A stretch of DNA of 64,000 bases, taken from IMG/VR virus record IMGVR_UViG_2531839524_000004. The stretch is one strand, 5' to 3'. This document shows positions 1 through 64,000 of the stretch, piece by piece (within the stretch, counting starts at the first letter, position 1; the number at the start of each line of letters is the position of its first letter). Under the pieces are notes generated by a model, which searched no databases, was not told the origin of the DNA, and saw nothing but the letters and a program-made list of their open reading frames with translations. This DNA is from a virus (lineage: Duplodnaviria > Heunggongvirae > Uroviricota > Caudoviricetes). A program made the translations under genes and the position numbers.

Positions 1-310
1 CCTCTGTTATTACAGTGATGACGGTCTGGCGGAGGCGGATAATAATGCTGCGGAAAGAGCGCTTCGTGCAGTCTGTCTCGGAAAGAAAAACTTTATGTTC
101 TTTGGCAGCGATCACGGCGGCGAGCGTGGAGCACTGTTGTACGGGCTGATCGGCACCTGCCGTCTGAACGGTATCGATCCGGAAGCGTATCTGCGCCATA
201 TCCTGAGCGTACTGCCGGAATGGCCTTCCAACCGAGTTGATGAACTCCAGCCATGGAACGTAGTACTCACCAATAAATAAGCGTCAATACGGTGCTCCGT
301 TGACGCTTAC
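1..310 (+). mobile_element. IS66-family insertion sequence, 3' end (element continues upstream of window)
   Basis: Window opens inside a transposase ORF with an IS66 TnpC-like C-terminus; its stop (278-280) is followed by an inverted-repeat hairpin (281-310) consistent with an IS terminus. Confidence 0.7.
2..280 (+). CDS. IS66-family transposase, C-terminal fragment (5' end outside window)
   Basis: Frame open from position 2; translation ...AERALRAVCLGKKNFMFFGSDHGGERGALLYGLIGTCRLNGIDPEAYLRHILSVLPEWP... resembles the conserved IS66 transposase C-terminus (from memory, not searched). Confidence 0.85.
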   Translation, partial: LCYYSDDGLAEADNNAAERALRAVCLGKKNFMFFGSDHGGERGALLYGLIGTCRLNGIDPEAYLRHILSVLPEWPSNRVDELQPWNVVLTNK

Positions 311-568
311 GATAAGTCCAGCCTAATCTACGAAGTTAATGTAGGCGGTAATACATGGGTCGAATGCACAAGAGCTGCATACGTAAGAGCAAAAGACAAG
401 GGTGAATTAACCAGAGTTGTTACCCATCACCCAAATAATGAGCTTAAAGATCACCAGATTAGAGAACTGGTGAACGAGTTGCGGGATATTGCGGTTCAGT
501 ACCACGGAGCGCAGCAATTGCGGGAGAAGATTGCCAGAGCAGTGAACAACTCAGTCCGTAAAAAATAA
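311..568 (+). pseudogene. start-less 3' remnant of a gene apparently interrupted by the IS
   Basis: Same frame stays open from the IS boundary to TAA 566-568 (…YEVNVGGNTWVECTRAAY…QLREKIARAVNNSVRKK) with no start codon; product not recognised. Confidence 0.3.
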
Positions 569-586
569 GCAATAGTACGATAAAGA

Positions 587-611
587 GGCCCCATGCTCTT
601 GATGGGGCCTG
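587..611. terminator. GC-rich hairpin between convergent small ORFs
   Basis: aggccccat-gctcttg-atggggcct, 9-bp stem; lies just 3' of both the + strand remnant and the - strand small peptide ORF. Confidence 0.4.
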
Positions 612-623
612 TAGCAACTAGCG

Positions 624-707
624 TTATGGACGCTGGTTTACGTACTCAATGATCGCTTTGATAATCGCGAACATCGGCGGCACGATTTTGAACAGTAAGT
701 TAACCAT
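624..707 (-). CDS. small hydrophobic peptide, 27 aa (type I toxin-like)
   Basis: Own translation of the minus strand: MVNLLFKIVPPMFAIIKAIIEYVNQRP; GAGG Shine-Dalgarno about 9 nt upstream; below the 60-aa cut-off of the ORF track. Confidence 0.3.
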   Translation of the reverse strand: MVNLLFKIVPPMFAIIKAIIEYVNQRP

Positions 708-949
708 AACAGGCCTCACTTAGTGTTATCGCGCCTAGCTGCAAATACCTTTGGGCTTGCCTTTGCAGTTGCAATATCTGTAGTCGCCAGATACTTACGG
801 CACGATTTCGAGTTAAGGTAAGGTTTTAGAGTCACCAAAAACCTGGACTTAAATCTTCTTTGAGAACAACGATGTTTAGTAAATGGTCATTATTACCTGG
901 TATGACCACTCAACGTTTCTTGATGAATCCAGTACATTCGGTTAATCTT

Positions 950-1038
950 AATTCAGTCGCCAGATACTTATGGCTCAGGAACAGAGCCGCAAACTCTGTT
1001 TCCTTTTAAAAAGCCCAGCCTAGTCAACTGGGCTTTTT
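950..1038 (+). ncRNA. candidate small RNA ending in an intrinsic terminator (antitoxin-like); 5' end not defined
   Basis: Hairpin agcccag-cctagtcaa-ctgggct (1013-1035) followed by TTTTT; region contains a 19-nt repeat (955-973) nearly identical to 782-800, which would lie in the 5' UTR of the divergent small-peptide mRNA. Confidence 0.25.
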
Positions 1039-1333
1039 AATGTCTATTTTTAACCCAACATACCCTCAATACTGCAACATCAGTGTCTTGCGAATTAAGA
1101 TAGTGTGAATAGATTTTTCATGCAAGTGCATAAGCCTGTGGATAACTCAGGAAGGAAAAAGTGACTTCTGCGCACTTTAGACCGGACAAGGCGTTCGAAA
1201 AAGTCAATGGGAAGAAAAAATTTGTTAAAAATAACGTTTGTTTGAATTGTATATATTTATGCCTTTCAATAGTTAGCATCTTATTAACATCTTTTTTAAG
1301 AGATAGAGTTCAAAAATATATAGCTTCAATATA

Positions 1334-1353
1334 TACTGTATGTGTATACAGTA
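1334..1353. promoter_or_regulatory. LexA (SOS) box
   Basis: TACTGTATGTGTATACAGTA fits the CTGT-N8-ACAG LexA consensus; sits in an AT-rich promoter 16 bp upstream of the UmuD'-like start. Confidence 0.7.
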
Positions 1354-1369
1354 TTAAGAGGCGAGTATT

Positions 1370-1759
1370 ATGGGCTTCCCTTCTCCTGCGGCGGATTATG
1401 TTGAGAGCCGTATTTCTCTTGATCAGCAGATAATTAGACATCCTTCAGCGACCTACTTCATGAGGGCAGCTGATAGTCATCATCGTGAGGGAATATTACA
1501 GGGGGCATTGCTGGTGGTCGATTCCTCACTTACCCCGGTTGATGGTTCTCTGCTTGTATGCGCTCTGGATGGGGAATATCGCGTAAAAAGATACCGGAAG
1601 TACCCACGTCAGCATCTGGAGGATTTAAGAACCGGTAAGAAGGAAGCATTGCCAAAGGATGACGATGGATGCACGGGCAGCAATGCCGTGTTTGGTGTGA
1701 TCACTCACATTATCAACGACGCAAGAAGTGGCGAGTTTGATGATTGTCCCGTGATGTAG
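1370..1759 (+). CDS. UmuD'-like S24 (LexA-type) peptidase-family protein
   Basis: MGFPSPAADYVE...HPSATYF...VFGVITHII resembles UmuD; the ORF begins at the position equivalent to the first residue of processed UmuD' (in-frame stop 4 codons upstream); AAGAGG RBS. Confidence 0.8.
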   Translation: MGFPSPAADYVESRISLDQQIIRHPSATYFMRAADSHHREGILQGALLVVDSSLTPVDGSLLVCALDGEYRVKRYRKYPRQHLEDLRTGKKEALPKDDDGCTGSNAVFGVITHIINDARSGEFDDCPVM

Positions 1760-1771
1760 GAGAACTGATTA

Positions 1772-1795
1772 GGCGGTGCAATGCACCGCCTTTTT
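1772..1795. terminator. intrinsic terminator between the UmuD'-like gene and apbC
   Basis: ggcggtgc-aat-gcaccgcc hairpin followed by TTTTT on the + strand. Confidence 0.6.
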
Positions 1796-1796
1796 A

Positions 1797-2897
1797 TCAC
1801 ACTGCGCGGAATGCGATTTCGCCAGGTATTACTTCACCTTGCCAATACATTTGGGCAGCAACGCGATCTGCGAGGTCACGATAAATAGCTGTAAATTCGC
1901 TATCTGGACGACTAATAACGGTTGGTGTTCCGTTATCCAGATCTTCACGAAGAGAGATATGAAGTGGCATTTGGCCTAACAACTGCGTGTTGTATTTCTC
2001 GGCCAGTTTCTGTGCGCCACCGGTGCCAAAAATTGGCTCGTGATGACCGCAGTTACTGCAAATATGCACACTCATGTTTTCAACGATACCCAGTACCGGC
2101 ACTTCGACTTTTTCGAACATCACAATGCCTTTCTTCGCATCGATCAGCGCGATGTCTTGCGGCGTAGTTACCACAACAGCACCAGTTACAGGAATGTTCT
2201 GCGCCAGCGTCAACTGAATATCACCAGTGCCCGGCGGCATATCGAGAACAAGATAGTCCAGATCAGGCCACAATGTTTCCTGCAACATCTGCATCAGCGC
2301 CTTGCTGGCCATCGGTCCACGCCACACCATTGCATTGTCGTCGGTGACCAGATAACCAATAGAGTTGGTTGCCAGGCCATGAGACATGATAGGTGCCATG
2401 TGAGTACCGTCAGGTGAGGTTGGACGTTGGTTTTCCGCGCCCAGCATGGTTGGAATTGATGGACCATAGATATCGGCATCCAAAATACCAACTTTCGCAC
2501 CTTCAGCAGCCAACGCCAGTGCCAGGTTTACCGCCGTGGAGGATTTACCCACGCCGCCCTTGCCTGAGCTGACGGCGATAATGTTCTTAACGCCATTAAT
2601 GCCTGGTTGGTTTTTGACACGCTTAAGCGTGGCAATGTTGTACGACAGCTTCCAGTCAATAGCCTTTGCGCCAGTGATACGGAGCAGATCACCACTACAT
2701 TGCTCTTTCAGGTCTTCAAAAGGCTTATTCCACACGAAAGGCATGATTAGTTCGACATGCAGTGTGTCATCCATCAACGCAACATGGTGTAACGCTTTAA
2801 GCGTAGTCAGGTTGTGTTTCAGGGTTGGGTGCTGAAAATTAGCCAGCGTACCGGCTACCATTGCTCTCAGGGCATCCGGCGATTTGGACTCGCTCAT
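1797..2897 (-). CDS. apbC: Fe-S cluster carrier ATPase ApbC/Mrp
   Basis: 366-aa ORF with P-loop SGKGGVGKS and C-terminal CSNCGHH motif; near-identical to my recollection of E. coli Mrp; divergent from metG as in E. coli. Confidence 0.95.
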   Translation of the reverse strand: MSESKSPDALRAMVAGTLANFQHPTLKHNLTTLKALHHVALMDDTLHVELIMPFVWNKPFEDLKEQCSGDLLRITGAKAIDWKLSYNIATLKRVKNQPGINGVKNIIAVSSGKGGVGKSSTAVNLALALAAEGAKVGILDADIYGPSIPTMLGAENQRPTSPDGTHMAPIMSHGLATNSIGYLVTDDNAMVWRGPMASKALMQMLQETLWPDLDYLVLDMPPGTGDIQLTLAQNIPVTGAVVVTTPQDIALIDAKKGIVMFEKVEVPVLGIVENMSVHICSNCGHHEPIFGTGGAQKLAEKYNTQLLGQMPLHISLREDLDNGTPTVISRPDSEFTAIYRDLADRVAAQMYWQGEVIPGEIAFRAV

Positions 2898-3054
2898 CCC
2901 GTCTCCTTTATTTTAATTTGCGCAATTGTCGCCTTGTAGTGTACTCCAGCTACGACATTTAATCATTTATGAGAAATGCTGTTATCACATGGCAGACATA
3001 AGGCCATTTTGTTACTATCAAGCCCCTTTTCACTACAAAGAAGTAATGCCTACT

Positions 3055-5088
3055 ATGACCCAAGTCGCGAAGAAAATTCTGGTGACGTGCGCGCTGCCGT
3101 ACGCTAACGGCTCAATCCACCTCGGCCATATGCTGGAGCACATCCAGGCTGATGTCTGGGTTCGTTACCAGCGAATGCGCGGCCACGAGGTTAATTTCAT
3201 CTGTGCCGACGATGCCCACGGTACGCCAATCATGCTGAAAGCACAGCAGCTTGGTATCACACCGGAACAGATGATTGGCGAAATGAGTCAGGAACATCAG
3301 ACTGATTTCGCAGGCTTTAACATCAGCTATGACAACTATCACTCGACGCACAGCGAAGAGAACCGTCAGTTGTCCGAGCTTATCTACACTCGCCTGAAAG
3401 AGAACGGTTTTATTAAAAACCGCACCATCTCTCAGCTGTACGATCCGGAAAAAGGCATGTTCCTGCCGGACCGTTTTGTGAAAGGCACCTGCCCGAAATG
3501 TAAAGCACCGGATCAATACGGCGATAACTGTGAAGTCTGCGGCGCTACTTACAGCCCGACTGAACTGATCGAGCCGAAATCGGTAGTTTCTGGTGCTACG
3601 CCGGTAATGCGTGATTCCGAACACTTCTTCTTTGATCTGCCTTCTTTCAGCGAAATGTTGCAGGCATGGACCCGCAGCGGTGCGTTGCAGGAGCAGGTGG
3701 CAAACAAAATGCAGGAGTGGTTTGAATCTGGCCTGCAACAGTGGGATATCTCCCGCGATGCGCCGTACTTCGGTTTTGAAATTCCGAACGCACCGGGCAA
3801 ATATTTCTACGTCTGGCTGGACGCGCCGATTGGCTACATGGGTTCCTTCAAGAATCTGTGCGACAAACGCGGCGACACTACCAGCTTCGACGAATACTGG
3901 AAGAAAGACTCCACCGCCGAGCTGTACCACTTCATCGGTAAAGATATCGTTTACTTCCACAGCCTGTTCTGGCCTGCCATGCTGGAAGGCAGCAATTTCC
4001 GCAAGCCGACCAACCTGTTTGTTCATGGCTATGTGACGGTGAACGGTGCGAAGATGTCCAAGTCTCGCGGCACCTTTATTAAAGCCAGCACCTGGCTGAA
4101 TCATTTTGACGCTGACAGCCTGCGTTACTACTACACTGCGAAACTCTCTTCGCGCATTGATGATATCGATCTCAACCTGGAGGATTTCGTTCAGCGCGTG
4201 AATGCCGATATCGTGAACAAAGTGGTTAACCTGGCCTCCCGTAATGCAGGCTTTATCAACAAGCGTTTTGACGGCGTGCTGGCAAGCGAACTGGCTGACC
4301 CGCAACTGTACAAAACCTTTACTGATGCTGCTGAAGTGATTGGTGAAGCATGGGAAAGCCGCGAATTTGGTAAAGCGATTCGTGAAATCATGGCGCTGGC
4401 TGATCTGGCTAACCGCTATGTCGATGAACAGGCTCCGTGGGTGGTGGCGAAGCAGGAAGGGCGCGATGCCGATCTGCAGGCGATTTGCTCTATGGGCATT
4501 AACCTGTTCCGCGTGCTGATGACGTACCTGAAACCGGTACTGCCGAAACTGACTGAACGTGCAGAAGCATTCCTGAATACAGAACTGACCTGGGATGGTA
4601 TCCAGCAACCGCTGCTGGGCCATAAAGTGAATCCGTTCAAGGCACTGTATAACCGCATCGACATGAAGCAGGTTGAAGCACTGGTGGAAGCATCCAAAGA
4701 GGAAGTAAAAGCCGCTGCCGCGCCAGTAACTGGCCCACTGGCAGATGATCCGATTCAGGAAACCATCACCTTTGACGACTTCGCCAAAGTTGACCTGCGC
4801 GTGGCTCTGATTGAAAACGCGGAGTTTGTCGAAGGTTCTGACAAACTGCTTCGCCTGACGCTGGATCTCGGTGGCGAAAAACGTAATGTCTTCTCCGGCA
4901 TTCGTTCCGCTTATCCAGATCCACAGGCACTGATTGGTCGTCACACCATTATGGTGGCCAACCTGGCTCCGCGTAAAATGCGCTTCGGTATCTCCGAAGG
5001 CATGGTGATGGCTGCTGGCCCCGGCGGGAAAGATATCTTCCTGTTAAGCCCGGATGCTGGTGCTAAACCAGGCCACCAGGTTAAGTAA
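3055..5088 (+). CDS. metG: methionine--tRNA ligase
   Basis: Class I aaRS motifs ([16 protein letters not shown]) and Zn knuckle CPKC...CEVC; start taken at MTQVAKKIL (3055) rather than the upstream in-frame ATG at 2926. Confidence 0.95.
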
Positions 5089-5108
5089 TTAAGCAACCAT
5101 TCTTCACA

Positions 5109-5136
5109 ATGCCCGGCAATACGCTGGGCATTTTCA
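5109..5136 (+). terminator. metG terminator
   Basis: atgcccggc...gctgggcat hairpin followed by TTTTC, about 20 bp after the metG stop. Confidence 0.5.
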
Positions 5137-5171
5137 TTTAGACACAATCCCTTCTGATTTACACATACCCT

Positions 5172-5186
5172 AAAACAATTTGTTTT
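5172..5186. promoter_or_regulatory. operator-like palindrome AAAACAA-T-TTGTTTT
   Basis: First copy of the recurrent motif; about 65 bp upstream of the first prophage gene (5250). Confidence 0.5.
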
Positions 5187-5221
5187 CTGCCTTTTGTTGA
5201 TTGAGATAATAAACCACATAA

Positions 5222-5237
5222 GAAAACAACTTGTTTT
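5222..5237. promoter_or_regulatory. operator-like palindrome GAAAACAA-C-TTGTTTT
   Basis: Second tandem copy, 13 bp upstream of ATG 5250. Confidence 0.5.
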
Positions 5238-5249
5238 GGAGTGGTTTAA

Positions 5250-5549
5250 ATGTTGAACATTACCCAAGCCTACCAGGTGGCATTGATCAGCTCATCTCAT
5301 ACATCAGAGGAAGATGCTCGCCGATTCATGATCGCAAGCAATGAGCTGGATTGGGTTTCACAAATTGAGTACGGTTGCATTGTCCACGCCGGGTTACAGG
5401 ACGATGACTGGAAAGATGAGTTGCGTCGATATGGTATATCCGAGGGCGCGATTGCGAACATTCAGAAAGTACTTGATGTAGGCTTTGACTCTGTACATTT
5501 TGATTGTGGCGCACCGGTCGTTGAAGGGCTTGAGTGCTGGCAATGGTAA
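5250..5549 (+). CDS. hypothetical protein (first gene of the prophage early region)
   Basis: ORF track, 99 aa, acidic; preceded by two operator-like palindromes. Confidence 0.5.
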   Translation: MLNITQAYQVALISSSHTSEEDARRFMIASNELDWVSQIEYGCIVHAGLQDDDWKDELRRYGISEGAIANIQKVLDVGFDSVHFDCGAPVVEGLECWQW

Positions 5550-5585
5550 TCCGGCAATCGCTTCATACTAGATAACGGAGAATTT

Positions 5586-5771
5586 ATGCTTAAAGAAGAC
5601 TCATATCTACTAAAGGCGCTTGAAATGCGTGGCGTTGAACCTACAGTGAAAAACGCCCACGATATCTACCTTCAGTTTTCACCGGAGCTGAAACGGCTCA
5701 TAAATCAATACGGGGTTAATGACTCAAGTGTTAAAGCGATGATAGATGATGAATTAGACCATCTCATCTAA
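5586..5771 (+). CDS. hypothetical small protein
   Basis: ORF track, 61 aa; GGAG RBS 7 nt upstream. Confidence 0.4.
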   Translation: MLKEDSYLLKALEMRGVEPTVKNAHDIYLQFSPELKRLINQYGVNDSSVKAMIDDELDHLI

Positions 5772-5923
5772 TCGTTATCCTATGATAATGGTTTCACTTT
5801 GAGATTGTTATTTTTCATAGCCAAAGCTGATGTTTGTGGAAGGTGGATTGATAAACGGATGCGTATTTAGGTTATACAAGTGAGAAAATTGATAATATAT
5901 AAACGCGATTTTTATGTGATGGA

Positions 5924-6493
5924 ATGGATGTGATGGAAACCCAGAACCAACAAACAAAACCTCTGAATAACATTTATGCGTGGATTCTAGCGTTCATGCC
6001 TTTCTTCTTTGGAGTATTGCCGGAAGAGTATACCAATTACGCTATTATAATTGGGGGTGTAACTACCATCGGTTTGTTAGTAGCTGACAGAATGGCTCTA
6101 TCGGAGTCTGGCTGTGAACCACCTTCAATTCTATGGGGGGTATTCCTCCTGCCTGTCTATCTCTGGAAGCGCGCGACTATTACAAAAGGCAGCAGAGTGC
6201 CATTTATCATAATCGTTGCGTCGCTGGCTTGGATTATCTTCATCGGCATCCCACACAAGGACGAGGTTGCTCTTGAAGAAGCAGCCTGCCCTCTCGTGAC
6301 AACTATTCTGAAAGAGAATAACGGTTCGACTGCACCAAAATGTATGAAGGTGACAATAGAGGACAAGGTGACGGATAAGTTCTATAGAGCAACGGCTACA
6401 CTAGACAATGGTAATGACATTAACATTACTCTGGAACTTACCGGTGACAGGAACTTCTACGTCCGTGTTCCAAATGTTTATCTGAACAACTAA
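5924..6493 (+). CDS. hypothetical integral membrane protein
   Basis: ORF track, 189 aa; three to four hydrophobic segments followed by a soluble C-terminal domain. Confidence 0.5.
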   Translation: MDVMETQNQQTKPLNNIYAWILAFMPFFFGVLPEEYTNYAIIIGGVTTIGLLVADRMALSESGCEPPSILWGVFLLPVYLWKRATITKGSRVPFIIIVASLAWIIFIGIPHKDEVALEEAACPLVTTILKENNGSTAPKCMKVTIEDKVTDKFYRATATLDNGNDINITLELTGDRNFYVRVPNVYLNN

Positions 6494-6599
6494 CGGTTGC
6501 AACTTATTGATAATGGCGGTCACAATTTGATTCTTTTCTATAAGAATCCGTTGATCGCCACTACTCTCCTTCCATACCCGCAATCACATCCTTAAATAT

Positions 6600-7457
6600 C
6601 AATAAGTTATAGTTGTTTATACAATCAAGAAAACAACTGAATAACAGATCAACGAAACATCAACGCTTTCACCCGATTTGGTCTAAAAAATTGACGTTTT
6701 CACACATCACTGCTTATACCCGTAACTCTACGCAGCAGACAGCGCCACAGAGTCCAATTTTCACCACAGACGACTCAACACACTACCAACAAAAACACAC
6801 GCTCAAAATCGCTCCCGTTGCGTTACACAACCATATAAACAACATATTTTCAGGTATAACAAAACAACTAAATAACACATATGCCATTACCCAAAACAAC
6901 CAACCTCTTTATGGCAGGCTACCGAAAAGACCCACCTCTTCTCCCCAGGCTACCGGACAACCAACCTAACTTTCACAGGCAATCCGAAAACATTCATACG
7001 CGCGATACCCACGACACGCCATTACCCAAACAGCGAAGAAACACCTGAACCGCTGAAACCCCAACGAAGCCTGTAACCGCAAGGTTTCTCTCAATCCCAA
7101 AAGACACGAAACATAACAATCACGGGAAACGCCATTACCCAATACACGAATAACTACAAAAGCCTTTCACACACTCCAGACAAACAACTCAAACACAACA
7201 ACGAAAGGAATCGCCCACCTGCCATTACTCCATACACGGAGAAGAACAATCACCAAAACGACGAGAACACCCCATAGAAGAACCACCGCAAAACGAACGA
7301 AACCACATACACCGACAGAGAAAACAACACACCCAATTCACCAACAGAAATAGTCGCCGTATAGGACATTCTGGAAGGAGTGAGCATTAACGCCTATAGA
7401 GAGGTTGAGACAGATAAAACACAACATGTATAGCGAAGAAGCCAGGTATGTATAAGT
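6600..7457 (+). repeat. A+C-rich, G-poor non-coding region with four GCCATTAC(C/T)C-initiated repeat units
   Basis: Units begin at 6883, 7018, 7131 and 7221; the only ORF (6613-6969) translates to low-complexity T/Q/N/P/H sequence; strong strand asymmetry visible by eye. Confidence 0.6.
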
Positions 7458-7480
7458 GGGGAGGGAAGGAGGGGTGTCGC
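7458..7480 (+). terminator. intrinsic terminator closing the A+C-rich region
   Basis: ggagg-ggtgtcg-cctcc followed by TTTTT. Confidence 0.55.
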
Positions 7481-7553
7481 CTCCTTTTTCGTATTTATTC
7501 AACTCCTGATTTTATCCCCCCGTAACACCCCTACGGTCAGCCTTCGGTCCATA

Positions 7554-7696
7554 CAGGGAAAAGGCTGCATCCCGCTACAGAAACGGCTGGGTTGCCTTCG
7601 GGGAACGGCTGGAGGTTTTCAGGGAAACGGTCGAGTTGCCTGTGTGGATTTCGGGAAAAGGCTCGATGCCGGTTCAGGAACGGTGGCGTACCGGTA
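7554..7696. repeat. tandem array of about six degenerate 20-25 bp direct repeats (core GGGAAA(A/C)GGCT)
   Basis: cagggaaaaggctgcatcc / cagaaacggctgggttgcc / ggggaacggctggagg / agggaaacggtcgagttgcc / cgggaaaaggctcgatgcc / caggaacggtggcgtacc. Confidence 0.6.
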
Positions 7697-8017
7697 TAGC
7701 GAGAGGGAGAGTTGCGGCTACCCACCTGTAATGTGCGGGAAGAAGAGAGGCGCTCACGTAGGCGGACTTGCTTACCGCTGGATTCCCTCTGAATGCCCAG
7801 CTACAGCGTAATTGTGCCAGACAGCCAACGGGTCACAATCGATTTCAGTAGGTTTTTGGGGAGAGGATTACTCTGCCACCAGCCACTTTCGGCCACTAAA
7901 TCAGAATAATGTAAAAAGTGTACTCGGTACTGAACCTGAAAACTCACTGCCAAAACCACATTCACCGGAATAAAATCCTTTTTCGCCTGTGCGTTATTGC
8001 GATAATAACACCATCAA

Positions 8018-8032
8018 GAAAACATGTTGTTT
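8018..8032. promoter_or_regulatory. operator-like palindrome (variant GAAAACA-TG-TTGTTT)
   Basis: Immediately upstream of the RBS of gene 8045. Confidence 0.45.
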
Positions 8033-8044
8033 AAGGATTGCTTT

Positions 8045-8374
8045 ATGTTTACAAATATCGACATCAACCAAATCAAGAAATTAACTCAAAAAGAGTTTGA
8101 TCAGTTTTATGAGTTAGAAGGTTGGTCTTCCACTCTGATCAATTCAAGATGGGTGCTGGAACTGATGACTCGTGATGACGCACCTGCTTTGATGATCAGC
8201 GACCTGGGTGAAGATGCTGACTTTATGGATATGAGCGAATTTTGTGTGGACACATACAACCGCAGCCAGAAGTACTACTTCACATGCGATAGCGAAAATG
8301 ACGTGATTTCTAAGGTCTATCTTCACCTCGTCCAGCATTGGAACGTTCAGGAGTTTCTTGAAGTATTCGAGTAA
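8045..8374 (+). CDS. hypothetical acidic protein
   Basis: ORF track (8024-8374); start moved to MFTNIDI because ATG 8024 lies inside the operator motif and AAGGA RBS precedes 8045. Confidence 0.5.
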   Translation: MFTNIDINQIKKLTQKEFDQFYELEGWSSTLINSRWVLELMTRDDAPALMISDLGEDADFMDMSEFCVDTYNRSQKYYFTCDSENDVISKVYLHLVQHWNVQEFLEVFE

Positions 8375-8383
8375 CCCCAACCA

Positions 8384-8410
8384 AAGCCAGCATTGCTGGC
8401 TTAATTTCTC
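8384..8410 (+). terminator. hairpin after gene 8045-8374
   Basis: aagccagc-att-gctggctt followed by AATTTCTC (weak U-tract). Confidence 0.4.
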
Positions 8411-8501
8411 TATAGCCGCAGGGAAGAACCTGCATATAGCTCATGCACCTGATCAATATGCTTTGTAGCCGTTTTCTTACTGGTATTATTTACGCCATTG
8501 A

Positions 8502-8516
8502 GAAAACAAGTTGTTT
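8502..8516. promoter_or_regulatory. operator-like palindrome GAAAACAA-G-TTGTTT
   Basis: Abuts the RBS of gene 8528. Confidence 0.5.
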
Positions 8517-8527
8517 ACGGAGTTGTG

Positions 8528-8839
8528 ATGAAAAAATCATTGGTTCTTGGTCTGGACAAAGACCAGAAGAGAAAAGAGAAGCCTGCGCTGGTTGCTCAAT
8601 TAACTTTGCTGGACATCGTTGCCAATGGGACCTCTATTCGTCTGTTCCGTGAAACAGCGGTGTCTTTCGATAAAAACACCTTTACTCGTTATGTAATGAA
8701 TGTTCGTCGCCAGCGTGGAAAAGGCTGGGTGGCATTTCAAAGAATGTGGCCGGAACATCAGCTCGAACTTGCTTTGATGGAAGTTAACCGCGTGGCCCAG
8801 CAAGAGATTCAGAGAGCATCAGTGATGGCAATAGCCTGA
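8528..8839 (+). CDS. hypothetical basic protein
   Basis: ORF track (8498-8839); start moved to MKKSLVLG after RBS ACGGAG; lysine/arginine-rich. Confidence 0.5.
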   Translation: MKKSLVLGLDKDQKRKEKPALVAQLTLLDIVANGTSIRLFRETAVSFDKNTFTRYVMNVRRQRGKGWVAFQRMWPEHQLELALMEVNRVAQQEIQRASVMAIA

Positions 8840-8873
8840 TAATGTGCAAGTGGTAATTAGTCGACCGTACGAC

Positions 8874-8902
8874 AGCCCCGCCATCCTTACGGGGCTTTTT
8901 TG
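8874..8902 (+). terminator. intrinsic terminator
   Basis: agccccg-ccatccttac-ggggct followed by TTTTTT. Confidence 0.6.
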
Positions 8903-8965
8903 TATTGTAAGTACATACTTACGATCATAGAATAGAAAAATAACCAATACACTACGGAGAGTGAA

Positions 8966-9361
8966 ATGACCGCTAAACGCGAAAAACTGACAGTTGATGT
9001 TTACTATGCCTCTGAAACCGCCGAAGGTAAGAATGTGGCAAAAATCACCGTTGTTACGTACAACACCGAAACTGGTGCCGAAGTCCAGGCCAGTACGATC
9101 GTGCGTAAAGGTGATGCCTCCGGCGGCGAGTACGCGACTCAATACCAGTCTATTTTCGATGCAACTGACCCGCTGCTGCTGAAAATCGAGAACTACTTCC
9201 GCCAGGTTGATGAAGAGGTGTTTGAAACCATGATGAATATGGTTAACACCGTATTCGCCTCCAGCCTGAATACCAACACTACCTGGATTGGTCAGTACGG
9301 CCTGCGCATTACCTCCGGCATTCCTGCTGACACCTTAATCCCTGAAAGCGTATTCGCTTAA
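8966..9361 (+). CDS. hypothetical protein
   Basis: ORF track, 131 aa; RBS ACGGAGAG upstream. Confidence 0.55.
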   Translation: MTAKREKLTVDVYYASETAEGKNVAKITVVTYNTETGAEVQASTIVRKGDASGGEYATQYQSIFDATDPLLLKIENYFRQVDEEVFETMMNMVNTVFASSLNTNTTWIGQYGLRITSGIPADTLIPESVFA

Positions 9362-9370
9362 TCCTCTTTG

Positions 9371-9398
9371 AATGGCGCGTAAACCGCGCCATTTTCTT
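9371..9398 (+). terminator. intrinsic terminator
   Basis: aatggcgcg-taaac-cgcgccatt followed by TTCTT. Confidence 0.55.
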
Positions 9399-9405
9399 AT
9401 GCCCG

Positions 9406-9420
9406 ATAACAATTTGTTTT
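9406..9420. promoter_or_regulatory. operator-like palindrome ATAACAA-T-TTGTTTT
   Basis: Shares the extended sequence AACAATTTGTTTTCTGCC with the 5172 copy. Confidence 0.5.
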
Positions 9421-9478
9421 CTGCCTTATCTGATTTGTGAAAATGATTTCACTGAAGCAACTTAATAAGGAAACCATC

Positions 9479-9853
9479 ATGGGACTTGATATCTATATCG
9501 AGACACAGCCTAAAAACGATCTGAATAACGAGGCATCCAGAAAGCAGGTTGCTTACTTCCGTAAGTTCAATGCGCTCGTTGGGTGGATGGAGCGCAACGT
9601 AGGTGAAGTCGAAAATTGTGAGCTTTTAGAATTAACGATGAATGACATTTGTTTTCTGAAGGCTCATTTGATGCACATAAACGAAAGTAATTGCGAAGAG
9701 TACTTGCCTACCCGGGAAGGTTTTTTCTTCGGCAGTCAGGAGTACGATGAAGGTTACTGGCATGATGTGGGGCAGTTGAAAGAGCTTGTGGAAGATCTGA
9801 TTAAGAACCACGACTTTCACAATAACAGACTGACCTTCTGCGCCTGGTGGTAA
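9479..9853 (+). CDS. hypothetical protein
   Basis: ORF track (9437-9853); start moved to MGLDIYIETQ after RBS AAGGAAACC. Confidence 0.5.
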   Translation: MGLDIYIETQPKNDLNNEASRKQVAYFRKFNALVGWMERNVGEVENCELLELTMNDICFLKAHLMHINESNCEEYLPTREGFFFGSQEYDEGYWHDVGQLKELVEDLIKNHDFHNNRLTFCAWW

Positions 9854-9855
9854 AT

Positions 9856-9999
9856 ATGGGCGATTTCAAGAAACGCCTGAAGGAAAGAGCCGAGATGGTC
9901 AGAAAGCAAAACGCCTCTTCTGTCATCAGATACGCAAGGCAGTTTAGTCGCAACAACAAATCAGTTGAGGAAAAGATCCTTAGCGTAATCGGGCGATAA
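9856..9999 (+). CDS. hypothetical small basic protein (47 aa)
   Basis: Own translation MGDFKKRLKERAEMVRKQNASSVIRYARQFSRNNKSVEEKILSVIGR; starts 3 nt after the previous stop; below ORF-track cut-off. Confidence 0.3.
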   Translation: MGDFKKRLKERAEMVRKQNASSVIRYARQFSRNNKSVEEKILSVIGR

Positions 10000-10049
10000 T
10001 TATTAAGGCCATCAGCATTGGTGGCCTTAAATGACCATCTTGTTTCCCG

Positions 10050-10134
10050 CAGGCTAAAAACACCAACCTCTTCCCTCCAGGCAACCGACAAACCCACCTG
10101 TTCCCGTCCGGCTACCGTAACTTTCCACTTTGAC
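10050..10134. repeat. second, shorter copy of the A+C-rich element seen at 6893-6990
   Basis: Shares ...aaaacaccaacctctt..caggc.accg..acccacct.ttc..c.ggctaccg... blocks with 6893-6990. Confidence 0.5.
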
Positions 10135-10168
10135 GCCTTATTCGTACAACGATAATTAACGCCAACAA

Positions 10169-10183
10169 GAAAACAATTTGTTA
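10169..10183. promoter_or_regulatory. operator-like palindrome GAAAACAA-T-TTGTTA
   Basis: 20 bp upstream of ATG 10204, RBS AAGGAA between. Confidence 0.5.
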
Positions 10184-10203
10184 TTTACGATAAGGAATTA
10201 ATC

Positions 10204-10686
10204 ATGAATTTTATCGCTACTGTAAACGCACCCGCACATGGCAATATCGCTGTAACGTTCTCTGACATTGAAAAACGAGTACTTGGTGCATGGCGCGACA
10301 ATGAGACGGTAGAACTGTCAGCACAAGAAAAATGCATTATTGCACGCGACATCATTGGCAATCGTCGTTACTCGCGGGTATTTGAGAAAGCGTATGTGGT
10401 AAATTCTGGATTCGGAACGTTCGTCTTTCCGGTGCGCTCCGGGCGATTCTGCCAGTCCAAGCTGATTGAGTTCGCTACGCAGATTTCTGTCTGGATTAAA
10501 ACTCAATCGTCGTTCAAATTTTCCGACGATGAAGCAGTATCGCAGGGGATGCGGATCGCCAACAATGCAATTAAATGCAAAAACATTACGTATACCGCTG
10601 GCGTTGATACATGGAAACTGTTTTGCGCTAACTTTATGCTGAATGTATACGCAAGCAACCGCATCCACATCCTTGATGGCGTGTAA
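10204..10686 (+). CDS. hypothetical protein
   Basis: ORF track, 160 aa. Confidence 0.55.
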   Translation: MNFIATVNAPAHGNIAVTFSDIEKRVLGAWRDNETVELSAQEKCIIARDIIGNRRYSRVFEKAYVVNSGFGTFVFPVRSGRFCQSKLIEFATQISVWIKTQSSFKFSDDEAVSQGMRIANNAIKCKNITYTAGVDTWKLFCANFMLNVYASNRIHILDGV

Positions 10687-10694
10687 CTGAGAAG

Positions 10695-10850
10695 AGGGCC
10701 AGAAACGGCCCTTTATCTATAGCCACCAGCTGCCGCAGGGAAATTTTCAGAAACGGCGAGGAACGTATTCATGAGCCGACGGGAAACGGCCAGGATTTTT
10801 TTCGGGAAACGGCTGCATTCGCCTTTATGTAGAAAAAACATCGGGAAGCT
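10695..10850. repeat. second array of GGGAAACGGC-type direct repeats
   Basis: ccagaaacggccc / cagggaaattttc / agaaacggcgagg / cgggaaacggccagg / cgggaaacggctgc; first unit doubles as a terminator-like hairpin (agggcc-agaaac-ggccct). Confidence 0.5.
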
Positions 10851-11278
10851 GGTGGAATCCAACCAGCGGTTGTCGGACAGGTGAGCGGGGAAAATTATGA
10901 TGACTTTCGTCGCCTGAGACATCCAGATTTCTTTCGTAGCATAATCACATACGTGATTAAGTGGTGTGATTATGTGAAAAATCACGCGCACATAATACGC
11001 GAGCGGATACGGAACAAAACAAAATGCCGATCCGCGCCGACAAATAAACGCGGATCACATAGCAAGACTAAAAGCCAATGATTAACCATATTCTATAGCG
11101 CAATATAACGCGTTTTAAGCGCGTTAATGTGTTAAGTAATGGGTATGTACTGGCAAGGATATAAAAGCGCGTCTATGGCGTCATTTTGGCGCTTATTTTT
11201 ATGTTGTTGGAGTGAGTTAAAGACAATAAAAAACGCGCCAATGATGGCGCGTTATGGTGGGAGTATTGGAAACGAAAA

Positions 11279-11297
11279 AGCGCCCATAGTGGGCGCT
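11279..11297 (-). terminator. hairpin AGCGCCCA-tag-TGGGCGCT, copy 1 (end of the minus-strand operon)
   Basis: 8-bp stem; on the minus strand it is followed by TTTTTCG; sits directly 3' of the 76-aa gene. Confidence 0.55.
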
Positions 11298-11302
11298 CGA
11301 TT

Positions 11303-11533
11303 TTATTTGTGTAAACTGATTTTAAATCCCATTTCTACAAACGCTTTTAACATTAAAAATATATCAGCGTCGTTCACGTCTGCTTTTTTTCGCTCCTGGT
11401 CGCTCAATAAGTCAATTTTGCGCGTCGTTTCATCTATAAGCTCGACTGAACGCCCAGCGTAACCAGCGATCCCAGCGATGCGATTAACATAATATTCATT
11501 GTGGACGTTAACGTCAGCGATAAGAACAAACAT
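11303..11533 (-). CDS. hypothetical protein (third gene of an AT-rich operon)
   Basis: ORF track, 76 aa. Confidence 0.5.
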   Translation of the reverse strand: MFVLIADVNVHNEYYVNRIAGIAGYAGRSVELIDETTRKIDLLSDQERKKADVNDADIFLMLKAFVEMGFKISLHK

Positions 11534-11553
11534 GATTAAGCTCCTTAAAAAAA

Positions 11554-11757
11554 TTAAATAGAATTTTGAAGTTTTCCGATTAATGCGCTTAAACGTAAGT
11601 ATTCACGTTTGCGCTTGCAATCTCGCTTGCTGTTAAGCAAATCAGAAAACGTAAAATTTAATTGGTCGCGTTGCGCGATCAAATCATCGATTAATTCCAG
11701 TTTATAAGCGCGATACTTTGCGCGATATTCCGCGCGGATCTTGTCATAGCTGACCAT
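11554..11757 (-). CDS. hypothetical basic coiled-coil protein (67 aa)
   Basis: ORF track gives 11554-11802; start moved to the internal ATG (MVSYDKIRAEY) because AAAGGAG RBS precedes it and the annotated N-terminus is encoded by the hairpin repeat. Confidence 0.45.
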   Translation of the reverse strand: MVSYDKIRAEYRAKYRAYKLELIDDLIAQRDQLNFTFSDLLNSKRDCKRKREYLRLSALIGKLQNSI

Positions 11758-11778
11758 TTTTAAAGCTCCTTTAAAGCG

Positions 11779-11797
11779 CCCATAGTGGGCGCTTGAT
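11779..11797 (-). repeat. hairpin AGCGCCCA-tag-TGGGCGCT, copy 2 (intercistronic)
   Basis: Identical 19-bp hairpin plus shared flanks (aaagcgcccatagtgggcgct.gatt) between the 216-aa and 67-aa genes. Confidence 0.55.
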
Positions 11798-11805
11798 TCC
11801 ATTAA

Positions 11806-12456
11806 TTACGCTTTGAAAGCATCAGCTAAATAATTGTAGAAATCATTTTTAATGAAGCGATATTGCTGAGTACCAGCTTTGGCGCTCCCAGCTCCTTTGA
11901 CTTTTTCAACAAGTCCAAGACGTTCGCAAAGATTGATCAACTGGTTGGCTTGAGTATAGCCAGCGTCCAATTTAATTTCGCACGCTTTTTTAGCTTCATT
12001 CATTAAATCGAAAACAGCGCCATTGGTGAACGTGTCGATCTCGTCGTTAATCATATCGATTAAAGCGAATACACGAGATCCTGACATATCAGCGACGGAA
12101 TAAACACATTTACCAGCTTTAATGGATTTAACCAGATAAACCAGTTTTTCCAGTGAATAACTATTAGTCATTGCATCACGAAAAAATACTTCTGGCGCTT
12201 GTTTGCTTGCTTTAATCGCATAGTAGAAAACAGAGCATAATTTATCGTCTTCTACTGCGTTTACGACGTTGTTGATGAAGTAAGCAAGTTTAGTGGTCGC
12301 AGCTTGCATATTTGCTTTGTCTGCTTTAGTGTGCGTACCATTTTTATAATGTTCGTTATATGTTTGAGTTGCCAGATCTGCTTTTTCGCGCAGTTCATCG
12401 GATACAATGGATGCAGCTTCAATGATGGATTTTTTAGAAATGATAATGTTAGCCAT
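11806..12456 (-). CDS. hypothetical protein (first gene of the AT-rich operon)
   Basis: ORF track, 216 aa; AT-rich relative to neighbours; AT-rich promoter region 12457-12690 upstream. Confidence 0.6.
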   Translation of the reverse strand: MANIIISKKSIIEAASIVSDELREKADLATQTYNEHYKNGTHTKADKANMQAATTKLAYFINNVVNAVEDDKLCSVFYYAIKASKQAPEVFFRDAMTNSYSLEKLVYLVKSIKAGKCVYSVADMSGSRVFALIDMINDEIDTFTNGAVFDLMNEAKKACEIKLDAGYTQANQLINLCERLGLVEKVKGAGSAKAGTQQYRFIKNDFYNYLADAFKA

Positions 12457-12696
12457 GATAATTTTTCCTTATGTAAATTTAAAATTTATTGTCGTTAGCG
12501 TCTTCGCTTTCGACGAGTTCAATTATCGATACGCGAAAAAAGATTGCAAGTGTTTTTTTAAAATTTTTTGCAGGGATGAAAGTCCTAGAAATAAAAGCGA
12601 GATCGTCGAAGGTGTTCCCTAAATAAATAATCGATTCCGGCTTTCGACCTTATATATATTTAGATTATTTGATTTATAGATATAAAGAAGTGATGT

Positions 12697-12726
12697 GAAA
12701 AATAATAACCGGACTTAGCCGGTTAT
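12697..12726 (-). terminator. intrinsic terminator ending the helicase-side minus-strand operon
   Basis: ataaccgg-acttag-ccggttat; on the minus strand followed by a T-run. Confidence 0.6.
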
Positions 12727-12739
12727 TAACCTTATAGAT

Positions 12740-13048
12740 TTATTGAACAGACTCTACAGCCTTACGATTGGTGTCAAATAGCGCATCAACGAACTGTGCC
12801 GATGACTCGCTAGATTCGCAATCCAACATTGCCCGTTCTTCATTTGCCACTTTCTTACACAGTTCCACATTCTCACCTATCGCTTTTCCTGCTTTTACGG
12901 CTGCCGAAAATTGATACATGCAAACTGATACATTCTGAGACGTTGAGCACACGTCATTCATCAGCGACTGAATGACAGGCTTATAGTCCATTGCATTTGC
13001 CGCAACTGAGCAAAGTAAAAATAATGGTGGTAACAATATCGATTTCAT
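12740..13048 (-). CDS. hypothetical secreted/periplasmic protein
   Basis: ORF track, 102 aa; N-terminal signal-peptide-like MKSILLPPLFLLCSVAANA; several cysteines. Confidence 0.55.
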   Translation of the reverse strand: MKSILLPPLFLLCSVAANAMDYKPVIQSLMNDVCSTSQNVSVCMYQFSAAVKAGKAIGENVELCKKVANEERAMLDCESSESSAQFVDALFDTNRKAVESVQ

Positions 13049-13051
13049 AAC

Positions 13052-13576
13052 TCAAAAAGGCAAAATTCGTTCAACCCAATCGAACAAAACAACTATTTTT
13101 CTACCGTTCTCGACACGTAGTGTAACCTGACAAGCATCTGCGCCTGCTGACACCCCCTCAATTTCACGGCCATCCGCCATGTACACCCTTATAGATTTGT
13201 TTGCTTTGTAGGCTTGGTTGCAAATTGCAAAAAAATCGCGGCGTGATGGCCGATTATCGACATAATCAGGGTGAACTGTTAGTCGACCTTTGAAATCGTG
13301 TGCGATACTGTCAACCACACCTGATTCAATTGTACTAATGCGTTCAAGTGGGAGCCTTATACGATTTTCTTTGTCAAAAGGGGCTGGGCAAAGGTCAACT
13401 TTGTTACGAGATGGCATGAGGCCATAAACGTACATGCAAAACGCCTGGCCATCTTCGAGAGTGACCCTTACAGGAATTTGTTCTCTGCGCCAGAACATCA
13501 GTAGTTTTTCAACGTTAGTGTAATCTCGCGGCCAGAGTTCAGCTTGGATACCGTAGGTAATATCTTTGGTTGTCAT
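13052..13576 (-). CDS. hypothetical protein
   Basis: ORF track gives 13052-13654; start set at the internal Met (MTTKDITYG) to avoid overlap with the upstream lipoprotein gene. Confidence 0.45.
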   Translation of the reverse strand: MTTKDITYGIQAELWPRDYTNVEKLLMFWRREQIPVRVTLEDGQAFCMYVYGLMPSRNKVDLCPAPFDKENRIRLPLERISTIESGVVDSIAHDFKGRLTVHPDYVDNRPSRRDFFAICNQAYKANKSIRVYMADGREIEGVSAGADACQVTLRVENGRKIVVLFDWVERILPF

Positions 13577-13580
13577 GTCA

Positions 13581-14003
13581 TCACAGAGTTGTTGGCAGAA
13601 TGTCGATGTCACCAGAATTGCTGGTGAACACCCTGAACGCTTTTGTGTCTCCATTCTTCAGAGTCGTTTCTCGCTCTTGACGAGCGGGGTTTAGAGCACA
13701 TAAACCTGCACCTTCAAGAGATGCACCCACAATTAATTCTCCGGCATTTAAATGGAAAGTCGCTTTTTCGCCTGTAGCCAGTTTTGCGACAGTTTCGCCG
13801 TTGATGAAAATGGAAGCATCACATCCAGCTCCTACAAAACCTGTGTCTCTCATTACCACCAACGTAGCTGGCGCTGCGCTTTGATACTTGAACACTTTGG
13901 CCTGCGGTGCTGGTTTGGCGTCATGGATTGATATTGGGCGTGATTGGCACGCGGTAAGCATCAACACTGGTAACGTTAGTAGAGGGAGAAGCGAGTATTT
14001 CAT
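13581..14003 (-). CDS. putative lipoprotein
   Basis: ORF track (13581-14045); start at MKYSLLPLLTLPVLMLTAC gives a signal peptide ending in lipobox LTAC. Confidence 0.55.
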   Translation of the reverse strand: MKYSLLPLLTLPVLMLTACQSRPISIHDAKPAPQAKVFKYQSAAPATLVVMRDTGFVGAGCDASIFINGETVAKLATGEKATFHLNAGELIVGASLEGAGLCALNPARQERETTLKNGDTKAFRVFTSNSGDIDILPTTL

Positions 14004-14071
14004 GATAGTTTTAGAACAGAAAGTGAACAGTATGGGAGACTTCATCTTTGTCTCCCTAATTGATAGCGTGA

Positions 14072-14350
14072 TTATTTTAATCTGCTTAATAGCGTTTCGA
14101 GATCTTCCTTTGTCATATTAGAGTTCTCATAGATACGCATGATTTTCTCACGAGTCTTAGCGGAAGCCCCGACAGAAGATATAACCTTGTCAAAGTCGGC
14201 CATTGTCAATTGTTCCAGAATGGTATTTATGACTTCAGCCTTAGACATTTTGATATTTTTTTCTTTTAGTTTCACTTGAAACTTTCCAAGTTTGTCATTG
14301 GCCTTATCAGACAATGCTACCTGACAATAAGTTGTTTTCTTTTCGCTCAT
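14072..14350 (-). CDS. hypothetical protein
   Basis: ORF track, 92 aa; starts 3 nt after the helicase stop. Confidence 0.5.
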   Translation of the reverse strand: MSEKKTTYCQVALSDKANDKLGKFQVKLKEKNIKMSKAEVINTILEQLTMADFDKVISSVGASAKTREKIMRIYENSNMTKEDLETLLSRLK

Positions 14351-14352
14351 AA

Positions 14353-15912
14353 CTAATCTCGTTTCAGAACTCCAAAATCGAATGCTCCATCAATAGGCAA
14401 TACACCTTCTGCAAAGCCAGGTGTGGTGTCGATGATGTGTTTTCGCTCATAAGAGTGAGACAACAGGTATTTGTTGCTAATGTCAATGAAATCAGTGATA
14501 AAACACACGTTTGCCTGATTTTTTTTGGCTCGTAAGCCACGACCGACACGCTGCCTCATTTCAACTTCTGCTTTCCCACCACCAGCAAGAATGACCGCAC
14601 CAACGCTTGGCACATCAACACCGACATCCAGAATAGTCGAGCCTATTAAAACATCTATTTCTCCAGACGCTAAACTGTTCAGCTTTGCTTGCCTTGTCGT
14701 CTGGTTAGATTCCCCATAGATGAAATCAACTTTAAGACCTGACTCCTTCATCATCTCCATCAGGATTTGCCCGTGGCGTTTAAGACGAACCAGAGTCATG
14801 CAGTTGAGTGAATGTTGCTTATAAAGCAATGCCTCGCGCACTATGGCCTCGTTACGTCCCAAATTATACACGATCCCCAACTGATAAGCCTTTTGGTAGG
14901 CGGTGCTCATACCAACTCTAAAATTGAGGTGTTTGTTGGCAAGTTCGGCCTTGATTCTGGCCTCGTCTGGCTTGTAGGCAACTTTATGATAAAGGAAGTA
15001 CGGCTTTGCCAGAATGCCTCGATCAATCAGGTACTTTTCTGTGACTTTAATTTCAATTCGCCCGGCCACCGCCATCAGGCGCATGTTGGCTTCCGTCGAA
15101 TCCTTCATGAACGGCGTGGCTGTAAGCGCCAGACGATAGTCTGCGTTCACACATAATCTGGCAATGTCATAGAAATTAGAGCCTGAAGACTCATGCGCTT
15201 CTTCCAGAATAAGCAGAGACACACTTGAAAGGAAGCGTTTCACCAACTCCCGACGTTTGAGGTGGTAGCTCTTTTTATCTGGTGTTGCATCGCGTGGTGG
15301 TTCTTCAAGGAAACTTGCCAGAGTTTGAACTGTAGCGACGTTGATATGTCGTGATACCTGGAACTCACCCGAGCCAATGACTCCAACCTTTTGGTCTTTT
15401 AACCACGGTTCGCCATTTTCGGCGCGGTAGTCGATGGATCTCTGGAAGTTTTCGGCCATTTGAAACATCAGAACAGAGCGGGTTGTTAAAAATAATGTCA
15501 TTCGACCGATACGAGCAGCTGCTTTGCAGGCAACGTTAGATTTCCCGCCACCAGTAGCGATCTGCGCAATCATCATTCCCTCTCGAACCAGTGTTTCCAC
15601 AGTCTGATCCTGATACGCATAATCAGGATTGTATGGGAATGGGTTAACCGCAGGATTTGGTTTACCAAGCGCCGGGGCTTTGTCTTTGCGGATATGAACA
15701 CATTTGATGCCCGCCTTGTTCAAGTTCGCCGCTACAGGCTTGGCAAAGCCAGCAGGGAACGAGTTTTTACTCCAGTTGAACATCGTGCTTGTGCCCTTCC
15801 AGTCGCCAGTCTCGACTTCGTAGCTCAACATCTGTTGCACCATTTGCTTTACCTTGTCATCTGCGCCAGAAATAAGCGCATTAACTGCGTTAGATACAAT
15901 CCGAACAGTCAT
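14353..15912 (-). CDS. superfamily 2 DEAD/DEAH-box helicase
   Basis: Walker A ATGGGKS, Walker B/DEAH-like LILEEAH, motif III LALTATP; 519 aa. Confidence 0.8.
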   Translation of the reverse strand: MTVRIVSNAVNALISGADDKVKQMVQQMLSYEVETGDWKGTSTMFNWSKNSFPAGFAKPVAANLNKAGIKCVHIRKDKAPALGKPNPAVNPFPYNPDYAYQDQTVETLVREGMMIAQIATGGGKSNVACKAAARIGRMTLFLTTRSVLMFQMAENFQRSIDYRAENGEPWLKDQKVGVIGSGEFQVSRHINVATVQTLASFLEEPPRDATPDKKSYHLKRRELVKRFLSSVSLLILEEAHESSGSNFYDIARLCVNADYRLALTATPFMKDSTEANMRLMAVAGRIEIKVTEKYLIDRGILAKPYFLYHKVAYKPDEARIKAELANKHLNFRVGMSTAYQKAYQLGIVYNLGRNEAIVREALLYKQHSLNCMTLVRLKRHGQILMEMMKESGLKVDFIYGESNQTTRQAKLNSLASGEIDVLIGSTILDVGVDVPSVGAVILAGGGKAEVEMRQRVGRGLRAKKNQANVCFITDFIDISNKYLLSHSYERKHIIDTTPGFAEGVLPIDGAFDFGVLKRD

Positions 15913-15976
15913 AAACCTCTTTCCTTAGTGCCTTTTGTATGTTATTTGGCTATTATAATAAGTAAGTGATTACTTA

Positions 15977-16675
15977 GTGGATTGTAGCAATAAAATGGAT
16001 GTAAAAATCACGATTTTGCAGGTTGATGTTGCCAACCTTCGCCCGAATACCTGGAACACCAATTCGGTTGGTGCGCAGAATTTTGAAAAACTGAAAGGTT
16101 CTATCGAAAAATTGGGCTTTTTTAAGCCAATTTTGGCTCGTGAACTTGAAGATGGATTTTTTGAAATCCTCGGCGGCGAACATCGCTGGCGTGCTGCTAT
16201 TGAGCAAGGAATTTCAACGGTTCCGGTGCTTTCTGTGGGCAAAATTAGCGATGTCGTAGCTAAACAGATGTCACTGGTGGACAACGAGCGATACGGTGAA
16301 GACGACCAAATCGCATTGCAACGCTTCATTGAAGAAATTCAGTCAGAACTTGACTATCAACTGTCTGAAATCGCCCCGTATGACGACGAAATCTCGATGG
16401 TTTTAGCAAAAGAGGCGGCAATCGACCTTGAAGCACTGGAGGCGTTGTCTCGTGGTAGTGATGAGCCTGTCGATACCGACAAACGAGAGAAAACCGAACG
16501 TGTGGGTGCGGAACATCAGACCATGCGCTTCAAAGTAACTTTCGATGCGTCAGATCGTGTTGCAGAAACCATAAAAAACATCATCAAAGAGCAGGCTATT
16601 AACACCGGTAATGAAATGGAGAACGCTGGTGAGGCTCTGGTGTGGCTGGTCGACTACTACAAGGAGCGTATGTAA
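15977..16675 (+). CDS. ParB/Srx-fold nuclease-like domain protein 1
   Basis: N-terminal ParB-like core ...FKPILARELEDGFFEILGGEHRWRAA...; acidic C-terminus; start could be 15995. Confidence 0.7.
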   Translation: MDCSNKMDVKITILQVDVANLRPNTWNTNSVGAQNFEKLKGSIEKLGFFKPILARELEDGFFEILGGEHRWRAAIEQGISTVPVLSVGKISDVVAKQMSLVDNERYGEDDQIALQRFIEEIQSELDYQLSEIAPYDDEISMVLAKEAAIDLEALEALSRGSDEPVDTDKREKTERVGAEHQTMRFKVTFDASDRVAETIKNIIKEQAINTGNEMENAGEALVWLVDYYKERM

Positions 16676-17343
16676 TGACCAAAAAGTTTGAAATCGTATA
16701 TCGCGACCCGGCAGATCTTATTCCCTATGAGATGAATGCCAAAAAGCATGATGAACAGCAGATCCGAGATCTGGCCGCAGCCATTAAAAAGCGCGGATTT
16801 GACCAGCCAATTACGGTCGATAAGAACGACGTAATTATTACTGGCCACGGCCGCCGTGAGGCTGCAATTTTTGCTGGACTTGAGCGCGTACCGGTTATTG
16901 TTCGCGATGATCTCAGTGATGACGAGGTTCGTGCGAAGCGCCTTGAAGATAACCGACTTGCCAGCATTGATTACGATGCAATTAAGCTACAGAAAGAGCT
17001 TGAGTCGCTCGTTCTGGACGATATCGAGGTTTTCGGCTTTGAAGAGCGTGAGTTGAATGTTCTCGTTGGCAGTATGACAGAAGAAATGGACACCGACTCG
17101 CTAGTTATCGATCTTGGCGAAGAAACTAAACGACAGAAGGATGAACACACCGAGATCAGTCGTGAAGTTGCAGCGGAAGAAGTACGTGTTGTCGACGTAT
17201 TGGGCTTTAAAACGCTCCCTGCTGGCTCTGCCATTGTTGTTGGTGATTTGCTTGCCCACATGGAAGAAATGACGGGAGAAAGCGGGGTAGACGCATTTGT
17301 GGCATATGCGGAGAAGATCTCTTCCGGGGAGATGGCTGCATGA
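16675..17343 (+). CDS. ParB/Srx-fold nuclease-like domain protein 2
   Basis: ...FDQPITVDKNDVIITGHGRREAA...; start at MTKKFEIVY overlaps the upstream stop (TAATG), implying translational coupling. Confidence 0.7.
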   Translation: MTKKFEIVYRDPADLIPYEMNAKKHDEQQIRDLAAAIKKRGFDQPITVDKNDVIITGHGRREAAIFAGLERVPVIVRDDLSDDEVRAKRLEDNRLASIDYDAIKLQKELESLVLDDIEVFGFEERELNVLVGSMTEEMDTDSLVIDLGEETKRQKDEHTEISREVAAEEVRVVDVLGFKTLPAGSAIVVGDLLAHMEEMTGESGVDAFVAYAEKISSGEMAA

Positions 17344-18005
17344 GCAAATACATCATCAACGTATCGTTTCAGACACGCGTAAATAAAACCACGCGCACGT
17401 TGGAAATCGCTGAGTCGTTCGGGCTTGGCCTGGACGAAAAAGAGTGGACGCTTTACGACAATCTGGAGCTGGAAGTGAAGCAGGGCGATGTGGTGTACAT
17501 CACCGGCCAATCCGGTTCCGGCAAATCCGTTGTGCTGCGCGAGTTGCAACGACAGATGAAGGATGAAGGGCTGTCTGTAGCCTCCATCGATGATTTTACC
17601 TTCGATAATGAGGTTAACGTCATCGATCAGTTGGGCAAAACGACCAGTGATGCGCTTGGGTTGTTATCTATGGCTGGTCTGAACGATGCATATCTGTTTG
17701 TTCGCAAGCCTTCTGAAATGTCAGACGGCCAGAAATATCGTCTCAAGATTGCCAAACTGATTGAGTCAGGCGCTAAAGTGTGGGCTGCTGACGAGTTCGG
17801 CGCTGTTCTCGACCGTGTAACCGCTCAGGTTGTGGCGTCTAACCTCCAGCGTGCCGCGCGAAAGGTTGGTGCGACGGTAATGGTGGCGACGACTCACGAA
17901 GACCTGAAGAACGCGCTGCGCCCGGATATGCAGATCACCAAGCACTACAAAGAACGCGTGAAGGTGGAATATCACAATGGTAGTCATGATGAGGTCCATT
18001 CATGA
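17340..18005 (+). CDS. small ABC-type ATPase
   Basis: Walker A GQSGSGKS, signature-like MSDGQKYRL, Walker B VWAADEF, H-loop TTHE; start overlaps upstream stop (ATGA). Confidence 0.65.
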   Translation: MSKYIINVSFQTRVNKTTRTLEIAESFGLGLDEKEWTLYDNLELEVKQGDVVYITGQSGSGKSVVLRELQRQMKDEGLSVASIDDFTFDNEVNVIDQLGKTTSDALGLLSMAGLNDAYLFVRKPSEMSDGQKYRLKIAKLIESGAKVWAADEFGAVLDRVTAQVVASNLQRAARKVGATVMVATTHEDLKNALRPDMQITKHYKERVKVEYHNGSHDEVHS

Positions 18006-18892
18006 CGGACATCATCATTAAACGCTACCGCCCTGAAGAGTTTCCGCGTCATCTGGACTTTCTGGAGCGAATGACTGTTACAAAGGGAACTGTAGAGGAC
18101 TGGCACGCTCTTAAGTCGCTTCACTACAAAACAGACGGCAAACCTTTCGCGCCAACTTACTATCGCTGCGAACTTGATGACCGTCTGGTGGGCGTCGTGG
18201 TTATGGCTTACCCGAAACTACTGTTGGCACCTCGCCACCGCATGTTTCCTAAGTTGAAACCAACCACTAATACCACCGTGGCTAACCAGTACTGGGGTCG
18301 GTACGTGAATAACAACTTTGCGGTGATCAGTCGCTCAGTTGTGGATACTCAGTATCGTGGCGTAGGCGTCTCTTATCGAATGATTAACCTGGTTAGCAGG
18401 ATGCATGACCGGCCAATCATTGAGATCCAGTCCTCGATGAGCAAATACAATCCCTTCGCCATGAAAGCAGGGTTTAAGTTCATCCGCCCTGAGCGACCGA
18501 AGAGCTATGAAAGTGCACTGCGTGTATTCCAGCGCCATTTTCGTTCCGACCCGGGTGATAACGAGGCGATCGTCAAAGAGTTGTTCGCAATGAGCGAGTC
18601 TCGTCGTCGCCGTGCACTGCGTGATCTGGTGGCGGACTACCATAAGAACAGTTCCCTGGCAAAAGCTGGGCGGAATCGTGGCACGACGATTCAGGACATT
18701 GCCGACAGTCTGGTGGACGAGGCCAGCATTGTGAAGTTGCTCAAGGACATTCACAACCTGAGCTTTACGTCTCCGTTGTATGGGGTGTATCGAAACCCTG
18801 ACTTTGGTCGTCGACTGCCTGACACGCTGCCACTGCTGGCATTCGACAAACAACCTTTGGATAAACCGTTAGAAATTGCTTTACCGGCATAA
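18002..18892 (+). CDS. hypothetical protein, possible GNAT-type acyltransferase fold
   Basis: 296 aa; motif-A-like QYRGVGVSYRMINLV; assignment is weak; start overlaps upstream stop (ATGA). Confidence 0.4.
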   Translation: MTDIIIKRYRPEEFPRHLDFLERMTVTKGTVEDWHALKSLHYKTDGKPFAPTYYRCELDDRLVGVVVMAYPKLLLAPRHRMFPKLKPTTNTTVANQYWGRYVNNNFAVISRSVVDTQYRGVGVSYRMINLVSRMHDRPIIEIQSSMSKYNPFAMKAGFKFIRPERPKSYESALRVFQRHFRSDPGDNEAIVKELFAMSESRRRRALRDLVADYHKNSSLAKAGRNRGTTIQDIADSLVDEASIVKLLKDIHNLSFTSPLYGVYRNPDFGRRLPDTLPLLAFDKQPLDKPLEIALPA

Positions 18893-18901
18893 GGATTTGC
18901 C

Positions 18902-19168
18902 ATGACGTTAACCGATAAACAAAAGGACATCATCAAAACGCTCAATCTCGGTTATGAGCGAGGTCATCTACTTGATCTGGACGAATTGCTTGAAGTTTTG
19001 CCGTACAAGACAACCAAGCAAAGTATCCAGTTCTCAATTCGCGCTCTGATAAAAAAGGGGCTTGTGGAGAAAGGGCATACGCGCCAACGCAGTGACAATC
19101 GCTATCACCGCCGAACTCTTGGGTTAACCACTTTAGGTCGAGCCAAAGCGAAGTTACTGGTGATGTAA
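18902..19168 (+). CDS. hypothetical small protein, possible winged-helix DNA-binding fold
   Basis: ORF track, 88 aa, basic C-terminus; fold assignment is a guess. Confidence 0.35.
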   Translation: MTLTDKQKDIIKTLNLGYERGHLLDLDELLEVLPYKTTKQSIQFSIRALIKKGLVEKGHTRQRSDNRYHRRTLGLTTLGRAKAKLLVM

Positions 19169-19192
19169 TCGGTCTGGGAGCTTATTTAAAGA

Positions 19193-19249
19193 CCTGCTTC
19201 TGTATATATAAATAATAAGTAACTTATTAAATATATATACGGAAGCAGG
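19193..19249. repeat. 57-bp AT-rich palindromic repeat, copy 1
   Basis: cctgcttctgtatatataaataataagtaacttattaaatatatatacggaagcagg; identical copy at 50746-50802. Confidence 0.8.
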
Positions 19250-19286
19250 CTTAATAAGACATGCCCAGACCTAATTAAACAACCCA

Positions 19287-19301
19287 GAAAACAAGTTGGT
19301 T
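19287..19301. promoter_or_regulatory. operator-like palindrome GAAAACAA-G-TTGGTT
   Basis: First of two copies ahead of the small terminase gene. Confidence 0.45.
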
Positions 19302-19312
19302 AGAAAATGCAG

Positions 19313-19328
19313 TAAACAAGTTGTTTTA
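19313..19328. promoter_or_regulatory. operator-like palindrome TAAACAA-G-TTGTTTTA
   Basis: Second copy, about 40 bp upstream of ATG 19367. Confidence 0.5.
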
Positions 19329-19366
19329 GAGCGCATGGACGCGCTCTGTGTGTTTTAGAGGGATCT

Positions 19367-19999
19367 ATGACGGTCGAAAAAGACGAGGTAAAAACTCGCC
19401 TGACACCAGCGGAGTGGGCCGAAGCTGAAGCCAAATGGACGTCAGGCGAATATACACTCTCAAAGCTGGAGGAAGAGTACGGCATTCGTCGTGAAACACT
19501 CTCCAGACATTTCAAAAAGCGAGGATTAGAGAAAGGCGCGGACTCTGTTGGGAAGATGGTTCGTGAGTCTCTTAAATCTGACGCAGAGCTTCGCGCTAAA
19601 GCCCGTGCGGAAAAGATAGAAGAACGTCGTACACGTTATGACGGCTGGGCGTATGCGTTGGGGCAGATGGTGATGGTCGAAGTCACTACGGCCAAACGTG
19701 AGGGTAAGCCTTTAGGGGCGATTGAGGATTCTCTCAAGAGCTTACAGAGAGCCAGTAATACCCTTGCAAAATGCTTTGAAGTTTCGTCCAAAGCATTGGG
19801 CATGGATCATGCGGAAAATGACGAGGAAGAAATTCCGAACCTGGTATTTGGTGAGCTTACGCCTTCCCAGGTGGCGAAATTACGTCAGGAAGACGACGAG
19901 CCTGAAATCATCGATGACGAATTGCTTGAGACGTTGGAAGAAGAAGCTCTAAGCGAATTTGATGCGACAGATGATGGAAGTGAAGGGGAGGACGAATAA
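19367..19999 (+). CDS. terminase small subunit (putative)
   Basis: 210 aa directly upstream of the large terminase; N-terminal HTH-like region and acidic tail; call by position. Confidence 0.6.
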   Translation: MTVEKDEVKTRLTPAEWAEAEAKWTSGEYTLSKLEEEYGIRRETLSRHFKKRGLEKGADSVGKMVRESLKSDAELRAKARAEKIEERRTRYDGWAYALGQMVMVEVTTAKREGKPLGAIEDSLKSLQRASNTLAKCFEVSSKALGMDHAENDEEEIPNLVFGELTPSQVAKLRQEDDEPEIIDDELLETLEEEALSEFDATDDGSEGEDE

Positions 20000-21255
20000 T
20001 GGCAATCCCGTCCTCGCTCAGTCTTGTGCAACTGCATTCTGGACAGATGAAAGTCTTCCAGTCTCCGCATCGATTTAAAGTTGTTTGTGCTGGTCGACGC
20101 TGGGGAAAATCCCGGTTGTCGATCTCCACTATTATTCGTGCGGCGGCAAAGGAAAAAAAGCAAAGGGTCTGGTATGTCGCTCCTACTTACCAGATGGCTC
20201 GCCAGATTTTGTGGGACGATCTACAGGAAGTTCTGCCTCGTAAGTGGGTTAGGAAAAAGAACGACACCACGATGACAATCGTGTTGAAGAACGGTTCGGA
20301 GATCGCCCTCAAAGGTGCTGATAAGCCTGACACTCTGCGCGGCGTAGCGTTGCATTTTGTAGTGCTTGATGAATTTCAGGATATGAAGGCTGACACCTGG
20401 TACAAGGTGTTACGACCTACTCTTTCATCGACACGCGGCGGTGCACTGATCATTGGTACGCCAAAAGGTTTCTCGGAATTTCACAAACTGTGGACTATAG
20501 GCCAGAACGTAGAGCTGCAAAGAAAGGGACAGTGGAAGAGCTGGCAGTTTGTAACTGCCGATTCTCCGTTTGTGCCTACGGCGGAAATTGAAGCTGCTAA
20601 GAACGATATGGACCCGAAATCGTTCGCTCAGGAGTACCTGGCGAGCTTTGAGAACATGTCCGGGCGCGTTTACTACCCGTTCGATCGTAACGTGCATGTA
20701 AAACCGCTTCAGTTCAACCCTCGGTTGCCTATATGGGTAGGGCAGGACTTCAACATTGACCCGATGTCTTCAGTAATTTTGCAACCTCAGCCAAATGGTG
20801 AGCTATGGGCAATTGATGAATTGGTGCTCTTTTCCTCTAACACGGCAGAGGTTTGTGATGAGCTTGAGAGACGCTTCTGGCGCTGGAAATCACAGATAAC
20901 GGTATTTCCAGATCCGGCAGGTGCTTATCGCCAACATGCTCGCGGGGAGTCTGACGTCGACATATTCAAAGAGAAGGGATTCTTACGTGTCGATTATTCG
21001 AAAAAGCCCCCGCCAATTGCGGATCGTGTTAATGCTGTTAACCGAATGCTGATGACCGCATCTGGAGATATCCGGTTGTATATCGATCCGAAGTGCAAGC
21101 ATTTGATTGATTCACTGGAAAAAGTCATCTACAAGCCTGGAACACGAGATATGGATAAGACAGGTGGCATTGAGCATAGTGCAGACGCATTGGGCTATCC
21201 AGTACATCGTAGGTATCCAGTCAAAAACCGTGTTATTCTTGGTGGTTCTCGATAG
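19999..21255 (+). CDS. terminase large subunit
   Basis: Walker A VCAGRRWGKS, Walker B HFVVLDEF, C-terminal nuclease-like acidic residues; 418 aa. Confidence 0.9.
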   Translation: MAIPSSLSLVQLHSGQMKVFQSPHRFKVVCAGRRWGKSRLSISTIIRAAAKEKKQRVWYVAPTYQMARQILWDDLQEVLPRKWVRKKNDTTMTIVLKNGSEIALKGADKPDTLRGVALHFVVLDEFQDMKADTWYKVLRPTLSSTRGGALIIGTPKGFSEFHKLWTIGQNVELQRKGQWKSWQFVTADSPFVPTAEIEAAKNDMDPKSFAQEYLASFENMSGRVYYPFDRNVHVKPLQFNPRLPIWVGQDFNIDPMSSVILQPQPNGELWAIDELVLFSSNTAEVCDELERRFWRWKSQITVFPDPAGAYRQHARGESDVDIFKEKGFLRVDYSKKPPPIADRVNAVNRMLMTASGDIRLYIDPKCKHLIDSLEKVIYKPGTRDMDKTGGIEHSADALGYPVHRRYPVKNRVILGGSR

Positions 21256-21281
21256 GTAAGTAATTATCTAAGGTTATTCAA

Positions 21282-22856
21282 ATGGAATTGAACGACAAAC
21301 AAATTAAGGATCTGGTGGCGCGACGCCACCCGGAATACGAAAAGAAAAAAGAACATTGGGACTTCCTCGCCAGCACTTACGCTGGCGGGCGTGGTTGGTT
21401 TACAGACAATATCTTTCGTTACTTTAAAGAGGGAGATCAGGAGTTTAAGGAGCGAGTTGAGCGTGCTTATCGCTTCAACCACACTCGTGAGGTGGTAAAC
21501 CTCATCAACAAATATCTCTTTAAAGAAGACATTCATAGAAATATCGAAGAGGCACCAGAGCAGATCCGCAATTTCTGGAAACGTGCGACTCGCCAGAATG
21601 CCTCTATTGACTCATTTATGGCCGCTATTGATTTGCAGTCGTCTATTTACGGTCGCATATGGGTTGTTGTCGATAGCACGATGAGTGGTGATGTTGAGTC
21701 AGTAGCTGACGAGAAAAAGAAAGATGCTCGCGCCTACGCCTACTGGATTTCACCTCAGCAAATGCTGGATGTGGCATGGGACGACGACGGGAATATGTTG
21801 TGGGCGTTAATTGTGGAAGTCGCTCGTGATGACGCAGATCCTTTTACTTCTACAGGTCAGGAATACCAACGTTATCGTCTGTGGACACAAAACGAGTGGT
21901 ATCTGTTCCGTGAGGAAGTGAAGAAGGGCGCTGGTGGAGCAGGTCGCCGTCAGGCAAAAGTTATTTTAGAGGATAGCGGTGAGCATAATCTCGGCGTAGT
22001 TCCTGTGTTTCCTGTTGATTGTATTGGAGAAAGTGAATCACCGTATTTCAGCCCATCGTTGATCGATGATATCGCTTATCTTGATCGTGCGGTTGCAAAC
22101 TATCTGTCAAACCTTGATGCCATTATTCAGGATCAGACATTTAGCCAGTTGGCTATACCGGTACAGTCGCTTTTACCTGGTGATGAAAACCACACTAAAG
22201 TGCTTGAAATGGGCACAAAGCGAGTCTTCACCTACGATTCTGAAGGTGGAAACCAGCCGTTTTATCTGTCACCAGACCCGAAACAAGCTCAGATGATCAT
22301 CACTACGATTAAGACGGTGATTAACGAAATCTACCATTCAGTTGGTGTAGCTGGTGAGCGAACGAAGCAGGACAACGCACAGGGAATCGATAATTCATCT
22401 GGTGCCGCAAAAATGTATGACTTCCAGCGTGTAAATAGCTTGCTTGTCACAAAAGCAGAGCGTCTGGAAAGGGCTGAACGCCAAATCATGCTACTGGTTG
22501 CGAAATGGATGGGGGTAGATCTGGACGAAGACCACTCTTTAATTGCGTATCCAGAAAGTTTCGATATTCGTGGCCTTACTGATGAATTTTCTGTTGCCGA
22601 GAAACTGTCATTACTTCAGGCACCGGACTCTGTACGTCGTCACCAGATGGAAATGCTTATTGAGAAGATTTTCCCGAACATTACTGAGGCGATGAAAAAG
22701 GAATTTGATAAAGATCTCTTGAATTTTCCTCCAAAAAATGATCTAAATACCCTTGAAAATAAGTCAGTACTTACTTATGATCGTGGTGCAGCCCAAGAAA
22801 GCGGGCAAGATCAACCCCGAGGGAATGGGGACTCATCTACTCAAGAGAACGAGTGA
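21282..22856 (+). CDS. portal protein (putative)
   Basis: 524 aa immediately after the large terminase; call by size and synteny. Confidence 0.7.
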   Translation: MELNDKQIKDLVARRHPEYEKKKEHWDFLASTYAGGRGWFTDNIFRYFKEGDQEFKERVERAYRFNHTREVVNLINKYLFKEDIHRNIEEAPEQIRNFWKRATRQNASIDSFMAAIDLQSSIYGRIWVVVDSTMSGDVESVADEKKKDARAYAYWISPQQMLDVAWDDDGNMLWALIVEVARDDADPFTSTGQEYQRYRLWTQNEWYLFREEVKKGAGGAGRRQAKVILEDSGEHNLGVVPVFPVDCIGESESPYFSPSLIDDIAYLDRAVANYLSNLDAIIQDQTFSQLAIPVQSLLPGDENHTKVLEMGTKRVFTYDSEGGNQPFYLSPDPKQAQMIITTIKTVINEIYHSVGVAGERTKQDNAQGIDNSSGAAKMYDFQRVNSLLVTKAERLERAERQIMLLVAKWMGVDLDEDHSLIAYPESFDIRGLTDEFSVAEKLSLLQAPDSVRRHQMEMLIEKIFPNITEAMKKEFDKDLLNFPPKNDLNTLENKSVLTYDRGAAQESGQDQPRGNGDSSTQENE

Positions 22857-22877
22857 TAAGTAACAAAAGGAATTTTT

Positions 22878-23765
22878 ATGAATCTGTGGCAAATGCTTTT
22901 GGCCCGTCGTGGTCTGATGGATGTCGCTGAAGCGCATGAGCGTGGAGGCGCTGGCGGTGTAGCTGCTGATAATGAGCAGAGTACACAAGATCCTGACAAA
23001 CAGGGTGAACAAAAAGAGCAGCCGAAGGGCGATGACGAATACGCTGGCATGACTCAGGAAGAGTTACTGGCCGAACTTCGTAAAACCAAGAAAGCTGGTG
23101 CTGAACTGCTGAAGGAGAACATGAAGCGCAAAGAGAAAGAGCGCACATTGGCCGATCAGCTTGCTCAGTACGGTGATATCGATCCGGCTCGTGCTCGCCA
23201 GCTTTTAGAAGCTGAACAGGCCGCAGAAAACGCACGTCGTGAGGCGGAGCAAGCTGAACTGGAGCGTCGTGGGGAGTTCGATGCTGTTAAAAAACAGATG
23301 ATCGAAGCACACCAGGCAGAGCTGGCACAGCGTGACGAACGTTATGCAGCACTGGAAAGTGAAAACGCATCACTGAAATCTCAATTAGTCGAGATGACCG
23401 TGGGCGCTTCCTTCAGTAACTCTCTCTTCCTACGTGACAAAGTTCTGATGACCCCGGCAAAAGCCCGCGTGATCTACGGTTCTCATTTTGAAGTGGGTGA
23501 AGACGGTAGCGTAGTGGGTTATGACAAACCGGCAGGTCATAACGAACGAGCTGTTCTGGTTGACGGTGAAGGTAAGCCGTTGCCGTTTGAATCCGCGATT
23601 GAACGCATTGTGCGGGCAGATCCGGAAGCTGACGCATTGATGCGTAGCGAAGCCAAGCAGGGTGTAGGCTCACATTCCAAATCGACCTACACAATATCCC
23701 AACCGAAGAACAAGTCGACTATGGATAAGTTGGCCTCCGGTCTGGGGAAAATTGGACTTAAGTAA
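22878..23765 (+). CDS. scaffolding protein (putative)
   Basis: 295 aa, charged coiled-coil-like core (...AELERRGEFDAVKKQMIEAHQAELAQRDERYAALESENASLK...) between portal and capsid. Confidence 0.6.
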   Translation: MNLWQMLLARRGLMDVAEAHERGGAGGVAADNEQSTQDPDKQGEQKEQPKGDDEYAGMTQEELLAELRKTKKAGAELLKENMKRKEKERTLADQLAQYGDIDPARARQLLEAEQAAENARREAEQAELERRGEFDAVKKQMIEAHQAELAQRDERYAALESENASLKSQLVEMTVGASFSNSLFLRDKVLMTPAKARVIYGSHFEVGEDGSVVGYDKPAGHNERAVLVDGEGKPLPFESAIERIVRADPEADALMRSEAKQGVGSHSKSTYTISQPKNKSTMDKLASGLGKIGLK

Positions 23766-23790
23766 CATCTAAATCAAAGGGAATTGATAG

Positions 23791-24666
23791 ATGCCATTAC
23801 TGCGTGAAGAAGCTGAAAAGCTGTCTAACAACGAACTTGAACAGGGTGTGATCGAAACTATCATCGATCGCGATGACCTGTTTGCCATCCTGCCTTTTAT
23901 GAAAATTAATTCAAAGGCATATCTGTACAACCGTGAAAAAACGCTGAGTGAAGCTACCTTCATCGACGTTAACGACACCATCCCTGAAGGTGCGGCAACC
24001 TTCGAAGAATGCGTTGCGAAACTGCGTATTCTGGCTGGTGACGTAGACGTTGATAAATTCCTGGCGACCACTATGGCCGACACCAACAACCAGTTGGCTA
24101 TTCAGGTTCGTCAGAAAGTTAAAGGTCTGGCTCGTGCGTTCCGTCGCAACCTGATTTTGGGTGACTCCAGCTCCAACAACAAGGCGTTTGACGGCATTCC
24201 ACGCCTGATGCACGCAGATCAGAAGATCGATATCGCCGGTGCATCTATGACTTTCTCTATGTTCGACGAACTGGTCGATGCGGTGAAAGATCTTGGTGCT
24301 GACTGCATCATGATGCGTTCAGAGCACCTGCGTGCTTACCGTGCGCTGCTGCGTACAGTAAACGTAGGTCCGTCTGAAATCATGATGGAGAACTTCGGTC
24401 GTCCGATGCTGTGTCATAACGGCGTTCCGTTCATCATCAACGACTTCATCCCGACCGATTCTGGCAAAGCAAGCATCTACTGCCTGCATCTGTCAGAAGA
24501 GAACGGCGTTACTGGTCTGTATGGCGGCGACAACGCAGGTATCGTTGTTGAAAACATTGGTACTGTACAGAACAAAGACGCAGTACGTACCCGTGTGAAG
24601 TGGTACTGCTCTCTGGCGAATAAGCACGATAAGGCTATCGCTGCACTGACCAATGTAAAAATTTAA
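23791..24666 (+). CDS. major capsid protein (putative)
   Basis: 291 aa after scaffold; followed by a strong terminator; call by synteny. Confidence 0.6.
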   Translation: MPLLREEAEKLSNNELEQGVIETIIDRDDLFAILPFMKINSKAYLYNREKTLSEATFIDVNDTIPEGAATFEECVAKLRILAGDVDVDKFLATTMADTNNQLAIQVRQKVKGLARAFRRNLILGDSSSNNKAFDGIPRLMHADQKIDIAGASMTFSMFDELVDAVKDLGADCIMMRSEHLRAYRALLRTVNVGPSEIMMENFGRPMLCHNGVPFIINDFIPTDSGKASIYCLHLSEENGVTGLYGGDNAGIVVENIGTVQNKDAVRTRVKWYCSLANKHDKAIAALTNVKI

Positions 24667-24698
24667 TCAGTGTAGTAGATAAGTAGTTATCTATGTTA

Positions 24699-24727
24699 AA
24701 GGGTGGGCTATACGCCCACCCTTTTTG
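24699..24727 (+). terminator. intrinsic terminator after the capsid gene
   Basis: gggtgggc-tatac-gcccaccc followed by TTTTTG. Confidence 0.7.
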
Positions 24728-24739
24728 TAGGAGCGAGAA

Positions 24740-25660
24740 ATGCCAGAACAAAAGATGAAGATTACGGAAGAGGCATTTTCGGATTTTACGGGGCATATGT
24801 GCCGTGCCGGATTTACCAATTCTATCTCCGATGAACCTTTAACCGAGCGGCAACAAAGTCAGCTATCTGCTTGTTTGCAGGCGGTTCCCCTCTCCCAATC
24901 CGTAAACATAACCCCGGCTTCACCGTCAGTTTTGGTTGGGAAAACTGTTCAACTTAGTGCAGGTATTAGTATGGGTAAGAGTGCCAGTTCATTCACCTGG
25001 AAGTCAGCCAATGACCAAATTGCAACCGTTAACGGCACTGGATTAGTAACTGGCGTAGCCCCAGGCAAAGTAAAAATTACTGCAACTGATCAGGAAACCC
25101 AGCTTTCCGCTTCAGTGGAAGTCACCGTAAATCCGGTAGCCGTTCAATCCGTAACGGTAACGCCAGACTCAACCTCTGTTGAGAAAGGAAAATCAGTCAG
25201 TCTGAAAGCGAATGTTCAGCCGTCAAATGCGACGAATAAGGCTGTTACCTGGTCTTCCAAAAATGAAGATAAGGCAACGGTAGACCAGAGCGGGAACGTA
25301 ACTGGTGTAGAAGTTGGCACTGCGACGATTGAGATCGTTTCCCAAGATGGTAGCAAAAAGGCAACTGCAACGGTGGAAGTAACTGCGCCTGTTGTGGCTG
25401 TTACCGGCGTCGAAATCGACCCAAATAGCACAACCGTTGAGGCAAACAAAACTGTTCAGCTGACAGCAAATGTCGAGCCGGCAGGAGCCACAAATAAAAC
25501 CGTTACTTGGGAATCTAAAAATACCGAGTTTGCAACGGTTGACAGCGAAACCGGTGTTGTAACTGGTGTTGCGGCTGGTACTGCCACAATCGAGGTTACT
25601 ACCCAAGATGGTAGCCACAAAGCGACAGCGACCGTAGAAGTCACTGCTGCACAGGAATAA
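24740..25660 (+). CDS. Ig-like (Big_2-type) repeat protein, likely head decoration/fibre
   Basis: Three tandem about 85-aa repeats each ending ...ATVD.(S/T)G.VTGV..G.A.I...; same repeat type recurs at the C-terminus of the major tail protein. Confidence 0.7.
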   Translation: MPEQKMKITEEAFSDFTGHMCRAGFTNSISDEPLTERQQSQLSACLQAVPLSQSVNITPASPSVLVGKTVQLSAGISMGKSASSFTWKSANDQIATVNGTGLVTGVAPGKVKITATDQETQLSASVEVTVNPVAVQSVTVTPDSTSVEKGKSVSLKANVQPSNATNKAVTWSSKNEDKATVDQSGNVTGVEVGTATIEIVSQDGSKKATATVEVTAPVVAVTGVEIDPNSTTVEANKTVQLTANVEPAGATNKTVTWESKNTEFATVDSETGVVTGVAAGTATIEVTTQDGSHKATATVEVTAAQE

Positions 25661-25704
25661 TCAATATTGGGCGGCGAAAGCCGCCCATGTAGAGAGAATG
25701 CGTT

Positions 25705-26139
25705 ATGAAACCAGCAAAAATTGTTTTATTAGAACCGCAATTTTCCGGTTATTCGGGAATGTTGTGCGGCGTTCAGTTCGAGAACGGGGTGTCCGTAGCG
25801 GAGTTGCCTTTTATCGATCAGCAAAGGATTTGTGCCTCAATGCGAGCATCAACAGTCGAGGGCAAAAATGTTTCTCCGTCTGCCGCATACAGTGATCGTG
25901 GCGAGTTGACCGCAGACCTGATTACCGAGCCAGCAGCACCTGACATTGTGCCAATGAAACGTGGGACACCAGATGAACCGGCCAAACAGATCCAGACTTT
26001 CACACGAGAAGAGTTGGAGTCAATTGCAGACAATGAAGGCATTGCCGGTCTACGTGTGATTGGTAATCAGGTTGGTGTCAAAGCGAAAGGAATTGTCGAG
26101 ATGATTGAAGGCATCCTGAAAGCACAAGGCGGTGAGTAA
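25705..26139 (+). CDS. hypothetical head-module protein
   Basis: ORF track, 144 aa. Confidence 0.4.
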   Translation: MKPAKIVLLEPQFSGYSGMLCGVQFENGVSVAELPFIDQQRICASMRASTVEGKNVSPSAAYSDRGELTADLITEPAAPDIVPMKRGTPDEPAKQIQTFTREELESIADNEGIAGLRVIGNQVGVKAKGIVEMIEGILKAQGGE

Positions 26140-26972
26140 TGGCGCAGATCGACTCGTATCGCAGCGGTGAAGCTGTTTCCCTTTCATTTGCCTTCAACGT
26201 GCTGGATATCGAATCTGCTACCTACACAGTAAAGGACAGCACCGGGGCTATTCTCGTTGATGGCGAGCCGCTAGAAATTACCAGCGGTCAAATGTCGATT
26301 CCGGTTGTCGTGTCGGCTGAATATAACCAGCTCTCTGAGAAAGAGCGAGATCTGCGGTACGTCATTGTGAAGGCTGTTGCATCGGGTCTGACGCATGAAG
26401 AGCGGCAAATGTATGTTCTGCTGAATAGTTTTGAACTGTCGATACCAGAACAGTCGTTTGCAACTGTCGCTGATGCTCAAATGCAGGCGATCGATATGCT
26501 GAATGGGGACACTTTGCTGTCGGATGGTGAAGGCTTAATGCGCAAGCGTCTCATTGAGGCTACCAGACGAATTAAAACTTTACCGTTCTCAATCCGCAAA
26601 ATTCTACGTATCGACTTTGACCGATACGATCGCCCTCAAAATATGCTGAATGTGTATGACATTCCGTGGGGAGCAGATGGAGCGTACCGGCATGATTTAG
26701 TCGATTGGGAAAAGATGACGCAGGAGAAGTTTGAAGAGTTCCCTGACTACTTCAAAGAAGCGTTGATGCTTGCCGTTGTCAACGAAGCGTGTGAGATCGC
26801 AAATGGCAATGATGTAGCCGCAGCACGAGAGGATGGCATTTTGTCAGAGTCCATCGGTGAAACAACCAACATGTACCGTACCGGTAAAGCTGCAAACGTG
26901 CATGTGGCTCGTAGTACCTGGCGCTTGCTGGTCAGTTACATCAACAACCGTATGATTGTTCGCCGTGCGTAA
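26139..26972 (+). CDS. hypothetical head/connector-module protein
   Basis: ORF track, 277 aa; start overlaps upstream stop. Confidence 0.4.
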   Translation: MAQIDSYRSGEAVSLSFAFNVLDIESATYTVKDSTGAILVDGEPLEITSGQMSIPVVVSAEYNQLSEKERDLRYVIVKAVASGLTHEERQMYVLLNSFELSIPEQSFATVADAQMQAIDMLNGDTLLSDGEGLMRKRLIEATRRIKTLPFSIRKILRIDFDRYDRPQNMLNVYDIPWGADGAYRHDLVDWEKMTQEKFEEFPDYFKEALMLAVVNEACEIANGNDVAAAREDGILSESIGETTNMYRTGKAANVHVARSTWRLLVSYINNRMIVRRA

Positions 26973-27051
26973 CGCCAGTCGCATTATTTACTTTTGGTCG
27001 AAAGGGTTTTTGGCCAGTAATGAGAGCGACCGACAACAACAGGGAGAGAGC

Positions 27052-27396
27052 ATGAATATTTCATGGCAAACAGAAATTGCGATCTACCGCTTTGGCGCAA
27101 AGAACGTATACGGCGAGGCGCAATTACAATTCGTCAGGAAGACGAATGTCGGCGTGGTTAAGTTCGAACAGAGTAATGAGAAATCGTCAGTTCGTGCTGA
27201 TAGCTCTGGTAGTCGTGGTAAGGCGAGTCTGGAGCTGTTTGATGCTGTGTTAGTTGTCCCTTTAGAAGCGGCTGTACAACTTGATGATGTGCTGATCCTT
27301 GAAGGTCAAAAATTAAAGGTGTCCAGTGTTCATCGCCGCTGGGGGCTACGAGGAAGACCTGGGCATCTTGAAGTGGGGGCGAATATATGGGTCTGA
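27052..27396 (+). CDS. hypothetical head-tail joining protein
   Basis: ORF track (26956-27396); start moved to MNISWQ after RBS GGGAGAGAG. Confidence 0.4.
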   Translation: MNISWQTEIAIYRFGAKNVYGEAQLQFVRKTNVGVVKFEQSNEKSSVRADSSGSRGKASLELFDAVLVVPLEAAVQLDDVLILEGQKLKVSSVHRRWGLRGRPGHLEVGANIWV

Positions 27397-27860
27397 AATA
27401 CGATGCGCATCAGTTCAAACGTGCGGGGAATAGACTCAATAACAGCCAGAAAGCATTTAAGCGATATCTTATTCGGGACATGGAAAAGCTGGCGCGTTTG
27501 GTTGAGCGTCTCAGCCGTGCAATGGCCCCGCTGGAAACCGGATCTCTGGAGACAGCCATCTTTGCCAGGGTGATTAAAGAAGGTTATTCAGGGCTGCGCA
27601 TTGAGCTTTCTGTGTCTGGAGCAAAACCACGTCAGGGGCATCCGGGCGTAGAAGTCGGTGACTATGCTAAGTACATGGAGCTGGGTAAATACCGACTCGG
27701 TTATCTTTCTCGAATGAAGAACGTGACAAACCCACCAATTGCCGGTGTTAAACCTCGTGTTGGGCCACACTTTCTGGAAAGAGCGGTGGAAATTAGCGAG
27801 AAGCAGTTCTCAGAAGCGATTCTTGAGGCTGCCAGAAAAGCCGGTTTTACGAGAGGTTAA
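27387..27860 (+). CDS. hypothetical head-tail joining protein
   Basis: ORF track, 157 aa. Confidence 0.4.
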   Translation: MGLKYDAHQFKRAGNRLNNSQKAFKRYLIRDMEKLARLVERLSRAMAPLETGSLETAIFARVIKEGYSGLRIELSVSGAKPRQGHPGVEVGDYAKYMELGKYRLGYLSRMKNVTNPPIAGVKPRVGPHFLERAVEISEKQFSEAILEAARKAGFTRG

Positions 27861-27861
27861 T

Positions 27862-28245
27862 GTGTTTATTGAAGCGTTTGCAAGTTTGATGCAGAAGGCA
27901 AAGATTGGCACGGTCGGGGCTGACATTTTCTGTCACTACTTGCCTGCCAATGTGAAATCTGGCGTCCTGCTTATTAACCCAAATACCGGTATCAGCATCG
28001 ATCATGAGCTACAGGGCTTTTACCACGAATCATTCACAATAATTGTGCGTGGTTCGTCAATTACTACGACGGTTGAGAAAGCCAATAAAATCATTGAGAT
28101 GTTTCCAGTAGAGGAAACGGAATCTGGTGGTGTTTATTTTCGACTGGTACGACCGATGGCGATGCCAATCATTTATCCCAAAAATGATGGAGCATTAATA
28201 GAAGCAGGCATTCCTGTTGAATTTGCTGGCTATTTATTGAATTAA
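27862..28245 (+). CDS. hypothetical tail completion protein
   Basis: In-frame GTG right after the upstream stop (VFIEAFASLMQ...); the ATG at 27739 would overlap the preceding gene. Confidence 0.4.
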   Translation: MFIEAFASLMQKAKIGTVGADIFCHYLPANVKSGVLLINPNTGISIDHELQGFYHESFTIIVRGSSITTTVEKANKIIEMFPVEETESGGVYFRLVRPMAMPIIYPKNDGALIEAGIPVEFAGYLLN

Positions 28246-28319
28246 GTTAATCGGTAAGTATATACTTATTGTTAGCGCAATGAATGCGTAGAATTAACGG
28301 AAAAAGGAGTTTTCCATCA

Positions 28320-29066
28320 ATGTCTAATACCCATGTAAAAAACATCAAACTTGGTGCCTGTAAGGTGTCGTTTGGTGGTGTGGATTTGGGTTACACCAAA
28401 GGTGGGGTTCAGGTTGAAGTAGCCACTGAAACGCTGAAAGTCACCGTCGATCAGTTGGGGCAGACCGTAATTTCCGAATTAGTTCAGGGGCGCAACATTA
28501 CCATCACCGCGCCTCTGGCTGAGTCTGTACTCCAAAACATGGTTGACCTGATGCCTGGTTCTACTCTGAGCGAAGATGACAACTCTGTCACGATCACATC
28601 TGCACAGGGCGTTAATCTGATTGATGTGGCGAAGGAGCTGGTTCTGACTCCGCAGGACACCACCGACTATGTGTTGACCATCCCGAAAGCGGCAACCGCG
28701 GGCAACTTCACTATGACCTACCAGTCTGATGATGTTCGTGTGTTCTCTGTTCAGTTCAGCGCATACCCGGATGATGAAGGCGTTCTGGGCAAAATGAGCG
28801 GTCCTAAACCGGTAAAAACTGTGTCGATCTCACCGGAATCTCCAACCGTAAAAGCTGGAGAAACTGTGCAACTGACAGCCGAAATCACTCCAGCTGATGC
28901 CGCAGACAAAACCGGTGTTTGGGAATCCGAAGACCAGGAAAAGGCCACGGTAGATCAAACGGGTCTGGTACGTGGTGTGGCGCAGGGTTCTACAAATATC
29001 TCCTTCACCAGCAATAGCGGTGGTAAGAAGGCAACTAAGTCAGTAACGATTAACTCCGCAGGTTAA
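28320..29066 (+). CDS. major tail protein with C-terminal Ig-like domain (putative)
   Basis: Start at MSNTHVKN after RBS AAAAAGGAG; C-terminal about 85 aa repeat of the Big_2-type domain; precedes chaperone and tape measure genes. Confidence 0.65.
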   Translation: MSNTHVKNIKLGACKVSFGGVDLGYTKGGVQVEVATETLKVTVDQLGQTVISELVQGRNITITAPLAESVLQNMVDLMPGSTLSEDDNSVTITSAQGVNLIDVAKELVLTPQDTTDYVLTIPKAATAGNFTMTYQSDDVRVFSVQFSAYPDDEGVLGKMSGPKPVKTVSISPESPTVKAGETVQLTAEITPADAADKTGVWESEDQEKATVDQTGLVRGVAQGSTNISFTSNSGGKKATKSVTINSAG

Positions 29067-29079
29067 TCAGTAATTAAGC

Positions 29080-29106
29080 AGAGGCTCAGGATGAGCCTCT
29101 CTTTTA
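29080..29106 (+). terminator. hairpin after the major tail gene
   Basis: agaggctca-gga-tgagcctct followed by CTTTTAAAA. Confidence 0.5.
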
Positions 29107-29121
29107 AAAGGATTTTAACCA

Positions 29122-29439
29122 ATGACCAAATTACTCGATCTCGATTCCATTCTGCCTCCGAAGAAAAGCATCAAATTTGGCGGTCAGGAATATCCCATCG
29201 TTGAAATGACGGTAGGTCTGTTCGTTTCCATCAAGCAGATGGAAGGCAAAGATCTCATGAACATGTCTCCTGTTGAGCAAGTGACAGCTTATGCAGATCT
29301 GGTTCGTAAGGTTATCCCTTCAGTACCTGACGAAGTTCTTGAAAAACTGACTGTTCCGCAACTCCAGCAGATCTTCACCTTCGCTATGGAAGTGATTGAT
29401 GAAGAAAACGAAAAAGCGGCTGGCGAAGGGGCAAAGTAA
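29122..29439 (+). CDS. tail assembly chaperone (G-like, putative)
   Basis: 105 aa, acidic, immediately upstream of the tape measure gene. Confidence 0.55.
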   Translation: MTKLLDLDSILPPKKSIKFGGQEYPIVEMTVGLFVSIKQMEGKDLMNMSPVEQVTAYADLVRKVIPSVPDEVLEKLTVPQLQQIFTFAMEVIDEENEKAAGEGAK

Positions 29440-29789
29440 TTTCCCGCGATGAATCCGGGACAAGGACCGTCTCAATAGATCTCGGATTCTATTTCAGTCG
29501 TGTAGTTGCTCACTACGCCGTGTCGCCATTAGAGCTACTGAACGTTCCTCTCACGATGTTCTGGATGCTCAGTCGCAATATAGACCGTCTGCGTGCGGAA
29601 GAGGATGTCCGCAACTTACAAGTCGCTCGTGCGTCCCAGGCGGATGGCGAGGCTGTGAAGGCGTTCATGGAGGGTTTGCAACTCAGGATTGGAAGACCAG
29701 TCGTAACAGATAAAGTCTACGATCCAAGCCAGGATAAGGCAGACCCTGACGCCAAAGAGCAACTGATGCAAATATTTGGCAGAGGATGA
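29403..29789 (+). other. possible -1 frameshift extension of the tail chaperone (GT-like)
   Basis: The -1 frame is open from 29403 to 29789 and bridges chaperone and tape measure genes; A-run GAAAAAG at 29410-29416 near the chaperone 3' end could be slippery; alternatively an independent GTG-initiated ORF from 29520. Confidence 0.3.
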
Positions 29790-32700
29790 CAAGGGAATGT
29801 CACAAAACGTAGAGTTTATCCTGTCGCTGGAAGACAAACAGTTTACAGCGTCAATCGATCGTGCGGGGAAACTGCTTACTCGATTTGGTGAGCAGGTAAC
29901 AAAGCCTGCTCAAAAAATCCAAACCTTTGAACGCTCTTTGGGTTCGGTCGCCCGTATCATTGGCGTTCTGGAAAGCAAGCTCGATTCTACGGCAGATAAA
30001 CTACAGGATGTAGCTGCCTGTTTTGAGCTTGCTTCAGATGCTACGCGTAAAATGCGTGGCAACATCACCAGCCTCAATTCTGGTCTTAAAGCCCTGATTG
30101 AGCGCGTCGATACGACAACTTCTTCAGTAGATAAACTCACCGCGTCATTACGTAAAGTGCAATCAGAGCTAAATGATTTCTCTGATTGGGCGCCCTATGC
30201 AAGCAAAAGCGCAAGCCGCTTTGGTACGGAGGTCAAAGAAGCCTCTGCGTCCGTGAGTGGCATGAATACGCGCCTTAATACCACGACGAAGCGACTCAGT
30301 AATTGGGGTGTCACAACGAGTCAGGCTGCCGAGGGACTGAAAAAGGTTCGTGAGCAGATGGACGAAGTTATCGGACGTCAGCAACTGATTAGCAAGCCGG
30401 TACGCGTTCGTACATCTGGAAGTGGTGATGGTGGTAGCGGGCGGCGTAGCGGCGCTTCTGGCCATAGCGGTAAAAGTAACGAAGGAGGTATGTTCTCTGG
30501 CCTGCGTGGCAACATTTTCCTGCTTGGCGAGATCGGAGATGCAGCCAGAACGGTTACTGACATCATGTTTGGGTGGCAGAAGCCTATTGTTGAAGCTGCG
30601 GCCGAAATGGAACGTATGCGGGTGATGCTTCGAGGGTTGAATAAGGAGAAGTCCAACCCGGGCCAGGCTGCCGCTGATGATATGAAGTACATCGTAGACA
30701 TGGCTCAAAATGCGCCGTTCGCGATGCAGGCGTTAACAGACTCCTTCGTGAAGTTTCGTTCTGCTGGCTTAGATCCAACCGATGGTTCTCTGAAGGCGCT
30801 GGTGGACTCCGTTGCTCGTTTTGGTGGTGATAGTGAGCTGTTGAAACGTGCGGCTGTGGCCGTTCAGCAGATGTCCGGTAAGGGCGTTGTGTCAATGGAA
30901 GAGCTACGTCAGCAATTAGGTGAAGCAGTTCCTAACGCGATGCAGGCAATGGCAGACGCCGCAGGCATCACTATGGGGGAACTGACTAAAGCCGTTGCCA
31001 GCGGTACGGTTGAGGCAAAACAGGCGTTGTCTCTGATGTTTGTTGGTCTGCGTGCGGAGAATGAGAACGCAGCGAAAGACATGATGCAAACCTACACAGG
31101 TGCGCTGGCGCAACTTCAGACGTCATTCACGTTATTTGCTGATCGGGTTGGTCAGGCCGGATATCTGGATTCTCTATCGAAGGGGATGAAAGAACTGGCT
31201 TCAATCATGAATAGCGCCGAAGGGATTTCGTTTGCCAATTCTGTAGGTTCGGGGTTAACAACGGCAATCGATGGGTTGCGTCAGCTTGCTCAATGGTTAG
31301 CAAAGAACCAAGAGCTGGTAATTAATCTCGGTAAGGTCGTGGCCGCGATGGTTGCGTTCAAACTGATGCGAGCAGGGATCATGGGGGTAGTTGGCGCTGG
31401 GAGCCAGATGGTTAGCACCTTTGCCACGATGGCGACCGCCATACAGACTCCATTTAACCTCGGCGCTACAGCAGTAACTCGATTCAATCGTGCGGCACGT
31501 ATGGGGCTGGCTCCGATCCCCTCTCTTATTTTCGCCATCCGTGGGGCGATTACGGGGCTTAAAGGCGCTTTTGCTGGATTAACGGCGTTCATTGCAGCAA
31601 ACCCTATAGGGGCAGCATTTACAGTTGCCACTGTAGCTGTTGCTGGCCTAATCACGTACATGACCATGCTCCGCAGCGAAACTTCAAAGGTCGTTGACGA
31701 GATTAGGAAAATACCAGAAGCGATGACAGCGGCCAAACGTGCACAAATGGCCGACCGCGCAGAAAAGCTCGAAAAGCAGATTCTTGCTGATCAACGAGCA
31801 TTAAAAACTGGTGAGGGTGTTAATTACGTATCTAACTCTGCCGGTGTTATTACTCACAAAGAGTCGAAGGCTGACATCGAAGCACGCCTGAAAAAAAATC
31901 AGGAGGAGTATCAAAAGATAACCGGCACGATAGCTCTTGGTGACGGCGCTGTAGCAAAGCGTTTGGCTAAAGAGGCTGCCGAATCTCAGATTGAGAAAAT
32001 TCGAGCGGAAAACCAGATTTTCGCGGCAACATTCGTGAAAGCCCGGCAAGAGGCTCTGGATAAGATCCAGAAAATCAATGATGACGGTTCACTTTCAGAT
32101 GACGAAAAGAACAAGCTATTGGCACCGTTACGTGAAACGGTAAACAAAAGCTATCTGGAGCCTGCGCAAAAACTGGTTGATTCACTTTCTTCTCGTAAGA
32201 ATGCGACCGAGAAGCAAATTGCGACTCTTAATGATCAGCTTGAAAAAGCCAAAAAGGATGGAAATACCGAGCAGATCCAGAAACTGCAAGGCAGTATTCG
32301 TGGTTATCAGGAGCATTTGGAAGCCGTTGCTCAGGAGCTGACTCAGGCAGAGTTCGAGAGAGATAACGCGGCCAAAACTGGTAAGGGCGTAATGTCAAAC
32401 CAGGGGACTGTTCTTGGGTTAGGTACAACTGATAAAGCTGCTCAGAAGGCGCTGGCGCAATATATGCGAAACCAGATGGATTCTGCGACTTATCAACGTA
32501 CTTTGCCTGACGGCACTCCGATGATGGACTTCGAAGGTAAGCCGATTATTGGGCCTAAACAACTCAAGACGCAGCTTAATTTGCAGAAAGCATCCAGCGC
32601 CAGCTCTCTGGAGAAAATGAGCGATGAAGAGCGTGCCGCAGCCATTGCTGCACTGACTAAAGCTCGTGAACAGGATGCCGCAGCCGCCGAGAAAGCAGCC

Positions 32701-34368
32701 CAACGATCAGCTAACGCCTCGCAGCGTGCGGCCAAGAAGGAACAGGCAGCGCAACAGAAACTGGCAGCCGGATACCAGAAGGCTCTGGACAAAGCCGATC
32801 AGCTTATGGGGCAAATGGGGGAAAGCTCTAAGGCTACGGTATCGTTTGATCAGTCTCTTCGCGATACAACGAAATCGCTGACAGATTTGGCTAATGCGGT
32901 TCCTAACGAGTTCATCACTCAAGAGATGATCGACAAGGCGAAAAAACGTCTTGAAGACCTCAAAAATGCGACACCTGAATATCGCGAGATGTTTAATCGC
33001 CGCAATGTTGAGCAGATGATCTCCACCTGGGCGCCGGAGGCGGATTCCATTATTAGTGCTGGCTATACGCCGTCTCGCGAAGAGAAAGTTGCTGATTTCG
33101 AAGACACCTACAACCGCAATCTCAAAGCGTTGATAGAACTTCGTGATAAGGCGTCTGATCCTAAAGTTGTGGCGCTTTATACAAAGAAAATCAATCAACT
33201 GATTGCTGCTGGCAATACCGCGCTTATTAAAGAGACGGGGACTGCGACGCAGAAGTTGGCACTGGAATACGAAAACCTGGCAGAGCAGATCGAAAGCACC
33301 TGGACTGATTTGTTTAGTGGCTTAACTGATGTCCTGACTGATTTCGTTATTAACGGGAAGATGAGCTTCTCCAGCCTATCTCAGTCCATTTTGAAAGATA
33401 TCACCAATATGGTCGTGAAGTCGCAAATCACGCTGCCTCTAATGAACATGTTGGGGATGGGAACCACCGCAGCTGGTAGTTCACAGAGTGGCAATTTGCT
33501 CACTGGAGTTGCTTCTGCCGTTGCCAATCAAGGTGTACGAATGGGCAACACTGTTAATGGCGACAAGTCGGTAGGAGAAGCCACGAAGGAGACGTCCAGT
33601 TCGGGAACTGGATTGGGGCAAACAACACAGCAGACCACCAGCGCAATTGGCACAGCAACAAATGCGATTGGTAGCTGGGTATCGGGGCTATTTGATAGCA
33701 CCGAAGCCAAAGATGCTGAGACAAAAGCAGTGAAGGACTCCATCTTCTCGATGCAGAACCTCAGCTCTGTTACCGGCGCTCTGTCTGCCGCGTTTGCAAT
33801 GCTTGGAGCTAATGCTTCCGGCTCTGGTAATAAGTGGTTGAATTTCGGCGCGACAGTTGCATCTGGTTTGGTTTCAGTATGGGCTGGTGGTGGATTCGAT
33901 GGATTGATGTCCGGTTCTTCTGGCTCAACTTCCGGGTTCAACAATCTGACCAGTTCTGCTGCCGATGGCACGAATGGTATTCCTGCAATTCCGAAGTTTG
34001 CAAATGGTGGCATATTCGGAAAAGACGGCGTGATCCCGCTCCGGGCATACCAGAAAGGCGGTATCGCCAACTCACCTCAATTGGCGTTGTTTGGGGAAGG
34101 CGATATGAATGAGGCGTATGTTCCATTGCCTGATGGTCGAACAATCCCTGTAACGCTCAGTACCGATGGTATGAGTGGAGGAGGAAATGTTCTTTCTCCG
34201 GTATCAATTGAGATCAACGTCCATAGTGACGGTAGCACAACTGAATCCGGCGATACAGAAAGCATATGGAACAATGCCGCTCAACGGATGAAAGCAATCG
34301 CGCTTGAGACTATCGCTCAAGAGAAACGCCCTGGCGGATCACTCAACCCAAACACTCAACGTAACTAA
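29776..34368 (+). CDS. tail tape measure protein
   Basis: 1530 aa, long helical regions and glycine-rich C-terminal stretches, placed between chaperone and M/L/K/I/J-like genes. Confidence 0.9.
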   Translation: MAEDDKGMSQNVEFILSLEDKQFTASIDRAGKLLTRFGEQVTKPAQKIQTFERSLGSVARIIGVLESKLDSTADKLQDVAACFELASDATRKMRGNITSLNSGLKALIERVDTTTSSVDKLTASLRKVQSELNDFSDWAPYASKSASRFGTEVKEASASVSGMNTRLNTTTKRLSNWGVTTSQAAEGLKKVREQMDEVIGRQQLISKPVRVRTSGSGDGGSGRRSGASGHSGKSNEGGMFSGLRGNIFLLGEIGDAARTVTDIMFGWQKPIVEAAAEMERMRVMLRGLNKEKSNPGQAAADDMKYIVDMAQNAPFAMQALTDSFVKFRSAGLDPTDGSLKALVDSVARFGGDSELLKRAAVAVQQMSGKGVVSMEELRQQLGEAVPNAMQAMADAAGITMGELTKAVASGTVEAKQALSLMFVGLRAENENAAKDMMQTYTGALAQLQTSFTLFADRVGQAGYLDSLSKGMKELASIMNSAEGISFANSVGSGLTTAIDGLRQLAQWLAKNQELVINLGKVVAAMVAFKLMRAGIMGVVGAGSQMVSTFATMATAIQTPFNLGATAVTRFNRAARMGLAPIPSLIFAIRGAITGLKGAFAGLTAFIAANPIGAAFTVATVAVAGLITYMTMLRSETSKVVDEIRKIPEAMTAAKRAQMADRAEKLEKQILADQRALKTGEGVNYVSNSAGVITHKESKADIEARLKKNQEEYQKITGTIALGDGAVAKRLAKEAAESQIEKIRAENQIFAATFVKARQEALDKIQKINDDGSLSDDEKNKLLAPLRETVNKSYLEPAQKLVDSLSSRKNATEKQIATLNDQLEKAKKDGNTEQIQKLQGSIRGYQEHLEAVAQELTQAEFERDNAAKTGKGVMSNQGTVLGLGTTDKAAQKALAQYMRNQMDSATYQRTLPDGTPMMDFEGKPIIGPKQLKTQLNLQKASSASSLEKMSDEERAAAIAALTKAREQDAAAAEKAAQRSANASQRAAKKEQAAQQKLAAGYQKALDKADQLMGQMGESSKATVSFDQSLRDTTKSLTDLANAVPNEFITQEMIDKAKKRLEDLKNATPEYREMFNRRNVEQMISTWAPEADSIISAGYTPSREEKVADFEDTYNRNLKALIELRDKASDPKVVALYTKKINQLIAAGNTALIKETGTATQKLALEYENLAEQIESTWTDLFSGLTDVLTDFVINGKMSFSSLSQSILKDITNMVVKSQITLPLMNMLGMGTTAAGSSQSGNLLTGVASAVANQGVRMGNTVNGDKSVGEATKETSSSGTGLGQTTQQTTSAIGTATNAIGSWVSGLFDSTEAKDAETKAVKDSIFSMQNLSSVTGALSAAFAMLGANASGSGNKWLNFGATVASGLVSVWAGGGFDGLMSGSSGSTSGFNNLTSSAADGTNGIPAIPKFANGGIFGKDGVIPLRAYQKGGIANSPQLALFGEGDMNEAYVPLPDGRTIPVTLSTDGMSGGGNVLSPVSIEINVHSDGSTTESGDTESIWNNAAQRMKAIALETIAQEKRPGGSLNPNTQRN

Positions 34369-34410
34369 CTATCGACTGCCCCGGTCGGGGCAGTCTCACA
34401 AGGATGTGAG

Positions 34411-34746
34411 ATGGAAAGACAAACGTTTAATTGGTATCCAGATTACGAATCTGAAAAAAGCGTAAAACCGAATGTAACGGTACTTAATTTTGGTGATGAC
34501 TACGAGCAGCGACAGGCTCAAGGTCTTAATCGTATTAAAGAAGAATGGTCGTTAACCTTTACCAGATCATACAACGAAATTAATGCAATCGATGACTTCC
34601 TGACTGAGCGATCAGGCGTTGAATCGTTCTATTGGGTTAATCCAAGAGGCAAGCAGATTGTAGTTGTATGTGACAGTCATACGGTCAAGCGATATCAGGG
34701 GTACTGTGTCTTAACTGCTACATTCAGACAAGTATTTGAGGCTTAA
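34411..34746 (+). CDS. minor tail protein (lambda M-like)
   Basis: 111 aa, first gene after the tape measure; size and order as in lambda M-L-K-I-J. Confidence 0.65.
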   Translation: MERQTFNWYPDYESEKSVKPNVTVLNFGDDYEQRQAQGLNRIKEEWSLTFTRSYNEINAIDDFLTERSGVESFYWVNPRGKQIVVVCDSHTVKRYQGYCVLTATFRQVFEA

Positions 34747-34825
34747 GTATCTGGATAAGTAAGTACTAATTTACTATCATTGTGGCGCTGACAGGATGTT
34801 AGCGCCTACTTATTTCAAGGATGAA

Positions 34826-35527
34826 ACAATGGGAATTAAAGCTGATATTCAGAGCTTATCTCCCTCTGCACTCATTGAGTTGTTCGTACTGGATATGTCG
34901 AACACAACTTCAGGGGGGAAGCTATTCTTCCACGCCGGAACAAACGAACTGATGCAACCGGTCGTCTGGCAAGGAGTGACATACGAGCCGTGGCCAATAA
35001 AAGCATCAGGCTTTGACAAAACGGGCCAGGGAACGTTGCCACGTCCAAAAATTCAGGTATCGAACTTTGCCGGAACCGTCTCTGCGGAAGTTCAGGCAAA
35101 CGACGATCTTGTTGGCTGCCGCATTATTCGCAAGATGACGCTGGCTCGCTTCCTCGATGCCGTTAATTTTAAAGACGGTAATCCAACAGCAGATCCAAAC
35201 CAACATTTCCCGGATGAAATGTGGTTTATCGAACAGAAAACGCTCGAAACTCATCAGGTTGTCGAGTTTGAGTTGTCCAGTGTGTTCGATTTGATGGGGG
35301 TGCAACTGCCGTATCGTCAGATCATTAAAAACACCTGCCCGTGGAAATACCGAGGGCCAGAATGCGGCTATACCGGTCCATATTTCGACAAAAATAACCA
35401 GCAGACGTCTATGTCTGGTGCTGATTACTGCACAAAACGTTATGACGCCTGTAATGCGCGTCGGAATTATTTTGCCAACGGAGTGATCCATTTTGGCGGG
35501 TTTATTGGAGCTACGCGATATGGGTAA
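34826..35527 (+). CDS. minor tail protein (lambda L-like)
   Basis: ORF track (34796-35527); start at MGIKADIQ after RBS AAGGA; C-terminal cysteine cluster CPWKYRGPECGY as in L-type proteins (from memory). Confidence 0.7.
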   Translation, partial: TMGIKADIQSLSPSALIELFVLDMSNTTSGGKLFFHAGTNELMQPVVWQGVTYEPWPIKASGFDKTGQGTLPRPKIQVSNFAGTVSAEVQANDDLVGCRIIRKMTLARFLDAVNFKDGNPTADPNQHFPDEMWFIEQKTLETHQVVEFELSSVFDLMGVQLPYRQIIKNTCPWKYRGPECGYTGPYFDKNNQQTSMSGADYCTKRYDACNARRNYFANGVIHFGGFIGATRYG

Positions 35528-36317
35528 TAAAGCAATCCCTGAGCTTGGCTCTGATGTTATGCAGCAAATCTATCTCTGCGCCATAAATCGCTACCCTAAT
35601 GAAGCGTGTGGCTTTCTGGTGAGAACTAATGGCGACAAATATCGCTTTATGGAAGCGCGAAATGTTTCGGAGAACCCGCAGAACACTTTTGTAATGCACG
35701 TTGACGACATTATAGCGGCAGAGGATGCAGGTGACGTAATCGCAATCTGGCATTCACATACTGATGAATCAGCAGAAGCATCTGATGCCGATCGTGCAGG
35801 CTGTGAAGCGACGGAAGTTCCGTGGATGATTCTGGCTATTCGCAAGAATGTTGAGGGAGATGCCCCTTTCCATTTTAGCGAGATGAATGTGATCACACCT
35901 GATGGTTTCGAAATGCCATACCTGGGTAGACCGTATGTATTTGGCGTATTCGATTGCTGGATGTTGTGTCGGGACTATTTGAAGCGTGAGTTTAACGTCG
36001 AGCTTAACCCGAACGCACACCTGCATATTCCATCGTGGTACACCGGCGATAACGACATTCTCGACCAGAACTACCGAAACGAAGGGTTGGTACGGCTTGC
36101 GCCTGGAACAGAGCCTCAACGTGGGGACGTCTTCTTTATTCAATACGGGAAAATGCCAGATCACTGCGCGGTTTATATCGGCGATGGAATGATTCTTCAT
36201 CACCAGATCGACCGTCTTAGTTGTCGTGCTTATTACGGCGGAATGTATCAGAAACATACGACGCATCACTTGCGTCACAGAGACTTGCTCAAGGGAGATG
36301 AGACGTGTCTGAGTTAG
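35520..36317 (+). CDS. tail assembly protein (lambda K-like; JAB/MPN plus NlpC/P60-type)
   Basis: HSH..ESAEASDADR metalloprotease-like motif and downstream Cys/His (CWMLCRDY ... HCAVYIGDGMILHH); start uncertain (35493/35520/35562). Confidence 0.65.
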   Translation: MGNKAIPELGSDVMQQIYLCAINRYPNEACGFLVRTNGDKYRFMEARNVSENPQNTFVMHVDDIIAAEDAGDVIAIWHSHTDESAEASDADRAGCEATEVPWMILAIRKNVEGDAPFHFSEMNVITPDGFEMPYLGRPYVFGVFDCWMLCRDYLKREFNVELNPNAHLHIPSWYTGDNDILDQNYRNEGLVRLAPGTEPQRGDVFFIQYGKMPDHCAVYIGDGMILHHQIDRLSCRAYYGGMYQKHTTHHLRHRDLLKGDETCLS

Positions 36318-36898
36318 TTCATGTGCAGCTTGGCGGACCTATGGCTAAACATTTTGGTCGCCACTGGCATCTAAAGGTGCGCAATACAAAACAGGCTCTG
36401 GATTTAATTGAAGCCAACAAGCCTGGGTTTAAAGCATGGATGAAGCGCAATATCAAAACCTATGACAGTTACCACATCCAGATCACCAATAAACAGGGCC
36501 ACAAGTGGTCTGTTGACGAAAGTGAATATCAGATGATGGGGCAGTCTGACAACATTGCCAAAATCCGCATTACACCTGTTCCGCGAGGAAGCGGTGGATC
36601 TGCTTTTGGGTGGTTTCAGACGGTAGTAGGGGCCGCTTTGTTGGTTGTATCGGCGGTAGTGATGCCTGCTTTAGCACCTCTCGGTTTGTCACTGATGATG
36701 GGCGGCATATCACAAATCATATCGCCGCAAGCCACTAACGAAAGTGTGAGACAGGCAGATAACTCGAACTCTTATTATTTCGACGGCCCTCAAAATACAG
36801 AAAACCAGGGCAACCCAGTACAACTTATCTATGGCGAGGAAATTCTGGTTGGCTCACAGGTTGTGAGTTCTTCAATCACGATTGACCAGCTAATGTAA
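36305..36898 (+). CDS. tail assembly protein (lambda I-like)
   Basis: 197 aa with C-terminal hydrophobic segment, between K-like and J-like genes. Confidence 0.6.
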   Translation: MSELVHVQLGGPMAKHFGRHWHLKVRNTKQALDLIEANKPGFKAWMKRNIKTYDSYHIQITNKQGHKWSVDESEYQMMGQSDNIAKIRITPVPRGSGGSAFGWFQTVVGAALLVVSAVVMPALAPLGLSLMMGGISQIISPQATNESVRQADNSNSYYFDGPQNTENQGNPVQLIYGEEILVGSQVVSSSITIDQLM

Positions 36899-36909
36899 AC
36901 AAGGATTTT

Positions 36910-39900
36910 TTGAACATGGAACAGTTCAAGAAGAAAAAGCTACCGCTGTTTATTGCCGGTGCGGGTGGTAAAAAAAGCAGCAAAAGCTCCAGTCGTACAC
37001 CGGTTGAAGCCGACGATACCGTAAATTCTCGTGCAATGGCCGCTATCCTCGATCTTCTTGGGGAAGGGGTAATTGGCGGCTTAGTAAATGGCGCAAGATC
37101 TATTTTTATCGACGATCTGCCGATTGTAAATGAAGACGGTTCCTCCAACTTCAGCGGAATCACATGGGATTTTCGCGACGGTTCACAAGACCAGACTCCA
37201 ATGTCTGGCTTTGATTTCGTTGAAACGCCTAAATCCGTCAATATCCAGTTAAAAAAAACACATTATGTAACGGTTTCAATCGATAACGATGAAGCTGATC
37301 GGGTTCGTGTCATCATGAAGTTTCCTTCTTTGCGAAGCATAGATAAAAAAACTGGTGACACGAACGGTACGACTGTTGAGTACAAGTTCCAGATAGCAAA
37401 TGGCGACTCAACATTTGTAGATGTGGTCGCGGAAGGGGAAAAAAGCGTTGGCATTAAGCTAACAGCAAAGAAGACCGGCGTTTATTACCGTAGCTATGAG
37501 CTGAAGCTGCCTAAGCCTGGACGCGCATACAAGGTTCGTGTAGTCCGTATTACCGATGATAACAGTAGCCAGTATCTCTATAACGATACATGGGTGGATT
37601 CAATCGGGGAAATTGTCGATACACCGATGAACTATCCAAACTCTGTTTTGGTTGGATTGAAGGTAAACTCTGAGCAATTCGGCAGCACCATGCCATCTCG
37701 CTCTTATCTGGTGCGTGGCCTAAAAATTCGAGTACCTTCAAACTATAACGAGTCCAGTAACACTTACGCTGGGGTATGGGATGGCACTTTTAAGCTGTTG
37801 TCTTCTTCGAACCCCGCGTGGATTCTCTTTGATTTGCTGACCAATGCTCGATATGGCCTTGGTCAGTATGTGTCGGAATCTATGATTGACCTTGGCCAGT
37901 TGTACCAGATTGGTCGATATTGTGACGAAGAGGTCGATGATGGCTTTGGTGGCAAAGAGAAACGCTTTGCAATCAATACGCAGATCACCAGTCGACAGGA
38001 CGCATACCGGCTAATTCAGGATATTGCTGGAGCATTCCGCGGCATGGTGTTTTGGGCTGGTGGGATGGTTAACATCATGCAGGATAGCCCATCAGATCCG
38101 GTAATGATGTTTACCAACTCTAACGTCAAAGATGGATTGTTTACCTATAAAGGTTCTGCGCGTAAAGATCGCCCATCCGTTGCGCTCGTAACCTACAACA
38201 ACAAGGAGGACGGTTATAAGCAAAACATCGAGTACGTTGAAGATCAGGACGCAATGCGCCGTTATGGTGAGCGTAAGACAGAAGTCGTAGCATTTGGCTG
38301 TACAAGCCGAGGGCAGGCTCACCGAGTTGGTTTATGGCTTTTATATACCGCCAGAATGGAGTCGGATGTAATTACATTTACTGCCGGCTTAGACGCGTCA
38401 TTTCTGATGCCTGGTGAAACCGTTCTGATTCAGAACAAATATCGCGCAGGCAAACGTAACTCAGGTCGAATTGTGGCGTTTACCAAAAACAGCGTCACAC
38501 TCGATGCGCCTGTGTCGTTAGCCAAAGGCGGCTGCTTTATTCGAATACTGAATCAGGAAGGCAAAATCGTTGAACGCGATGTTCTTGAAACTGGCGAAAA
38601 TATAACAAAAGTTACGTTTTCAAAAGCCCTGTCTTCGGCTGAAACGCCTGTTTTGAACGGCGTCTGGACTATTACAGAACCAGACCTCGAACCTATGCGC
38701 GTTCGCATCGTTAACATCGCGCAGGGGGAAACGCCGGGTAGCTTTGACATCACCGCTGTTGAGAACAATCCGTCTAAATATGAGGCGATCGACAATGGTG
38801 CAACGCTTATCCCGCAAAATACGACGGTATTGGACCCGACTTACTCCAAGCCGTCTAATTTGCAAATCACCGAAGGGACTTATCTCTCAAGCCCTGGCAA
38901 CCTGTCAGTAAAACTGACTGCAACATGGGAAGGGAAATCTCCAGAGTATTGGATCAGTTGGCGACGTTCTGATGAAAACAATGTATCGAACTGGCAATCG
39001 GCGCGTGTAACCGAAGAGCAATACGAAATCGTTAATGTTGCGGAGAATGGACGCTACGACTTCCAGCTGTATGCGGTTTCATTCAACGGTAAAAAAACAG
39101 AGATTATCAGTACCGTTTATCAGGTGCTGGGCACAATGACACCGCCAGATGCCCCAACGTCATTAACGGCCGTTGGAGACTATCGTAATGTGATACTGAA
39201 TTGGGTTAATCCAGATTCGGTAGACCTTGATCACATTAATGTTTACGCGTCCCAGACCAATAATCTGGATACGGCGAAACTGATCGCAGAGTCTGCAAGC
39301 ACCACCTTTACACATGCTGGTCTTGGGGATAGCGAAACGTGGTATTACTGGGTTCGAGCATCGAACAAGCGAGGTATGTTAAGTCCTCCGAACTCAAACT
39401 TGGGTACAGAGGCGACAACTCGCGATGTACTGTCGTTCCTGACTGGCAAAATTACATCTTCCGAGCTTGGTCAGGCTCTGCTTGAGGACATCAACAGCAA
39501 AGCCTCTCAAGAAGCCGTTGACGAGTTAAATGAGCATATCAACCAGAGCGTCGAATCTTTGGAGGGGGCGGTAAACGACGTTAAGGAAGATATAGCTGAA
39601 TTAGATAAGCAGTTCAGCGATAACCTCGCGGATTTTGAAATAAAATTCAACGAGCGTAGCGATGCTTTGGAGAACGCACAAACCGAGCTTAAAGGGGAGG
39701 TTTCGGCAACGATCGACAAGGTCAATGAAGCGTTTGAAAAAATTGATGCTACTGATGCTGCAATTGTTGAAATCGAAAATACAGTATCTGAACACGATAA
39801 AGCTCTCGCTAATACAGTCGAGGCAATAAAGGCTGCAAGAGATGAAGCGGCGGCTCTTATTGCTAAGGAAAGCGAGGCTCGTGTTGAAGGCGATGCTGCA

Positions 39901-41643
39901 AACGCTAAACAACTGGAAGTGTTGCAGTCAACGGTAGAGGAAAGCTCCGCTGCCGTTGAAGAAATGAAAAAGACGGTTGCAGAGGTCGATCGTGCAAGTG
40001 CAGAACTGACTACGAACATTGAGGCGTTAGCCAAAACAAATATTGACCTGGCTCTTCGTCAAGATGAAGACCAGCACAAGCAGATGGTCAATAACGCGAA
40101 GATCGCAACAACACAGAAAACCTTTGCTGATGATATGTCTGCAATGGCTACGAAGGTTGAAGAAATTCGCGTAGAAATTGGCGAAGACATTAAGGCCAGT
40201 ATTCTGGAAGAGTCCACCGCGCGTGCCGATGGCGATGAAGCGTTAGCAAAGCGTGTCACTCAGCTGCAATCTAAGTTTGAAGGAGATATCAGCGCGGCGA
40301 TTAGTACAGAACAGGAGGCTCGTACATCTGCCGATGAAGCTTTGACGAAACAAATAACTCAGCTTGAGTCGAAAGTAAGCAACGATATTGTCGCAGCCAT
40401 TAAGGAAGAGCAAGAAGCCCGAGCAACGGAAGATTCGGCTCTGGCAAGCCAGATCACCCAACTTCAGGCAAAAGTTGATGATGATATTTCTGCTGCAATA
40501 CGCAGTGAGCAGGAGGCTCGTGCGAGCGGAGACTCTGCGTTAGCTAAACAAATAAACCAGCTTCAAGCAAAGGTTGACGGTGATATATCCGCCGCCATCA
40601 CTCAGGAGCAGGAGGCCAGAGCAAGTGCTGACGAGGCGCTCTCACGAGAAATTAACAGCCTGCGGGCGCAGACCGGAACTGACATTGCCGCAGCCGTTGC
40701 TGTAGAGACAAAGGCAAGGACTGACGCTGATAGTGCATTGTCCAGCCAGATTACATCTCTTACAGCAAAAGCTAATGATCTCGAGGCGTCTCTTGCCAAA
40801 GAAACAACGGCTCGTGCAGATGGGGATACCGCTTTAACAAAAGAGGTTTCAAGTTTAAAAGCACAGACTGCGAAAGATATTAGTGCGGCCGTTGCAGTGG
40901 AAACGCAGGCTCGAACTGATGCTGACTCGGCGTTGTCATCTCAGATCACCAAGCTGACCTCTCAATACAAAGAGGATATTAAAGCGGCTGTGGCAACCGA
41001 AACGAAAACGCGTACAGAGCAAGATGCGGCATTGGCGACCCAAATCACAAACTTAGAGTCTCAAACAGCAGCCAACATTTCTGCGGCGGTCACAACTGAA
41101 ACGACAGCGAGAACGCAGGCAGATAATGCTCTAAGTGGGCGAATCGATACTCTGAAAGCAGAGGTGGATGGAAATACCGCGACAATTCAACAGCAGGCAA
41201 CAGCTATTGCTGATACCAACAAAAAAGTGTCAACCGCGTGGACGTTGAAAATGGAGACTTCAACGAGCGGAGGGCAGAAGTATGTTGCCGGTATTGCGCT
41301 TGGTATTGACACCACTGGGCTATCTCAGTTTTTGGTTCAGGCGGACAGGTTTGGTTTGGTCAACTCTGTCAACGGGAAGATCACCACGCCATTTGTTATC
41401 GAAAACAGTATTGCCTATATGAATGGTGCTTATATCAAGGATGGCACAATCACCAATGCAAAGGTAGGCGATCTGCAATCTACCAATTTTGTTAGCGGTA
41501 GATCTGGATGGCGATTCGGTAAAAATGGAACGCTTGAAATAAACGGTAATAGCGGCGGCAATGGGCGATTGGTCATTAATGGTCAGCGGATTGACGTTTA
41601 TGACGATAACAACGTCCTACGAGTAAGAATTGGCCGTCTGTGA
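36910..41643 (+). CDS. tail tip / host specificity protein (lambda J-like) with internal tandem coiled-coil repeats
   Basis: 1577 aa; conserved J-like N-terminal two-thirds by order and size; residues about 1115-1420 hold nine or more tandem about 30-aa repeats (DISAAI..EQEARA..D.AL..QITQLQAKV). Confidence 0.8.
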   Translation: MNMEQFKKKKLPLFIAGAGGKKSSKSSSRTPVEADDTVNSRAMAAILDLLGEGVIGGLVNGARSIFIDDLPIVNEDGSSNFSGITWDFRDGSQDQTPMSGFDFVETPKSVNIQLKKTHYVTVSIDNDEADRVRVIMKFPSLRSIDKKTGDTNGTTVEYKFQIANGDSTFVDVVAEGEKSVGIKLTAKKTGVYYRSYELKLPKPGRAYKVRVVRITDDNSSQYLYNDTWVDSIGEIVDTPMNYPNSVLVGLKVNSEQFGSTMPSRSYLVRGLKIRVPSNYNESSNTYAGVWDGTFKLLSSSNPAWILFDLLTNARYGLGQYVSESMIDLGQLYQIGRYCDEEVDDGFGGKEKRFAINTQITSRQDAYRLIQDIAGAFRGMVFWAGGMVNIMQDSPSDPVMMFTNSNVKDGLFTYKGSARKDRPSVALVTYNNKEDGYKQNIEYVEDQDAMRRYGERKTEVVAFGCTSRGQAHRVGLWLLYTARMESDVITFTAGLDASFLMPGETVLIQNKYRAGKRNSGRIVAFTKNSVTLDAPVSLAKGGCFIRILNQEGKIVERDVLETGENITKVTFSKALSSAETPVLNGVWTITEPDLEPMRVRIVNIAQGETPGSFDITAVENNPSKYEAIDNGATLIPQNTTVLDPTYSKPSNLQITEGTYLSSPGNLSVKLTATWEGKSPEYWISWRRSDENNVSNWQSARVTEEQYEIVNVAENGRYDFQLYAVSFNGKKTEIISTVYQVLGTMTPPDAPTSLTAVGDYRNVILNWVNPDSVDLDHINVYASQTNNLDTAKLIAESASTTFTHAGLGDSETWYYWVRASNKRGMLSPPNSNLGTEATTRDVLSFLTGKITSSELGQALLEDINSKASQEAVDELNEHINQSVESLEGAVNDVKEDIAELDKQFSDNLADFEIKFNERSDALENAQTELKGEVSATIDKVNEAFEKIDATDAAIVEIENTVSEHDKALANTVEAIKAARDEAAALIAKESEARVEGDAANAKQLEVLQSTVEESSAAVEEMKKTVAEVDRASAELTTNIEALAKTNIDLALRQDEDQHKQMVNNAKIATTQKTFADDMSAMATKVEEIRVEIGEDIKASILEESTARADGDEALAKRVTQLQSKFEGDISAAISTEQEARTSADEALTKQITQLESKVSNDIVAAIKEEQEARATEDSALASQITQLQAKVDDDISAAIRSEQEARASGDSALAKQINQLQAKVDGDISAAITQEQEARASADEALSREINSLRAQTGTDIAAAVAVETKARTDADSALSSQITSLTAKANDLEASLAKETTARADGDTALTKEVSSLKAQTAKDISAAVAVETQARTDADSALSSQITKLTSQYKEDIKAAVATETKTRTEQDAALATQITNLESQTAANISAAVTTETTARTQADNALSGRIDTLKAEVDGNTATIQQQATAIADTNKKVSTAWTLKMETSTSGGQKYVAGIALGIDTTGLSQFLVQADRFGLVNSVNGKITTPFVIENSIAYMNGAYIKDGTITNAKVGDLQSTNFVSGRSGWRFGKNGTLEINGNSGGNGRLVINGQRIDVYDDNNVLRVRIGRL

Positions 41644-41736
41644 TGGTGGAAAAAAAATTTTATATCGGTAAGAATAGGTAAGTACTTACTTAATGGCGGG
41701 CAAGGATAGCCCGCCAAATCAAGGAGCATATTCAAC

Positions 41737-44700
41737 ATGTGGTACAGGGAAGGTACTATCACATTTACACAGGGTAGCAATACTCTGGTTGGGGCAGGGA
41801 CAGCCTGGAACGTAACAGCTAATGGGGTGTTGCCTGGGATGATCGTCATTGGCCCCGACAACAAGCTGTATGAGATCAAGCGCGTAACCAGTGATACGAA
41901 CATTGTTCTCTCAGAACCTTATACCGGCGAAACTCAGTCTGAAGTTCCGTGCCGAATCATTACGACCTATGAAGGCGACTTAACACAGTTTAGCGCGCGC
42001 TTTACTGCACTAATGTCGCGTATGTCGGCTGATTCCAAGTCCATGCGCAGTTGGTTGACTGCTCTGGATGAGGTGACAATCGAGCGTGAAGACGGTACAG
42101 AAGTGACCGTTAAGCCGCTAATGCAGATCGTCAACGAGCACAACGAAAACGTTGAGTGGTATAAAAATAACACTGACGCGATTGATGCTGCTGGCGACAA
42201 AGCTCGTGAGGCGGCGGCCAGTGCTGCCGCAGCAGCAGAAAGCGCCAATACCGCTGGAGAAAAAGCCTCTCAAGCGTCTCAAAGTGCATCCGCTGCGGCA
42301 TCCTCACAAAGTGCTGCAAGTGCGAGCGCAACTGCTGCGAAAAAATCTGAAACGAACGCACAAGCCGCAAAAGAAGCGGCAGCAGAATCAGCATCTTTAG
42401 CGTCGGCCAAAGCATCGGAGGCAGCAACATCTGCGTCCAGTGCCTCTGCATCTAAGGATGCAGCCAAAGCATCAGAGACTAACGCTTCATCGAGCGCAAA
42501 CGCGGCAGCATCATCGGCAACAGAAGCTGCAAATTCGTCTAAGGCAGCAAAAACGTCAGAGGCAAACGCAAAAGCATCTGAAACGGCAGCCGAACAGAGT
42601 GCATCGTCTGCAAACAGTTCGAAATCTGCGGCAGAAGCGTCAGCAAGCGCAGCCTCAGCAAGTGCGGATAGTGCTTCATCAAGTGCAACAGCGGCAGGAA
42701 AATCTGCGGATAGCGCATTGTCATCAGCGACAACAGCTACCACAAAAGCGACAGAGGCGACGAGTCAGGCTACAGCTGCTAAAAATTCAGCATCTGCAGC
42801 AAAAACCTCTGAAACAAATGCAAAGACTTCAGAAGACAATGCTGCTTCCTCTAAGGCGGCAGCTGCTGAATCTGCAAGTTCTGCGTCTGCATCAGCCTCC
42901 TCAGCATCCGCTTCAAAAGATGAGGCGACCAAGCAGGCATCAGAAGCGAAGGGCAGTGCTTCAACGGCATCCACGAAAGCAACAGAGGCGGCAGGCAGTG
43001 CGACGGCTGCATCTCAGAGCAAAACTGCTGCTGAATCCGCTGCGACCCGTGCGGAAGCTGCTGCTGATCGTGCTGAAGAGATTGCCGGTGCAGTTGCGAT
43101 GGAAGACGCAAGCCTTACAACTAAAGGTGTTGTGAAACTTAGCAGTGCTGTCGATAGCACCAGTGAATCGCTGGCCGCAACGCCAAAAGCAGTTAAAGCA
43201 GCCAATGACAATGCGAATAGCAGGGTGCCATCTAACCGAAAAATTAACGGAAAAGCACTGACTGCGGATATAACATTAACGCCGAAAGATATTGGTACTT
43301 TAAATTCAGTAACGATGTCTTTCTCTGGCGGGGCTGGGTGGTTCAAACTGGCTACGGTTACCATGCCACAAGCGAGTTCCATCGTTTACATCACATTGAT
43401 TGGTGGTGCTGGATATAATGTTAACTCCCCTATGCAGGCTGGTATATCTGAACTTGTTCTTCGTGCGGGAAATGGAAATCCAAAAGGTCTTACTGGTGCG
43501 TTATGGCGAAGGACATCGGTTGGATTTACTAATTTTGCATGGGTGAATACATCCGGCGATACATATGATATTTATGTTGAGATTGGCAATTATGCGACGA
43601 GTGTAAATGTCCACTGGGATTGTACTGCAAATGCGTCAGTTTCTATTTATACATCGCCAACATATTCAGCGAGTAAGCCTGCCAGCGTTACCGATGGTGT
43701 TGTTTATACGATGTATAGCTCACATCAGAAACCTACGCCATCAGATATTGGAGCACTGCCAACAACCGGAGGAACAGTTTCTGGTCCGTTGTCTGTTACA
43801 GGCGGATTAACTGGTTCATTGAATGGTAATGCAAGTACAGCAACGAAATTACAGACGACAAGAACTATCGGCGGCGGGAGCTTTGATGGTACTGCAAATA
43901 TTAATTTGCCAGGTGTTAATACGACTGGTAATCAGAATACAACAGGTAATGCGGCTACTGCTACGAAGTTGCAGACTGCGCGTACTATTAATGGGGTGTC
44001 GTTTGACGGTTCGGCAAATATTTCCTTGTCACCAGCAAATATAGGTTGCCCGGCATCTCCTACTGGTTGGTTAACTACAGGAAGTAATGGCGGAGCAATA
44101 ACAACAGCCCAGTTAGTGACGTTATTGCAAAATAATGGAGCCTTTAACACAAAGGCATGGATTGCTCGATGTGCGTGGGCCTATGCCAATAGCGCAACCA
44201 TACCAAATAGTGAAACTGGTTGTGGCGTTATTCCATTGGCAGGAGCTGTTATAGAAGTATTTAATAACGGTAGTAGTTCAAATAATTATACGATCCGCAT
44301 AACAACGGCCACAACGACAAGTGTTTCCGGTGCTCTCACTAATGCGGAGTTTATCTATGTATTTAATGGCACAGATTATTCTCCAGGATGGCGAAGAGTA
44401 TATAACACGAAAAACAAACCAACTGCATCTGACGTTGGTGCATTACCTCTTACCGGTGGTACATTATCTGGAGGTTTGACATCTTCTGGTGAGATCGTTT
44501 CAAAATATGCAAATGGTTTCCGCATTGCTTACGGTAGCTTTGGGTTCTTTATCCGTAATGACGGCGGCAGCACATATTTCATGCTAACAGCATCAGGAGA
44601 TACGTTAGGTTCATGGAACGGCTTGCGACCGATTACAATTAATAATACTAGCGGGGTTGTGTCTATTGGTAATGGACTAAATGTTACTGGTGGCGTAAAT

Positions 44701-45645
44701 GGTAGTTTGAACGGTAATGCTTCAACAGCTACGAAGTTGCAAACAGCGAGAAACATCAATGGTGTTAAGTTTGATGGCTCAGGCGATATCAACATTAATA
44801 CATTGGTATCTCGTGGCCGAGTTACGGCGTTAAGCGGCTCTACTCAAGGCACTGCTGGCATTCAAATGTACGAGGCGTACAACAATAGCTATCCGACCAC
44901 GTATGGCAACGTATTGCACATGAAAGGTGCGAGTGCTGCTGGCGAGGGTGAGTTGCTTATTGGCTGGAGTGGTACGAGCGGTGCACATGCGCCGGTTTTC
45001 ATTCGCTCCCGAAGAGATACCACTGATGCAGCATGGTCAGCGTGGGCACAGGTATATACCGCTAAGGATTCAATCCCTGGTGTGAATACAACCGGTAATC
45101 AGAACACTACTGGTAATGCTGCCACCGCCACAAAATTGCAGACAGCAAGGAAAATTGCTGGTGTGGCGTTTGATGGCTCTGCCGATATTACTTTGACTGC
45201 GGCTAACCTTAATGCCTATACGAAAACAGAGGTAACAAACCTTCTAAGTTCCTATGTGAAGAGCAGTTCTCTTCCAAGCATGACTGTGCGAACTTCCTCT
45301 GTTTCAGGTGGGGATATGGGCATGAGTTTGTCCGCATTCATTAGCCACCTTAAATCAAATGGGGCGTTTAGCAAAAGTTATTGGATTGGCTTTGGCGATG
45401 CTATGGGATTCAATGCTGGCAGTATCAACAATATAACGGGATTTGGTGCTGTAGAATTAGCAGAATCCATAATCGAAGTTTTTAATCTACCTAATGGTGA
45501 TTATACAATTCGTTTAACGACGTCACACAAAGCTGACTACGGTGGGATTACAAACGCAATCCTCGTTTATCACTACCGCAGTAATAGAAACCCGGCAGGT
45601 CAATGGCTTAAATTTGCCGGTACTCTTGGGGCTACAAACAACTGA
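41737..45645 (+). CDS. tail fibre protein
   Basis: 1302 aa; about 300-aa Ala/Ser-rich repeat region and four copies of GN(A/S)(A/T)TATKLQT(A/T)R.I.GV.FDGS. Confidence 0.8.
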   Translation: MWYREGTITFTQGSNTLVGAGTAWNVTANGVLPGMIVIGPDNKLYEIKRVTSDTNIVLSEPYTGETQSEVPCRIITTYEGDLTQFSARFTALMSRMSADSKSMRSWLTALDEVTIEREDGTEVTVKPLMQIVNEHNENVEWYKNNTDAIDAAGDKAREAAASAAAAAESANTAGEKASQASQSASAAASSQSAASASATAAKKSETNAQAAKEAAAESASLASAKASEAATSASSASASKDAAKASETNASSSANAAASSATEAANSSKAAKTSEANAKASETAAEQSASSANSSKSAAEASASAASASADSASSSATAAGKSADSALSSATTATTKATEATSQATAAKNSASAAKTSETNAKTSEDNAASSKAAAAESASSASASASSASASKDEATKQASEAKGSASTASTKATEAAGSATAASQSKTAAESAATRAEAAADRAEEIAGAVAMEDASLTTKGVVKLSSAVDSTSESLAATPKAVKAANDNANSRVPSNRKINGKALTADITLTPKDIGTLNSVTMSFSGGAGWFKLATVTMPQASSIVYITLIGGAGYNVNSPMQAGISELVLRAGNGNPKGLTGALWRRTSVGFTNFAWVNTSGDTYDIYVEIGNYATSVNVHWDCTANASVSIYTSPTYSASKPASVTDGVVYTMYSSHQKPTPSDIGALPTTGGTVSGPLSVTGGLTGSLNGNASTATKLQTTRTIGGGSFDGTANINLPGVNTTGNQNTTGNAATATKLQTARTINGVSFDGSANISLSPANIGCPASPTGWLTTGSNGGAITTAQLVTLLQNNGAFNTKAWIARCAWAYANSATIPNSETGCGVIPLAGAVIEVFNNGSSSNNYTIRITTATTTSVSGALTNAEFIYVFNGTDYSPGWRRVYNTKNKPTASDVGALPLTGGTLSGGLTSSGEIVSKYANGFRIAYGSFGFFIRNDGGSTYFMLTASGDTLGSWNGLRPITINNTSGVVSIGNGLNVTGGVNGSLNGNASTATKLQTARNINGVKFDGSGDININTLVSRGRVTALSGSTQGTAGIQMYEAYNNSYPTTYGNVLHMKGASAAGEGELLIGWSGTSGAHAPVFIRSRRDTTDAAWSAWAQVYTAKDSIPGVNTTGNQNTTGNAATATKLQTARKIAGVAFDGSADITLTAANLNAYTKTEVTNLLSSYVKSSSLPSMTVRTSSVSGGDMGMSLSAFISHLKSNGAFSKSYWIGFGDAMGFNAGSINNITGFGAVELAESIIEVFNLPNGDYTIRLTTSHKADYGGITNAILVYHYRSNRNPAGQWLKFAGTLGATNN

Positions 45646-45848
45646 TTTAGGGATTATTTATATGGCTGTGTGGTTTAAAAATGCGATTTCACAGCCGCAA
45701 TCATAGGGATATATTAGTGAGTTACTAGATGCGAATATGAACAACCGTTAAACGGTATATGTATAGGTAGGTAAGTATATACCTACAATTAAAAGGAGAA
45801 GTGTGATATAAATCCGCCATCCCGATTTGACTTTTCACGGAGGAAAAC

Positions 45849-46172
45849 ATGTCGAACGAGATGGCGGGCGTTACAACAGAGCAAGTTGAGCGTATTGCCG
45901 CGATCGTTGCTCGGGAGGTTGTTGGCAAATTAGGCAAAGAGCTACGTGAAGAAATTGGCCAGGAGGTCAATGATCAGCTGAAAACCTACTTTGGTGATAT
46001 GACCCCGGCGCAACATAGTATTCAACACTCCAACCTGGACAAGCTCCTTAACCGGTTAGATTCCATCTCCAGTGGGTTCTTTGGCGGCATTGTTTCTAAA
46101 ATAACGTCGTTCATTATTACTGCACTGCTTTTGGGGTTAGCCGCGTATGGCGTAAAAAATGGACTGCAATAA
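45849..46172 (+). CDS. hypothetical protein with C-terminal transmembrane helix (possible holin)
   Basis: 107 aa; single hydrophobic segment ITSFIITALLLGLAAYGV near the C-terminus; first gene of the apparent lysis cassette. Confidence 0.35.
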   Translation: MSNEMAGVTTEQVERIAAIVAREVVGKLGKELREEIGQEVNDQLKTYFGDMTPAQHSIQHSNLDKLLNRLDSISSGFFGGIVSKITSFIITALLLGLAAYGVKNGLQ

Positions 46173-46185
46173 CAGGAGATCAAGG

Positions 46186-46878
46186 ATGAAGACTCCGAGA
46201 GGCATTCGTAATAATAACCCCGGTAATCTTGATAAAGGATCACCGTGGCAAGGTCTGGTTGCGAATCCAGATGAACCGCGCTTTTGCACGTTTAAAGACC
46301 CTGTTTGGGGGATTCGTGCGTTGGCGGTGACTCTAATTACCTACCACGACAAACGTCGCGCAAAAGACGGCTCAAGTATCGATACCATTCGTGAAGTTAT
46401 TGAACGTTGGGCACCGCCGAATGAAAACAACACTGACGCCTACATTAATGAGGTGTCTAAAGCCGTTGGTGTAACCGCAGACATGATCATCGATCTGCAT
46501 GATTACGACATTCTTCGACCTTTGGTTGAGGCAATCATTCGCCATGAGAATGGGCGAGGTCCGCTAAAAACGCTGAACACCTGGTATGCGGCAGAAGTTA
46601 TTGAGGAAGGTCTGCGTCGAGCTGGCGTCGTTAAGCCGGTGAAAACCGTGAAGGCTGTTCCTGTAACTAAAGAAACAGCAGGCGCAACTGTCACAGCAGG
46701 TATTGGTCTGGCGCAGCTGGCCGATGTTATGCCGCAGGTTTCCGCTGCTATGGATAAAGCACAAGGTCATATCTCTAGCGGGGATACAGTACGCATCATC
46801 TTCGGTATTGCCACTATTGTTGTGGCTGGATTTATCGCCTGGTCGCAGGTAAGAAGACACCAGAAAGGGATGGTCTAA
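46186..46878 (+). CDS. hypothetical lysis-cassette protein, possible cell-wall hydrolase with C-terminal membrane anchor
   Basis: ORF track (46159-46878); start at MKTPRGIRNNNPGNL after RBS AGGAG; enzymatic family not recognised; C-terminal hydrophobic helix. Confidence 0.35.
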   Translation: MKTPRGIRNNNPGNLDKGSPWQGLVANPDEPRFCTFKDPVWGIRALAVTLITYHDKRRAKDGSSIDTIREVIERWAPPNENNTDAYINEVSKAVGVTADMIIDLHDYDILRPLVEAIIRHENGRGPLKTLNTWYAAEVIEEGLRRAGVVKPVKTVKAVPVTKETAGATVTAGIGLAQLADVMPQVSAAMDKAQGHISSGDTVRIIFGIATIVVAGFIAWSQVRRHQKGMV

Positions 46879-46879
46879 T

Positions 46880-47131
46880 ATGCTAGGCAGCCTGATGACA
46901 AAGCTCAAAGTTGCTTTGATTACGCTGGCTGCCGTTCTTTTCGTTCTGGTCGGCGCTTACACGATGGGCGGAAATGCGGCGCGACGAGCAATGGAAGAGA
47001 AGGCAAAACAGGAAGACAGGAAACGACTTCAAAGCACAGTGGACGTCAAAAATGAAACACTTGATGAGTTACGGCGCAAGGATGCTTCTACTGTTCATCA
47101 TGAGTTGCACAATAAGTGGTTGCGTGATTAA
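46880..47131 (+). CDS. i-spanin (Rz-like)
   Basis: 83 aa; N-terminal TM helix then charged coiled-coil region. Confidence 0.6.
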   Translation: MLGSLMTKLKVALITLAAVLFVLVGAYTMGGNAARRAMEEKAKQEDRKRLQSTVDVKNETLDELRRKDASTVHHELHNKWLRD

Positions 47132-47282
47132 GCCTCAATCCTCTGGTGTGCTTTTCTGCGATGCGGCTACACCGCTATACATCAGCCGTGATGATCTCAT
47201 GACCGAAGAGACTGAAAGGGAAGTACTTTTTCACAATATGATAGGGGAGCGATTGTGTGGATGGGGCAGAAAAGTGCCATAA
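47052..47282 (+). CDS. o-spanin (Rz1-like), overlapping the i-spanin gene in another frame
   Basis: MKHLMSYGARMLLLFIMSCTISGC: lipoprotein signal with lipobox; begins inside the Rz-like gene and runs past its stop. Confidence 0.6.
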   Translation: MKHLMSYGARMLLLFIMSCTISGCVIKPQSSGVLFCDAATPLYISRDDLMTEETEREVLFHNMIGERLCGWGRKVP

Positions 47283-47456
47283 TAAAAGCGGAATTTTCTA
47301 ACATAAAATTTGCATATTATTAGAGCACAAGGTAGATTTGAAGCATGGATGTCAAGTAAATCATACCTTGTTTTAATAAATCGACGCATACTCGTAGCCT
47401 CTAAACCGACAAGGTCGCCGCTATGACATAAAGTTATTACCGGCTAAGGTGGAAAC

Positions 47457-47855
47457 ATGCATACTGCACTTAACGCATCTCGTTCTATTCAGACGATAAG
47501 AGACTGTACCAAGATGATCGCATCGGTTCCGTTGCGACATTGGAATGACTCGCTCCAAATTCGTGAAATGAACAAACCGGGTATGCTTAAGGATCAGCGT
47601 TTCATCGTTAACCTTAAAAGTGACGTTGAAGAAGGCAAGTTTACCATCAAATTGTTTGCAGAAATGATGGTGCTCAACAATCGGTTACGTTTTCTTGTTA
47701 AGCCAGAAAAACAGTTTCCCGATGTTGTGCGTTGTGAACAGGATGCTTTCTATGAGATTGAAAGCAAAATAGCTAAATTTATCAAAGATAAATACCGCGT
47801 AGATGTTAAAATAGCGAAACTGGATTCATCTACGGATATGCGGCTTGCTAACTAA
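47457..47855 (+). CDS. hypothetical protein
   Basis: ORF track, 132 aa. Confidence 0.45.
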   Translation: MHTALNASRSIQTIRDCTKMIASVPLRHWNDSLQIREMNKPGMLKDQRFIVNLKSDVEEGKFTIKLFAEMMVLNNRLRFLVKPEKQFPDVVRCEQDAFYEIESKIAKFIKDKYRVDVKIAKLDSSTDMRLAN

Positions 47856-48632
47856 ATGTCACCATCATTCATAGCAGAGTATTCAAAAGTACTGTCTGGT
47901 TTCCCTGAATGTGAAGCAAGAGAGAAAATCAGAGTTGGCTACATGGTTAACTCTGATTTTTCTGTTTTACGGCTCACAGAGTGGTCCTTGATCGGGTCTA
48001 ATTATGATTACTGTTTGACAGTGTCATTTGTAGGCGACCCTGATGCAGATTGGCTTCAAGAACATGCAATGGATCTTGACGAGCAGGGGTATTCAGAAGC
48101 AGAGATAGTTCATAGTGTTCGTGAATTAGTTGGTGATGAGCAAGAAGATGATGACGGCATTCAGATCGCCAGGTTCGTCTACAAACGATTCCAGTTTCGC
48201 TCACAAAAAGGCTCTCATCTTGGGGTCCAGATTAAAGGGGCATTTGTAACCCCTTCAAAGGAACAAAAGGGACTTGCTAGAAGAGTTTACAATTTCCTTC
48301 TCAATTGGCATGACCATGTGGTATGTGATGACCATCAGACGGTTTACGGTGCCAGAATTTGGGCGGTCGGTATGCTTCTGGTCGGGCGTGTCCAAATCTA
48401 TGACAATTTAAACAAAGAATTTATAGATGTCCTTGTTGAAGGTGGTATTGGGCAGAATGGCGTCAAACCGTGGGACGCGCTGCTATTGAGCAGCGAGGCC
48501 CAGTTACGTCACTGGAACCCTATGGCCGTCAGCATAGACCCATCTAGTCAGATTCTCGCCATCATCTCCAAAGAAGACCGTCACATTGAAGTGGGCGTTA
48601 CAACTTTTGACGCCAGGTCTACCAACCATTAA
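47856..48632 (+). CDS. hypothetical protein
   Basis: ORF track, 258 aa; starts directly after the previous stop. Confidence 0.5.
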   Translation: MSPSFIAEYSKVLSGFPECEAREKIRVGYMVNSDFSVLRLTEWSLIGSNYDYCLTVSFVGDPDADWLQEHAMDLDEQGYSEAEIVHSVRELVGDEQEDDDGIQIARFVYKRFQFRSQKGSHLGVQIKGAFVTPSKEQKGLARRVYNFLLNWHDHVVCDDHQTVYGARIWAVGMLLVGRVQIYDNLNKEFIDVLVEGGIGQNGVKPWDALLLSSEAQLRHWNPMAVSIDPSSQILAIISKEDRHIEVGVTTFDARSTNH

Positions 48633-48637
48633 TTCCT

Positions 48638-48660
48638 AAACCCGCTTCGGCGGGTTTTTG
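48638..48660 (+). terminator. intrinsic terminator
   Basis: aaacccgc-ttcg-gcgggttt followed by TTG. Confidence 0.65.
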
Positions 48661-48737
48661 ATGTTTCAGTTTCTTTATCAACCTACTAATTAACCTTTAC
48701 ACCGCAGCCGTAGGCATTTAGGCTATATCACATATAA

Positions 48738-48753
48738 GAAAACAAGTTGTTTC
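48738..48753. promoter_or_regulatory. operator-like palindrome GAAAACAA-G-TTGTTTC
   Basis: 35 bp upstream of the parA-like start. Confidence 0.5.
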
Positions 48754-48787
48754 AGACGATAATTATATACGCAAAGGGAACTCTCCA

Positions 48788-49456
48788 ATGACCAAGATCT
48801 TTGTGGTTGGCGGCACAAAGGGCGGGCCTGGCAAATCCACCGTTGCCCAGCAAATTGCCGTTTGCCTGAAAGTCAAAAAGAAGAAGAAGGTTTATATCAC
48901 TGATATAGATATTCAGCGCACGACAACAAGCTGGTGTGAAGACCGTCGACAGAACGAAGACCTTGAGCTGATTCCTTTTGCATACGTTCAGGATGACATC
49001 ATTAAGCACCTAAAATCGCTTCAGGGTAGAGCTGAGTTTGTAGTGGTAGATGCTGGTGGCTTTGACTCCGAAATTCAGCGACAAGCGATGCTGATGGCCG
49101 ACGTTATCATTATCCCGCTGCGTCCTAAGCGTCGTGATTTGAAATCTTTACGTGACATCGATCCTATTATCGACAATGTTCGTAATGTAAACGATAAAGT
49201 GAAGGTCCGCGCGGTCATGAACCAGTGCCCGGCTTTGCCATCACAAGTGTCTCGCATTTTGGCGGCTAAAGAGATTGTCGAGACGTTTGGCATCGAGTCT
49301 GCGCCAGTCAATTTATATAACCGCAACGTCTATGATGATGCGGAAGAGTCTGGTCGTTCTATCTTTGAAATGACCGGTAGCGAGCGCGACAAAAAGGCGG
49401 AAGCCGAGTTTGAAGAATTTGTAGATTATCTGTTGAGTCTGGAGGAAGAAGAATAA
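48788..49456 (+). CDS. ParA-type partition ATPase
   Basis: Deviant Walker A GGTKGGPGKST, Walker B-like FVVVDAGG; 222 aa. Confidence 0.85.
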   Translation: MTKIFVVGGTKGGPGKSTVAQQIAVCLKVKKKKKVYITDIDIQRTTTSWCEDRRQNEDLELIPFAYVQDDIIKHLKSLQGRAEFVVVDAGGFDSEIQRQAMLMADVIIIPLRPKRRDLKSLRDIDPIIDNVRNVNDKVKVRAVMNQCPALPSQVSRILAAKEIVETFGIESAPVNLYNRNVYDDAEESGRSIFEMTGSERDKKAEAEFEEFVDYLLSLEEEE

Positions 49457-49815
49457 TGTCCATGAAAATGGGTGACCTAGCAAAGCGCAAAGAGCCTGAT
49501 GCACCGGCTAAGAACACAACTCCTTTGCGCCAACCAGTCAGACCACAGGGACGCCCGACTCGTGGCAAAGAGAAAATTAAAAGCCGCACAATGTCACTGG
49601 AGGACGAATACTTCGAACTGCTGGAGATGATGAAGTTCATCCCTCGCTTCGAGAAGTTCACTCGTTCTGACGTGATTCGAGCAGCCATTTTCCATCTGGC
49701 AGAGAAGTCACCGCAGGAAATCGAGGACATCGTGAAATTGAATGAGGCGATCACCGCTGCCGATGTCACGATGCGTACCGATGAAATCAAACGAGAGTTG
49801 ATGAAGAAAGGTTAA
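49456..49815 (+). CDS. small partition partner, ribbon-helix-helix-like (ParG-type, putative)
   Basis: 119 aa translationally coupled to parA (TAATG); basic disordered N-terminus then RHH-like MSLEDEYFELLEMM...RSDVIRAAI. Confidence 0.55.
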   Translation: MSMKMGDLAKRKEPDAPAKNTTPLRQPVRPQGRPTRGKEKIKSRTMSLEDEYFELLEMMKFIPRFEKFTRSDVIRAAIFHLAEKSPQEIEDIVKLNEAITAADVTMRTDEIKRELMKKG

Positions 49816-49867
49816 AAATCATGCATTGGCGCGTACATTGCGCCAATGCATAACTACAGTGTCAGCT

Positions 49868-50635
49868 TTATGCCGCGCTAACACTATGTTCAGTCCTAAC
49901 CACCCCAACCTTCACAAAAGGGCTACCGTAGCTTGGTGGCTTCTTGATTAATTTGCCTACATACAGTTTTCTAATATGCTCATCGGCTATTCTGCCAACA
50001 AATTCATAACGTTTTGTGTCGGGGCCAAGAGCTATATCCCTTGTAAAGTACTGCTGAGAACCGGCTTTGACCCAGCATTCAATCTGATAAACTTCCATTA
50101 TCAGCCCACCATATGTAGCGTAGGCATATTTGAGATTCTCGTCTCTTGGAACCTTTGCCCATACGCCACGCGTAGCTTCATATAATGCCAGAGCGGACAT
50201 TCCTGACTTGTAGGTGCTGTTTAGCAGGAAGGCAAGACCGGCGTGCTCAGGAGCAATTTCAGTTTCCTCTTGCAGCACTAAGTGATGGTAGGCGTCCAGT
50301 GATATTCTGCCCATCATGGAACCACTTCCTCGTACCTTATTCGTAAGCTCTCCGACCCCCATAAGGTCGATGCATGTCGCCTCAACAAGTTTGGCTGTGG
50401 TTTCATCCATACCATGACGAAGTATATCTATGCCTAATTTTTTATTAGCCAAAAGTTCTTTGATCCGCATGGATTTGGGAGAGTCATCGGGATACTTGAT
50501 GTGATCGAGACAACGAGTCGATTTGCCTTTTCCTATGTAAAACGGTCTTTTCATCTTGTCTTCTGTATCATAGAGACAGTAAACATAGTATTTAGCCTTA
50601 TCCAATGATCTCGCGTATACCGATAAATCGTCCAT
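49868..50635 (-). CDS. GIY-YIG nuclease-domain protein
   Basis: N-terminal YYVYCLYDTEDK..KRPFYIGKGKSTRCLDH matches the GIY-(10-11)-YIG...R...H layout; 255 aa. Confidence 0.65.
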   Translation of the reverse strand: MDDLSVYARSLDKAKYYVYCLYDTEDKMKRPFYIGKGKSTRCLDHIKYPDDSPKSMRIKELLANKKLGIDILRHGMDETTAKLVEATCIDLMGVGELTNKVRGSGSMMGRISLDAYHHLVLQEETEIAPEHAGLAFLLNSTYKSGMSALALYEATRGVWAKVPRDENLKYAYATYGGLIMEVYQIECWVKAGSQQYFTRDIALGPDTKRYEFVGRIADEHIRKLYVGKLIKKPPSYGSPFVKVGVVRTEHSVSAA

Positions 50636-50745
50636 TATTGCATCTCTTTGCTACTGACTAATGCGTTCTATTTTACACATAAGTTTTTAATCAATTTAAC
50701 AGGCTCAAAGTGTAGAGCTTCTGGGCGTCTAAGACGACAAGTTAG

Positions 50746-50802
50746 CCTGCTTCTGTATATATAAATAATAAGTAACTTATTAAATATATATACGGAAGCA
50801 GG
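50746..50802. repeat. 57-bp AT-rich palindromic repeat, copy 2
   Basis: Identical to 19193-19249; lies in the divergent promoter region between the GIY-YIG gene and gene 50910. Confidence 0.8.
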
Positions 50803-50909
50803 TCTTTTAAAAGACACCACCAGAACAACTCCCTTCCGTTTCCACTTCCAAAAACTGCCACCAGTCGCTATCATCCGCTCATTGTGATAAGTAAGTAACT
50901 ACCTACCAG

Positions 50910-51659
50910 GTGAGCCACATGAGCCAAATCTTTTTCGATACCATCGACAACGACCAGTACGACTTCATGACAGAGTGGAATACCGCTGTTATGGACAAGT
51001 GGGTCGCTGAAAACATTGGTTTGTCGCGCTGTAAAGACGAGGCTGAACTCTTCGAGACGAAGTGGTTTGATTACCGCGACATGCATCCTCTCATGGCCAC
51101 CTGTCTTTTTACGGAGGCATACAAACGTCAGTACTCAAATATCATGCTGACGCACGGTCGCGAACACTTTGAAACAGCTCCGTTCACCACCGGGTTAAAA
51201 CGCCTGCCTTATCAGGAGTTGTCGACTGCCAATAAAACGTCGCTATGGAAAGCACGCCAGTTTGCGGATCGCTATTGCTGCTCATACGACTACTTTATCT
51301 CCACCGTTCTTTCCGCAGCTGCACGACGGCTGTGGGACAAGCTGCCGCGCCCACAGCATTTGTGGCAGCCAGAACTGATTGAGATATTTGAAGAGAAATT
51401 AGCCAGACGCGCAACAACCCGTCTGGATGACTCTCTGGTTAGCTTTAAGCATATGGGAGACATGCAGTTCAACCCGATTCAGGAAAGCTATTTTGAGTGG
51501 ATTCTGGAGCGTTTGCGCACCATCCCTCGCAGCAAGCGCATACGCGCAATTTTCTCCGCTATCTGGCTAATGGAAATCGTTCCAGAGCGCCTTATTTCCG
51601 CCCACTTTCCAGAAGAACTGGAAGAAGCACGGCGGTTTATTGATCCCCTATCTAATTAA
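50910..51659 (+). CDS. hypothetical protein (replication module; initiator or helicase loader is possible)
   Basis: ORF track, 249 aa, immediately upstream of the DnaB-like helicase. Confidence 0.45.
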   Translation: MSHMSQIFFDTIDNDQYDFMTEWNTAVMDKWVAENIGLSRCKDEAELFETKWFDYRDMHPLMATCLFTEAYKRQYSNIMLTHGREHFETAPFTTGLKRLPYQELSTANKTSLWKARQFADRYCCSYDYFISTVLSAAARRLWDKLPRPQHLWQPELIEIFEEKLARRATTRLDDSLVSFKHMGDMQFNPIQESYFEWILERLRTIPRSKRIRAIFSAIWLMEIVPERLISAHFPEELEEARRFIDPLSN

Positions 51660-51668
51660 CTAATACTA

Positions 51669-51684
51669 GAAAACAATTTGTTTA
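51669..51684. promoter_or_regulatory. operator-like palindrome GAAAACAA-T-TTGTTTA
   Basis: 19 bp upstream of the helicase start. Confidence 0.5.
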
Positions 51685-51702
51685 AAAAACAAAGGAAAGC
51701 AC

Positions 51703-53043
51703 ATGACCGAACTTTGCCATACAGGACGCGGGCTGTCCGAAGAGTTTGATGAAGATTTCCAGAACAGACTGACGGCATATTTTTGTCGTGATCACGAGTT
51801 TCTTACTCGTGCGGGAGATCTGGTTGTGCCTAGCCAATTTGCCAATGCGGCCAATGCCATATTGGTTAATATGGTTTCGGGCTATTACCGTATGTACAAG
51901 AGCGCGCCCTCTTCATCTGCAATTCTGGATATGCTTAAGCGTGCGAAACGCGATAAGACTATCCGTGAGGAACTATTCGCCGATGTTGTTGCTGCGTTTA
52001 AGCGCATTCTTGCAGAAAAATTGTCCGATACCTCGTACATGGTTGACCAGGTATCAACCTTCGCAAAAAGTGTAGCGTTTGATGATGCTCTGATTAAGGC
52101 TGCTGAACTGAAAGAGAAAGGCGACTTTCACGGGGCGATGGCAATCATGGCCAAGGTTCAGCAGATTGGATCGAACGAAGCGACCGGAATCTATGACTAC
52201 TACACCTCCGCAAGTGAGCGATTGAAAGCGCGTGAATATGAGGCTTCAGAGGAGTATGTACCAAACAGTATTACAACTGGACTCCCTCTTCTCGATAGGT
52301 TGCTGTACCAAAAAGGCTGGGCAAAGCGCGAAATGGTGCTCTTCATGGGGTTCGCTAAATCCGGTAAATCGACCGCAATGGGTGAGTTTTCCATAAACGC
52401 AACACTTGCTGGCTACAATGTTCTGTATCTCTCGCTGGAGGTTCACACCACCATTTTATCCGACCGTTTTGATGCAAGATTGTCGGAGACGGAAATGTCC
52501 AAGTTGGTGGAACGGCGCGATGAAGTTCATCGCAAGTTGGCAGAGTTGGGAGCTACGAAGGGTATTGGTAGTTTGTGGGTTGTTGAGCGTCCGTCAGGAA
52601 GTATGTCACCGGCAGATCTGGACCGTATGCTTAACAGCATGAAAGCCAACGGCATGGTGCCTGACATGGTTGTTGTCGACTACGCAGATTTGATGCGTGC
52701 CAGTTATGACCTTCGTGATGATCGCGCCAACATTCGTAGTATCTACACCGATTTACGTGCTCTTTATGACAAGCATAACGTTGCTGGGATCACGGCATCG
52801 CAGACAAACCGTGAAGGTGGCGCGTCAGAAGTTGCCACAATGATGCACGCTGCCGACAACATCGAAAAAGTACGTATTGCTGACCTGGTAATAACGATCA
52901 ACAAAACCGAAGAAGAAGAAGCGAAAGGAGAGGCTCGTCTCTACTTTGCTGGTTCACGTAACCAGCAGGGAGGGATCAGCATTCGCGTTAAACAAAACCT
53001 CGAACAAATGCGCTTCATTGAGCGAATCTTAGACGTTACCTAA
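51703..53043 (+). CDS. DnaB-like replicative helicase
   Basis: Walker A GFAKSGKST, Walker B MVVVDYADLM, SQ.NR-like ASQTNREG, as in DnaB C-terminal domains. Confidence 0.7.
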   Translation: MTELCHTGRGLSEEFDEDFQNRLTAYFCRDHEFLTRAGDLVVPSQFANAANAILVNMVSGYYRMYKSAPSSSAILDMLKRAKRDKTIREELFADVVAAFKRILAEKLSDTSYMVDQVSTFAKSVAFDDALIKAAELKEKGDFHGAMAIMAKVQQIGSNEATGIYDYYTSASERLKAREYEASEEYVPNSITTGLPLLDRLLYQKGWAKREMVLFMGFAKSGKSTAMGEFSINATLAGYNVLYLSLEVHTTILSDRFDARLSETEMSKLVERRDEVHRKLAELGATKGIGSLWVVERPSGSMSPADLDRMLNSMKANGMVPDMVVVDYADLMRASYDLRDDRANIRSIYTDLRALYDKHNVAGITASQTNREGGASEVATMMHAADNIEKVRIADLVITINKTEEEEAKGEARLYFAGSRNQQGGISIRVKQNLEQMRFIERILDVT

Positions 53044-53124
53044 AAAATAAGCGTGGAGAACACCTCCACGCTTGATTCATTGGTGAAACAACTTTTCTTT
53101 TGCCAAACCACAAAAGAAAAACAC

Positions 53125-54306
53125 ATGAGCCTTTATGTTATATCAACATTTAGGTTGGTCACAATATTGCCTGTTAAAAGTGGAATTATCGTGAGCGAGC
53201 TGAAAGAGCTAATTACCGAATTAGATTTTGAACAATGGTTGGATACTGAAGGTATCGTTTATCGACGTGGAGGCGTGAGTACTCGCGGTCGTGAAGTGAA
53301 TATCAAGGAGTGTCCGGTATGTGGCAGCTCCAACTGGAAGGTATATTTCAATCTGACCAGTGGCGTCGGTAAATGCTTCGCTGGTGATCATCCCGAAGAG
53401 ATTCAGTTCAATAAGCTGGTCTTCCTCAAGCACTACAGCGGCAAATCACGACGACAGTTCGAGGAATATGTGCAGAACGCCCTTCTTTCCCAGGGGTGGG
53501 CACCAAAGAAAGAAGAGCTAGTGCTTGCAAGCACAGTCGAGTTAGAGGGGCCAGTTGCACTCCCTCGTCATTACGAGCTTCCTATAGATGGTCGTCTTCC
53601 AGACTATCTGGTTGAACGAAACATATCGCCTGAAATGGCAAAGTATTTTGACCTACGATACTGCGTCGAAGGCAAGCACGCCTATGTAGATCCGTATACA
53701 GATCAGGTTAAAGGACAGATATTCGATATGCGAATACTGATACCGGTTTACGATCTGGATGGGGTAATGAAGACATTTCAGGGACGAGACATTACCGGTA
53801 CAGCAGAACGTCGCTACCTCTTTCCTATGCAGCTTCCAGCTTCAGGTAAGTTTCTCTACAACGGCCATAATGCAGTCGGCAAACAGACGGTAGTTGTCTG
53901 TGAGGGGGCGTTCGATGTTATGGGGGTCAAACGAGCTATTTTTGACGAAGAAACATTACGTGATTACGTGGAACCAATAGGAACGTTCGGGATGCATCTA
54001 TCTGGCAACACCACTCAGGATGCAGAAGATCAGCTGGGCGCGTTCCTGACGCTCAAGGCGCGTGGATTACGTAATGTGATCATGATGTGGGATAGTGAAA
54101 AGCAAGCTATACGCAACACTATGGCCGCAGCTAGGCGACTCACAAGTATTGGCCTTAATGTCAAAGTTGCGTGTTTGGGCGAGGAAGGACTCGACCCCGG
54201 CGATGCGACACCGGGGCAGATTATCAAAGCCTACTATTGCGCAAAACCTTATTCACGACAGCTTGAACTCTTAAGCAAGGTGAAAGGCATTGCAGCACTA
54301 GTTTGA
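53125..54306 (+). CDS. DNA primase (zinc-ribbon plus Toprim)
   Basis: Zn ribbon CPVCGSS...GKCFAGDH; Toprim-like VVVCEGAFDVMGV and MMWDSE; start uncertain (53053/53125/GTG 53191). Confidence 0.7.
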   Translation: MSLYVISTFRLVTILPVKSGIIVSELKELITELDFEQWLDTEGIVYRRGGVSTRGREVNIKECPVCGSSNWKVYFNLTSGVGKCFAGDHPEEIQFNKLVFLKHYSGKSRRQFEEYVQNALLSQGWAPKKEELVLASTVELEGPVALPRHYELPIDGRLPDYLVERNISPEMAKYFDLRYCVEGKHAYVDPYTDQVKGQIFDMRILIPVYDLDGVMKTFQGRDITGTAERRYLFPMQLPASGKFLYNGHNAVGKQTVVVCEGAFDVMGVKRAIFDEETLRDYVEPIGTFGMHLSGNTTQDAEDQLGAFLTLKARGLRNVIMMWDSEKQAIRNTMAAARRLTSIGLNVKVACLGEEGLDPGDATPGQIIKAYYCAKPYSRQLELLSKVKGIAALV

Positions 54307-55335
54307 ACCAGTATTAGTCACGTAAACATTGACCGAAAATGATTTAACTTCTGTGTTGAAGTTGTCAGTCATTACCGCGAGGTAGGCATTCTTGGTATCT
54401 CTGAATTGCTTCAGGATGATTTGAACGTTATCGGTGCAAACAAACGAGGTAGCCAGATTGCCTCCTTTCTCTGAAAAATCCTTTAGGAAAGTGCAGTCAA
54501 TTTTGCCATCATTAGCGGTGAAGGTGGCATCATCACCCTGCCAGGTAAATGTTGCGTTAACGCCTTTATCAATGGATTTAGCAATAAGTCGCTGAGTGGA
54601 GGATTTTGCTTTAGATCTTGCTGCTGATGGTTGGTATTTACCGCTTTCTTTTAGTTCTGCAATGTAATCACAGCCATTTTTATCTTCTTTATCGCAAGCT
54701 GCCTGATAAAGCTCAGCTGCTTTTTTATAATCTTTTTTAACCCCTTCACCATACTCATACATAATGCCAAGATTCGCCAATGCAGATGCACTGCCTAGTT
54801 CGATTCCTTTTTTATAATACTCTATTGCCTTTTTGTAGCTTTTTGGCACGCCTGCGCCAACATAATATAACTGTCCTAGATATGACGCAGATTCAGGGTC
54901 GCCAGCCTCTACTGCAAGTTTGTGATATTTCAGGGAAAGTTTTTGGTCTTTCTTACCCGCAAGTCCTTTATGATAAATAACACCCAGATTGTGATAAGAG
55001 TTGCCTCCAGCTGCATCACCAGCTTTCTTAAAGAGTTCCTCTGCCTTTTTGAAATTTTTATCAACCCCATACCCAAGGGCATACATTATACCTAGAGCAT
55101 TAAACGCTTCTTTGTTCCCCTTAGAAGTCGCCAGTTCAAGCCATTTTCTGGCTTCATCGTAGTTTTTTTCGACACCATGAATACCTTTCATATAGTCGAT
55201 ACCTAAAGCACTCTGTGACTCAACGTCGCCTGCTTTTGCCGCATCGATCAGCTTTTGTATTTCATAGGCATGTGCACTCCCCGAAACAAGTAATAGCGAC
55301 AACATAAAGAAAGATATTGGTTTGAAATGTTTCAT
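54298..55335 (-). CDS. secreted Sel1-repeat protein
   Basis: Signal peptide ...LLLVSGSAHA; at least six Sel1/TPR-like repeats (A..G...A.LG.MY..G.GV.K(D/N)YKKA...Y.KA); unrecognised about 110-aa C-terminal domain. Confidence 0.8.
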   Translation of the reverse strand: MKHFKPISFFMLSLLLVSGSAHAYEIQKLIDAAKAGDVESQSALGIDYMKGIHGVEKNYDEARKWLELATSKGNKEAFNALGIMYALGYGVDKNFKKAEELFKKAGDAAGGNSYHNLGVIYHKGLAGKKDQKLSLKYHKLAVEAGDPESASYLGQLYYVGAGVPKSYKKAIEYYKKGIELGSASALANLGIMYEYGEGVKKDYKKAAELYQAACDKEDKNGCDYIAELKESGKYQPSAARSKAKSSTQRLIAKSIDKGVNATFTWQGDDATFTANDGKIDCTFLKDFSEKGGNLATSFVCTDNVQIILKQFRDTKNAYLAVMTDNFNTEVKSFSVNVYVTNTGSN

Positions 55336-55516
55336 TTTTGGATTTTCACAAGATGGTTAGGTGGTTGTGGCTACTCGGTGTAAGGCTTTGTAATCACCGA
55401 TTGGTAAGGTTACTTCAATTTAGCTTAACTGTCAGCATACCCAATCGCCGAAAAGATAAGTAGATGATTACTTATTAGTGTGTAAGAATACTGCCATCTG
55501 TTAGCTAGGAGTTGGT

Positions 55517-56299
55517 ATGAAAGAAGAAATTAAGAGATTAGCCTGCAACATCATTGATAAAACTGGTTTAGAAATCAGCGAGAGCAATCGGCTAGACATC
55601 ATTGAAAAAGCCGTCAATACGGCAATGGATCATATCGCCACTCGTTTGGTCGAGATCCCGCTACCGGGGCTACCTTATCTGAAGGTTAAGTTGCGCGTAT
55701 GGGGCGAACCTGCACATGCACGACGTTCTGCATTAGTTGTTTTTGTACGCAAAGAAAACTTACGAACTCTAAAAGTGCAGGTTGGGGCGTGGTTTGATGG
55801 CAGAGTCATCTATACAGATACCATTATCTGTCCTCCAGGTGACGAACATATTGAAGCCGTCATTCGAGAATCAATTCGAGCTATGCGCAGTTTAGCTTTG
55901 CTGGAAGACAAGCAAAACTTTGAAGATTACTTGCTGTCGGTAAAAGCTGAACCAACATTGTCTCTGAAAGCCGATTTCGTCACCCCGACAAATCTGTTGG
56001 AGGTTTTGATTAATAAAGGGGCTAATGATGCTGTAAACCTAATCAGGGAAAGCGAATATTCGACTCTTTGCGACATGTGCAAAAGCCAGTTGGATCTGGT
56101 GCATATCGTTATTGATGCTGGGAAGGCATGTGATGGCGTAATGGCTGAATTTGCTGGGAAGATGGTCAGGATTGCTAACGAATTACCGATGATAGAGCAA
56201 GAGGCCAAATCATACGCCACCAATCATGTCACAGAGCTTCTTGCCCCCTATCGCTTAGAAAGCGATCAGCGCAAGATGATTAGCTGGGGAAGTTGGTAA
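55517..56299 (+). CDS. hypothetical protein
   Basis: ORF track, 260 aa. Confidence 0.5.
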   Translation: MKEEIKRLACNIIDKTGLEISESNRLDIIEKAVNTAMDHIATRLVEIPLPGLPYLKVKLRVWGEPAHARRSALVVFVRKENLRTLKVQVGAWFDGRVIYTDTIICPPGDEHIEAVIRESIRAMRSLALLEDKQNFEDYLLSVKAEPTLSLKADFVTPTNLLEVLINKGANDAVNLIRESEYSTLCDMCKSQLDLVHIVIDAGKACDGVMAEFAGKMVRIANELPMIEQEAKSYATNHVTELLAPYRLESDQRKMISWGSW

Positions 56300-56366
56300 G
56301 CTCTCTGTGTGTCGTTTTTTACGCAAATAATGATAGGTAAGCACAAGATTATTTCTGGCGGTAATT

Positions 56367-56837
56367 GTGAAAGCTGATTTGTCAAAAATCCCTTCTATTT
56401 CAGGAAATAACGGTTATTCACTTCGTTGTGAGGAAGTAAAGATAAACGGTGAGTCGGCATATTGCAGCTATTCCGTTTGCCAGCACACCATTCTTGCCTT
56501 CAAAGAAAACCGTCTTCCTCGAACTTCTTTCCAGTCGTGCGCAACCGCTATCAAAGCAGGCAAATGCAAGGCGTTAAAAATGATGGTTGAAGAGATTCGT
56601 AAAGGAGAATCTCTGTATTTCGAAGATATGACCGCGCTCATTAAGGAGGTTGAAGAACGGAATAAACAAGCCAGAACTATAAAACGAAAACGTGACAGTG
56701 TAACGATTAATAGCATGGTTAAGAAGAGCACCACATCACAAACAGCGATCACTGACGTGTATGCGGCGTTGCTTGAAGAAACAACAAAAGAAACACATGA
56801 GCAAATCGATCAACATATGGAGGCAAAACAACAATGA
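56367..56837 (+). CDS. hypothetical cysteine-rich protein
   Basis: ORF track, 156 aa (GTG start); C-x-x-x-C and C-x-x-C spacing near the N-terminus. Confidence 0.4.
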   Translation: MKADLSKIPSISGNNGYSLRCEEVKINGESAYCSYSVCQHTILAFKENRLPRTSFQSCATAIKAGKCKALKMMVEEIRKGESLYFEDMTALIKEVEERNKQARTIKRKRDSVTINSMVKKSTTSQTAITDVYAALLEETTKETHEQIDQHMEAKQQ

Positions 56838-58156
56838 AAAAGTTGATCGCACTTAAGCATAAGCTGGACGAAATGAAAGCTATGGGAACCAATGCAAAAA
56901 AAGAGGCATTGGCCAACATGGATGACTTCGAGCAAAGCATGGTTTCATTGATGCTCAACCCTTTCATCCGTTTTGGGGTAAAGAAATACAAAGTGGCAGA
57001 GCCGCTTAGTGAGTCCGTCCCAAGTGACGAAAAAGCCATTGATATACTGAATAAGCTGGCCTCTCGCGAGCTGACGGGGAACGCAGCAATAGCTGCTGTT
57101 GAGTCTATCGTGGCGTCAATGTGCGCCGATGGGCAGGACGTGTTCCGTCGTTTCCTCTTAAAAGATCCGAAAGCTGGCGTTGGGATTAGCCTATGTAACA
57201 AGGTTTTTGAAAATCCCATTCCGAAATTCGAGGTGCAGCTGGCGTCACCGTATAAAGAAAAAGGCGACAAATACCCCTTCAAGCCAAATCCTAAAGCCAA
57301 ATGGCCGATGATTGGCAGTCTTAAGCTCGATGGTTTGCGAGTAATTTGCGAGGTTATTGTTGACGAGGAAGAGGTTAACTTCCTTTCTCGTACTGGTAAT
57401 CCAATCACGTCTCTCGATCACCTAAAGCCAGCCATGCTCGAATTAGGCAAACTTTCAGGCCACAAACACATCTTCTTCGATGGTGAAGGAACTGCCGGTT
57501 CATTTAACCAGTCCGTATCTGCATTGCGCAAAAAGAACGTGCAGGCAATTGGCGCTATTTATCATGTTTTCGACTTCTTCCTACCGGAATGGCGAGCACA
57601 GGCTAAATCCAAAGAGTATGCAAAGACAGGTATGAAGCTGAAAGAGCGCCTGGCTATGCTGGTGGCGTTGTTCAAAAACGATCGCAGTGAAGGCTACACA
57701 CAAGACATTCACCTGCATCCGTTCTATATCATCCATAGCCACGAAGACTTCATCGAACGCTTCATGAAACGCCTGGACGATAACGAAGAAGGGGAGATGG
57801 GCAAAGATCCGAACTCTGTTTACGAGTTTAAACGTACCCGCAGCTGGTGGAAGTTAAAAGACGAAGATTCAGAAGATGGTGAAATTATCGACTTTGAGCC
57901 GGGCGACCCGGACTCTGGTTTTGCCAACACACTTGGAAAAATTGTTATTCGTCTTGAAAACGGCGTCATCGTTCGTGCGAGCGGTATTAAGCATAAATAT
58001 CTGGACGAGATCTGGAACAACAAAGAGAAGTACCGTGGTCGTATTGTTGAGGTTCATTGTCACGAGAAAACACCGGATGGCAGCTTACGCCACCCCCGAC
58101 TGAAATGGCCGCGTTGCTTACGCGATACAGAAGATCGAATCGGAGATAAAGAATGA
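56834..58156 (+). CDS. ATP-dependent DNA ligase
   Basis: Motif I KLDGLR, motif III-like FFDGEG, motif V WWKLK, C-terminal LRHPRL...R.D (motif VI-like); 440 aa. Confidence 0.75.
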   Translation: MKKLIALKHKLDEMKAMGTNAKKEALANMDDFEQSMVSLMLNPFIRFGVKKYKVAEPLSESVPSDEKAIDILNKLASRELTGNAAIAAVESIVASMCADGQDVFRRFLLKDPKAGVGISLCNKVFENPIPKFEVQLASPYKEKGDKYPFKPNPKAKWPMIGSLKLDGLRVICEVIVDEEEVNFLSRTGNPITSLDHLKPAMLELGKLSGHKHIFFDGEGTAGSFNQSVSALRKKNVQAIGAIYHVFDFFLPEWRAQAKSKEYAKTGMKLKERLAMLVALFKNDRSEGYTQDIHLHPFYIIHSHEDFIERFMKRLDDNEEGEMGKDPNSVYEFKRTRSWWKLKDEDSEDGEIIDFEPGDPDSGFANTLGKIVIRLENGVIVRASGIKHKYLDEIWNNKEKYRGRIVEVHCHEKTPDGSLRHPRLKWPRCLRDTEDRIGDKE

Positions 58157-58332
58157 TGCTCGGCTGGATGATTGCATTTTTAGCAGTTGGGTTTTTCATA
58201 GGTATTGTGGTGATGTCCAGTTGCATCAATGACTACATTAAAAGCGGTGTTATAGAAAGACGCGGTCGTATTTATCGCATTGTAGAAATAACCAACACCC
58301 TGAAGGAGATTAAGGATGATCGTATTAAGTAA
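58153..58332 (+). CDS. small membrane protein (59 aa)
   Basis: Own translation MMLGWMIAFLAVGFFIGIVVMSSCINDYIKSGVIERRGRIYRIVEITNTLKEIKDDRIK; start overlaps the ligase stop (ATGA). Confidence 0.4.
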   Translation: MMLGWMIAFLAVGFFIGIVVMSSCINDYIKSGVIERRGRIYRIVEITNTLKEIKDDRIK

Positions 58333-58531
58333 ACGGGAGAAGGAAACGCTTCATGAAATCAGTAAGTGGCCGGAGTTCCCTGAGTACTGGAAGCCTAAAA
58401 CGCGAGCTAAGTTAGAGCGTTTAGGGTTGGTTGCAAACGTTTCTGAAACGTGGTGTTCGGCCAACTACCAGTTAACTGATAAAGGGAAAGTATTGCTACA
58501 GCAATTAGTAGAATCAGGAGTGTTAAAATGA
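58316..58531 (+). CDS. hypothetical small protein
   Basis: ORF track, 71 aa. Confidence 0.4.
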   Translation: MIVLSKREKETLHEISKWPEFPEYWKPKTRAKLERLGLVANVSETWCSANYQLTDKGKVLLQQLVESGVLK

Positions 58532-58680
58532 TTCCATACATCTCATTAGCTTTTATGGGTGGCTTCCTTATCGGCTTCGGCATCTGTCGTGATTTAATTA
58601 AGCAGGAACTTAAAACCAAAACACTGTGCATCGGAAAGCGTGTGTATCGGGTAGTTCATGAAACAAAGGTGAAAAAATGA
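58528..58680 (+). CDS. small membrane protein (50 aa), paralogue of 58153-58332
   Basis: Own translation MIPYISLAFMGGFLIGFGICRDLIKQELKTKTLCIGKRVYRVVHETKVKK; shares TM plus G(R/K)R.YR.VE.T with the 59-aa protein. Confidence 0.4.
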   Translation: MIPYISLAFMGGFLIGFGICRDLIKQELKTKTLCIGKRVYRVVHETKVKK

Positions 58681-58967
58681 GCAATTTAACTTCTTGGGAA
58701 TGGTGGTTGGCCACCTATTTCTTAGCGGCCGGAGTCGCATTCGCCTTTTACGTAGGTCAGTTAGTCGTAAAACTGTTGCTGATTAAATTTGCTAGTCATA
58801 AACGTATCGATGATGGTCTGTGGCGTCTTGGCACCCTGGTGGAAACTCGCTACGGGCAACTTAAGGAGAACGAAACCATTACTATCCAAGCGAAACGATT
58901 CACTGCCACCATTACAAGAACACCTAGTCGTAGAGTGGCCTTGATCAAAAAAGTCACAACCGAATAA
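58677..58967 (+). CDS. hypothetical membrane protein
   Basis: ORF track, 96 aa; N-terminal TM helix. Confidence 0.4.
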   Translation: MSNLTSWEWWLATYFLAAGVAFAFYVGQLVVKLLLIKFASHKRIDDGLWRLGTLVETRYGQLKENETITIQAKRFTATITRTPSRRVALIKKVTTE

Positions 58968-59172
58968 AAACATATTGATAAGTATTTACTTACTTATCTT
59001 TTGTGTATAAGATGACTTTGTTTTCGTTGAGACGCGACTGTTTGAACTTAAATACAAGTGCAAACGAAGAAGTCTATCTGGCAGTAGCCTAATAAGCCAA
59101 ACACCAGCGAGGTCAGTTTCCAGCCTCGTTACCGAAATGGGACACACTGAGCGAGTGGGATTGCAGAACGCA

Positions 59173-59196
59173 GGAGGGAACATTCATGTTCCCTCC
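59173..59196. repeat. perfect 24-bp palindrome GGAGGGAACATTCATGTTCCCTCC
   Basis: 11-bp arms with 2-nt centre; first of three inverted-repeat structures upstream of the tRNA cluster. Confidence 0.7.
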
Positions 59197-59202
59197 GATG
59201 AA

Positions 59203-59280
59203 GTAACAGAATGGGCGGTTGGTATATTTTCAACTCCATATGACTCCCGGATTCTTAGCCACTGACCGCCCATTCTGTTA
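59203..59280. repeat. long-range inverted repeat AACAGAATGGGCGGT ... ACCGCCCATTCTGTT
   Basis: 15-bp arms separated by about 45 bp. Confidence 0.7.
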
Positions 59281-59745
59281 CGTCATTTTGTTCAATTATG
59301 TCGTTTATACTGGGTTAAAAAGCGGCGACGTAGCCCGGCTGGTATGGTTAGCCAGCACACAACGTTGAGGCCATTACATTTTTATCAATTCTAAGGTTCT
59401 ATTCACAGAGATACCGGCGAGCGTTGATATGTAACATGTTGGGCAAACATTCAATCGGAGTAGTGGCCTCAACGTTGTGAAGACGGGATTGTTGTGTAGG
59501 TTTAACCACTGTTGCCATTGGTGCCTGTTTTCACAACAAATGATTCCATACATCACATTGTATAAATTACAAAGTAGGTGCTGTCCTCAGAAACATCATC
59601 TACTTAAAGATTTTGCCTTCTACTATTGAGCGAAGTCGAAAGCGTCTGGCACTAACGAAAAGTGCAAGTAGCGGTGCGTTTCCTGGCAGAAACTAAACCG
59701 TCGCGATTGGCACTGTTGAGTAATAAATACTGGCAGTGCTGAATT

Positions 59746-59820
59746 GATGGTGTAGCTCAGCGGTAGAGCAGTTGGCTGTTAACCAACTGGTCGGTGGTTC
59801 GAATCCACCCACCATCGCCA
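59746..59820 (+). tRNA. tRNA-Asn (anticodon GTT)
   Basis: Manual cloverleaf: acceptor GATGGTG/CACCATC, D-arm GCTC..GAGC, anticodon loop CTGTTAA, T-loop TTCGAAT, 3' CCA. Confidence 0.8.
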
Positions 59821-59825
59821 ATTTA

Positions 59826-59912
59826 GGGGAGTTAGTCCGTAGAGGTAGCGGTGTAGACTGTAAATCTACTGTCATGGCGACTCGGGTGGTTCGACTCCAT
59901 CACTCCCCACCA
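59826..59912 (+). tRNA. tRNA-Tyr (anticodon GTA), long variable arm
   Basis: Acceptor GGGGAGT/ACTCCCC, anticodon loop CTGTAAA, long variable arm, T-loop TTCGACT, 3' CCA; D-arm non-canonical. Confidence 0.6.
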
Positions 59913-59916
59913 AATT

Positions 59917-59992
59917 GCCGGTTTAGCTCAGTTGGTAGAGCGCCTGCCTTGTAAGCAGGATGTCAGCGGTTCGAGTCCGTTAACCGGCACCA
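59917..59992 (+). tRNA. tRNA-Thr (anticodon TGT)
   Basis: Acceptor GCCGGTT/AACCGGC, D-arm GCTC..GAGC, anticodon loop CTTGTAA, T-loop TTCGAGT, 3' CCA. Confidence 0.8.
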
Positions 59993-60209
59993 ACACAACA
60001 GGAAAGAGCATTGAAACCCGCCGAGACTGCCCTGTTTTAAGCGTAAGTCCGTGCAAACGTCATACAGTGCTCTTTTCGTTGTGGTTGATGCGCAGACTGA
60101 TGCGCGGAAAGAAATGCCCCAGCGACACACGAGGCGAGTTCACACACTGCAATGCAGTCAGTAGCCGGGGTCGCTAAGCCGGAGATCAGTACCGGTAACC
60201 ACAACAATT

Positions 60210-60296
60210 GGAGAGTAGGGAGCATGGTGCTCAAGCGGTCTTGAAAACCGTCCCATTGTGCAAACGATGATGGTTCGATTCCATTACTCTCCGCCA
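60210..60296 (+). tRNA. tRNA-Ser (anticodon TGA), long variable arm
   Basis: Acceptor GGAGAGT/ACTCTCC, anticodon loop CTTGAAA, long variable arm, T-loop TTCGATT, 3' CCA. Confidence 0.65.
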
Positions 60297-60488
60297 GACA
60301 CAGCGTTGAGCGGTTTGGCCTTTTAATCAACTCGATTAAGACTCCGCTAACATAAACCAGACCGCTCAACGCTGTGATAGATAATTACGGCAGACGTTCT
60401 TAACCATAGCTTGCTAACATCCTAGCAACACTTTTTTCAGCGCAAAATTCAAAGGGGCTTCGGCCCCTTTTTTGTTGAACAGTGCAAT

Positions 60489-61751
60489 TTACTTTGCATA
60501 GTCGCCCAATTTTAATATTTCGCGCTTATATTCATTAACCATGCTACTGGATTCAGTATAAATTCGATTTAAAAGATTATCGTTATCTTTATTTTCATTT
60601 ATCTTAATTAGTGCTAATTTATATTCATAGTCATCAAATGCCACAATTAAATGGTGGCCTGGGATTATATCTTCGTCACTCTTAAAGTATATATCTTCAA
60701 GTATGTAATCTAGTTGATTAGATTTTCTTTTCTCGATGTAATCTTCAGCCATAGCTATTACATCATTCCTGTCATTTAACCTGTTTTTTTCGGAAGGCAC
60801 ATCTTCGTAATGTTGCACGATTGAACAACCAATAAGGCGTGGGATGTAAACGTCAAAATGAGTAACTCTATCATTCGCGGTTTTAAGTAGTTCCTCAAAG
60901 TAGTTTCTTACATGTAAAGGCAACTTCTCAAAGTAATCATTAATTATAGGAGAACAAGGAGTTTTATAATTCATAAGAACCGACGGTACGAGCTTTGGGT
61001 GTCGAAACATCCAGTCCCTTTTAACGTCCGATGGAACATAATAACTTTTAATGATATTATCAAAATAATTTATCATTCGAGATTTGAATATTTTGTTGAA
61101 TCTAAGGTTTATGAATGTATCCAGATAAGGCATATTTGAATAAGCATCATCAAAAAATATTTCATCATTGAAAAAATCATATTTATTCAATAAACAACAC
61201 AGTTTTTCCGAATTAATATGTTCACAATAATCGATTTTTAATCCAAAGATAGCAATGATCAACTTCATCTGAGGTGGGATTTTAAAAATTAATTGTGACA
61301 CATACGCTCTTTTTTCCTTGAGACATTCCCCATCAATATAAAATGAACCATCCACATACTCAAATATATTAATAATATGCTTCACATACTGTATTACCTC
61401 ATGCTGTCTTACCAATGGATAATATAGTCTATGTAACTCATCGCTGTTTAAATTAATTTTGTGTTTATCGATAATTTGTTTTGCAAGAAGACATAACTCA
61501 TCATGTTGATTTAATAAGGAATCAAACCATTGTTTAAATGCACTCTTTCGCATTTCGAACAATGATTCAGTTGTTAATTGAAGGGCTGAAAAAGCTGCTT
61601 TTGCACTTTTTCTCGCTTCGTAGGCATTCCATGCTGTTGCTATAAAAGCAAATGCTGTAGCCAATGTTCCAACAGTTTGACCATTTAAAACAACCCAATC
61701 CCAAAAAATGACGGTGAGCAGTAGTATAATAATGAAAATTAAAAAAGGCAT
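60489..61751 (-). CDS. hypothetical AT-rich membrane-anchored protein (cargo gene)
   Basis: ORF track, 420 aa; two N-terminal hydrophobic segments then a large soluble domain; markedly AT-rich versus flanking genes. Confidence 0.6.
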   Translation of the reverse strand: MPFLIFIIILLLTVIFWDWVVLNGQTVGTLATAFAFIATAWNAYEARKSAKAAFSALQLTTESLFEMRKSAFKQWFDSLLNQHDELCLLAKQIIDKHKINLNSDELHRLYYPLVRQHEVIQYVKHIINIFEYVDGSFYIDGECLKEKRAYVSQLIFKIPPQMKLIIAIFGLKIDYCEHINSEKLCCLLNKYDFFNDEIFFDDAYSNMPYLDTFINLRFNKIFKSRMINYFDNIIKSYYVPSDVKRDWMFRHPKLVPSVLMNYKTPCSPIINDYFEKLPLHVRNYFEELLKTANDRVTHFDVYIPRLIGCSIVQHYEDVPSEKNRLNDRNDVIAMAEDYIEKRKSNQLDYILEDIYFKSDEDIIPGHHLIVAFDDYEYKLALIKINENKDNDNLLNRIYTESSSMVNEYKREILKLGDYAK

Positions 61752-61925
61752 GTATGTATTTCACTCTACTAACTATAAAATATTAGGCTAATGTTAACCA
61801 AACAATGCCTTAATTAATAGATTGATCGAGGCTTTAATAGCTTTATAATGCAGACTGTAAAGATAAGTATGCACATACCTATCTTCTTTGTAAGTAAAGT
61901 TGCATATCAATTCTATGAGGTAACA

Positions 61926-62171
61926 ATGACGATCACTATCTACGGACGAGATAACTGCTCATACTGCAAACGTGCGGTCGAGCTGGCGAAGCAACTAAAG
62001 GGACATGGCTACGGTGATTATGAGTACATCGACATCACCACTGCCGGTATCGACAAGGAAAAACTAAGTGAAATTGTTGGTAAACCGGTAGAGACTATCC
62101 CCCAAGTGCTGATCGATGGCCAACCGATTGGCGGATACACAGAACTGGCTGCATACGTCAGCACCCTCTGA
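61926..62171 (+). CDS. glutaredoxin
   Basis: Active site CSYC and C-terminal ...GKPVETIPQVLIDGQPIGGYTEL resemble E. coli GrxA (from memory); start at MTITIYG after RBS GAGG; ORF-track start 61848 is an N-terminal extension. Confidence 0.75.
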   Translation: MTITIYGRDNCSYCKRAVELAKQLKGHGYGDYEYIDITTAGIDKEKLSEIVGKPVETIPQVLIDGQPIGGYTELAAYVSTL

Positions 62172-62180
62172 TTTTAACGG

Positions 62181-62203
62181 CTCACAGGAGCCGTTTTTAT
62201 TCC
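62181..62203 (+). terminator. intrinsic terminator after the glutaredoxin gene
   Basis: acggctc-acag-gagccgt followed by TTTTAT. Confidence 0.6.
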
Positions 62204-62251
62204 CACCAAACTCACTCCCGTTTCCCTTAAAATTCAAAAAACAACGTCAAA

Positions 62252-62282
62252 ATGATTCCATACCTACTATGTATGGAATCAT
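62252..62282. promoter_or_regulatory. perfect inverted repeat ATGATTCCATA-N9-TATGGAATCAT upstream of the integrase
   Basis: 11-bp arms; the half-site AATGATTCCATACA also occurs at 58527-58540 and 59539-59552. Confidence 0.5.
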
Positions 62283-62381
62283 TACTGAAAATGAGTTACT
62301 TTGACTCTTGATCCTATAAGAATCTATGCCTAATATACTGTTTACTTATACAGTGAATCGGCGTAACTCGGTGATTGTCAT

Positions 62382-63485
62382 ATGAAAAATAGCTTTGACA
62401 GAGCACGCGCTGCGGAGAACACCTCAAAAGAGGCGATTGAGTATCTCGAAAGAGCATCTCAAATGCAGGCCGTTATGATCTCGCAGGTTAGCAATGATAT
62501 GAGATTCTCGGACGCATTCATGTTATTTACTCGCTTATCTCTGCTGATAACAAGACGTCGGCCGGAGATCGCTGTTCATTGTATTTTGATACATGTTTTG
62601 CCGCACATTGCTGATGTAAAAGTAAGTGACATTAATAGGTTCATGGTGAACCAACTGGTCAACCCCCTAATACTGGATGGCAAAATTGTTATGGGCCGCC
62701 GCGTTTTCTCTCTGATGAAGCAGTTCCTTAGCTGGTGTGCCTTCCAGGGGATGATCGACGTGTCACCGTTAAACGATATGTCACTAAACAAAGTTGCCGG
62801 TGGCGCAAAGCCCACGCCTCGCGAGCGGAAGCTAACCGACGCAGAGGTATGGGTGTTCTGGAATATATGGGACTACTTCAATGTGTGCGCTGGTACAAAA
62901 TGGGCGGCCAGGCTATGTCTTGTATCCGCAAGACGACCTGACGAAGTACTGCGGGCTAAAAAAAGTGAGTTCAACCTCCAGCGTGGGGTTTGGAATCAAG
63001 GCAAGAGAAACAAATCAGCCCGTGAGCATTCTCTGCCTTTAAGCACATTAATGCGCACATGCATTGAAGAGTTATTCGAATATGGTAAAGGCAGCCAGTG
63101 GCTTGTGCCTTCGAATAAAAAAATCGGGAAAGATCTTCCGATGTCTAAAGTGGCAATAGCCCAGGCATTACGCCGTATCCTGGAACGACCAGAACTGATG
63201 GAGCTTGAGCCATTTACACCACGAGATTTGCGTCGTACTGCGCGTAGTTACTTCCCAGCATTAGGCATAAGCCAGGAGGTATCACGTAAAATCATGAACC
63301 ACAGTCTTGAGGGGATAGATCGGGTCTACGACCGGCACGATTATATGGACGAGATGCGAGACGCCTTAGAAAGTTTCTCGACGTACATCGCATCAATCGT
63401 AGAGCAACCGGATTTAGACGAAATTGACCACAAATTCAAGGGAGATCGTCTATCGACAGAGCTTATTCGTGTAAATTTTTCATAG
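62382..63485 (+). CDS. tyrosine-type site-specific recombinase (integrase)
   Basis: 367 aa; C-terminal catalytic-domain residues in expected order (...TPRDLRRTARS...HS...VYDRHDY...). Confidence 0.85.
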   Translation: MKNSFDRARAAENTSKEAIEYLERASQMQAVMISQVSNDMRFSDAFMLFTRLSLLITRRRPEIAVHCILIHVLPHIADVKVSDINRFMVNQLVNPLILDGKIVMGRRVFSLMKQFLSWCAFQGMIDVSPLNDMSLNKVAGGAKPTPRERKLTDAEVWVFWNIWDYFNVCAGTKWAARLCLVSARRPDEVLRAKKSEFNLQRGVWNQGKRNKSAREHSLPLSTLMRTCIEELFEYGKGSQWLVPSNKKIGKDLPMSKVAIAQALRRILERPELMELEPFTPRDLRRTARSYFPALGISQEVSRKIMNHSLEGIDRVYDRHDYMDEMRDALESFSTYIASIVEQPDLDEIDHKFKGDRLSTELIRVNFS

Positions 63486-63866
63486 AGACTTTATGGCCTC
63501 AACAACCTTTTGTGATGCGCCTTTCTCTTTACCGAATCGCTCGTTATATGCAGCAAGAACCTGTTTTTCGTCCTCGTTAAGAGGAGCAGTGCCTTCTTTG
63601 TATAAAAATGCTGCGAGTTCGGGTTGGCGTTCTTCCAGCACCATCATCATAAGACGACTTGGCTCAATACCCAGTGCCAGCGCCAGCGGACGAACCTTAT
63701 CGATAGGCAAAGGAATTTTGCCGCTTTTAATTAAAGAAAGGTTGTTGGCGTTTTTATACCCAATTGTTTTGGCTATCTGGGCCTGGCTCATAGGTGAGGA
63801 TTCAATCAACCCTGCGATAAAAGCAGCGTAGCGACTTTCTATAAATTCAATCTTGTTGTCAGACAT
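63480..63866 (-). CDS. XRE-family helix-turn-helix transcriptional regulator
   Basis: 128 aa; HTH ...MSQAQIAKTIGYKNANNLSLIKSGK...; convergent with and overlapping the integrase 3' end by 6 nt. Confidence 0.7.
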   Translation of the reverse strand: MSDNKIEFIESRYAAFIAGLIESSPMSQAQIAKTIGYKNANNLSLIKSGKIPLPIDKVRPLALALGIEPSRLMMMVLEERQPELAAFLYKEGTAPLNEDEKQVLAAYNERFGKEKGASQKVVEAIKSL

Positions 63867-64000
63867 TGTTACAACCTTTGCGCGTTCAATTCTCTCTGGT
63901 AAGTGCTTACCGATATTACATCAAAGGTTAGGGTTGTAAAGCTATTATCATTTTTTTCGATAGGCACTTAAAAGACCGGTTAAAGGCCATTGCACGGAGA

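What the first reader, a model, noticed from the sequence alone, without database searches (positions are those of the whole stretch)
5172..51684. A 15-16 bp palindrome (GAAAACAA-N-TTGTTTTC) recurs upstream of at least ten transcription units across the element
Copies lie at 5172-5186, 5222-5237, 8018-8032, 8502-8516, 9406-9420, 10169-10183, 19287-19301, 19313-19328, 48738-48753 and 51669-51684, with a related tail-to-tail arrangement at 6611-6638. Each full site sits 15-75 bp upstream of a + strand start codon: every early cassette, the small terminase/late operon, parA, and the replicative helicase. Tandem pairs occur before the first prophage gene and before terS. A single dimeric DNA-binding protein controlling early, late, partition and replication promoters alike would be an unusual regulatory design for a lambdoid-tailed phage. 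The cognate protein is not identified; candidates in the window are the 88-aa protein at 18902-19168, the basic 103-aa protein at 8528-8839 and the XRE regulator at 63480-63866.
Basis: seen in the sequence. Interest (0 to 1): 0.65.

Follow-up and report, generated by a model that had tools for sequence, protein, structure and literature searches.

The report
Dispersed palindromic operator of a phage-plasmid
A 17-bp palindrome sits at fixed positions in about twenty promoters of an E. coli SSU5-type phage-plasmid and most likely is the operator that keeps its lytic, replication and partition genes quiet in the plasmid state, but the protein that binds it has not been identified.

Summary
GAAAACAAnTTGTTTTC (core AAACAAnTTGTTT) occurs 12 times at ≤3 mismatches against 0.76 expected. 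Ten strong copies lie at the stated coordinates and all are intergenic.

The window is not a lambdoid prophage with a host flank. It is 64 kb of an SSU5/pSLy3-type phage-plasmid. Complete relatives carry about 20 sites, and the consensus is unchanged in a clade with only about 70% helicase identity. Acinetobacter, Aeromonas and Moellerella relatives lack the dispersed sites.

The sites hold two fixed registers around sigma70-like promoters: 11-12 nt downstream of the -10 box, or ending 17 nt upstream of it. Variants show no compensatory changes, so an RNA hairpin is rejected. Published RNA-seq of a related lysogen (Cyrano) shows the downstream genes at background. The motif therefore behaves as a DNA operator for a repressor made in the lysogen.

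My best candidate (about 0.4) is the 119-aa protein encoded after parA. It looks like a ParG/omega-type ribbon-helix-helix protein, and its putative DNA-reading blocks stay invariant at 48% overall identity. The main rival is an FljA-family protein with a predicted tandem Hfq-like fold, acting on 5'UTRs.

This is a new variant of a known design (P1 C1, RK2 KorB, pSM19035 omega, N15 SopB).

The parts
5171..5187 (.). Motif A site, class U (ends 17 nt before the -10 box); upstream member of a pair 51 bp apart that brackets the promoter of the 99-aa gene at 5250
   Evidence: TAAAACAATTTGTTTTC, matrix score 25.0; context; class U geometry
5222..5238 (.). Motif A site, class D (starts 11 nt after the extended -10 TGaGATAAT); ends 11 nt before the ATG at 5250
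   Evidence: GAAAACAACTTGTTTTG, score 24.5
6613..6636 (.). TTGTTT-N12-AAACAA: inner half-sites of a degenerate tandem pair in 25-bp register, at the edge of an apparently non-coding stretch of about 1 kb
   Evidence: SSU5 position 90738 and loci L083/L086 carry full tandem sites at comparable positions in this non-coding region
8018..8034 (.). Motif A site, class D, before the 109-aa cassette gene (ATG 8045)
   Evidence: GAAAACATGTTGTTTAA, score 20.2; TGcGATAAT lies 11 nt upstream
8502..8518 (.). Motif A site, class D, before the 103-aa cassette gene (ATG 8528)
   Evidence: GAAAACAAGTTGTTTAC, score 25.3, the best site in the window; TGgTATTAT lies 12 nt upstream
9405..9421 (.). Motif A site, class U, just after a terminator-like hairpin and 17 nt before TGtGAAAAT; precedes the 124-138-aa gene
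   Evidence: GATAACAATTTGTTTTC, score 23.5
10169..10185 (.). Motif A site, class D, before the 160-aa cassette gene (ATG 10204); -35 TTGACG and -10 GATAAT lie upstream
   Evidence: GAAAACAATTTGTTATT, score 20.0
19287..19328 (.). Tandem pair of motif A sites (19287-19303 and 19312-19328), centres 25 bp apart, before terS (ATG 19367)
   Evidence: Scores 19.2 and 24.1; conserved in SSU5, pMT1 and PhiR41_1; a single site in the divergent clade
48738..48754 (.). Motif A site in the parA promoter, ending 33 nt before the parA ATG; the only dyad-symmetric element around parA and the 119-aa gene
   Evidence: GAAAACAAGTTGTTTCA, score 22.3; identical in 71 of 71 IMG/VR parA loci; conserved island in the Eco/SSU5/KpOz alignment; no other repeat array nearby
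51669..51685 (.). Motif A site before the DnaB-like replicative helicase (ATG 51703)
   Evidence: GAAAACAATTTGTTTAA, score 23.2; conserved island in the alignment
14323..14339 (.). Weak motif A-like sequence over the first codons of the 92-aa gene (- strand); significance unclear
   Evidence: GACAATAAGTTGTTTTC, score 16.4; retained at 13.8 in PhiR41_1 and CP062814
48788..49456 (+). parA: a small 222-aa Walker-type partition ATPase with no detected N-terminal DNA-binding domain (type Ib-like)
   Evidence: Pfam MipZ, AAA_31, CbiA and ParA hits
49456..49815 (+). 119-aa protein encoded right after parA (start overlaps the parA stop): best candidate for the motif A-binding protein; putative ParG/omega-like ribbon-helix-helix centromere-binding protein
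   Evidence: Invariant MGDLAK, RPQGRPTRGK..I(K/Q)SRTMS.EDE and FTRSDVIRAAI blocks across 48-100% identity; weak Pfam RHH_1 hits in 2 of 8 family members; AF2 topology compatible; expressed in the Cyrano lysogen at 89 against a median of 9.8
13052..13576 (-). FljA-family protein (174 aa from the second ATG; the longest ORF runs to 13654): rival candidate, predicted tandem Hfq/Sm-like RNA-binding fold
   Evidence: Pfam Flag1_repress E 2.5e-84; AF2 pLDDT 79; Foldseek hits to Hfq with TM 0.7-0.85; presence or absence matches the dispersed motif in 7 of 7 elements
63480..63866 (-).
18902..19168 (+).
   Evidence: Silent in the lysogen; conserved in relatives that lack the motif

Best explanation
Motif A (core AAACAAnTTGTTT, 17 bp in all) is a double-stranded DNA operator. 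It is built into about 20 sigma70-type promoters of an SSU5/pSLy3-type phage-plasmid. A dimeric, element-encoded repressor made in the plasmid (lysogenic) state binds it at one or both of two fixed registers. One is centred near +13 and would block RNA polymerase or promoter escape. The other is centred near -38 and takes the place of a -35 box. Binding keeps the early cassettes, the replication genes (dnaB, cobT/dnaE, nrd), terS and, in part, parA switched off.

The most likely repressor is the 119-aa protein encoded directly after parA (49456-49815). I read it as a ParG/omega-like ribbon-helix-helix centromere-binding protein. Its ancestral task would be autoregulation of parA, with its operator later spreading to lytic promoters in the enterobacterial clade. 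The dispersed sites may also serve as centromeres.

What is shown: the motif, its excess over chance, its promoter phasing, its conservation, the absence of RNA covariation, and the silence of the downstream genes in a related lysogen.

What is inferred: repression by binding, the identity of the binder, and any centromere role.
For: Excess and location:
- 12 matches against 0.76 expected.
- All 10 strong sites are intergenic, P about 1e-10.
- Strong matrix hits in complete elements: about 18 in CP062814, 22 in SSU5 and 20 in CP027615.

Promoter phasing over 362 distinct site contexts:
- In 126 of 128 class D contexts the -10 box ends 11-12 nt before the site.
- In all 62 class U contexts the site ends 17 nt before the -10 box, while the intervening sequence varies.

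Conservation:
- The site is the conserved island in the parA, dnaB and terS upstream alignments across clades.
- The parA site is identical in 71 of 71 parA loci.

Not an RNA hairpin:
- Covariation is 0.038 against 0.075 in shuffles. The outer pairs are unpaired in 68-75 of 101 sequences.
- 181 one-sided breaks against 11 compensated changes.
- Hairpin dG is -0.7 to -1.8 kcal/mol.

Repression in the lysogen (Cyrano RNA-seq, PMC9928086 S1 Table):
- Genes behind motif A read 5.7-25 against a median of 9.8, although their promoters have near-consensus -35 and -10 boxes.

For the 119-aa protein as binder:
- It is expressed in the lysogen (89), and parA (50) is the one partly open motif A operon.
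- Its beta-strand and helix-B blocks are invariant between clades at 48% overall identity, and the motif is also invariant.
- By contrast, the putative beta-strand of the 92-aa protein diverges.
- Moellerella lacks the FljA-like and 71-aa proteins but keeps a homologue of the 119-aa protein with the strand IKSRTVSMEDE. Its only TTGTTT-N12-AAACAA in 108 kb (expected 0.03) lies about 140 bp upstream of parA, next to a matrix score-15 site.
- No other repeat array surrounds parA.
Against: - No binding data exist.
- The ribbon-helix-helix assignment of the 119-aa protein is weak. No Pfam hit for the window protein itself. RHH_1 appears only at E 0.005 in 2 of 8 relatives. The hhalign comparisons to CopG and ParG are not significant. 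The AF2 monomer has pLDDT 63 and no Foldseek match.
- Its presence does not track the dispersed motif perfectly. pMT1 keeps 4 sites without parA or the 119-aa gene. Moellerella has the protein but no dispersed sites.
- It is hard to see how SOS induction (Cyrano is induced 39-fold by ciprofloxacin, PMC9928086) would inactivate a partition protein.
- Class D sites end a median of 11 nt before the start codon, so they are also well placed for an RNA-level repressor.
- The RNA-seq comes from a related element, not from this window's element.
Confidence: 0.4

Rival explanations
1. The FljA-family protein (13052-13576, - strand) is the cognate factor and acts on RNA. It would bind the motif in the short 5'UTRs, block the adjacent Shine-Dalgarno sequence and destabilise the mRNA, as Salmonella FljA does with fliC mRNA.
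For: - Pfam Flag1_repress, E 2.5e-84.
- The predicted fold is two tandem Hfq/Sm domains.
- FljA is reported to prevent translation of fliC mRNA (PMC2652032, citing Bonifield & Hughes 2003 and Yamamoto & Kutsukake 2006).
- Of the candidates tested with a recognisable regulator family, it is the only one whose presence matches the dispersed motif in all seven elements compared. It is present in E. coli, SSU5, CP027615 and pMT1, and absent from Moellerella, Acinetobacter and Aeromonas.
- Class D sites lie in the leader, 7-30 nt before the start codon.
- The Salmonella/Citrobacter fliC leader contains CAAGTTGT, the motif's core, about 15 nt before its Shine-Dalgarno sequence.
Against: - Class U sites lie upstream of the promoter at an exact 17-nt distance from the -10 box in 62 of 62 contexts. 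That is a constraint on DNA.
- The asymmetry of the site mirrors around the promoter rather than following the direction of transcription.
- There is no RNA covariation.
- The protein is only 33-35% identical in the clade that keeps an unchanged motif.
- It is expressed at only about twice background in the LB lysogen (18).
- Moellerella, which lacks it, still has the half-site pair at parA.
- The fliC leader scores only 2.7 with the matrix.
Confidence: 0.2
2. Another element-encoded or host DNA-binding protein is the repressor. Examples are the ribbon-helix-helix-like 92-aa protein after the helicase (14072-14350, - strand) or an enterobacterial host factor.
For: - The 92-aa protein has an RHH-like pattern (KKTTYCQVALSDKANDKLGKF...MSKAEVINTILEQL).
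- It is strongly expressed in the lysogen (114).
- A weak motif A-like sequence covers its start codon region.
- The dispersed motif is restricted to Enterobacteriaceae and Yersinia hosts, which a host factor could also explain.
Against: - The putative DNA-reading strand of the 92-aa protein differs between clades (TTYCQVAL against TVSCHLKL) while the motif does not change.
- It is present in Moellerella, which has no dispersed sites.
- I know of no E. coli regulator with this consensus. This rests on my own knowledge and was not tested.
- A host factor would not explain why the site is identical at parA in 71 of 71 loci.
Confidence: 0.15
3. The palindrome is mainly an activator or promoter element. 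A small phage activator (for example the 71-aa winged-helix-like protein at 58316-58531) would bind at -38 of promoters that have no -35 box, as Mu Mor/C do. The genes would be silent in the lysogen because the activator is absent.
For: - Class U promoters have an extended -10 box (TGnGATAAT) and no -35 hexamer. The dyad is centred near -38.
- The 71-aa protein is silent in the lysogen (6.4).
- Its presence or absence also matches the dispersed motif.
Against: - Class D sites are twice as common among distinct contexts (128 against 62). They lie at about +5 to +21 of promoters with good -35 (TTGAC) and -10 boxes. That is a repressor position, and those genes are silent in the lysogen.
- Moellerella lacks the 71-aa protein but keeps the parA half-sites.
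Confidence: 0.1
4. The XRE-type regulator (63480-63866), homologue of Cyrano's 'putative repressor', binds motif A as a P1 C1-like master repressor.
For: - It is expressed in the lysogen (96).
- Its HTH segment is conserved between clades.
- SSU5, which lacks it, was isolated as a plaque-forming phage and could be a repressor-less derivative.
Against: - It is absent from SSU5, which has 22 sites.
- It is present in Moellerella, with a similar recognition helix, where there are no dispersed sites.
- Its own divergent control region has no motif A (best score 6). It carries GTAAGCACTTAC-type palindromes in E. coli and pMT1, and related TTACTTAC or ACTTATAAGT sequences in CP027615 and Moellerella.
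Confidence: 0.05
5. The palindrome is a passenger of a duplicated promoter cassette, or an RNA hairpin or terminator, and has no operator function.
For: - The roughly 75-bp promoter units resemble one another beyond the palindrome.
- Some class U sites directly follow terminator-like hairpins.
Against: - The palindrome is the most conserved part when flanks diverge.
- It also occurs at promoters that do not resemble the cassettes (parA, dnaB, terS).
- Hairpin energies are negligible and covariation is below the shuffle level.
Confidence: 0.05

Closest known systems
Omega repressor of pSM19035 (inc18 plasmids) and ParG of TP228: ribbon-helix-helix partners of small ParA ATPases
   Same: - A small protein encoded next to a small Walker-type ParA.
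- A flexible N-terminal tail followed by a putative strand-helix-helix core.
- It would bind short repeats in the parA promoter and autoregulate. Omega also represses several other promoters, and its operators double as centromeres (established knowledge, not tested here).
- Half-site centres are 7-8 bp apart, similar to the omega heptad and MetJ box spacing.
   Different: - There is no detectable sequence homology.
- Each site is a single 17-bp dyad, not an array of heptads or tetramer boxes.
- About 20 promoters are involved rather than 3, and they include phage lytic, replication and packaging genes.
- Binding is not shown.
KorB of IncP plasmid RK2 (12 OB operators)
   Same: A partition-system DNA-binding protein whose palindromic sites are spread over the replicon. 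Many lie at fixed positions in promoters, which gives global repression together with partition (established knowledge).
   Different: KorB is a ParB-family HTH CTPase. Here the two ParB-N-domain proteins (15977-17343) are conserved in relatives without the motif, and the candidate is a small RHH-like protein. The sequence (TTTAGCSGCTAAA) and the site classes also differ.
C1 repressor of phage-plasmid P1
   Same: A phage-plasmid whose lytic functions are held off through many operators dispersed over a genome of about 100 kb (established knowledge).
   Different: P1 operators are asymmetric 17-mers bound by a C1 monomer. Motif A is a dyad. No C1 homologue was seen. The XRE-type candidate master repressor here seems to go with a different palindrome.
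N15 SopB with dispersed centromere sites IR1-IR4
   Same: A phage-plasmid whose centromere consists of single inverted repeats scattered over the genome rather than one array (four natural IR sites, PMC7205306).
   Different: N15 has 4 sites against about 20 here. SopB is a type Ia ParB. A centromere role for motif A has not been tested.
FljA, repressor of phase-1 flagellin (Pfam PF03614)
   Same: The window encodes a family member, and class D sites lie in leaders just before the Shine-Dalgarno sequence. FljA acts on the fliC leader after transcription (PMC2652032).
   Different: A link between this protein and motif A is only correlative. Class U sites and the promoter phasing argue for function at the DNA level.

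Membership tests
Repressor operator of a sigma70 promoter | Dyad-symmetric DNA site at a fixed position overlapping the RNA polymerase footprint | tested here: met
   The site starts 11-12 nt after the -10 box in 126 of 128 class D contexts. It ends 17 nt before the -10 box in 62 of 62 class U contexts. Promoter boxes were read from the sequence.
Repressor operator of a sigma70 promoter | Downstream genes are silent when the repressor is present and derepressed when the site or the protein is removed | tested here: inconclusive
   Genes behind the sites are at background in the Cyrano lysogen. No operator or repressor mutants exist, and transcription start sites are not mapped.
Ribbon-helix-helix (MetJ/Arc/CopG) DNA-binding proteins: the 119-aa protein | N-terminal beta-strand followed by two helices, recognisable by profile or fold | tested here: inconclusive
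   The pattern IKSRTMSLEDEYFELL...FTRSDVIRAAI fits the family. AF2 gives helices at 48-60 and 70-84 after a coil. Pfam RHH_1 appears only at E 0.005 in 2 of 8 relatives. hhalign and Foldseek are not significant.
Type Ib partition system (small ParA plus small centromere-binding protein) | Walker-type ParA of about 200-230 aa without an N-terminal HTH, followed by a small DNA-binding protein gene | tested here: met
   ParA is 222 aa with MipZ, CbiA and ParA domains only. The 119-aa gene overlaps the parA stop at 49456. The conserved N-terminal MGDLAK tail fits a ParA-contacting peptide; this last point is inference.
Type Ib partition system (small ParA plus small centromere-binding protein) | The small protein binds repeats at the parA promoter (autoregulation) and a centromere | not testable with these tools
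   Motif A is the only dyad at the parA promoter. Binding and plasmid-stability assays are needed.
Replicon-wide regulon of one repressor with dispersed operators (P1 C1, RK2 KorB, pSM19035 omega type) | Many copies of one operator at promoters of functionally different operons across the replicon | tested here: met
   About 18-22 sites per complete element, before early cassettes, dnaB, cobT/dnaE, nrdB, parA, terS, a TerB-like gene and an HNH gene.
FljA family (PF03614): ORF 13052-13654 | Match to the family profile above the curated cut-off | tested here: met
   281.7 bits against a cut-off of 24.
FljA family (PF03614): ORF 13052-13654 | Binds the 5'UTR of its target mRNA and blocks translation | not testable with these tools
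   Only the tandem Hfq-like predicted fold and the leader position of class D sites bear on this.
Structured RNA element (5' hairpin or intrinsic terminator) | Base pairing kept through compensatory changes; a stable stem | tested here: not met
   Covariation is below the shuffle level, with 500 of 500 shuffles at least as high. 181 pairs are broken against 11 compensated. dG is -0.7 to -1.8 kcal/mol.
LexA (SOS) box or P1 C1 operator | CTGT-N8-ACAG dyad, or the asymmetric P1 17-mer | tested here: not met
   The consensus GAAAACAAnTTGTTTTC contains neither. The two reference consensus sequences are from my own knowledge.

The most novel reading that the evidence does not exclude
A partition protein, the small ParG/omega-like partner of ParA, has been recruited as the global silencer of a 108-kb phage-plasmid's lytic programme. 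One 17-bp dyad would serve both as a dispersed centromere and as the operator of about 20 early, replication and packaging promoters. A second dispersed palindrome (TAAGTA-N2-TACTTA), possibly bound by the XRE repressor, would control another promoter set. Plasmid segregation and the lysis-lysogeny decision would then be mechanically coupled. The co-occurring FljA-like tandem-Hfq protein might add an RNA-level layer on the same leaders.
Probability: 0.25. Interest if true: 0.8.

Novelty: new variant of a known kind. Interest (0 to 1): 0.6.

Why it matters
SSU5/pSLy3/pKpn-type phage-plasmids are common in E. coli, Klebsiella, Salmonella and Enterobacter. More than 1000 PLSDB records carry the terminase. 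They often carry resistance genes. I found no description of how they hold their lytic genes off; a 2024 review of phage-plasmids gives none for this group.

A conserved operator present in about 20 copies provides three things:
- A direct map of the repressed regulon.
- A simple handle for reporters, ChIP and engineered induction or curing.
- A testable case of a partition protein doubling as a lysogeny silencer.

The promoter-operator-RBS cassette of about 75 bp in front of many small genes may also explain how accessory genes are brought under prophage control.

Tried and rejected
RNA hairpin or terminator reading:
- Rejected by pair counts and folding energies.

Family and structure searches:
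- Pfam and PHROG scans of 30 small proteins were uninformative, apart from FljA, ParB_N, S24 and ParA domains.
- PDB sequence searches found nothing for the FljA-like protein or the 119-aa family.
- Foldseek with the low-confidence 119-aa model found nothing.
- hhalign to CopG and ParG, using sequences recalled from memory, was not significant.

Covariation between motif and protein:
- This failed as a discriminator. The motif does not vary in any element that has it.

Other dead ends:
- The p119-like hit in a 188-kb Klebsiella plasmid is an IS-flanked fragment.
- A second IMG/VR scan with ParA returned only close relatives.
- The primary FljA papers are not held in the library.
- The E. coli K-12 fliC leader shows no motif. 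The Salmonella/Citrobacter leader shares only the CAAGTTGT core.
- An exact-pattern scan of IMG/VR gives single chance hits in unrelated contigs. Most multi-hit loci checked against contigs fetched earlier were SSU5-type; the rest were not classified.
- Literature searches found no description of the motif.
- A host-factor test, scanning a full E. coli chromosome for the motif, could not be run with the tools available.

Full report
**What the window is**

Megablast shows that the window is part of an E. coli SSU5-type phage-plasmid. Positions 5000-25000 are 98% identical to 'Escherichia phage CMS-2020a' CP053388 and 95-97% identical to PhiR41_1 and Cyrano. Positions 40000-64000 match more than 1400 plasmid records, mostly non-mobilizable plasmids of about 110 kb from Escherichia, Klebsiella, Salmonella and Enterobacter. 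The genes upstream of 5000 (S24 peptidase, ApbC/MinD-like, MetG-like) are part of the element in annotated relatives. There is therefore no host flank, and 5250 is not the first prophage gene.

**The observation**

GAAAACAANTTGTTTTC with up to 3 mismatches occurs 12 times against 0.76 expected (0 of 100 shuffles). A symmetrised weight matrix separates ten strong sites (score ≥19.2) from the next best (16.4, 13.9, 13.1). The element is 17 bp long, with a nearly invariant 13-bp core AAACAAnTTGTTT. All ten are intergenic in a window that is 90% coding (P about 1e-10). The arrangement at 6611-6638 is TTGTTT-N12-AAACAA, the inner halves of a tandem pair in 25-bp register.

**Extent and conservation**

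- A complete close relative, NZ_CP062814, has about 18 strong sites. They lie before a DUF7238 gene, an HNH gene inside dnaE, cobT, dnaB, parA, terS, seven early cassettes, a TerB-like gene and nrdB.
- Salmonella phage SSU5 has 22 matrix hits (score ≥18).
- 80 IMG/VR loci centred on the helicase all carry the motif where the relevant region is present.
- The most divergent clade (helicase about 70% identical; K. pneumoniae ozaenae plasmid CP027615) has 20 sites with the same consensus.
- Y. pestis pMT1 keeps 4 sites.
- SSU5-supergroup plasmids of Acinetobacter, Aeromonas and Moellerella have no dispersed motif A.
- In alignments of the parA, dnaB and terS upstream regions across clades, the site is the conserved island.
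- 71 of 71 IMG/VR parA loci have the identical site 32-34 nt before the ATG.
- An exact-pattern scan of IMG/VR gives single hits in unrelated contigs. Most multi-hit loci that I could match to contigs fetched earlier were SSU5-type; the rest were not classified.

**Anatomy**

Over 362 distinct contexts the site takes one of two registers relative to a -10 hexamer.
- Class D (n=128): the -10 box (GATAAT or TATTAT, often with TGn, and often with a TTGAC -35) ends 11-12 nt before the site. The site therefore covers roughly +5 to +21. It ends a median of 11 nt before the start codon.
- Class U (n=62): the site ends exactly 17 nt before an extended -10 box. It occupies about -46 to -30, where no -35 hexamer is present.
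- Some promoters have both, 51 bp apart (5171/5222; SSU5 88317/88368 and 93660/93711).
- Tandem pairs 25 bp apart occur at terS and elsewhere.
- The outer two positions are asymmetric. The fuller half, GAAAACAA, always faces the promoter core, so class U sites mirror class D sites.

**DNA or RNA**

On 101 distinct 17-mers a hairpin model shows less covariation than shuffles (0.038 against 0.075; 500 of 500 shuffles at least as high). The outer pairs are unpaired in 68-75 of the sequences. My own count gives 181 one-sided breaks against 11 compensated changes. Hairpin energies are -0.7 to -1.8 kcal/mol, and the predicted leader folds do not use the palindrome. Together with the exact phasing to the -10 box and the class U sites that lie outside the transcript, this points to recognition of double-stranded DNA by a symmetric protein.

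**Function**

The LF82 study (PMC9928086) gives RNA-seq for Cyrano, a close relative, in the lysogen (S1 Table).
- Genes behind motif A sites are at background: CYRAN_101 7.5, _105 12.8, _106 12.2, _108 5.7, _111 25, terS 7, dnaB 21, cobT 7.8, nrdB 12.8. The median is 9.8.
- Several of these promoters nevertheless have near-consensus boxes.
- Maintenance genes without the motif are on: repA 133, toxin-antitoxin genes and XRE 96.
- parA (50) and the gene after it (89) are partly on.

The simplest reading is that motif A is the operator of a repressor present in the lysogen. This is an inference from a relative, not a test.

The 88-aa protein, the 103-aa protein and the XRE regulator all fail.

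**Who binds it: three further candidates**

1. *The 119-aa protein after parA.*
   - ParA is a small 222-aa Walker ATPase. The 119-aa gene overlaps its stop codon.
   - The family is very small, with 18 representatives among 1.84 billion proteins.
   - Across 48-100% identity the blocks MGDLAK, RPQGRPTRGK..I(K/Q)SRTMS.EDE and FTRSDVIRAAI are invariant while the rest drifts. Members at 28-42% identity keep I-x-S-R-x-x-S-x-E and R-S-D-V-x-R.
   - The pattern and the AF2 topology (coil, helix 48-60, helix 70-84) fit a ribbon-helix-helix protein with a flexible N-terminal tail, like ParG or omega. Profile support is weak (RHH_1 E 0.005 in 2 of 8 members).
   - It is expressed in the lysogen.
   - In Moellerella a homologue keeps the strand IKSRTVSMEDE. 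The only TTGTTT-N12-AAACAA in its 108-kb plasmid (expected 0.03) lies about 140 bp upstream of parA, next to a score-15 motif A-like site. Moellerella lacks the FljA-like and 71-aa proteins.
   - No other repeats surround parA in the window.

2. *The FljA-family protein.*
   - Pfam E 2.5e-84.
   - The model (pLDDT 79) is two tandem Hfq-like domains. This fits the reported action of FljA on fliC mRNA (PMC2652032).
   - Its presence matches the dispersed motif in all seven elements compared.
   - The verified Salmonella/Citrobacter fliC leader shares the core CAAGTTGT.
   - Against it: it is only 33-35% identical in the clade with an unchanged motif, it is barely expressed in the LB lysogen (18), and an RNA role does not explain the class U sites.

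3. *The 92-aa protein after the helicase.*
   - It also looks RHH-like and is well expressed (114).
   - Its putative reading strand differs between clades.

I therefore rank the 119-aa protein first (about 0.4), the FljA-like protein second (about 0.2), and another or a host factor third.

**Comparison with known systems**

The design is one operator at many promoters of one replicon. It resembles P1 C1, RK2 KorB, pSM19035 omega and N15 SopB with its four dispersed IR centromere sites. If the 119-aa protein is the binder, the closest analogue is omega, a ribbon-helix-helix partner of a small ParA that is both a centromere-binding protein and a multi-promoter repressor. The differences are:
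- no sequence homology;
- single 17-bp dyads instead of heptad arrays;
- about 20 promoters, including phage replication and packaging genes;
- two fixed promoter registers.

I found no paper describing this motif or the regulatory circuit of SSU5-type elements.

**Verdict**

The general reading of the interpretation (one dimeric DNA-binding regulator) holds. Its context and its candidate proteins do not. The mechanism is a new variant of a known kind, and the binder remains to be shown.

Noticed in passing
window 8908, 15963, 22760, 28255, 34756, 41675, 45772, 50892, 58979 (also 55457, 61864): A second dispersed palindrome, TAAGTA-N2(-6)-TACTTA, gives 11 matches at ≤1 mismatch against 0.05 expected. 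Variants recur in every supergroup member examined: AGTAAGCGCTTACT directly abutting TATAAT in Acinetobacter (11 copies) and AGTAA-N4-TTACT in Aeromonas. It looks like a promoter element or operator of late or other operons. GTAAGCACTTAC-type copies lie in the XRE control region, so XRE may be its binder. The conserved 88-aa winged-helix-like protein is another candidate.
   Followed up: partly
window about 19192-19250 and about 50745-50805: A near-perfect AT-rich palindrome of about 57 bp (cctgcttctgtatatataaaTAATAAGTAACTTATTAAATatatatacggaagcagg) occurs twice. One copy lies between the 88-aa gene and the terS operators. The other lies between parA and dnaB. It could be a pac site, an origin, a centromere or a recombination site.
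   Followed up: no
window 13052-13654 (-): The FljA-family 'repressor of phase-1 flagellin' homologue is predicted to consist of two tandem Hfq/Sm-like domains. That would be a structural rationale for the RNA-binding activity reported for FljA. The gene varies from 33% to 100% identity among otherwise close elements.
   Followed up: partly
window 14072-14350 (-): The 92-aa protein after the DEAD-box helicase has a ribbon-helix-helix-like N-terminus. It is among the best-expressed genes in the Cyrano lysogen (114). It is hypervariable between elements (35-100%), and genes in the same position exist in the Acinetobacter and Aeromonas relatives. It may be an immunity-type regulator with a clade-specific target.
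   Followed up: partly
window 6970-8018: A stretch of about 1 kb has no convincing ORF and shows strong AT skew (+0.18) and negative GC skew. Relatives also have an unannotated gap of 1-1.5 kb here. It is flanked by motif A half-sites and could hold an origin or non-coding RNAs.
   Followed up: no
window 1370-1759 (+): A stand-alone S24 (LexA/UmuD-like) peptidase of 129 aa has no DNA-binding domain. Its Cyrano homologue is strongly expressed in the lysogen (148). It may be relevant to the SOS inducibility reported for Cyrano.
   Followed up: no
L002 (NZ_CP062814) 11434-11450; Acinetobacter p5768 21920: The HNH/NUMOD homing-endonuclease gene that splits dnaE in relatives carries its own motif A site just upstream. 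A motif A-like sequence (score 16.7) lies at the same place in the Acinetobacter plasmid, which otherwise lacks the motif.
   Followed up: no
window 48685-48694, 51651-51660, 19271-19279: The parA, dnaB and terS upstream regions share a CTAATTAA(A/C) element. At dnaB and terS it lies 7-8 nt before the motif A site, where a -10 box is expected. This suggests a promoter class different from the GATAAT cassettes.
   Followed up: no
window 59746-60296: A cluster of four tRNA genes (Asn, Tyr, Thr, Ser) lies in the element.
   Followed up: no

Follow-up and report, generated by a model that had tools for sequence, protein, structure and literature searches.

The window analysed, the whole stretch of 64 kb, is derived from an E. 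coli SSU5-family phage-plasmid and matches the ETEC plasmid NZ_LR882992.1 at 99%. The RefSeq annotation shows no CDS at 6494-8068, and the A+C-rich region described here sits within a CDS-free module of 1.4-1.5 kb. One side of the module always borders a variable cargo hot-spot, and on the other side lies an array of small early genes. Conservation starts exactly at the first hairpin (T1), and the genes upstream of it differ. The following features were delineated:

6509-6566, + strand: T1, a hairpin in two tiers that immediately follows the variable cargo gene
6621-6665, + strand: O1, an operator-like site (AAGAAAACAACTGAATAAC), then two TCAACG motifs
6691-6720, + strand: promoter-like TTGACG-N17-TTATAC(C), with invariant hexamers and fixed spacer length
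6728-7350, + strand: A/C body (A 41%, C 33%, G 12%, T 14%), unable to fold on this strand
6836-6870, + strand: O2, a further operator-like site, located in the body; its sequence is degenerate in this genome (TAAACAACATATTTTC), with a perfect form in SSU5 (TAAACAAGTTGTTTTC)
6883-7270, + strand: four GCCATTACYC units; 7221-7270 (GCCATTACTCCATACACGGAGAAGAACAATCACCAAAACGACGAGAAC), the block that begins with the last unit, is the best conserved of the body
6893-6989, + strand: three tandem C-rich repeats of ~31 nt, consensus ACCCACCTCTT-N-CCAGGCTACCGA
7351-7462, + strand: purine-rich 3' block containing CCGTATAG and, at 7449-7456, the right inverted-repeat arm IR-R (TGTATAAG)
7463-7499, + strand: T2, hairpin GGGAAGGAGG..CCTCCTTTTT (stem 7463-7489/90), then the T-rich tail CGTATTTATT
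7500-7720, + strand: adjacent part of the CDS-free module, with conserved ATTCAA..ATCCCCCGTAAC and then six G-rich direct repeats
10005-10121, + strand: small second copy, a hairpin and then two 31-nt C-rich repeats, upstream of the promoter/operator of the gene at 10204-10686

The + strand of 6600-7350 contains 40.3% A, 31.3% C, 12.3% G and 16.1% T, and its A+C content of 71.6% is the highest among 750-nt windows across the 64 kb. Skew computation in 200-nt windows (GC skew -0.25 to -0.54, AT skew up to +0.64) bore out the A+C-rich, strand-asymmetric character recorded in the first-pass annotation. The near absence of coding capacity noted there was likewise confirmed. The ORF at 6613-6969 matched no Pfam or PHROG family (a PHROG was present for all eight neighbouring proteins), and indels of 1 nt, 11 nt and 31 nt separate relatives of 95-99% identity and break the reading frame. 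Phage Cyrano carries an annotated ORF, CYRAN_103, at this region. The region is non-coding and not a decayed gene. The body measures ~620-730 nt with sense-strand G and T kept rare, and its A+C content is 65-78% in all lineages, though their identity is merely 59-69%; composition is conserved here, not sequence. Among close relatives, minor alleles in the body were C>T in 21 and T>C in 8 cases (p 0.024), and the C-richness appears to be maintained against this C>T input. Variable columns amount to 9.3% in the region, compared with 12-13% in flanking non-coding DNA.

A database search, as proposed in the first-pass annotation, showed that the region is conserved well beyond this genome, with matches in E. 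coli, Salmonella, Klebsiella, Enterobacter, Cronobacter and the pCAV type. Neither of the findings that the first-pass annotation had named as refuting its view was obtained. The same architecture is present in SSU5, pHCM2, Klebsiella and the distant pCAV type, and the module spans at least seven genera in addition to the latter. It was found in 243 E. coli genomes, compared with 237 for the portal gene. In PLSDB, the counts of module and portal records are equal for Enterobacter, Salmonella, Citrobacter, Cronobacter and Shigella, and module records exceed portal records in Klebsiella and Escherichia. Remnants in large Klebsiella plasmids are IS-truncated and uninformative. As judged from these comparisons, the module is a core element of essentially every enterobacterial SSU5-type phage-plasmid examined. 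Yersinia pMT1 has deleted the main module, which is therefore not needed for plasmid maintenance; Kluyvera pSCW13-2 carries an IS3 inside it, and internal pieces have been lost or replaced in single lineages, e.g. Buttiauxella and Salmonella N16. Relatives of Acinetobacter AB_1 were considered as a source of homologs and rejected: their repeat-rich CDS-free stretch lies at a similar place and is neither C-rich nor unfoldable. The module is not annotated in any record examined, a literature search found no mention of the region, and none of the RNA or DNA elements described so far corresponds to it.

The recurring units of the body were recovered as exact GCCATTACYC at 6883, 7018, 7131 and 7221, in each case on the + strand; the 64 kb contain one further exact copy. 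All four reported positions are correct; the fourth unit reads GCCATTACTCCA and not, as had been given, a version ending in CCCAA. From the region's own composition 0.0135 copies of GCCATTAC would be expected (P for at least four ~1e-9). Each lineage carries 4-6 units with a 27-nt head (GCCATTACyyMATAyrCGGAGAAsAAC). An exact 27-mer scan of GTDB species genomes gave two hits. Unit spacing is 135, 113 and 90 bp here and 142, 90, 45, 41 and 52 bp in SSU5, and is not helically phased. The block at 7221-7270 is near-invariant over 11 lineages (invariant alignment columns 742-789) and includes a 45-nt core. The stretch at 6893-6990, taken at first for the first 100 bp of a unit, actually consists of the three degenerate tandem 31-nt repeats (6893-6989). 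A repeat search found their copies 64-69% identical to each other, too degenerate for Tandem Repeats Finder to score an array. These repeats occur in all lineages, with two copies in Klebsiella and three CAGGCA-type copies in pCAV, and exactly one 31-nt unit has been lost in one relative (L025). By eye, a boxA-like CUCUUUA was seen in the 31-nt repeat, and likenesses to the tRNA-Val anticodon arm and the MS2 operator were considered.

The shorter degenerate copy reported at 10050-10134 was found as two ~31-nt units at 10056-10121; 6925-6955 and 10057-10087 are 84% identical. The hairpin of this copy (AAGGCCA..TGGCCTT, 10005-10031; -19 kcal/mol, z -4.6) has no U-tract. In Y. pestis pFra/pMT1 the second copy is retained and the main module is missing.

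T1 consists of an outer stem (GGCGGTCA / TGATCGCC) and an inner stem that encloses the invariant TTTCTATAAG (-19.3 kcal/mol, z -4.9). It lacks a U-tract, and its C/T-rich tail runs on to ~6600. A hairpin around the same TTTCTATAAG is found in different registers in SSU5 (-12.6 kcal/mol) and pCAV (-17.0 kcal/mol). Inspection by eye also revealed an ops-like GGCGGT in T1. O1 is a member of the AAACAAnTTGTTT / AAGAAAACAA site family, and pCAV has a full palindrome at its position. O2 is immediately followed by AACAAAACAAC; in pCAV it lies ~470 nt downstream of the promoter-like site, and in Salmonella CP082664.1 a 53-aa ORF is inserted directly after it. O1 and O2 are two copies of the palindrome that precedes the neighbouring early genes, and they flank TTGACG-N17-TTATAC. 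The spacer of this promoter-like site varies in sequence but never in length (11 lineages, pCAV and 16 close relatives). Its -35 hexamer matches at five of six positions, and a strict sigma-70 scan does not call the site because the -10 hexamer misses the T at position 6. A genome-wide promoter-type motif, GTATAAGAG, was considered and rejected as under-represented (3 observed, 10 expected). The second TCAACG after O1 could form the 5' arm of a possible hairpin, H0, by pairing with GTTGAC at 6690-6696; H0 is 94% paired, with one compensatory change, two G-U changes and weak statistics (44/500 shuffles).

The 3' part of the promoter-like element, CTTATACC at 6713-6720 (IR-L), and IR-R, which reads GGTATAAG in most lineages, constitute an 8-bp inverted repeat bracketing the body. 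The arms are 735 nt apart here and 663-978 nt apart across lineages. Two compensatory double changes were found, from C-G to U-A in Klebsiella and from U-A to C-G in pCAV; none of 500 shuffles reached the covariation score, and slid controls lay far lower. The bracketing helix is not recovered when the whole transcript is folded by MFE. A long-range pairing between the C-rich left flank at 6560-6585 and the purine block at 7455-7475 was discarded, as the flank varies among close relatives without compensation. At the 3' end, the hairpin and T-run of the terminator proposed for 7458-7480 exist, a few bases away from the positions first given. T2 folds at -21.4 kcal/mol (z -2.5) and qualifies here as an intrinsic terminator (hairpin plus U-tract). 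Its stem is kept in nine lineages through G-C/G-U/A-U changes, two double changes among them; the hairpin scores poorly in SSU5 (z -0.5), and pCAV has none. With a T-run in some lineages only, a canonical terminator is not a family-wide feature. The six G-rich direct repeats further downstream (GGGAAAAGGCTG / GAAACGGCTGG) are spaced by 21-26 bp and differ in sequence from the plasmid RepA iterons, as which they had been considered. For 7440-7720 no covariation-supported structure was found apart from T2; RNA structure in 7500-7720 had a covariation term of +0.36, and a structured RNA in 7500-7800 was rejected for want of covariation support.

The + strand of the body is the least foldable RNA in the 64 kb; its MFE per 150 nt ranges from -7 to -17 kcal, where the window averages -37. 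Over 616 nt the MFE was -72 kcal/mol for the + strand and -146 kcal/mol for the - strand, and unfoldability is limited to the sense strand. The whole body folds slightly better than shuffles (z -2.8) because of a few local hairpins, e.g. AACC-GCAA-GGTT at ~7065-7076. An Rfam cmscan of 5000-12000 at E<=1 gave no match inside 6500-8000, and ARAGORN detected no tRNA or tmRNA.

RNA-seq of LF82/Cyrano (PMC9928086, S1 Table) placed the equivalent of 6613-6969 at 0-14 fpkm in all ten samples. Neighbouring genes reach 200-590 fpkm, and expression falls from 57-590 to 0-14 fpkm across T1, the point at which the cargo transcripts end. In the macrophage samples, the first ~360 nt stood at 0-14 fpkm with neighbouring early genes at ~200 fpkm. 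The region is silent in lysogens. The long + strand RNA suggested by the first-pass annotation is compatible with the promoter-like hexamers at fixed spacing and with the 3' hairpin; as a lysogen transcript it did not appear in these data.

Comparison with known RNAs gave partial likenesses. Like CsrB/CsrC (CsrA) and CrcZ (Hfq/Crc), the module would display many short motifs in accessible single-stranded RNA, in variable copy number, within a stand-alone non-coding unit with its own terminator; in contrast to these, its single-stranded part is far longer, and the element is phage-plasmid-borne and lysogen-silent. A CsrA sponge was rejected, since GGA is not enriched (7 observed, 6.0 expected); across 11 lineages it occurs 6-15 times against 6-13 expected, with Klebsiella below expectation. 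AUACACGGAG resembles the CsrA SELEX consensus. An Hfq (ARN)n sponge was also rejected, with (ARN)4 at 0 against 1.4 expected, (ARN)3 at 2 against 6.3 and AANAANAA at 2 against 2.7. The immunity leaders of P4 (CI RNA, seqA/B/C), N15 (CA RNA) and P1/P7 (c4) share with the module short repeats on one strand, a long untranslated stretch and a plasmid-prophage or satellite context. Such leaders control early or anti-immunity expression through termination, and their RNAs are made in lysogens. The module differs in lacking lysogen expression, any sign of a processed small RNA, and an internal or distant complementary partner in the window: no complementary match longer than chance was found elsewhere within the 64 kb. 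AgvB, a prophage anti-sRNA that mimics GcvB targets, is likewise a C/A-rich RNA borne by a mobile element. The 13-mer CAAACACAACAAC at 7190-7202 is complementary to the GcvB R1 seed; it is polymorphic among close relatives and not conserved in SSU5 or Klebsiella, and a GcvB sponge was rejected on these grounds. The conserved motifs of the module are unrelated to this 13-mer.

That the module is a structured regulatory RNA, a single-strand initiation (ssi) site or an invertible DNA switch is hardly credible. The slightly favourable whole-body z-score, owed to a few local hairpins, and the inverted repeat around the body speak for a reading of this kind. They are set against the least structured RNA of the window, the negative Rfam and ARAGORN searches, and the lack of covariation beyond T2 in 7440-7720. 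The structured RNA considered in the first-pass annotation is thus not supported, and neither is the single-strand initiation element: ssi/PAS sites require stable stem-loops, and the + strand MFE is the weakest in the window. A switch of the fimS or Hin type was rejected because an inverted-state junction was covered at >=80% in none of 228 E. coli genomes; body orientation is identical in all 12 lineages examined. Decay of a gene for a low-complexity protein rich in T/Q/N/P/H, or of degenerate gene cassettes, into a functionless remnant might be suspected from the cassette-type operator and -10-like remnants at O1 and O2, from the ORF annotated in Cyrano and from the pieces lost or replaced in Buttiauxella and Salmonella N16. 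This reading is largely refuted and, in our judgement, very improbable: the frames match no Pfam or PHROG family and are lost even among the closest relatives, the module occurs in essentially every enterobacterial family member and in the pCAV type, it varies less than flanking non-coding DNA, and its composition and motifs are maintained.

A cis-acting Rho-dependent barrier or attenuator that stops polymerase before the G-rich repeats and early cassettes is to us a doubtful candidate. Polymerase that passes T1 or starts inside would make naked C-rich, G-poor RNA, on which Rho would load to remove it, and exonucleases would trim the product back to the U-tract-less hairpins. Unstructured, untranslated C-rich, G-poor RNA is an established Rho substrate (review PMC12360218), and the body has the composition of a rut site (>=80 nt untranslated and unstructured, C 33% against G 12%). 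The 99th percentile of C minus G is reached or exceeded by 141 + strand 78-nt windows; 72 of them fall in 6500-7350 and 15 more in the second copy, the only two places where such windows cluster; windows with C/G >3 cluster the same way. At both loci a strong U-tract-less hairpin precedes the C-rich tract. At the main module, expression drops sharply from up to ~590 fpkm in the upstream gene, and the border with the cargo hot-spot is constant. An excess of C over G, untranslated and unstructured RNA, a U-tract-less hairpin just upstream and a sharp drop in RNA abundance are shared with Rho-dependent terminators such as lambda tR1, whose 3' ends are trimmed back to hairpins of this kind. Their rut sites in contrast extend over ~80-100 nt: the module's ~650 nt are 5-8 times longer than a rut site needs. 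Rho binding does not call for low U, and leaves unexplained the sequence-specific repeats with their 27-nt heads, the 45-nt near-invariant core, the operators, the promoter-like element and the bracketing repeat. Klebsiella keeps the module even though its upstream gene is oriented away from it. An unlikely alternative at the DNA level is a double-stranded cis-element in which the GCCATTAC heads, the 31-nt repeats, the CTTATACC/GGTATAAG pair and the G-rich repeats form a protein-binding array. Such an array might be an origin of lytic replication or enhance one, assist packaging or partition, or provide a scaffold for repressor looping. Several direct and inverted repeat families vary in copy number, six iteron-like G-rich repeats adjoin, a single protein that reads both inverted 8-mers would be in keeping with their concerted change, the region is silent at the RNA level in the LF82 lysogen, and Acinetobacter AB_1 relatives have a roughly syntenic, repeat-filled CDS-free stretch. 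The direct 10-30 bp repeats of variable copy number, next to an iteron-like array, recall P1 oriR/incA and lambda ori. Unlike those arrays, the module is not helically phased, is strongly strand-asymmetric and has no adjacent initiator gene. A DNA element gives no reason for G/T depletion of one strand over 650 bp, held against mutation in lineages of 59-69% identity. Genes for replication, terminase and partition are missing from the immediate neighbourhood (RepA ~33 kb, primase/helicase ~47 kb and terminase ~14 kb away). The true RepA iterons (TATGCTGTCAGCGG), with DnaA box and GATC cluster, lie elsewhere, ~33 kb away, and differ in sequence, and an incA-like RepA titration site was rejected because of this difference. 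A plasmid origin is excluded by the distance to repA and by the replication of pMT1 without the module.

The explanation that we tentatively put forward, as possible and short of probable, is a non-coding transcription unit under repressor control, whose RNA product would be obligately single-stranded and act as a platform. A prophage repressor would keep the unit off, and derepression by induction or infection would yield an untranslated RNA of ~0.75-0.85 kb. Its A/C body, unable to self-pair, would stay single-stranded as an open loop, fixed by the bracketing helix and T2, and may serve as a multi-site platform or decoy for a single-stranded-RNA-binding factor. Rho would be the default candidate binder because rut sites are C-rich, G-poor, unstructured and untranslated, and the conserved motifs would point to an additional sequence-specific partner. 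In favour of this unit are its status as a core element that plasmid life can do without, the conserved composition with unfoldability of the sense strand alone, its layout (T1 and T2 hairpins, promoter-type conservation and operator-type sites common with the early cassettes), the bracketing repeat with its two compensatory changes, and the silence in lysogens, which fits repressor gating. The motif repeats, which share one orientation, vary in copy number and are not helically phased, also speak for it. Against it, LF82 shows no transcript over the first ~360 nt even where early neighbours are expressed, MFE folding misses the bracketing helix, T2 lacks a T-run in several lineages, and known sponge signatures and complementary sequences in the window are absent. 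A DNA-binding protein that recognises both inverted sites would lead one to expect their concerted change just as well. For the bracketing repeat and H0 to act as RNA helices, transcription would have to begin upstream of 6657, so that TTGACG and TTATAC would be helix arms and not a promoter; no good sigma-70 site was seen upstream of 6657. Untranslated C-rich RNA should moreover be shortened by Rho, limiting accumulation. The sponge-type RNA and cassette boundary readings of the first-pass annotation each capture part of the observations. We regard it as rather improbable that the module encodes a long lytic-phase ncRNA in an A/C alphabet, with a ~700-nt open loop held by the 8-bp helix and the terminator hairpin, that titrates a host single-stranded-RNA-binding factor (Rho or the partner of the GCCAUUAC motif) and so takes over host RNA metabolism. 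We know of no RNA decoy of such design and of no RNA antagonist of Rho that has been described.

SSU5-type phage-plasmids, present in ~4% of complete E. coli genomes, are frequently found in clinical E. coli, Klebsiella, Enterobacter and Salmonella. Resistance genes can be part of their content, and their regulation is almost unstudied. The module is one of very few conserved non-coding parts of these elements, and defence, metabolic and resistance genes are exchanged as cargo at the hot-spot that it borders. It offers a defined 0.9-kb target in tractable systems (LF82/Cyrano, PhiR41_1 on K-12 and SSU5). If it acts as a DNA element, it would mark a cis-site of the lytic programme; if it acts as RNA, it would show selection against RNA folding with unusual clarity, and might represent a new phage route to engage Rho or another RNA-binding protein.

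Judged by its matches, the window is part of an E. coli SSU5-family phage-plasmid. The CDS-free stretch from ~6500 (the module) and its flanks were matched in 243 of 5,426 complete E. coli genomes, every match lying on a ~100-130 kb plasmid. The closest E. coli match was the ETEC plasmid NZ_LR882992.1 (99%), followed by 97% for phage Cyrano/pLF82, ~73% for Klebsiella phage-plasmids and 68% for Salmonella phage SSU5. metG (2926-5088) is cargo of the phage-plasmid and not chromosomal. The module is ~14 kb from the terminase, ~33 kb from the plasmid initiator and its origin, and ~47 kb from the phage primase and helicase. The origin lies outside the window (comparison sequence L016, 25060-25319; NZ_LR882992.1 ~109060-109318) and shows the order DnaA-box-like ATATCCACA, 7-GATC cluster, five TATGCTGTCAGCGG iterons, repA. 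This arrangement presumably resembles P1 oriR. The phage-plasmid carries a gene for RecA; Cyrano has genes for a Pol III alpha subunit and an integrase. Thirteen Chi sites (GCTGGTGG) were counted in the window (1.3 expected), one of which lies on the minus strand immediately to the right of the module (7876-7883) and is kept in most relatives; pCAV has a Chi pair in both orientations (L043, 6246 and 6297).

The first-pass annotation had described an A+C-rich, strand-asymmetric non-coding region, and the composition of 6600-7350 (A 40, C 31, G 12, T 16%) bears this out, with the highest A+C of all 750-nt windows in the whole sequence and skews reaching -0.54 (GC) and +0.64 (AT). The four repeat units it reported were recovered as exact GCCATTACYC at 6883, 7018, 7131 and 7221 (P ~1e-9 for four copies of the 8-mer under local composition); all four positions were correct, but the fourth unit had been misread and is GCCATTACTCCA. 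The proposed closing terminator is present as a T-run hairpin at 7463-7499. Regarding the claimed second copy, two ~31-nt units of 6893-6989 do recur at 10056-10121, but the supposed 100-bp unit consists of three degenerate tandem 31-nt repeats. The sole sizeable ORF (6613-6969) matches neither a Pfam nor a PHROG family, unlike the neighbouring proteins, of which 8/8 were assigned to PHROGs. RefSeq annotation leaves ~1.4-1.5 kb without CDS at this place in all relatives inspected, and indels of 1 nt, 11 nt and 31 nt separate 17 close relatives in the module. A gene or pseudogene was rejected on these grounds, in agreement with the non-coding assignment.

Alignments of 11 diverse lineages, 17 close ones and pCAV gave the following anatomy.

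Features of the module and its right flank
6509-6566, + strand: T1, two-tier hairpin around invariant TTTCTATAAG (-19.3 kcal/mol, z -4.9), without U-tract
6621-6645, + strand: O1, copy of the operator-like site AAGAAAACAA / AAACAAnTTGTTT
Two TCAACG motifs and GTTGAC: H0, possible hairpin, 94% paired
6691-6720, + strand: promoter-like element, TTGACG-N17-TTATAC(C)
6728-7350, + strand: A/C body with O2, three 31-nt C-rich repeats and the GCCATTAC units
6836-6851, + strand: O2, second operator copy, within the A/C body
7351-7462, + strand: purine-rich block after the A/C body
7463-7499, + strand: T2, closing hairpin, stem kept via G-C/G-U/A-U exchanges
7555-7700: six G-rich direct repeats (GGGAAAAGGCTG / GAAACGGCTGG / GGGAAACGGTCG) at 21-26 bp spacing, gene-free, downstream of T2

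The T1 motif TTTCTATAAG forms a hairpin in other registers in SSU5 and pCAV. The operator-like site stands in front of every small early gene and occurs 18 times in the window (~6.2 expected). Palindromic AAACAAnTTGTTT copies lie at 5173, 5224, 8020, 8504, 9407, 10171, 19289, 19314, 48740 and 51671, and degenerate ones at 6627 and 6837. The palindrome often reads AAGAAAACAAnTTGTTT, 3' of a TGnGATAAT extended -10 and 5' of the Shine-Dalgarno of small genes; the set suggests operators of a single repressor that governs the early 'cassettes'. In a Salmonella relative (CP082664.1; L014), ~230 nt containing a 53-aa ORF are inserted immediately after O2 (alignment columns ~417-690), in place of the first 31-nt repeat and of unit 1; this site can thus stand at the head of a real gene cassette. 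Covariation in H0 comprises one compensatory and two G-U changes, with weak statistics. The TTGACG and TTATAC hexamers are invariant, and the letters of their spacer change but its length never does. Other lineages carry 4-6 GCCATTAC units with the 27-nt head GCCATTACyyMATAyrCGGAGAAsAAC, and 7221-7270 is near-invariant across the 11 diverse lineages. The T-run of T2 is kept in some lineages only, its stem notwithstanding. The six G-rich repeats, conserved in SSU5, Klebsiella and pCAV, look iteron-like but differ in sequence from the RepA iterons, and a covariation test gave no support for RNA structure in 7555-7700.

Conservation beyond this genome, a point raised by the first-pass annotation, was found in other genera and in the distant pCAV type, which shares the architecture at a portal identity of ~68%. 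The module is a core feature of the SSU5-type phage-plasmid family: 243 E. coli genomes carry it and 237 carry the phage-plasmid's portal gene, and module/portal counts in PLSDB were 90/91 for Enterobacter, 49/49 for Salmonella, 25/25 for Citrobacter, 9/9 for Cronobacter and 7/7 for Shigella, with the module exceeding the portal in Klebsiella (431/340) and Escherichia (224/204). Yersinia pestis pMT1/pFra (L042, 7374-8520) departs from this: its portal is 85% identical, but a whole block spanning nucleotide-metabolism genes and the module is gone, adjoining an IS1541. pMT1 retains the small C-rich copy of the repeats in front of the 160-aa gene, and the hairpin preceding this copy contains a Chi site (~8330). 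Because pMT1/pFra lost the module and an IS3 interrupts it in a Kluyvera plasmid, it is dispensable for plasmid replication and maintenance.

Conservation sets in sharply at TTGAYAWTGGCGGTCAC (~6513), and the genes before it differ even between close relatives; the module therefore adjoins a cargo hot-spot (~5250-6513 here, with its counterpart in relatives; the junction is always TTGAYAWTGGCGGTCAC). Its genes encode a membrane protein, a DUF5983 protein or a coiled-coil protein in close relatives, DUF262 and type I R-M proteins in Klebsiella, and ydfZ, a GIY-YIG nuclease or Ivy in other lineages. For the 61-aa protein at 5586-5771, PF25708 (RecBCD inhibitor gp5.9 of T7) was hit faintly and below threshold (E 0.005; 17 bits, cutoff 24.5). 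An exact copy of the module's 27-nt core was also found on a 29.6-kb contig labelled 'MAG: Bacillota bacterium' (JAEWTL010000044.1, 6697-6723), most likely mis-binned enterobacterial phage-plasmid DNA. A. baumannii pTG22653 (4375-5726), an Acinetobacter AB_1 relative, has a roughly syntenic CDS-free 1.35 kb full of TGTAGAAA / ATAGATAGA repeats and GGTATAAGGAGAGAG; A exceeds T there, but the stretch is neither C-rich nor unfoldable.

The + strand RNA of 6750-7350 has the weakest folding of the entire window (between -7 and -17 kcal/mol in 150-nt segments; window mean -37, sd 8), whereas its minus strand is ordinary; over 616 nt the two strands fold with -72 and -146 kcal/mol, respectively. An A+C content of 65-78% is kept among lineages with a body identity of only 59-69%, and derived-looking variants in close relatives are C>T in 21 and T>C in 8 cases (p 0.024), which suggests that the C-richness is maintained by selection.

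CTTATACC (6713-6720) and GGTATAAG (here TGTATAAG, 7449-7456) form an 8-bp inverted repeat that brackets the A/C body, with arms 663-978 nt apart across lineages. The arms read CTTATATC with GATATAAG in Klebsiella and CTTACACC with GTGTAAG in pCAV, two independent double changes that preserve complementarity. Their covariation score was reached by 0/500 column shuffles and slid controls scored far lower; since the arms were picked by eye and show three states only, this is suggestive and no proof. The repeat fits either single-strand base-pairing or one protein reading both sites. Whole-transcript MFE folds recovered neither the bracketing helix nor H0. An invertible switch was rejected, the inverted-state junction being absent in 228/228 module-bearing E. 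coli genomes.

No Rfam family or tRNA matched the module, and no antisense partner was found within the 64-kb window. Motif tests did not favour an Hfq A-R-N or a CsrA GGA sponge, a GcvB-complementary site was not conserved in close and diverse lineages, and the RepA iterons differ in sequence from the module repeats. Elsewhere, the hairpin AAAGCGCCCATAGTGGGCGCT occurs twice in a minus-strand gene block (11277-11307 and 11773-11803; 90% identical, 496 nt apart), and 11224-11297 gave weak sub-threshold Rfam matches (isrK, ncS025).

Some Rho-dependent terminators have 3' ends that are processed back to a hairpin. Computationally, the A/C body and the small second copy share this layout, both placing a C-over-G tract after a strong hairpin without U-tract, and 87/141 of the top-1% C-minus-G + strand windows fall within them. 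Other + strand tracts with a strong excess of C over G (12801-12831, 13101-13121, 14506-14571) face the minus-strand gene block; antisense RNA made there would be prone to Rho. The properties of rut sites are established (review PMC12360218). Expression was taken from ten samples of E. coli LF82 with the 97%-identical Cyrano, whose ORF CYRAN_103 corresponds to ~6614-6970 (PMC9928086, S1 Table). Its log2(fpkm+5) was 2.32-4.27, i.e. 0-14 fpkm, in 10/10 samples, whereas the upstream CYRAN_102 reached ~57-590 fpkm; the downstream early gene CYRAN_105 had ~200 fpkm in macrophage samples. The low CYRAN_103 and high CYRAN_102 values argue that the module is silent in lysogens and that cargo transcription ends at T1. 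The literature search found no paper mentioning the region and no lytic-cycle data.

Composition, position and silence could all be accounted for by a purely cis-acting Rho barrier, which we regard as unlikely: it leaves motifs, operators and bracketing repeat unexplained, and the module is retained even where the upstream gene points away. A double-strand protein-binding array would account for the repeats and is more doubtful still, since a double-strand function gives the strand asymmetry no reason; a single-stranded state of the + strand, in the simplest case as RNA, is the more parsimonious reading. From its layout, in which a terminator-like hairpin is followed by operators, a promoter-like element and a long unfoldable body with motif repeats in one orientation, together with the bracketing repeat and the closing hairpin, we tentatively favour a self-contained non-coding transcription unit. 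The prophage repressor would keep this unit shut; its activation would present ~700 nt of RNA in an obligately single-stranded form. Rho is the default candidate for binding it, while the conserved motifs point to a putative additional specific partner. If the bracketing repeat and H0 act as RNA helices, the RNA would have to start upstream of 6657, and TTGACG/TTATAC would then be helix arms and not a promoter.

In its working the module is most like a sponge/platform RNA or a rut tract, but it does not pass the tests that define the CsrB, CrcZ, P4/N15-type, iteron and ssi families. With no curated RNA family matching, it would represent a non-coding regulatory unit outside every named family, unannotated yet widespread in clinically relevant plasmids.

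Follow-up and report, generated by a model that had tools for sequence, protein, structure and literature searches.

Two arrays of phased GRAAMGG direct repeats with iteron-like anatomy in the intergenic DNA of SSU5-like phage-plasmids

Dispersed centromeres are found in the phage-plasmid N15, the centromere of pSK41 consists of 20-bp repeats, and the sites that TerS is known to recognize, such as the R sites of lambda cosB, consist of several short direct repeats in a row. Among clinical Klebsiella, E. coli, Enterobacter, and Salmonella, SSU5-like phage-plasmids occur commonly, and they carry resistance genes as well; to our knowledge, little has been reported on their replication and maintenance. 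The window analyzed here, a stretch of 64,000 nucleotides, derives from an SSU5-like phage-plasmid with 98% identity to the Escherichia phages CMS-2020a and Cyrano. A preliminary description had placed two arrays of degenerate GGGAAACGG-type direct repeats in it. Both arrays were found at those positions (Table 1), and motif enrichment exceeded that in shuffled sequences. A literature search found no paper describing these arrays.

Table 1. Positions of the arrays, their flanking elements, and other sites referred to in the text
Feature	Position	Strand	Description
A+C-rich non-coding element	6600-7340	+	A+C up to 0.77; GCCATTACCCAA repeats; no PGAP gene
Promoter-like TTGACG-17-TTATAC	6692-6720		upstream of the A+C-rich non-coding element
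Triple ~30-nt repeat, copy 1	6891-6982	+	ACCNACCT...CAGGCTACCG; A+C-rich, homologous to copy 2
Most conserved block of the locus	7448-7553	+	GTATAAGTGGGGAGGGAAGGAGGGG, hairpin, ~35-nt A+T-rich stretch, ATCCCCCCGTAAC, CGGTCAGCCTTCGG
Purine-rich hairpin and T-run, terminator-like	7463-7490	+	10-pair stem, ~65 nt upstream of array 1
A+T-rich block near array 1	~7490-7515		35 nt only
Array 1	7554-7696	+	six 22-nt units, core G-R-A-A-M-G-G; based on motif counts and conservation
Array 1 cores	7558-7564, 7580-7586, 7602-7608, 7624-7630, 7655-7661, 7677-7683		
DnaA-box-like TGTGGATTT	7644-7652		E. coli-type relatives only
Triple ~30-nt repeat, copy 2	10040-10125	+	immediately 5' of the 160-aa gene's promoter
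160-aa gene	10204-10686	+	always precedes array 2
Terminator hairpin	10690-10718	+	GGGCC-AGAAAC-GGCCC, then TTTATCT; end of 160-aa gene; loop holds one motif copy
Array 2	10736-10824	+	degenerate unit, then three clear cores
Degenerate unit of array 2	10738		GGGAAATTT
Array 2 cores	10750-10756, 10783-10789, 10806-10812		
Four terminator-like hairpins	10985-11298	-	separate array 2 from the convergent operon
FljA-family gene	13055-13654	-	
terS	19367-19999		
parA (type Ib)	48788-49456		
A+T-rich palindrome	50746-50802		28-nt arms; adjoins helicase and primase genes

The invariant part of the GGGAAACGG-type motif was the 7-mer G-R-A-A-M-G-G. The count of about six units in array 1 was reproduced, but the periodicity of 20-25 bp given for it was too loose: the core spacings are 22, 22, 22, 31, and 22 nt. 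In most units the core is followed by GGY-N5-7-RCC. Array 2, lying 3.1 kb from array 1, had been credited with about five units. It contains three clear ones and one degenerate one, with core spacings of 33 and 23 nt, and its final unit closes with the dyad GGC-tgcattc-GCC. A further motif copy, counted as a unit at 10702, belongs to the terminator hairpin, of which it forms the loop and 3' arm. Tandem Repeats Finder called neither array because the spacers are unrelated to each other.

Matches to GGGAAACGGC with at most one mismatch numbered 12 in 64 kb compared with 3.2 expected, a value reached in none of 100 shuffles, and half of them (6 of 12) fell within the arrays. A looser motif gave 9 and 6 matches per 200 bp at arrays 1 and 2, respectively, where the maximum in 200 shuffles was 4. 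Derivation of a consensus and a scan of the entire element, both proposed in the preliminary description, yielded the core given above and only two clusters in the ~109-kb genome, both on the plus strand. No minus-strand cluster was detected in 86 loci. A CRISPR array would have identical repeats of 28-37 nt alternating with unique spacers of similar length, and cas genes or a leader. Here the 22-nt units are degenerate, no separate spacers lie between them, and the annotated neighborhood contains no cas genes, in agreement with the earlier view that this is not a CRISPR array.

The two loci had been assigned a common order of A+C-rich element, transcription unit, terminator hairpin, and repeat array. 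A homologous A+C-rich triple repeat and a purine-rich hairpin with T-run do precede each array, but the transcription units do not match: at locus 1 the supposed unit coincides with the 740-nt A+C-rich non-coding stretch, and at locus 2 it is the 160-aa gene, whose protein family occurs only in these phage-plasmids and is of no known fold. The hairpin upstream of array 1 was retained by RNAalifold, with changes from G-U to A-U or G-C. In relatives, the position of the array 2 terminator is occupied by GGGGC-TGGAAAC-GCCCC with TTTCTTTT behind it. Of the whole locus 1, only the most conserved block (Table 1) is detected by BLAST in Klebsiella relatives. The DNA directly flanking the arrays is G+C-rich and not A+T-rich, except for the 35-nt A+T-rich block ~40 nt upstream of array 1. 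In RNA-seq data from an LF82 lysogen, array 1 was at ~14 units and the A+C-rich element at floor level. CCACCAGC (10723) and GCTGGTGG (10848) lie on either side of array 2. A switch of Chi polarity at array 2 was considered as an origin mark and rejected; the genome-wide orientation split was not significant (permutation p = 0.43), and GC skew tracked transcription.

A search for the same arrangement in related phage-plasmids, likewise proposed earlier, showed that the arrays are conserved. Array 1 was present in 717 and array 2 in 766 PLSDB plasmids, the latter including 55 Yersinia records, and both arrays occurred together in 62 of the 86 loci examined. Among 70 unique relatives, neighboring cores were spaced by exactly 22 nt in 218 of 277 pairs, with most of the remainder at 31 or 44 nt, and whole 22-nt units were gained and lost. 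Identity in 13 divergent relatives was 88% in the cores versus 58% in the spacers. The most divergent relative, L210, kept the motif, but with spacings of 24, 28, and 34 nt, which shows that not all relatives are strictly helically phased. A dyad of at least 3 bp that includes the core GG was found in 55% of 137 unique units versus 28 ± 4% with shuffled spacers. A dyad spacer that varies from 5 to 8 nt, as here, is not what a rigid dimeric DNA-binding protein usually recognizes. With their direct orientation, their 22-bp register, spacers that vary freely between conserved cores, and terminators that insulate them, the arrays have the iteron- or centromere-like anatomy suggested in the preliminary description.

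Two other sources of this pattern were considered and rejected. ORFs are annotated over array 1 in Cyrano and SSU5, but the frame is broken by indels of 22-nt units and by a 1-nt difference in a C-run, and PGAP called no gene over the array 1 region. An array of RNA hairpins had been suggested by stem changes that looked compensatory by eye. Folding was weak, however (z-scores of -1.98, -1.40, and +0.35), there was almost no covariation (RNAalifold covariation term, -0.5 kcal/mol), and the dyad arms were conserved and not covarying. No Rfam family matched the arrays at the gathering or a permissive threshold (E<=10).

From these sequence patterns, we tentatively read the arrays as paralogous cis-acting sites in duplex DNA, of the iteron type, that would form rows of sites for one sequence-specific protein. 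We infer that the target of this protein is DNA rather than RNA. Probably a dimer and probably a product of the phage-plasmid itself, the protein would recognize GAAAC plus the short dyad (GGY-N5-7-RCC). The sites lie about two helical turns apart, which would place bound proteins on the same face of the helix and allow their cooperative assembly into a bent or wrapped nucleoprotein complex; the same protein could bridge the two arrays. Comparable elements are the origin repeats of lambda-type phages and the ori/crr pair of P4. Terminators on every incoming side shield the arrays from transcription. Their most likely role is that of a replication-type assembly site outside RepA-driven plasmid replication, e.g. 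a lytic origin or its enhancer, and a role as centromere is ranked second.

Replication control had been proposed as one function of the arrays. The RepA origin of this family lies outside the window, ~33 kb from the arrays. In Cyrano, repA (60.6-61.7 kb) has 21-bp TCTCTATAGTGGATA iterons on both sides, together with DnaA boxes and GATC runs, and no GRAAMGG cluster was found near it. The GGGAAACGG arrays are therefore not RepA iterons, and control of RepA replication through them was discarded. Rep iterons are direct repeats of 17-22 bp in regular register, as seen here in the 22-nt spacing; such iterons would also be found flanking or next to the rep gene, with the iteron sequence of that gene, and neither holds for the arrays. 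An A+T-rich unwinding element and DnaA boxes would likewise be expected alongside; here there are only the 35-nt A+T-rich block near array 1 and the DnaA-box-like TGTGGATTT at 7644-7652, the latter confined to E. coli-type relatives. The unit form GAAAC-GGC-N6-GCC also occurs in tandem in unrelated viral contigs, inside genes scored as "replication initiation O-like." An O-like initiator hidden in the genome was rejected after tblastn, an HMM search, and hhalign (probability 0.3%) were all negative. Lambda-type origins have their iterons inside the O gene, and the arrays are non-coding according to PGAP. The 249-aa replication-module protein at best resembles a gp59-type helicase loader. The O-like search, the fold of the 160-aa protein, and the resemblance of the 249-aa protein yielded no candidate binder, which weighs against the iteron-type reading.

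The partition proteins had also been named as partners of the arrays. Centromere-like sites for the type Ib ParA and its 119-aa partner, remote from the par operon like the dispersed centromeres of N15, are a doubtful explanation. In the LF82 lysogen the element is a low-copy plasmid (5.5 copies per cell), no repeat array adjoins parA, centromeres are typically shielded from transcription, and ParA and the arrays share nearly the same set of PLSDB plasmids, co-occurring in Klebsiella, Escherichia, Enterobacter, and Salmonella. However, a centromere would be expected next to the par operon or in its promoter, and the arrays are ~38 kb from parA, whose promoter has no GRAAMGG site and no sign of the usual autoregulation. 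Moreover, Y. pestis pMT1 has array 2 without array 1, and the 55 Yersinia pMT1 records with array 2 gave no match to this ParA at E<=1e-60. The distance and the array 2 of pMT1 speak against ParA as the partner. As for the ParB-like proteins, two ParB_N proteins head an operon running into the terminase genes, and nothing ties them to the arrays. It is very unlikely that the small terminase binds the arrays as a packaging recognition site (pac or cosB-like): like TerS sites they consist of direct repeats in rows, and they do lie in non-coding DNA, but 8.5-12 kb upstream of terS (8.5 kb for array 2) and not beside or within it, they are two in number, and array 2 is retained in the pMT1 plasmid. 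Boundary or roadblock elements behind intrinsic terminators, which would stop read-through or loop out the 3.1-kb cluster, are quite unlikely. They would fit the homologous purine-rich terminator module before each array, the position of array 2 at the convergence of plus- and minus-strand operons, and the five or six small repressor-controlled genes that are bracketed, several with their own promoter and four with a GAAAACAAGTTGTTT box just upstream. Against them stand the lack of a known binder, arrays that do not overlap promoters, and the single array kept in pMT1.

The arrays might instead act as RNA, with single-stranded GAAACGG sites in read-through transcripts that bind or titrate an FljA-family protein or host CsrA, which we consider unlikely. 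An FljA-family gene (Flag1_repress (FljA), E = 2.5e-84, with a weak Hfq-like C-terminal match) lies 2.2 kb away, and 79 of the 86 loci have it in the equivalent position; the seven without a match, mostly short or end-truncated, include SSU5 (L003). FljA proteins are translation repressors of fliC mRNA, and two sequences of the E. coli fliC leader, ACGGCGA and GAGCCGACGGG, recur in array 2. Further points in favor are the location of all units on the same strand and the flexible spacing in L210; the density of GGA makes CsrA a candidate. On the other hand, mimicry of the fliC leader was rejected: the shared 11-mer is real, but the alignment score of 27 was not significant, being matched or beaten by other windows and unexceptional within the window, and the best match was inside a coding region. 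The arrays sit downstream of terminators and not upstream, no conserved promoter feeds them, RNA levels in the lysogen are low, and one conserved unit per array (CAGAAACGG) is devoid of GGA. A CsrB/Rsm sponge would have its own promoter and terminator, GGA loops, and an Rfam match; the arrays folded weakly behind terminators and had no CsrB or Rsm match in Rfam.

Returning to iteron-type protein-binding sites with a role in replication, a more specific version is improbable: the 1.6-kb non-coding locus may be one transcription-primed, T4-like R-loop lytic origin. In order, it would consist of a promoter preceded by an operator-like box, an untranslated transcript of 700 nt that is poor in G and T, a hairpin rich in G, the A+T-rich block, and six phased repeats. 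These repeats would recruit an unrecognized factor, with array 2 as their distal partner in the manner of crr in P4. UvsX/UvsY/gp32-like proteins, a UvsW-like helicase, and a possible gp59-like loader are likewise encoded in the genome. The palindrome listed in Table 1 is a rival candidate for the lytic origin.

The arrays mark a cis-acting function that is unlinked to the RepA origin and to ParA, and that none of the papers found describes. The identity of the binder would reveal the way in which these elements change between plasmid and lytic replication, or the way in which they segregate, and would provide a handle for incompatibility or curing. Among known systems, CsrB/RsmZ-type sponge RNAs likewise have many short GGA repeats ~20 nt apart, but the arrays lack a promoter-to-terminator gene structure and an Rfam match, and their conserved part is AAMGG and not GGA. 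Direct-repeat centromeres (R1 parC, pSK41, pB171 parC1/parC2, and N15) consist of short direct repeats in rows, sometimes in two sets, with cooperative binding and without transcription. They usually adjoin the par operon and form part of its promoter, whereas here 38 kb separates the arrays from it, and pMT1 retains array 2 in the absence of this ParA. P4 ori/crr, P1 incC/incA, and R6K likewise have two clusters of the same repeat a few kb apart, which suggests bridging by one protein; in those systems a known initiator gene lies between or beside the clusters, whereas here RepA has different iterons ~33 kb away. Lambda-type origin iterons (contigs L101, L147, L096, L128, and L136) are part of the initiator gene, with GATC/A+T-rich DNA behind them, whereas the arrays are intergenic with G+C-rich flanks and no O-like protein, but both share 22-bp tandem repeats, in 3 to 5 copies in the lambda-type iterons, and the same GAAAC-GGC-N6-GCC form with a free inner spacer.

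The preliminary description, made from the sequence alone, had placed two arrays of degenerate direct repeats in this region, and both positions were confirmed. The motif GGGAAACGGC at ≤1 mismatch gave 12 matches in 64 kb compared with 3.2 expected, and 6 of the 12 lay inside the arrays. With a looser motif, 9 (array 1) and 6 (array 2) matches per 200 bp were obtained, where the shuffle maximum was 4. Anchoring of GGGAAACGGC at its 3' end revealed an invariant core, G-R-A-A-M-G-G. Array 1 contains six cores spaced by 22, 22, 22, 31, and 22 nt, and array 2 contains three clear cores spaced by 33 and 23 nt plus one degenerate copy. An extra copy of the motif forms the loop of the terminator hairpin preceding array 2. 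Neither array was called by Tandem Repeats Finder because the spacers are unrelated. Both strands of the window and of the remaining 45 kb of the genome were scanned, and no further motif clusters were found. As judged from sequence, the best-supported reading is that the two would be iteron-like arrays of protein-binding sites on double-stranded DNA, protected from transcription and with no link to either the RepA origin or ParA.

Positions of the arrays and of elements discussed with them (window coordinates unless a contig is named)
Feature	Position	Strand
Array 1	7554-7696	+
Array 2	10736-10824	+
160-aa protein gene	10204-10686	+
FljA-family protein gene	13055-13654	-
terS	19367-19999	
ParA gene	48788-49456	
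A+C-rich non-coding stretch	6600-7340	+
Triple ~30-nt repeats ACCNACCT...CAGGCTACCG, two copies	6891-6982; 10040-10125	
Partial triple-repeat copy CGGCTACCCACCTGT	7715-7729	
TATAG/TATAAG boxes CCGTATAGG, CCTATAGAGAGG, GTATAAGTGGGG, GGTATAGCGAGAGGGAG	7356-7410; 7448-7460; 7690-7705	
Chi sites near the arrays	7876-7883; 10723-10730; 10848-10855	-; -; +
Inverted repeats ATAATCACA/TGTGATTAT	10940-11000	
Palindrome with 28-nt arms	50746-50802	
Palindromic box GAAAACAAGTTGTTT	5171, 5222, 6837, 8018, 8502, 9405, 10169, 13087, 14323, 19287, 19312, 48738, 51669	
22-bp iterons of unrelated contigs, unit GAAACGGC-N6-GCCG (L101, L147, L096, L128, L136)	887-1010 (L101)	

Over 6600-11100, the sequence shares 98% identity with the Escherichia phages CMS-2020a and Cyrano, and Salmonella phage SSU5 is a more distant relative; the window therefore belongs to an SSU5-like phage-plasmid. 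In annotated relatives, the arrays are surrounded by small hypothetical genes, with a minus-strand operon to the right and an operon of ParB_N, ATPase, and terminase genes beginning at ~16 kb. Related phage-plasmids, where the preliminary description had proposed to look for the same arrangement, do carry the arrays: array 1 was detectable in 717 and array 2 in 766 PLSDB plasmids from Klebsiella, Escherichia, Enterobacter, Salmonella, Citrobacter, and Cronobacter, and array 2 additionally in 55 Yersinia records. More distant relatives occur in Morganella, Xenorhabdus, Pectobacterium, and Raoultella. For comparison, the 160-aa gene adjoining array 2 served as the anchor for retrieving 86 loci. 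Both arrays were present in 62 of them, and minus-strand clusters in none of the 86. Among 70 unique sequences of array 1, the spacing between neighbors was exactly 22 nt in 218 of 277 pairs and mostly 31 or 44 nt in the remainder. In 13 divergent relatives, identity to the window was 88% in the cores and 58% in the spacers. The most divergent relative found (L210), whose 160-aa protein is 51% identical, keeps the full layout: an A+C-rich stretch and a hairpin ahead of array 1, then small genes, the 160-aa gene, and a terminator ahead of array 2, followed by the FljA-like gene, the helicase, and the ParB_N genes. Its GAAACGG cores are retained at spacings of 24, 28, and 34 nt; the 22-nt register therefore does not hold throughout the family. 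The arrays are real and ancient within the SSU5-like family; the motif is under selection, as is the spacing in most members.

Whole 22-nt units differ between relatives, and these indels, together with a 1-nt difference in a C-run and zero PGAP gene calls, exclude a coding function. Compensatory hairpin changes were apparent by eye in some units, but tests for RNA structure did not confirm them: folding energies differed little from shuffled controls (z = -1.98, -1.40, and +0.35), RNAalifold yielded weak structure only with almost no covariation, and Rfam returned zero family matches even at E ≤ 10. Within the units, the core GG tends to precede CC by 5-8 nt, and a dyad of at least 3 bp occurs in 55% of 137 unique units compared with 28 ± 4% when the spacers were shuffled. 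The dyad arms are conserved rather than covarying, a pattern more in keeping with recognition of a short symmetric site than with base pairing. Directly 5' of each array is a purine-rich hairpin with a T-run, homologous between the two loci, and four minus-strand terminator-like hairpins separate array 2 from the convergent operon. Because terminators stand on every incoming side, the arrays more likely act as transcription-free DNA than as RNA, and a role at the RNA level is less likely. In published RNA-seq of the LF82 lysogen, the ORF drawn over array 1 reached ~14 units, and the A+C-rich stretch was at floor level. Inverted repeats, partly kept in SSU5, are clustered between array 2 and the minus-strand terminators.

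The RepA gene of this family falls outside the window, at a distance of ~33 kb from the arrays, and is flanked on both sides by classical 21-bp iterons TCTCTATAGTGGATA, DnaA boxes, and GATC runs (17300-19400 in the relative locus L088, equivalent to 60.3-62.4 kb in Cyrano). The layout is that of a P1-like origin with copy control. Because of this distance and these distinct iterons, the arrays were rejected as RepA iterons. Genes for the type Ib ParA and its 119-aa partner occupy 48.8-49.8 kb; no array adjoins them, and their promoter contains no GRAAMGG site. In Y. pestis pMT1 plasmids, array 2 is retained and both this ParA and array 1 are absent. The terS gene is 8.5-12 kb from the arrays. 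The arrays themselves may serve a second (lytic) origin, partition, or boundary formation. Another candidate lytic origin is an A+T-rich, near-perfect palindrome that lies upstream of the DnaB-type helicase gene and just upstream of the 249-aa replication-module gene.

Among the candidate binders of the arrays, the 160-aa protein, whose gene invariably accompanies array 2, has a confident predicted fold that matches no solved fold. A second candidate, a 200-aa FljA-family protein (PF03614 Flag1_repress, E 2.5e-84; weak Hfq-like C-terminal match), is encoded ~2 kb from the 160-aa gene and array 2 and keeps this relative position in 79 of the 86 loci examined; of the seven lacking a match, SSU5 is one and most are short or end-truncated. 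FljA proteins repress translation of fliC mRNA, and this one is a possible repressor of host flagellin translation carried by the phage-plasmid. In the LF82 data its expression climbed from ~18 units to about 130-270 under other conditions. Array 2 and the E. coli fliC leader have GAGCCGACGGG and ACGGCGA in common, a similarity that is not exceptional within the window.

Several further elements were observed nearby. The 740-nt non-coding A+C-rich stretch is strongly depleted of G/T on the plus strand (A+C reaching 0.77; 12 consecutive 300-nt windows >0.65), carries four GCCATTACCCAA-type repeats, is kept in SSU5, Klebsiella-type relatives, and L210, and is silent in the lysogen. One copy of the triple repeats lies directly 5' of the 160-aa gene promoter, and the partial copy follows array 1. 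Chi sites number 13 in 64 kb compared with 1.3 expected, a host-like density; an inward-facing pair, conserved in most relatives, brackets array 2, and genome-wide Chi polarity was not significant. The box GAAAACAAGTTGTTT gave 18 matches at ≤2 mismatches compared with 0.33 expected by chance, with copies directly preceding the start codons of terS, parA, the helicase gene, and several small genes; it resembles an operator for a global regulator. The boxes of TATAG or TATAAG followed by a purine-rich G run superficially resemble T7-type promoter ends; no single-subunit RNA polymerase gene was noticed.

When viral contigs were scanned for three cores at 22-nt spacing, SSU5-like elements were returned together with unrelated phages carrying GAAAC-GGC-N6-GCC units every 22 bp. 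In the latter, the repeats sit within a gene, where they encode recurring peptide motifs, with GATC/A+T-rich DNA downstream of them. These repeats are lambda-type origins, since PHROGs scores the genes bearing them as "replication initiation O-like". The phage-plasmid differs from such origins in encoding no relative of the O-like initiator, none being found by tblastn, HMM search, or hhalign. However, many units of both arrays share the form of the lambda-type origin iterons, for example GAAACGGC-tgggtt-GCC and GAAAAGGC-tcgat-GCC.
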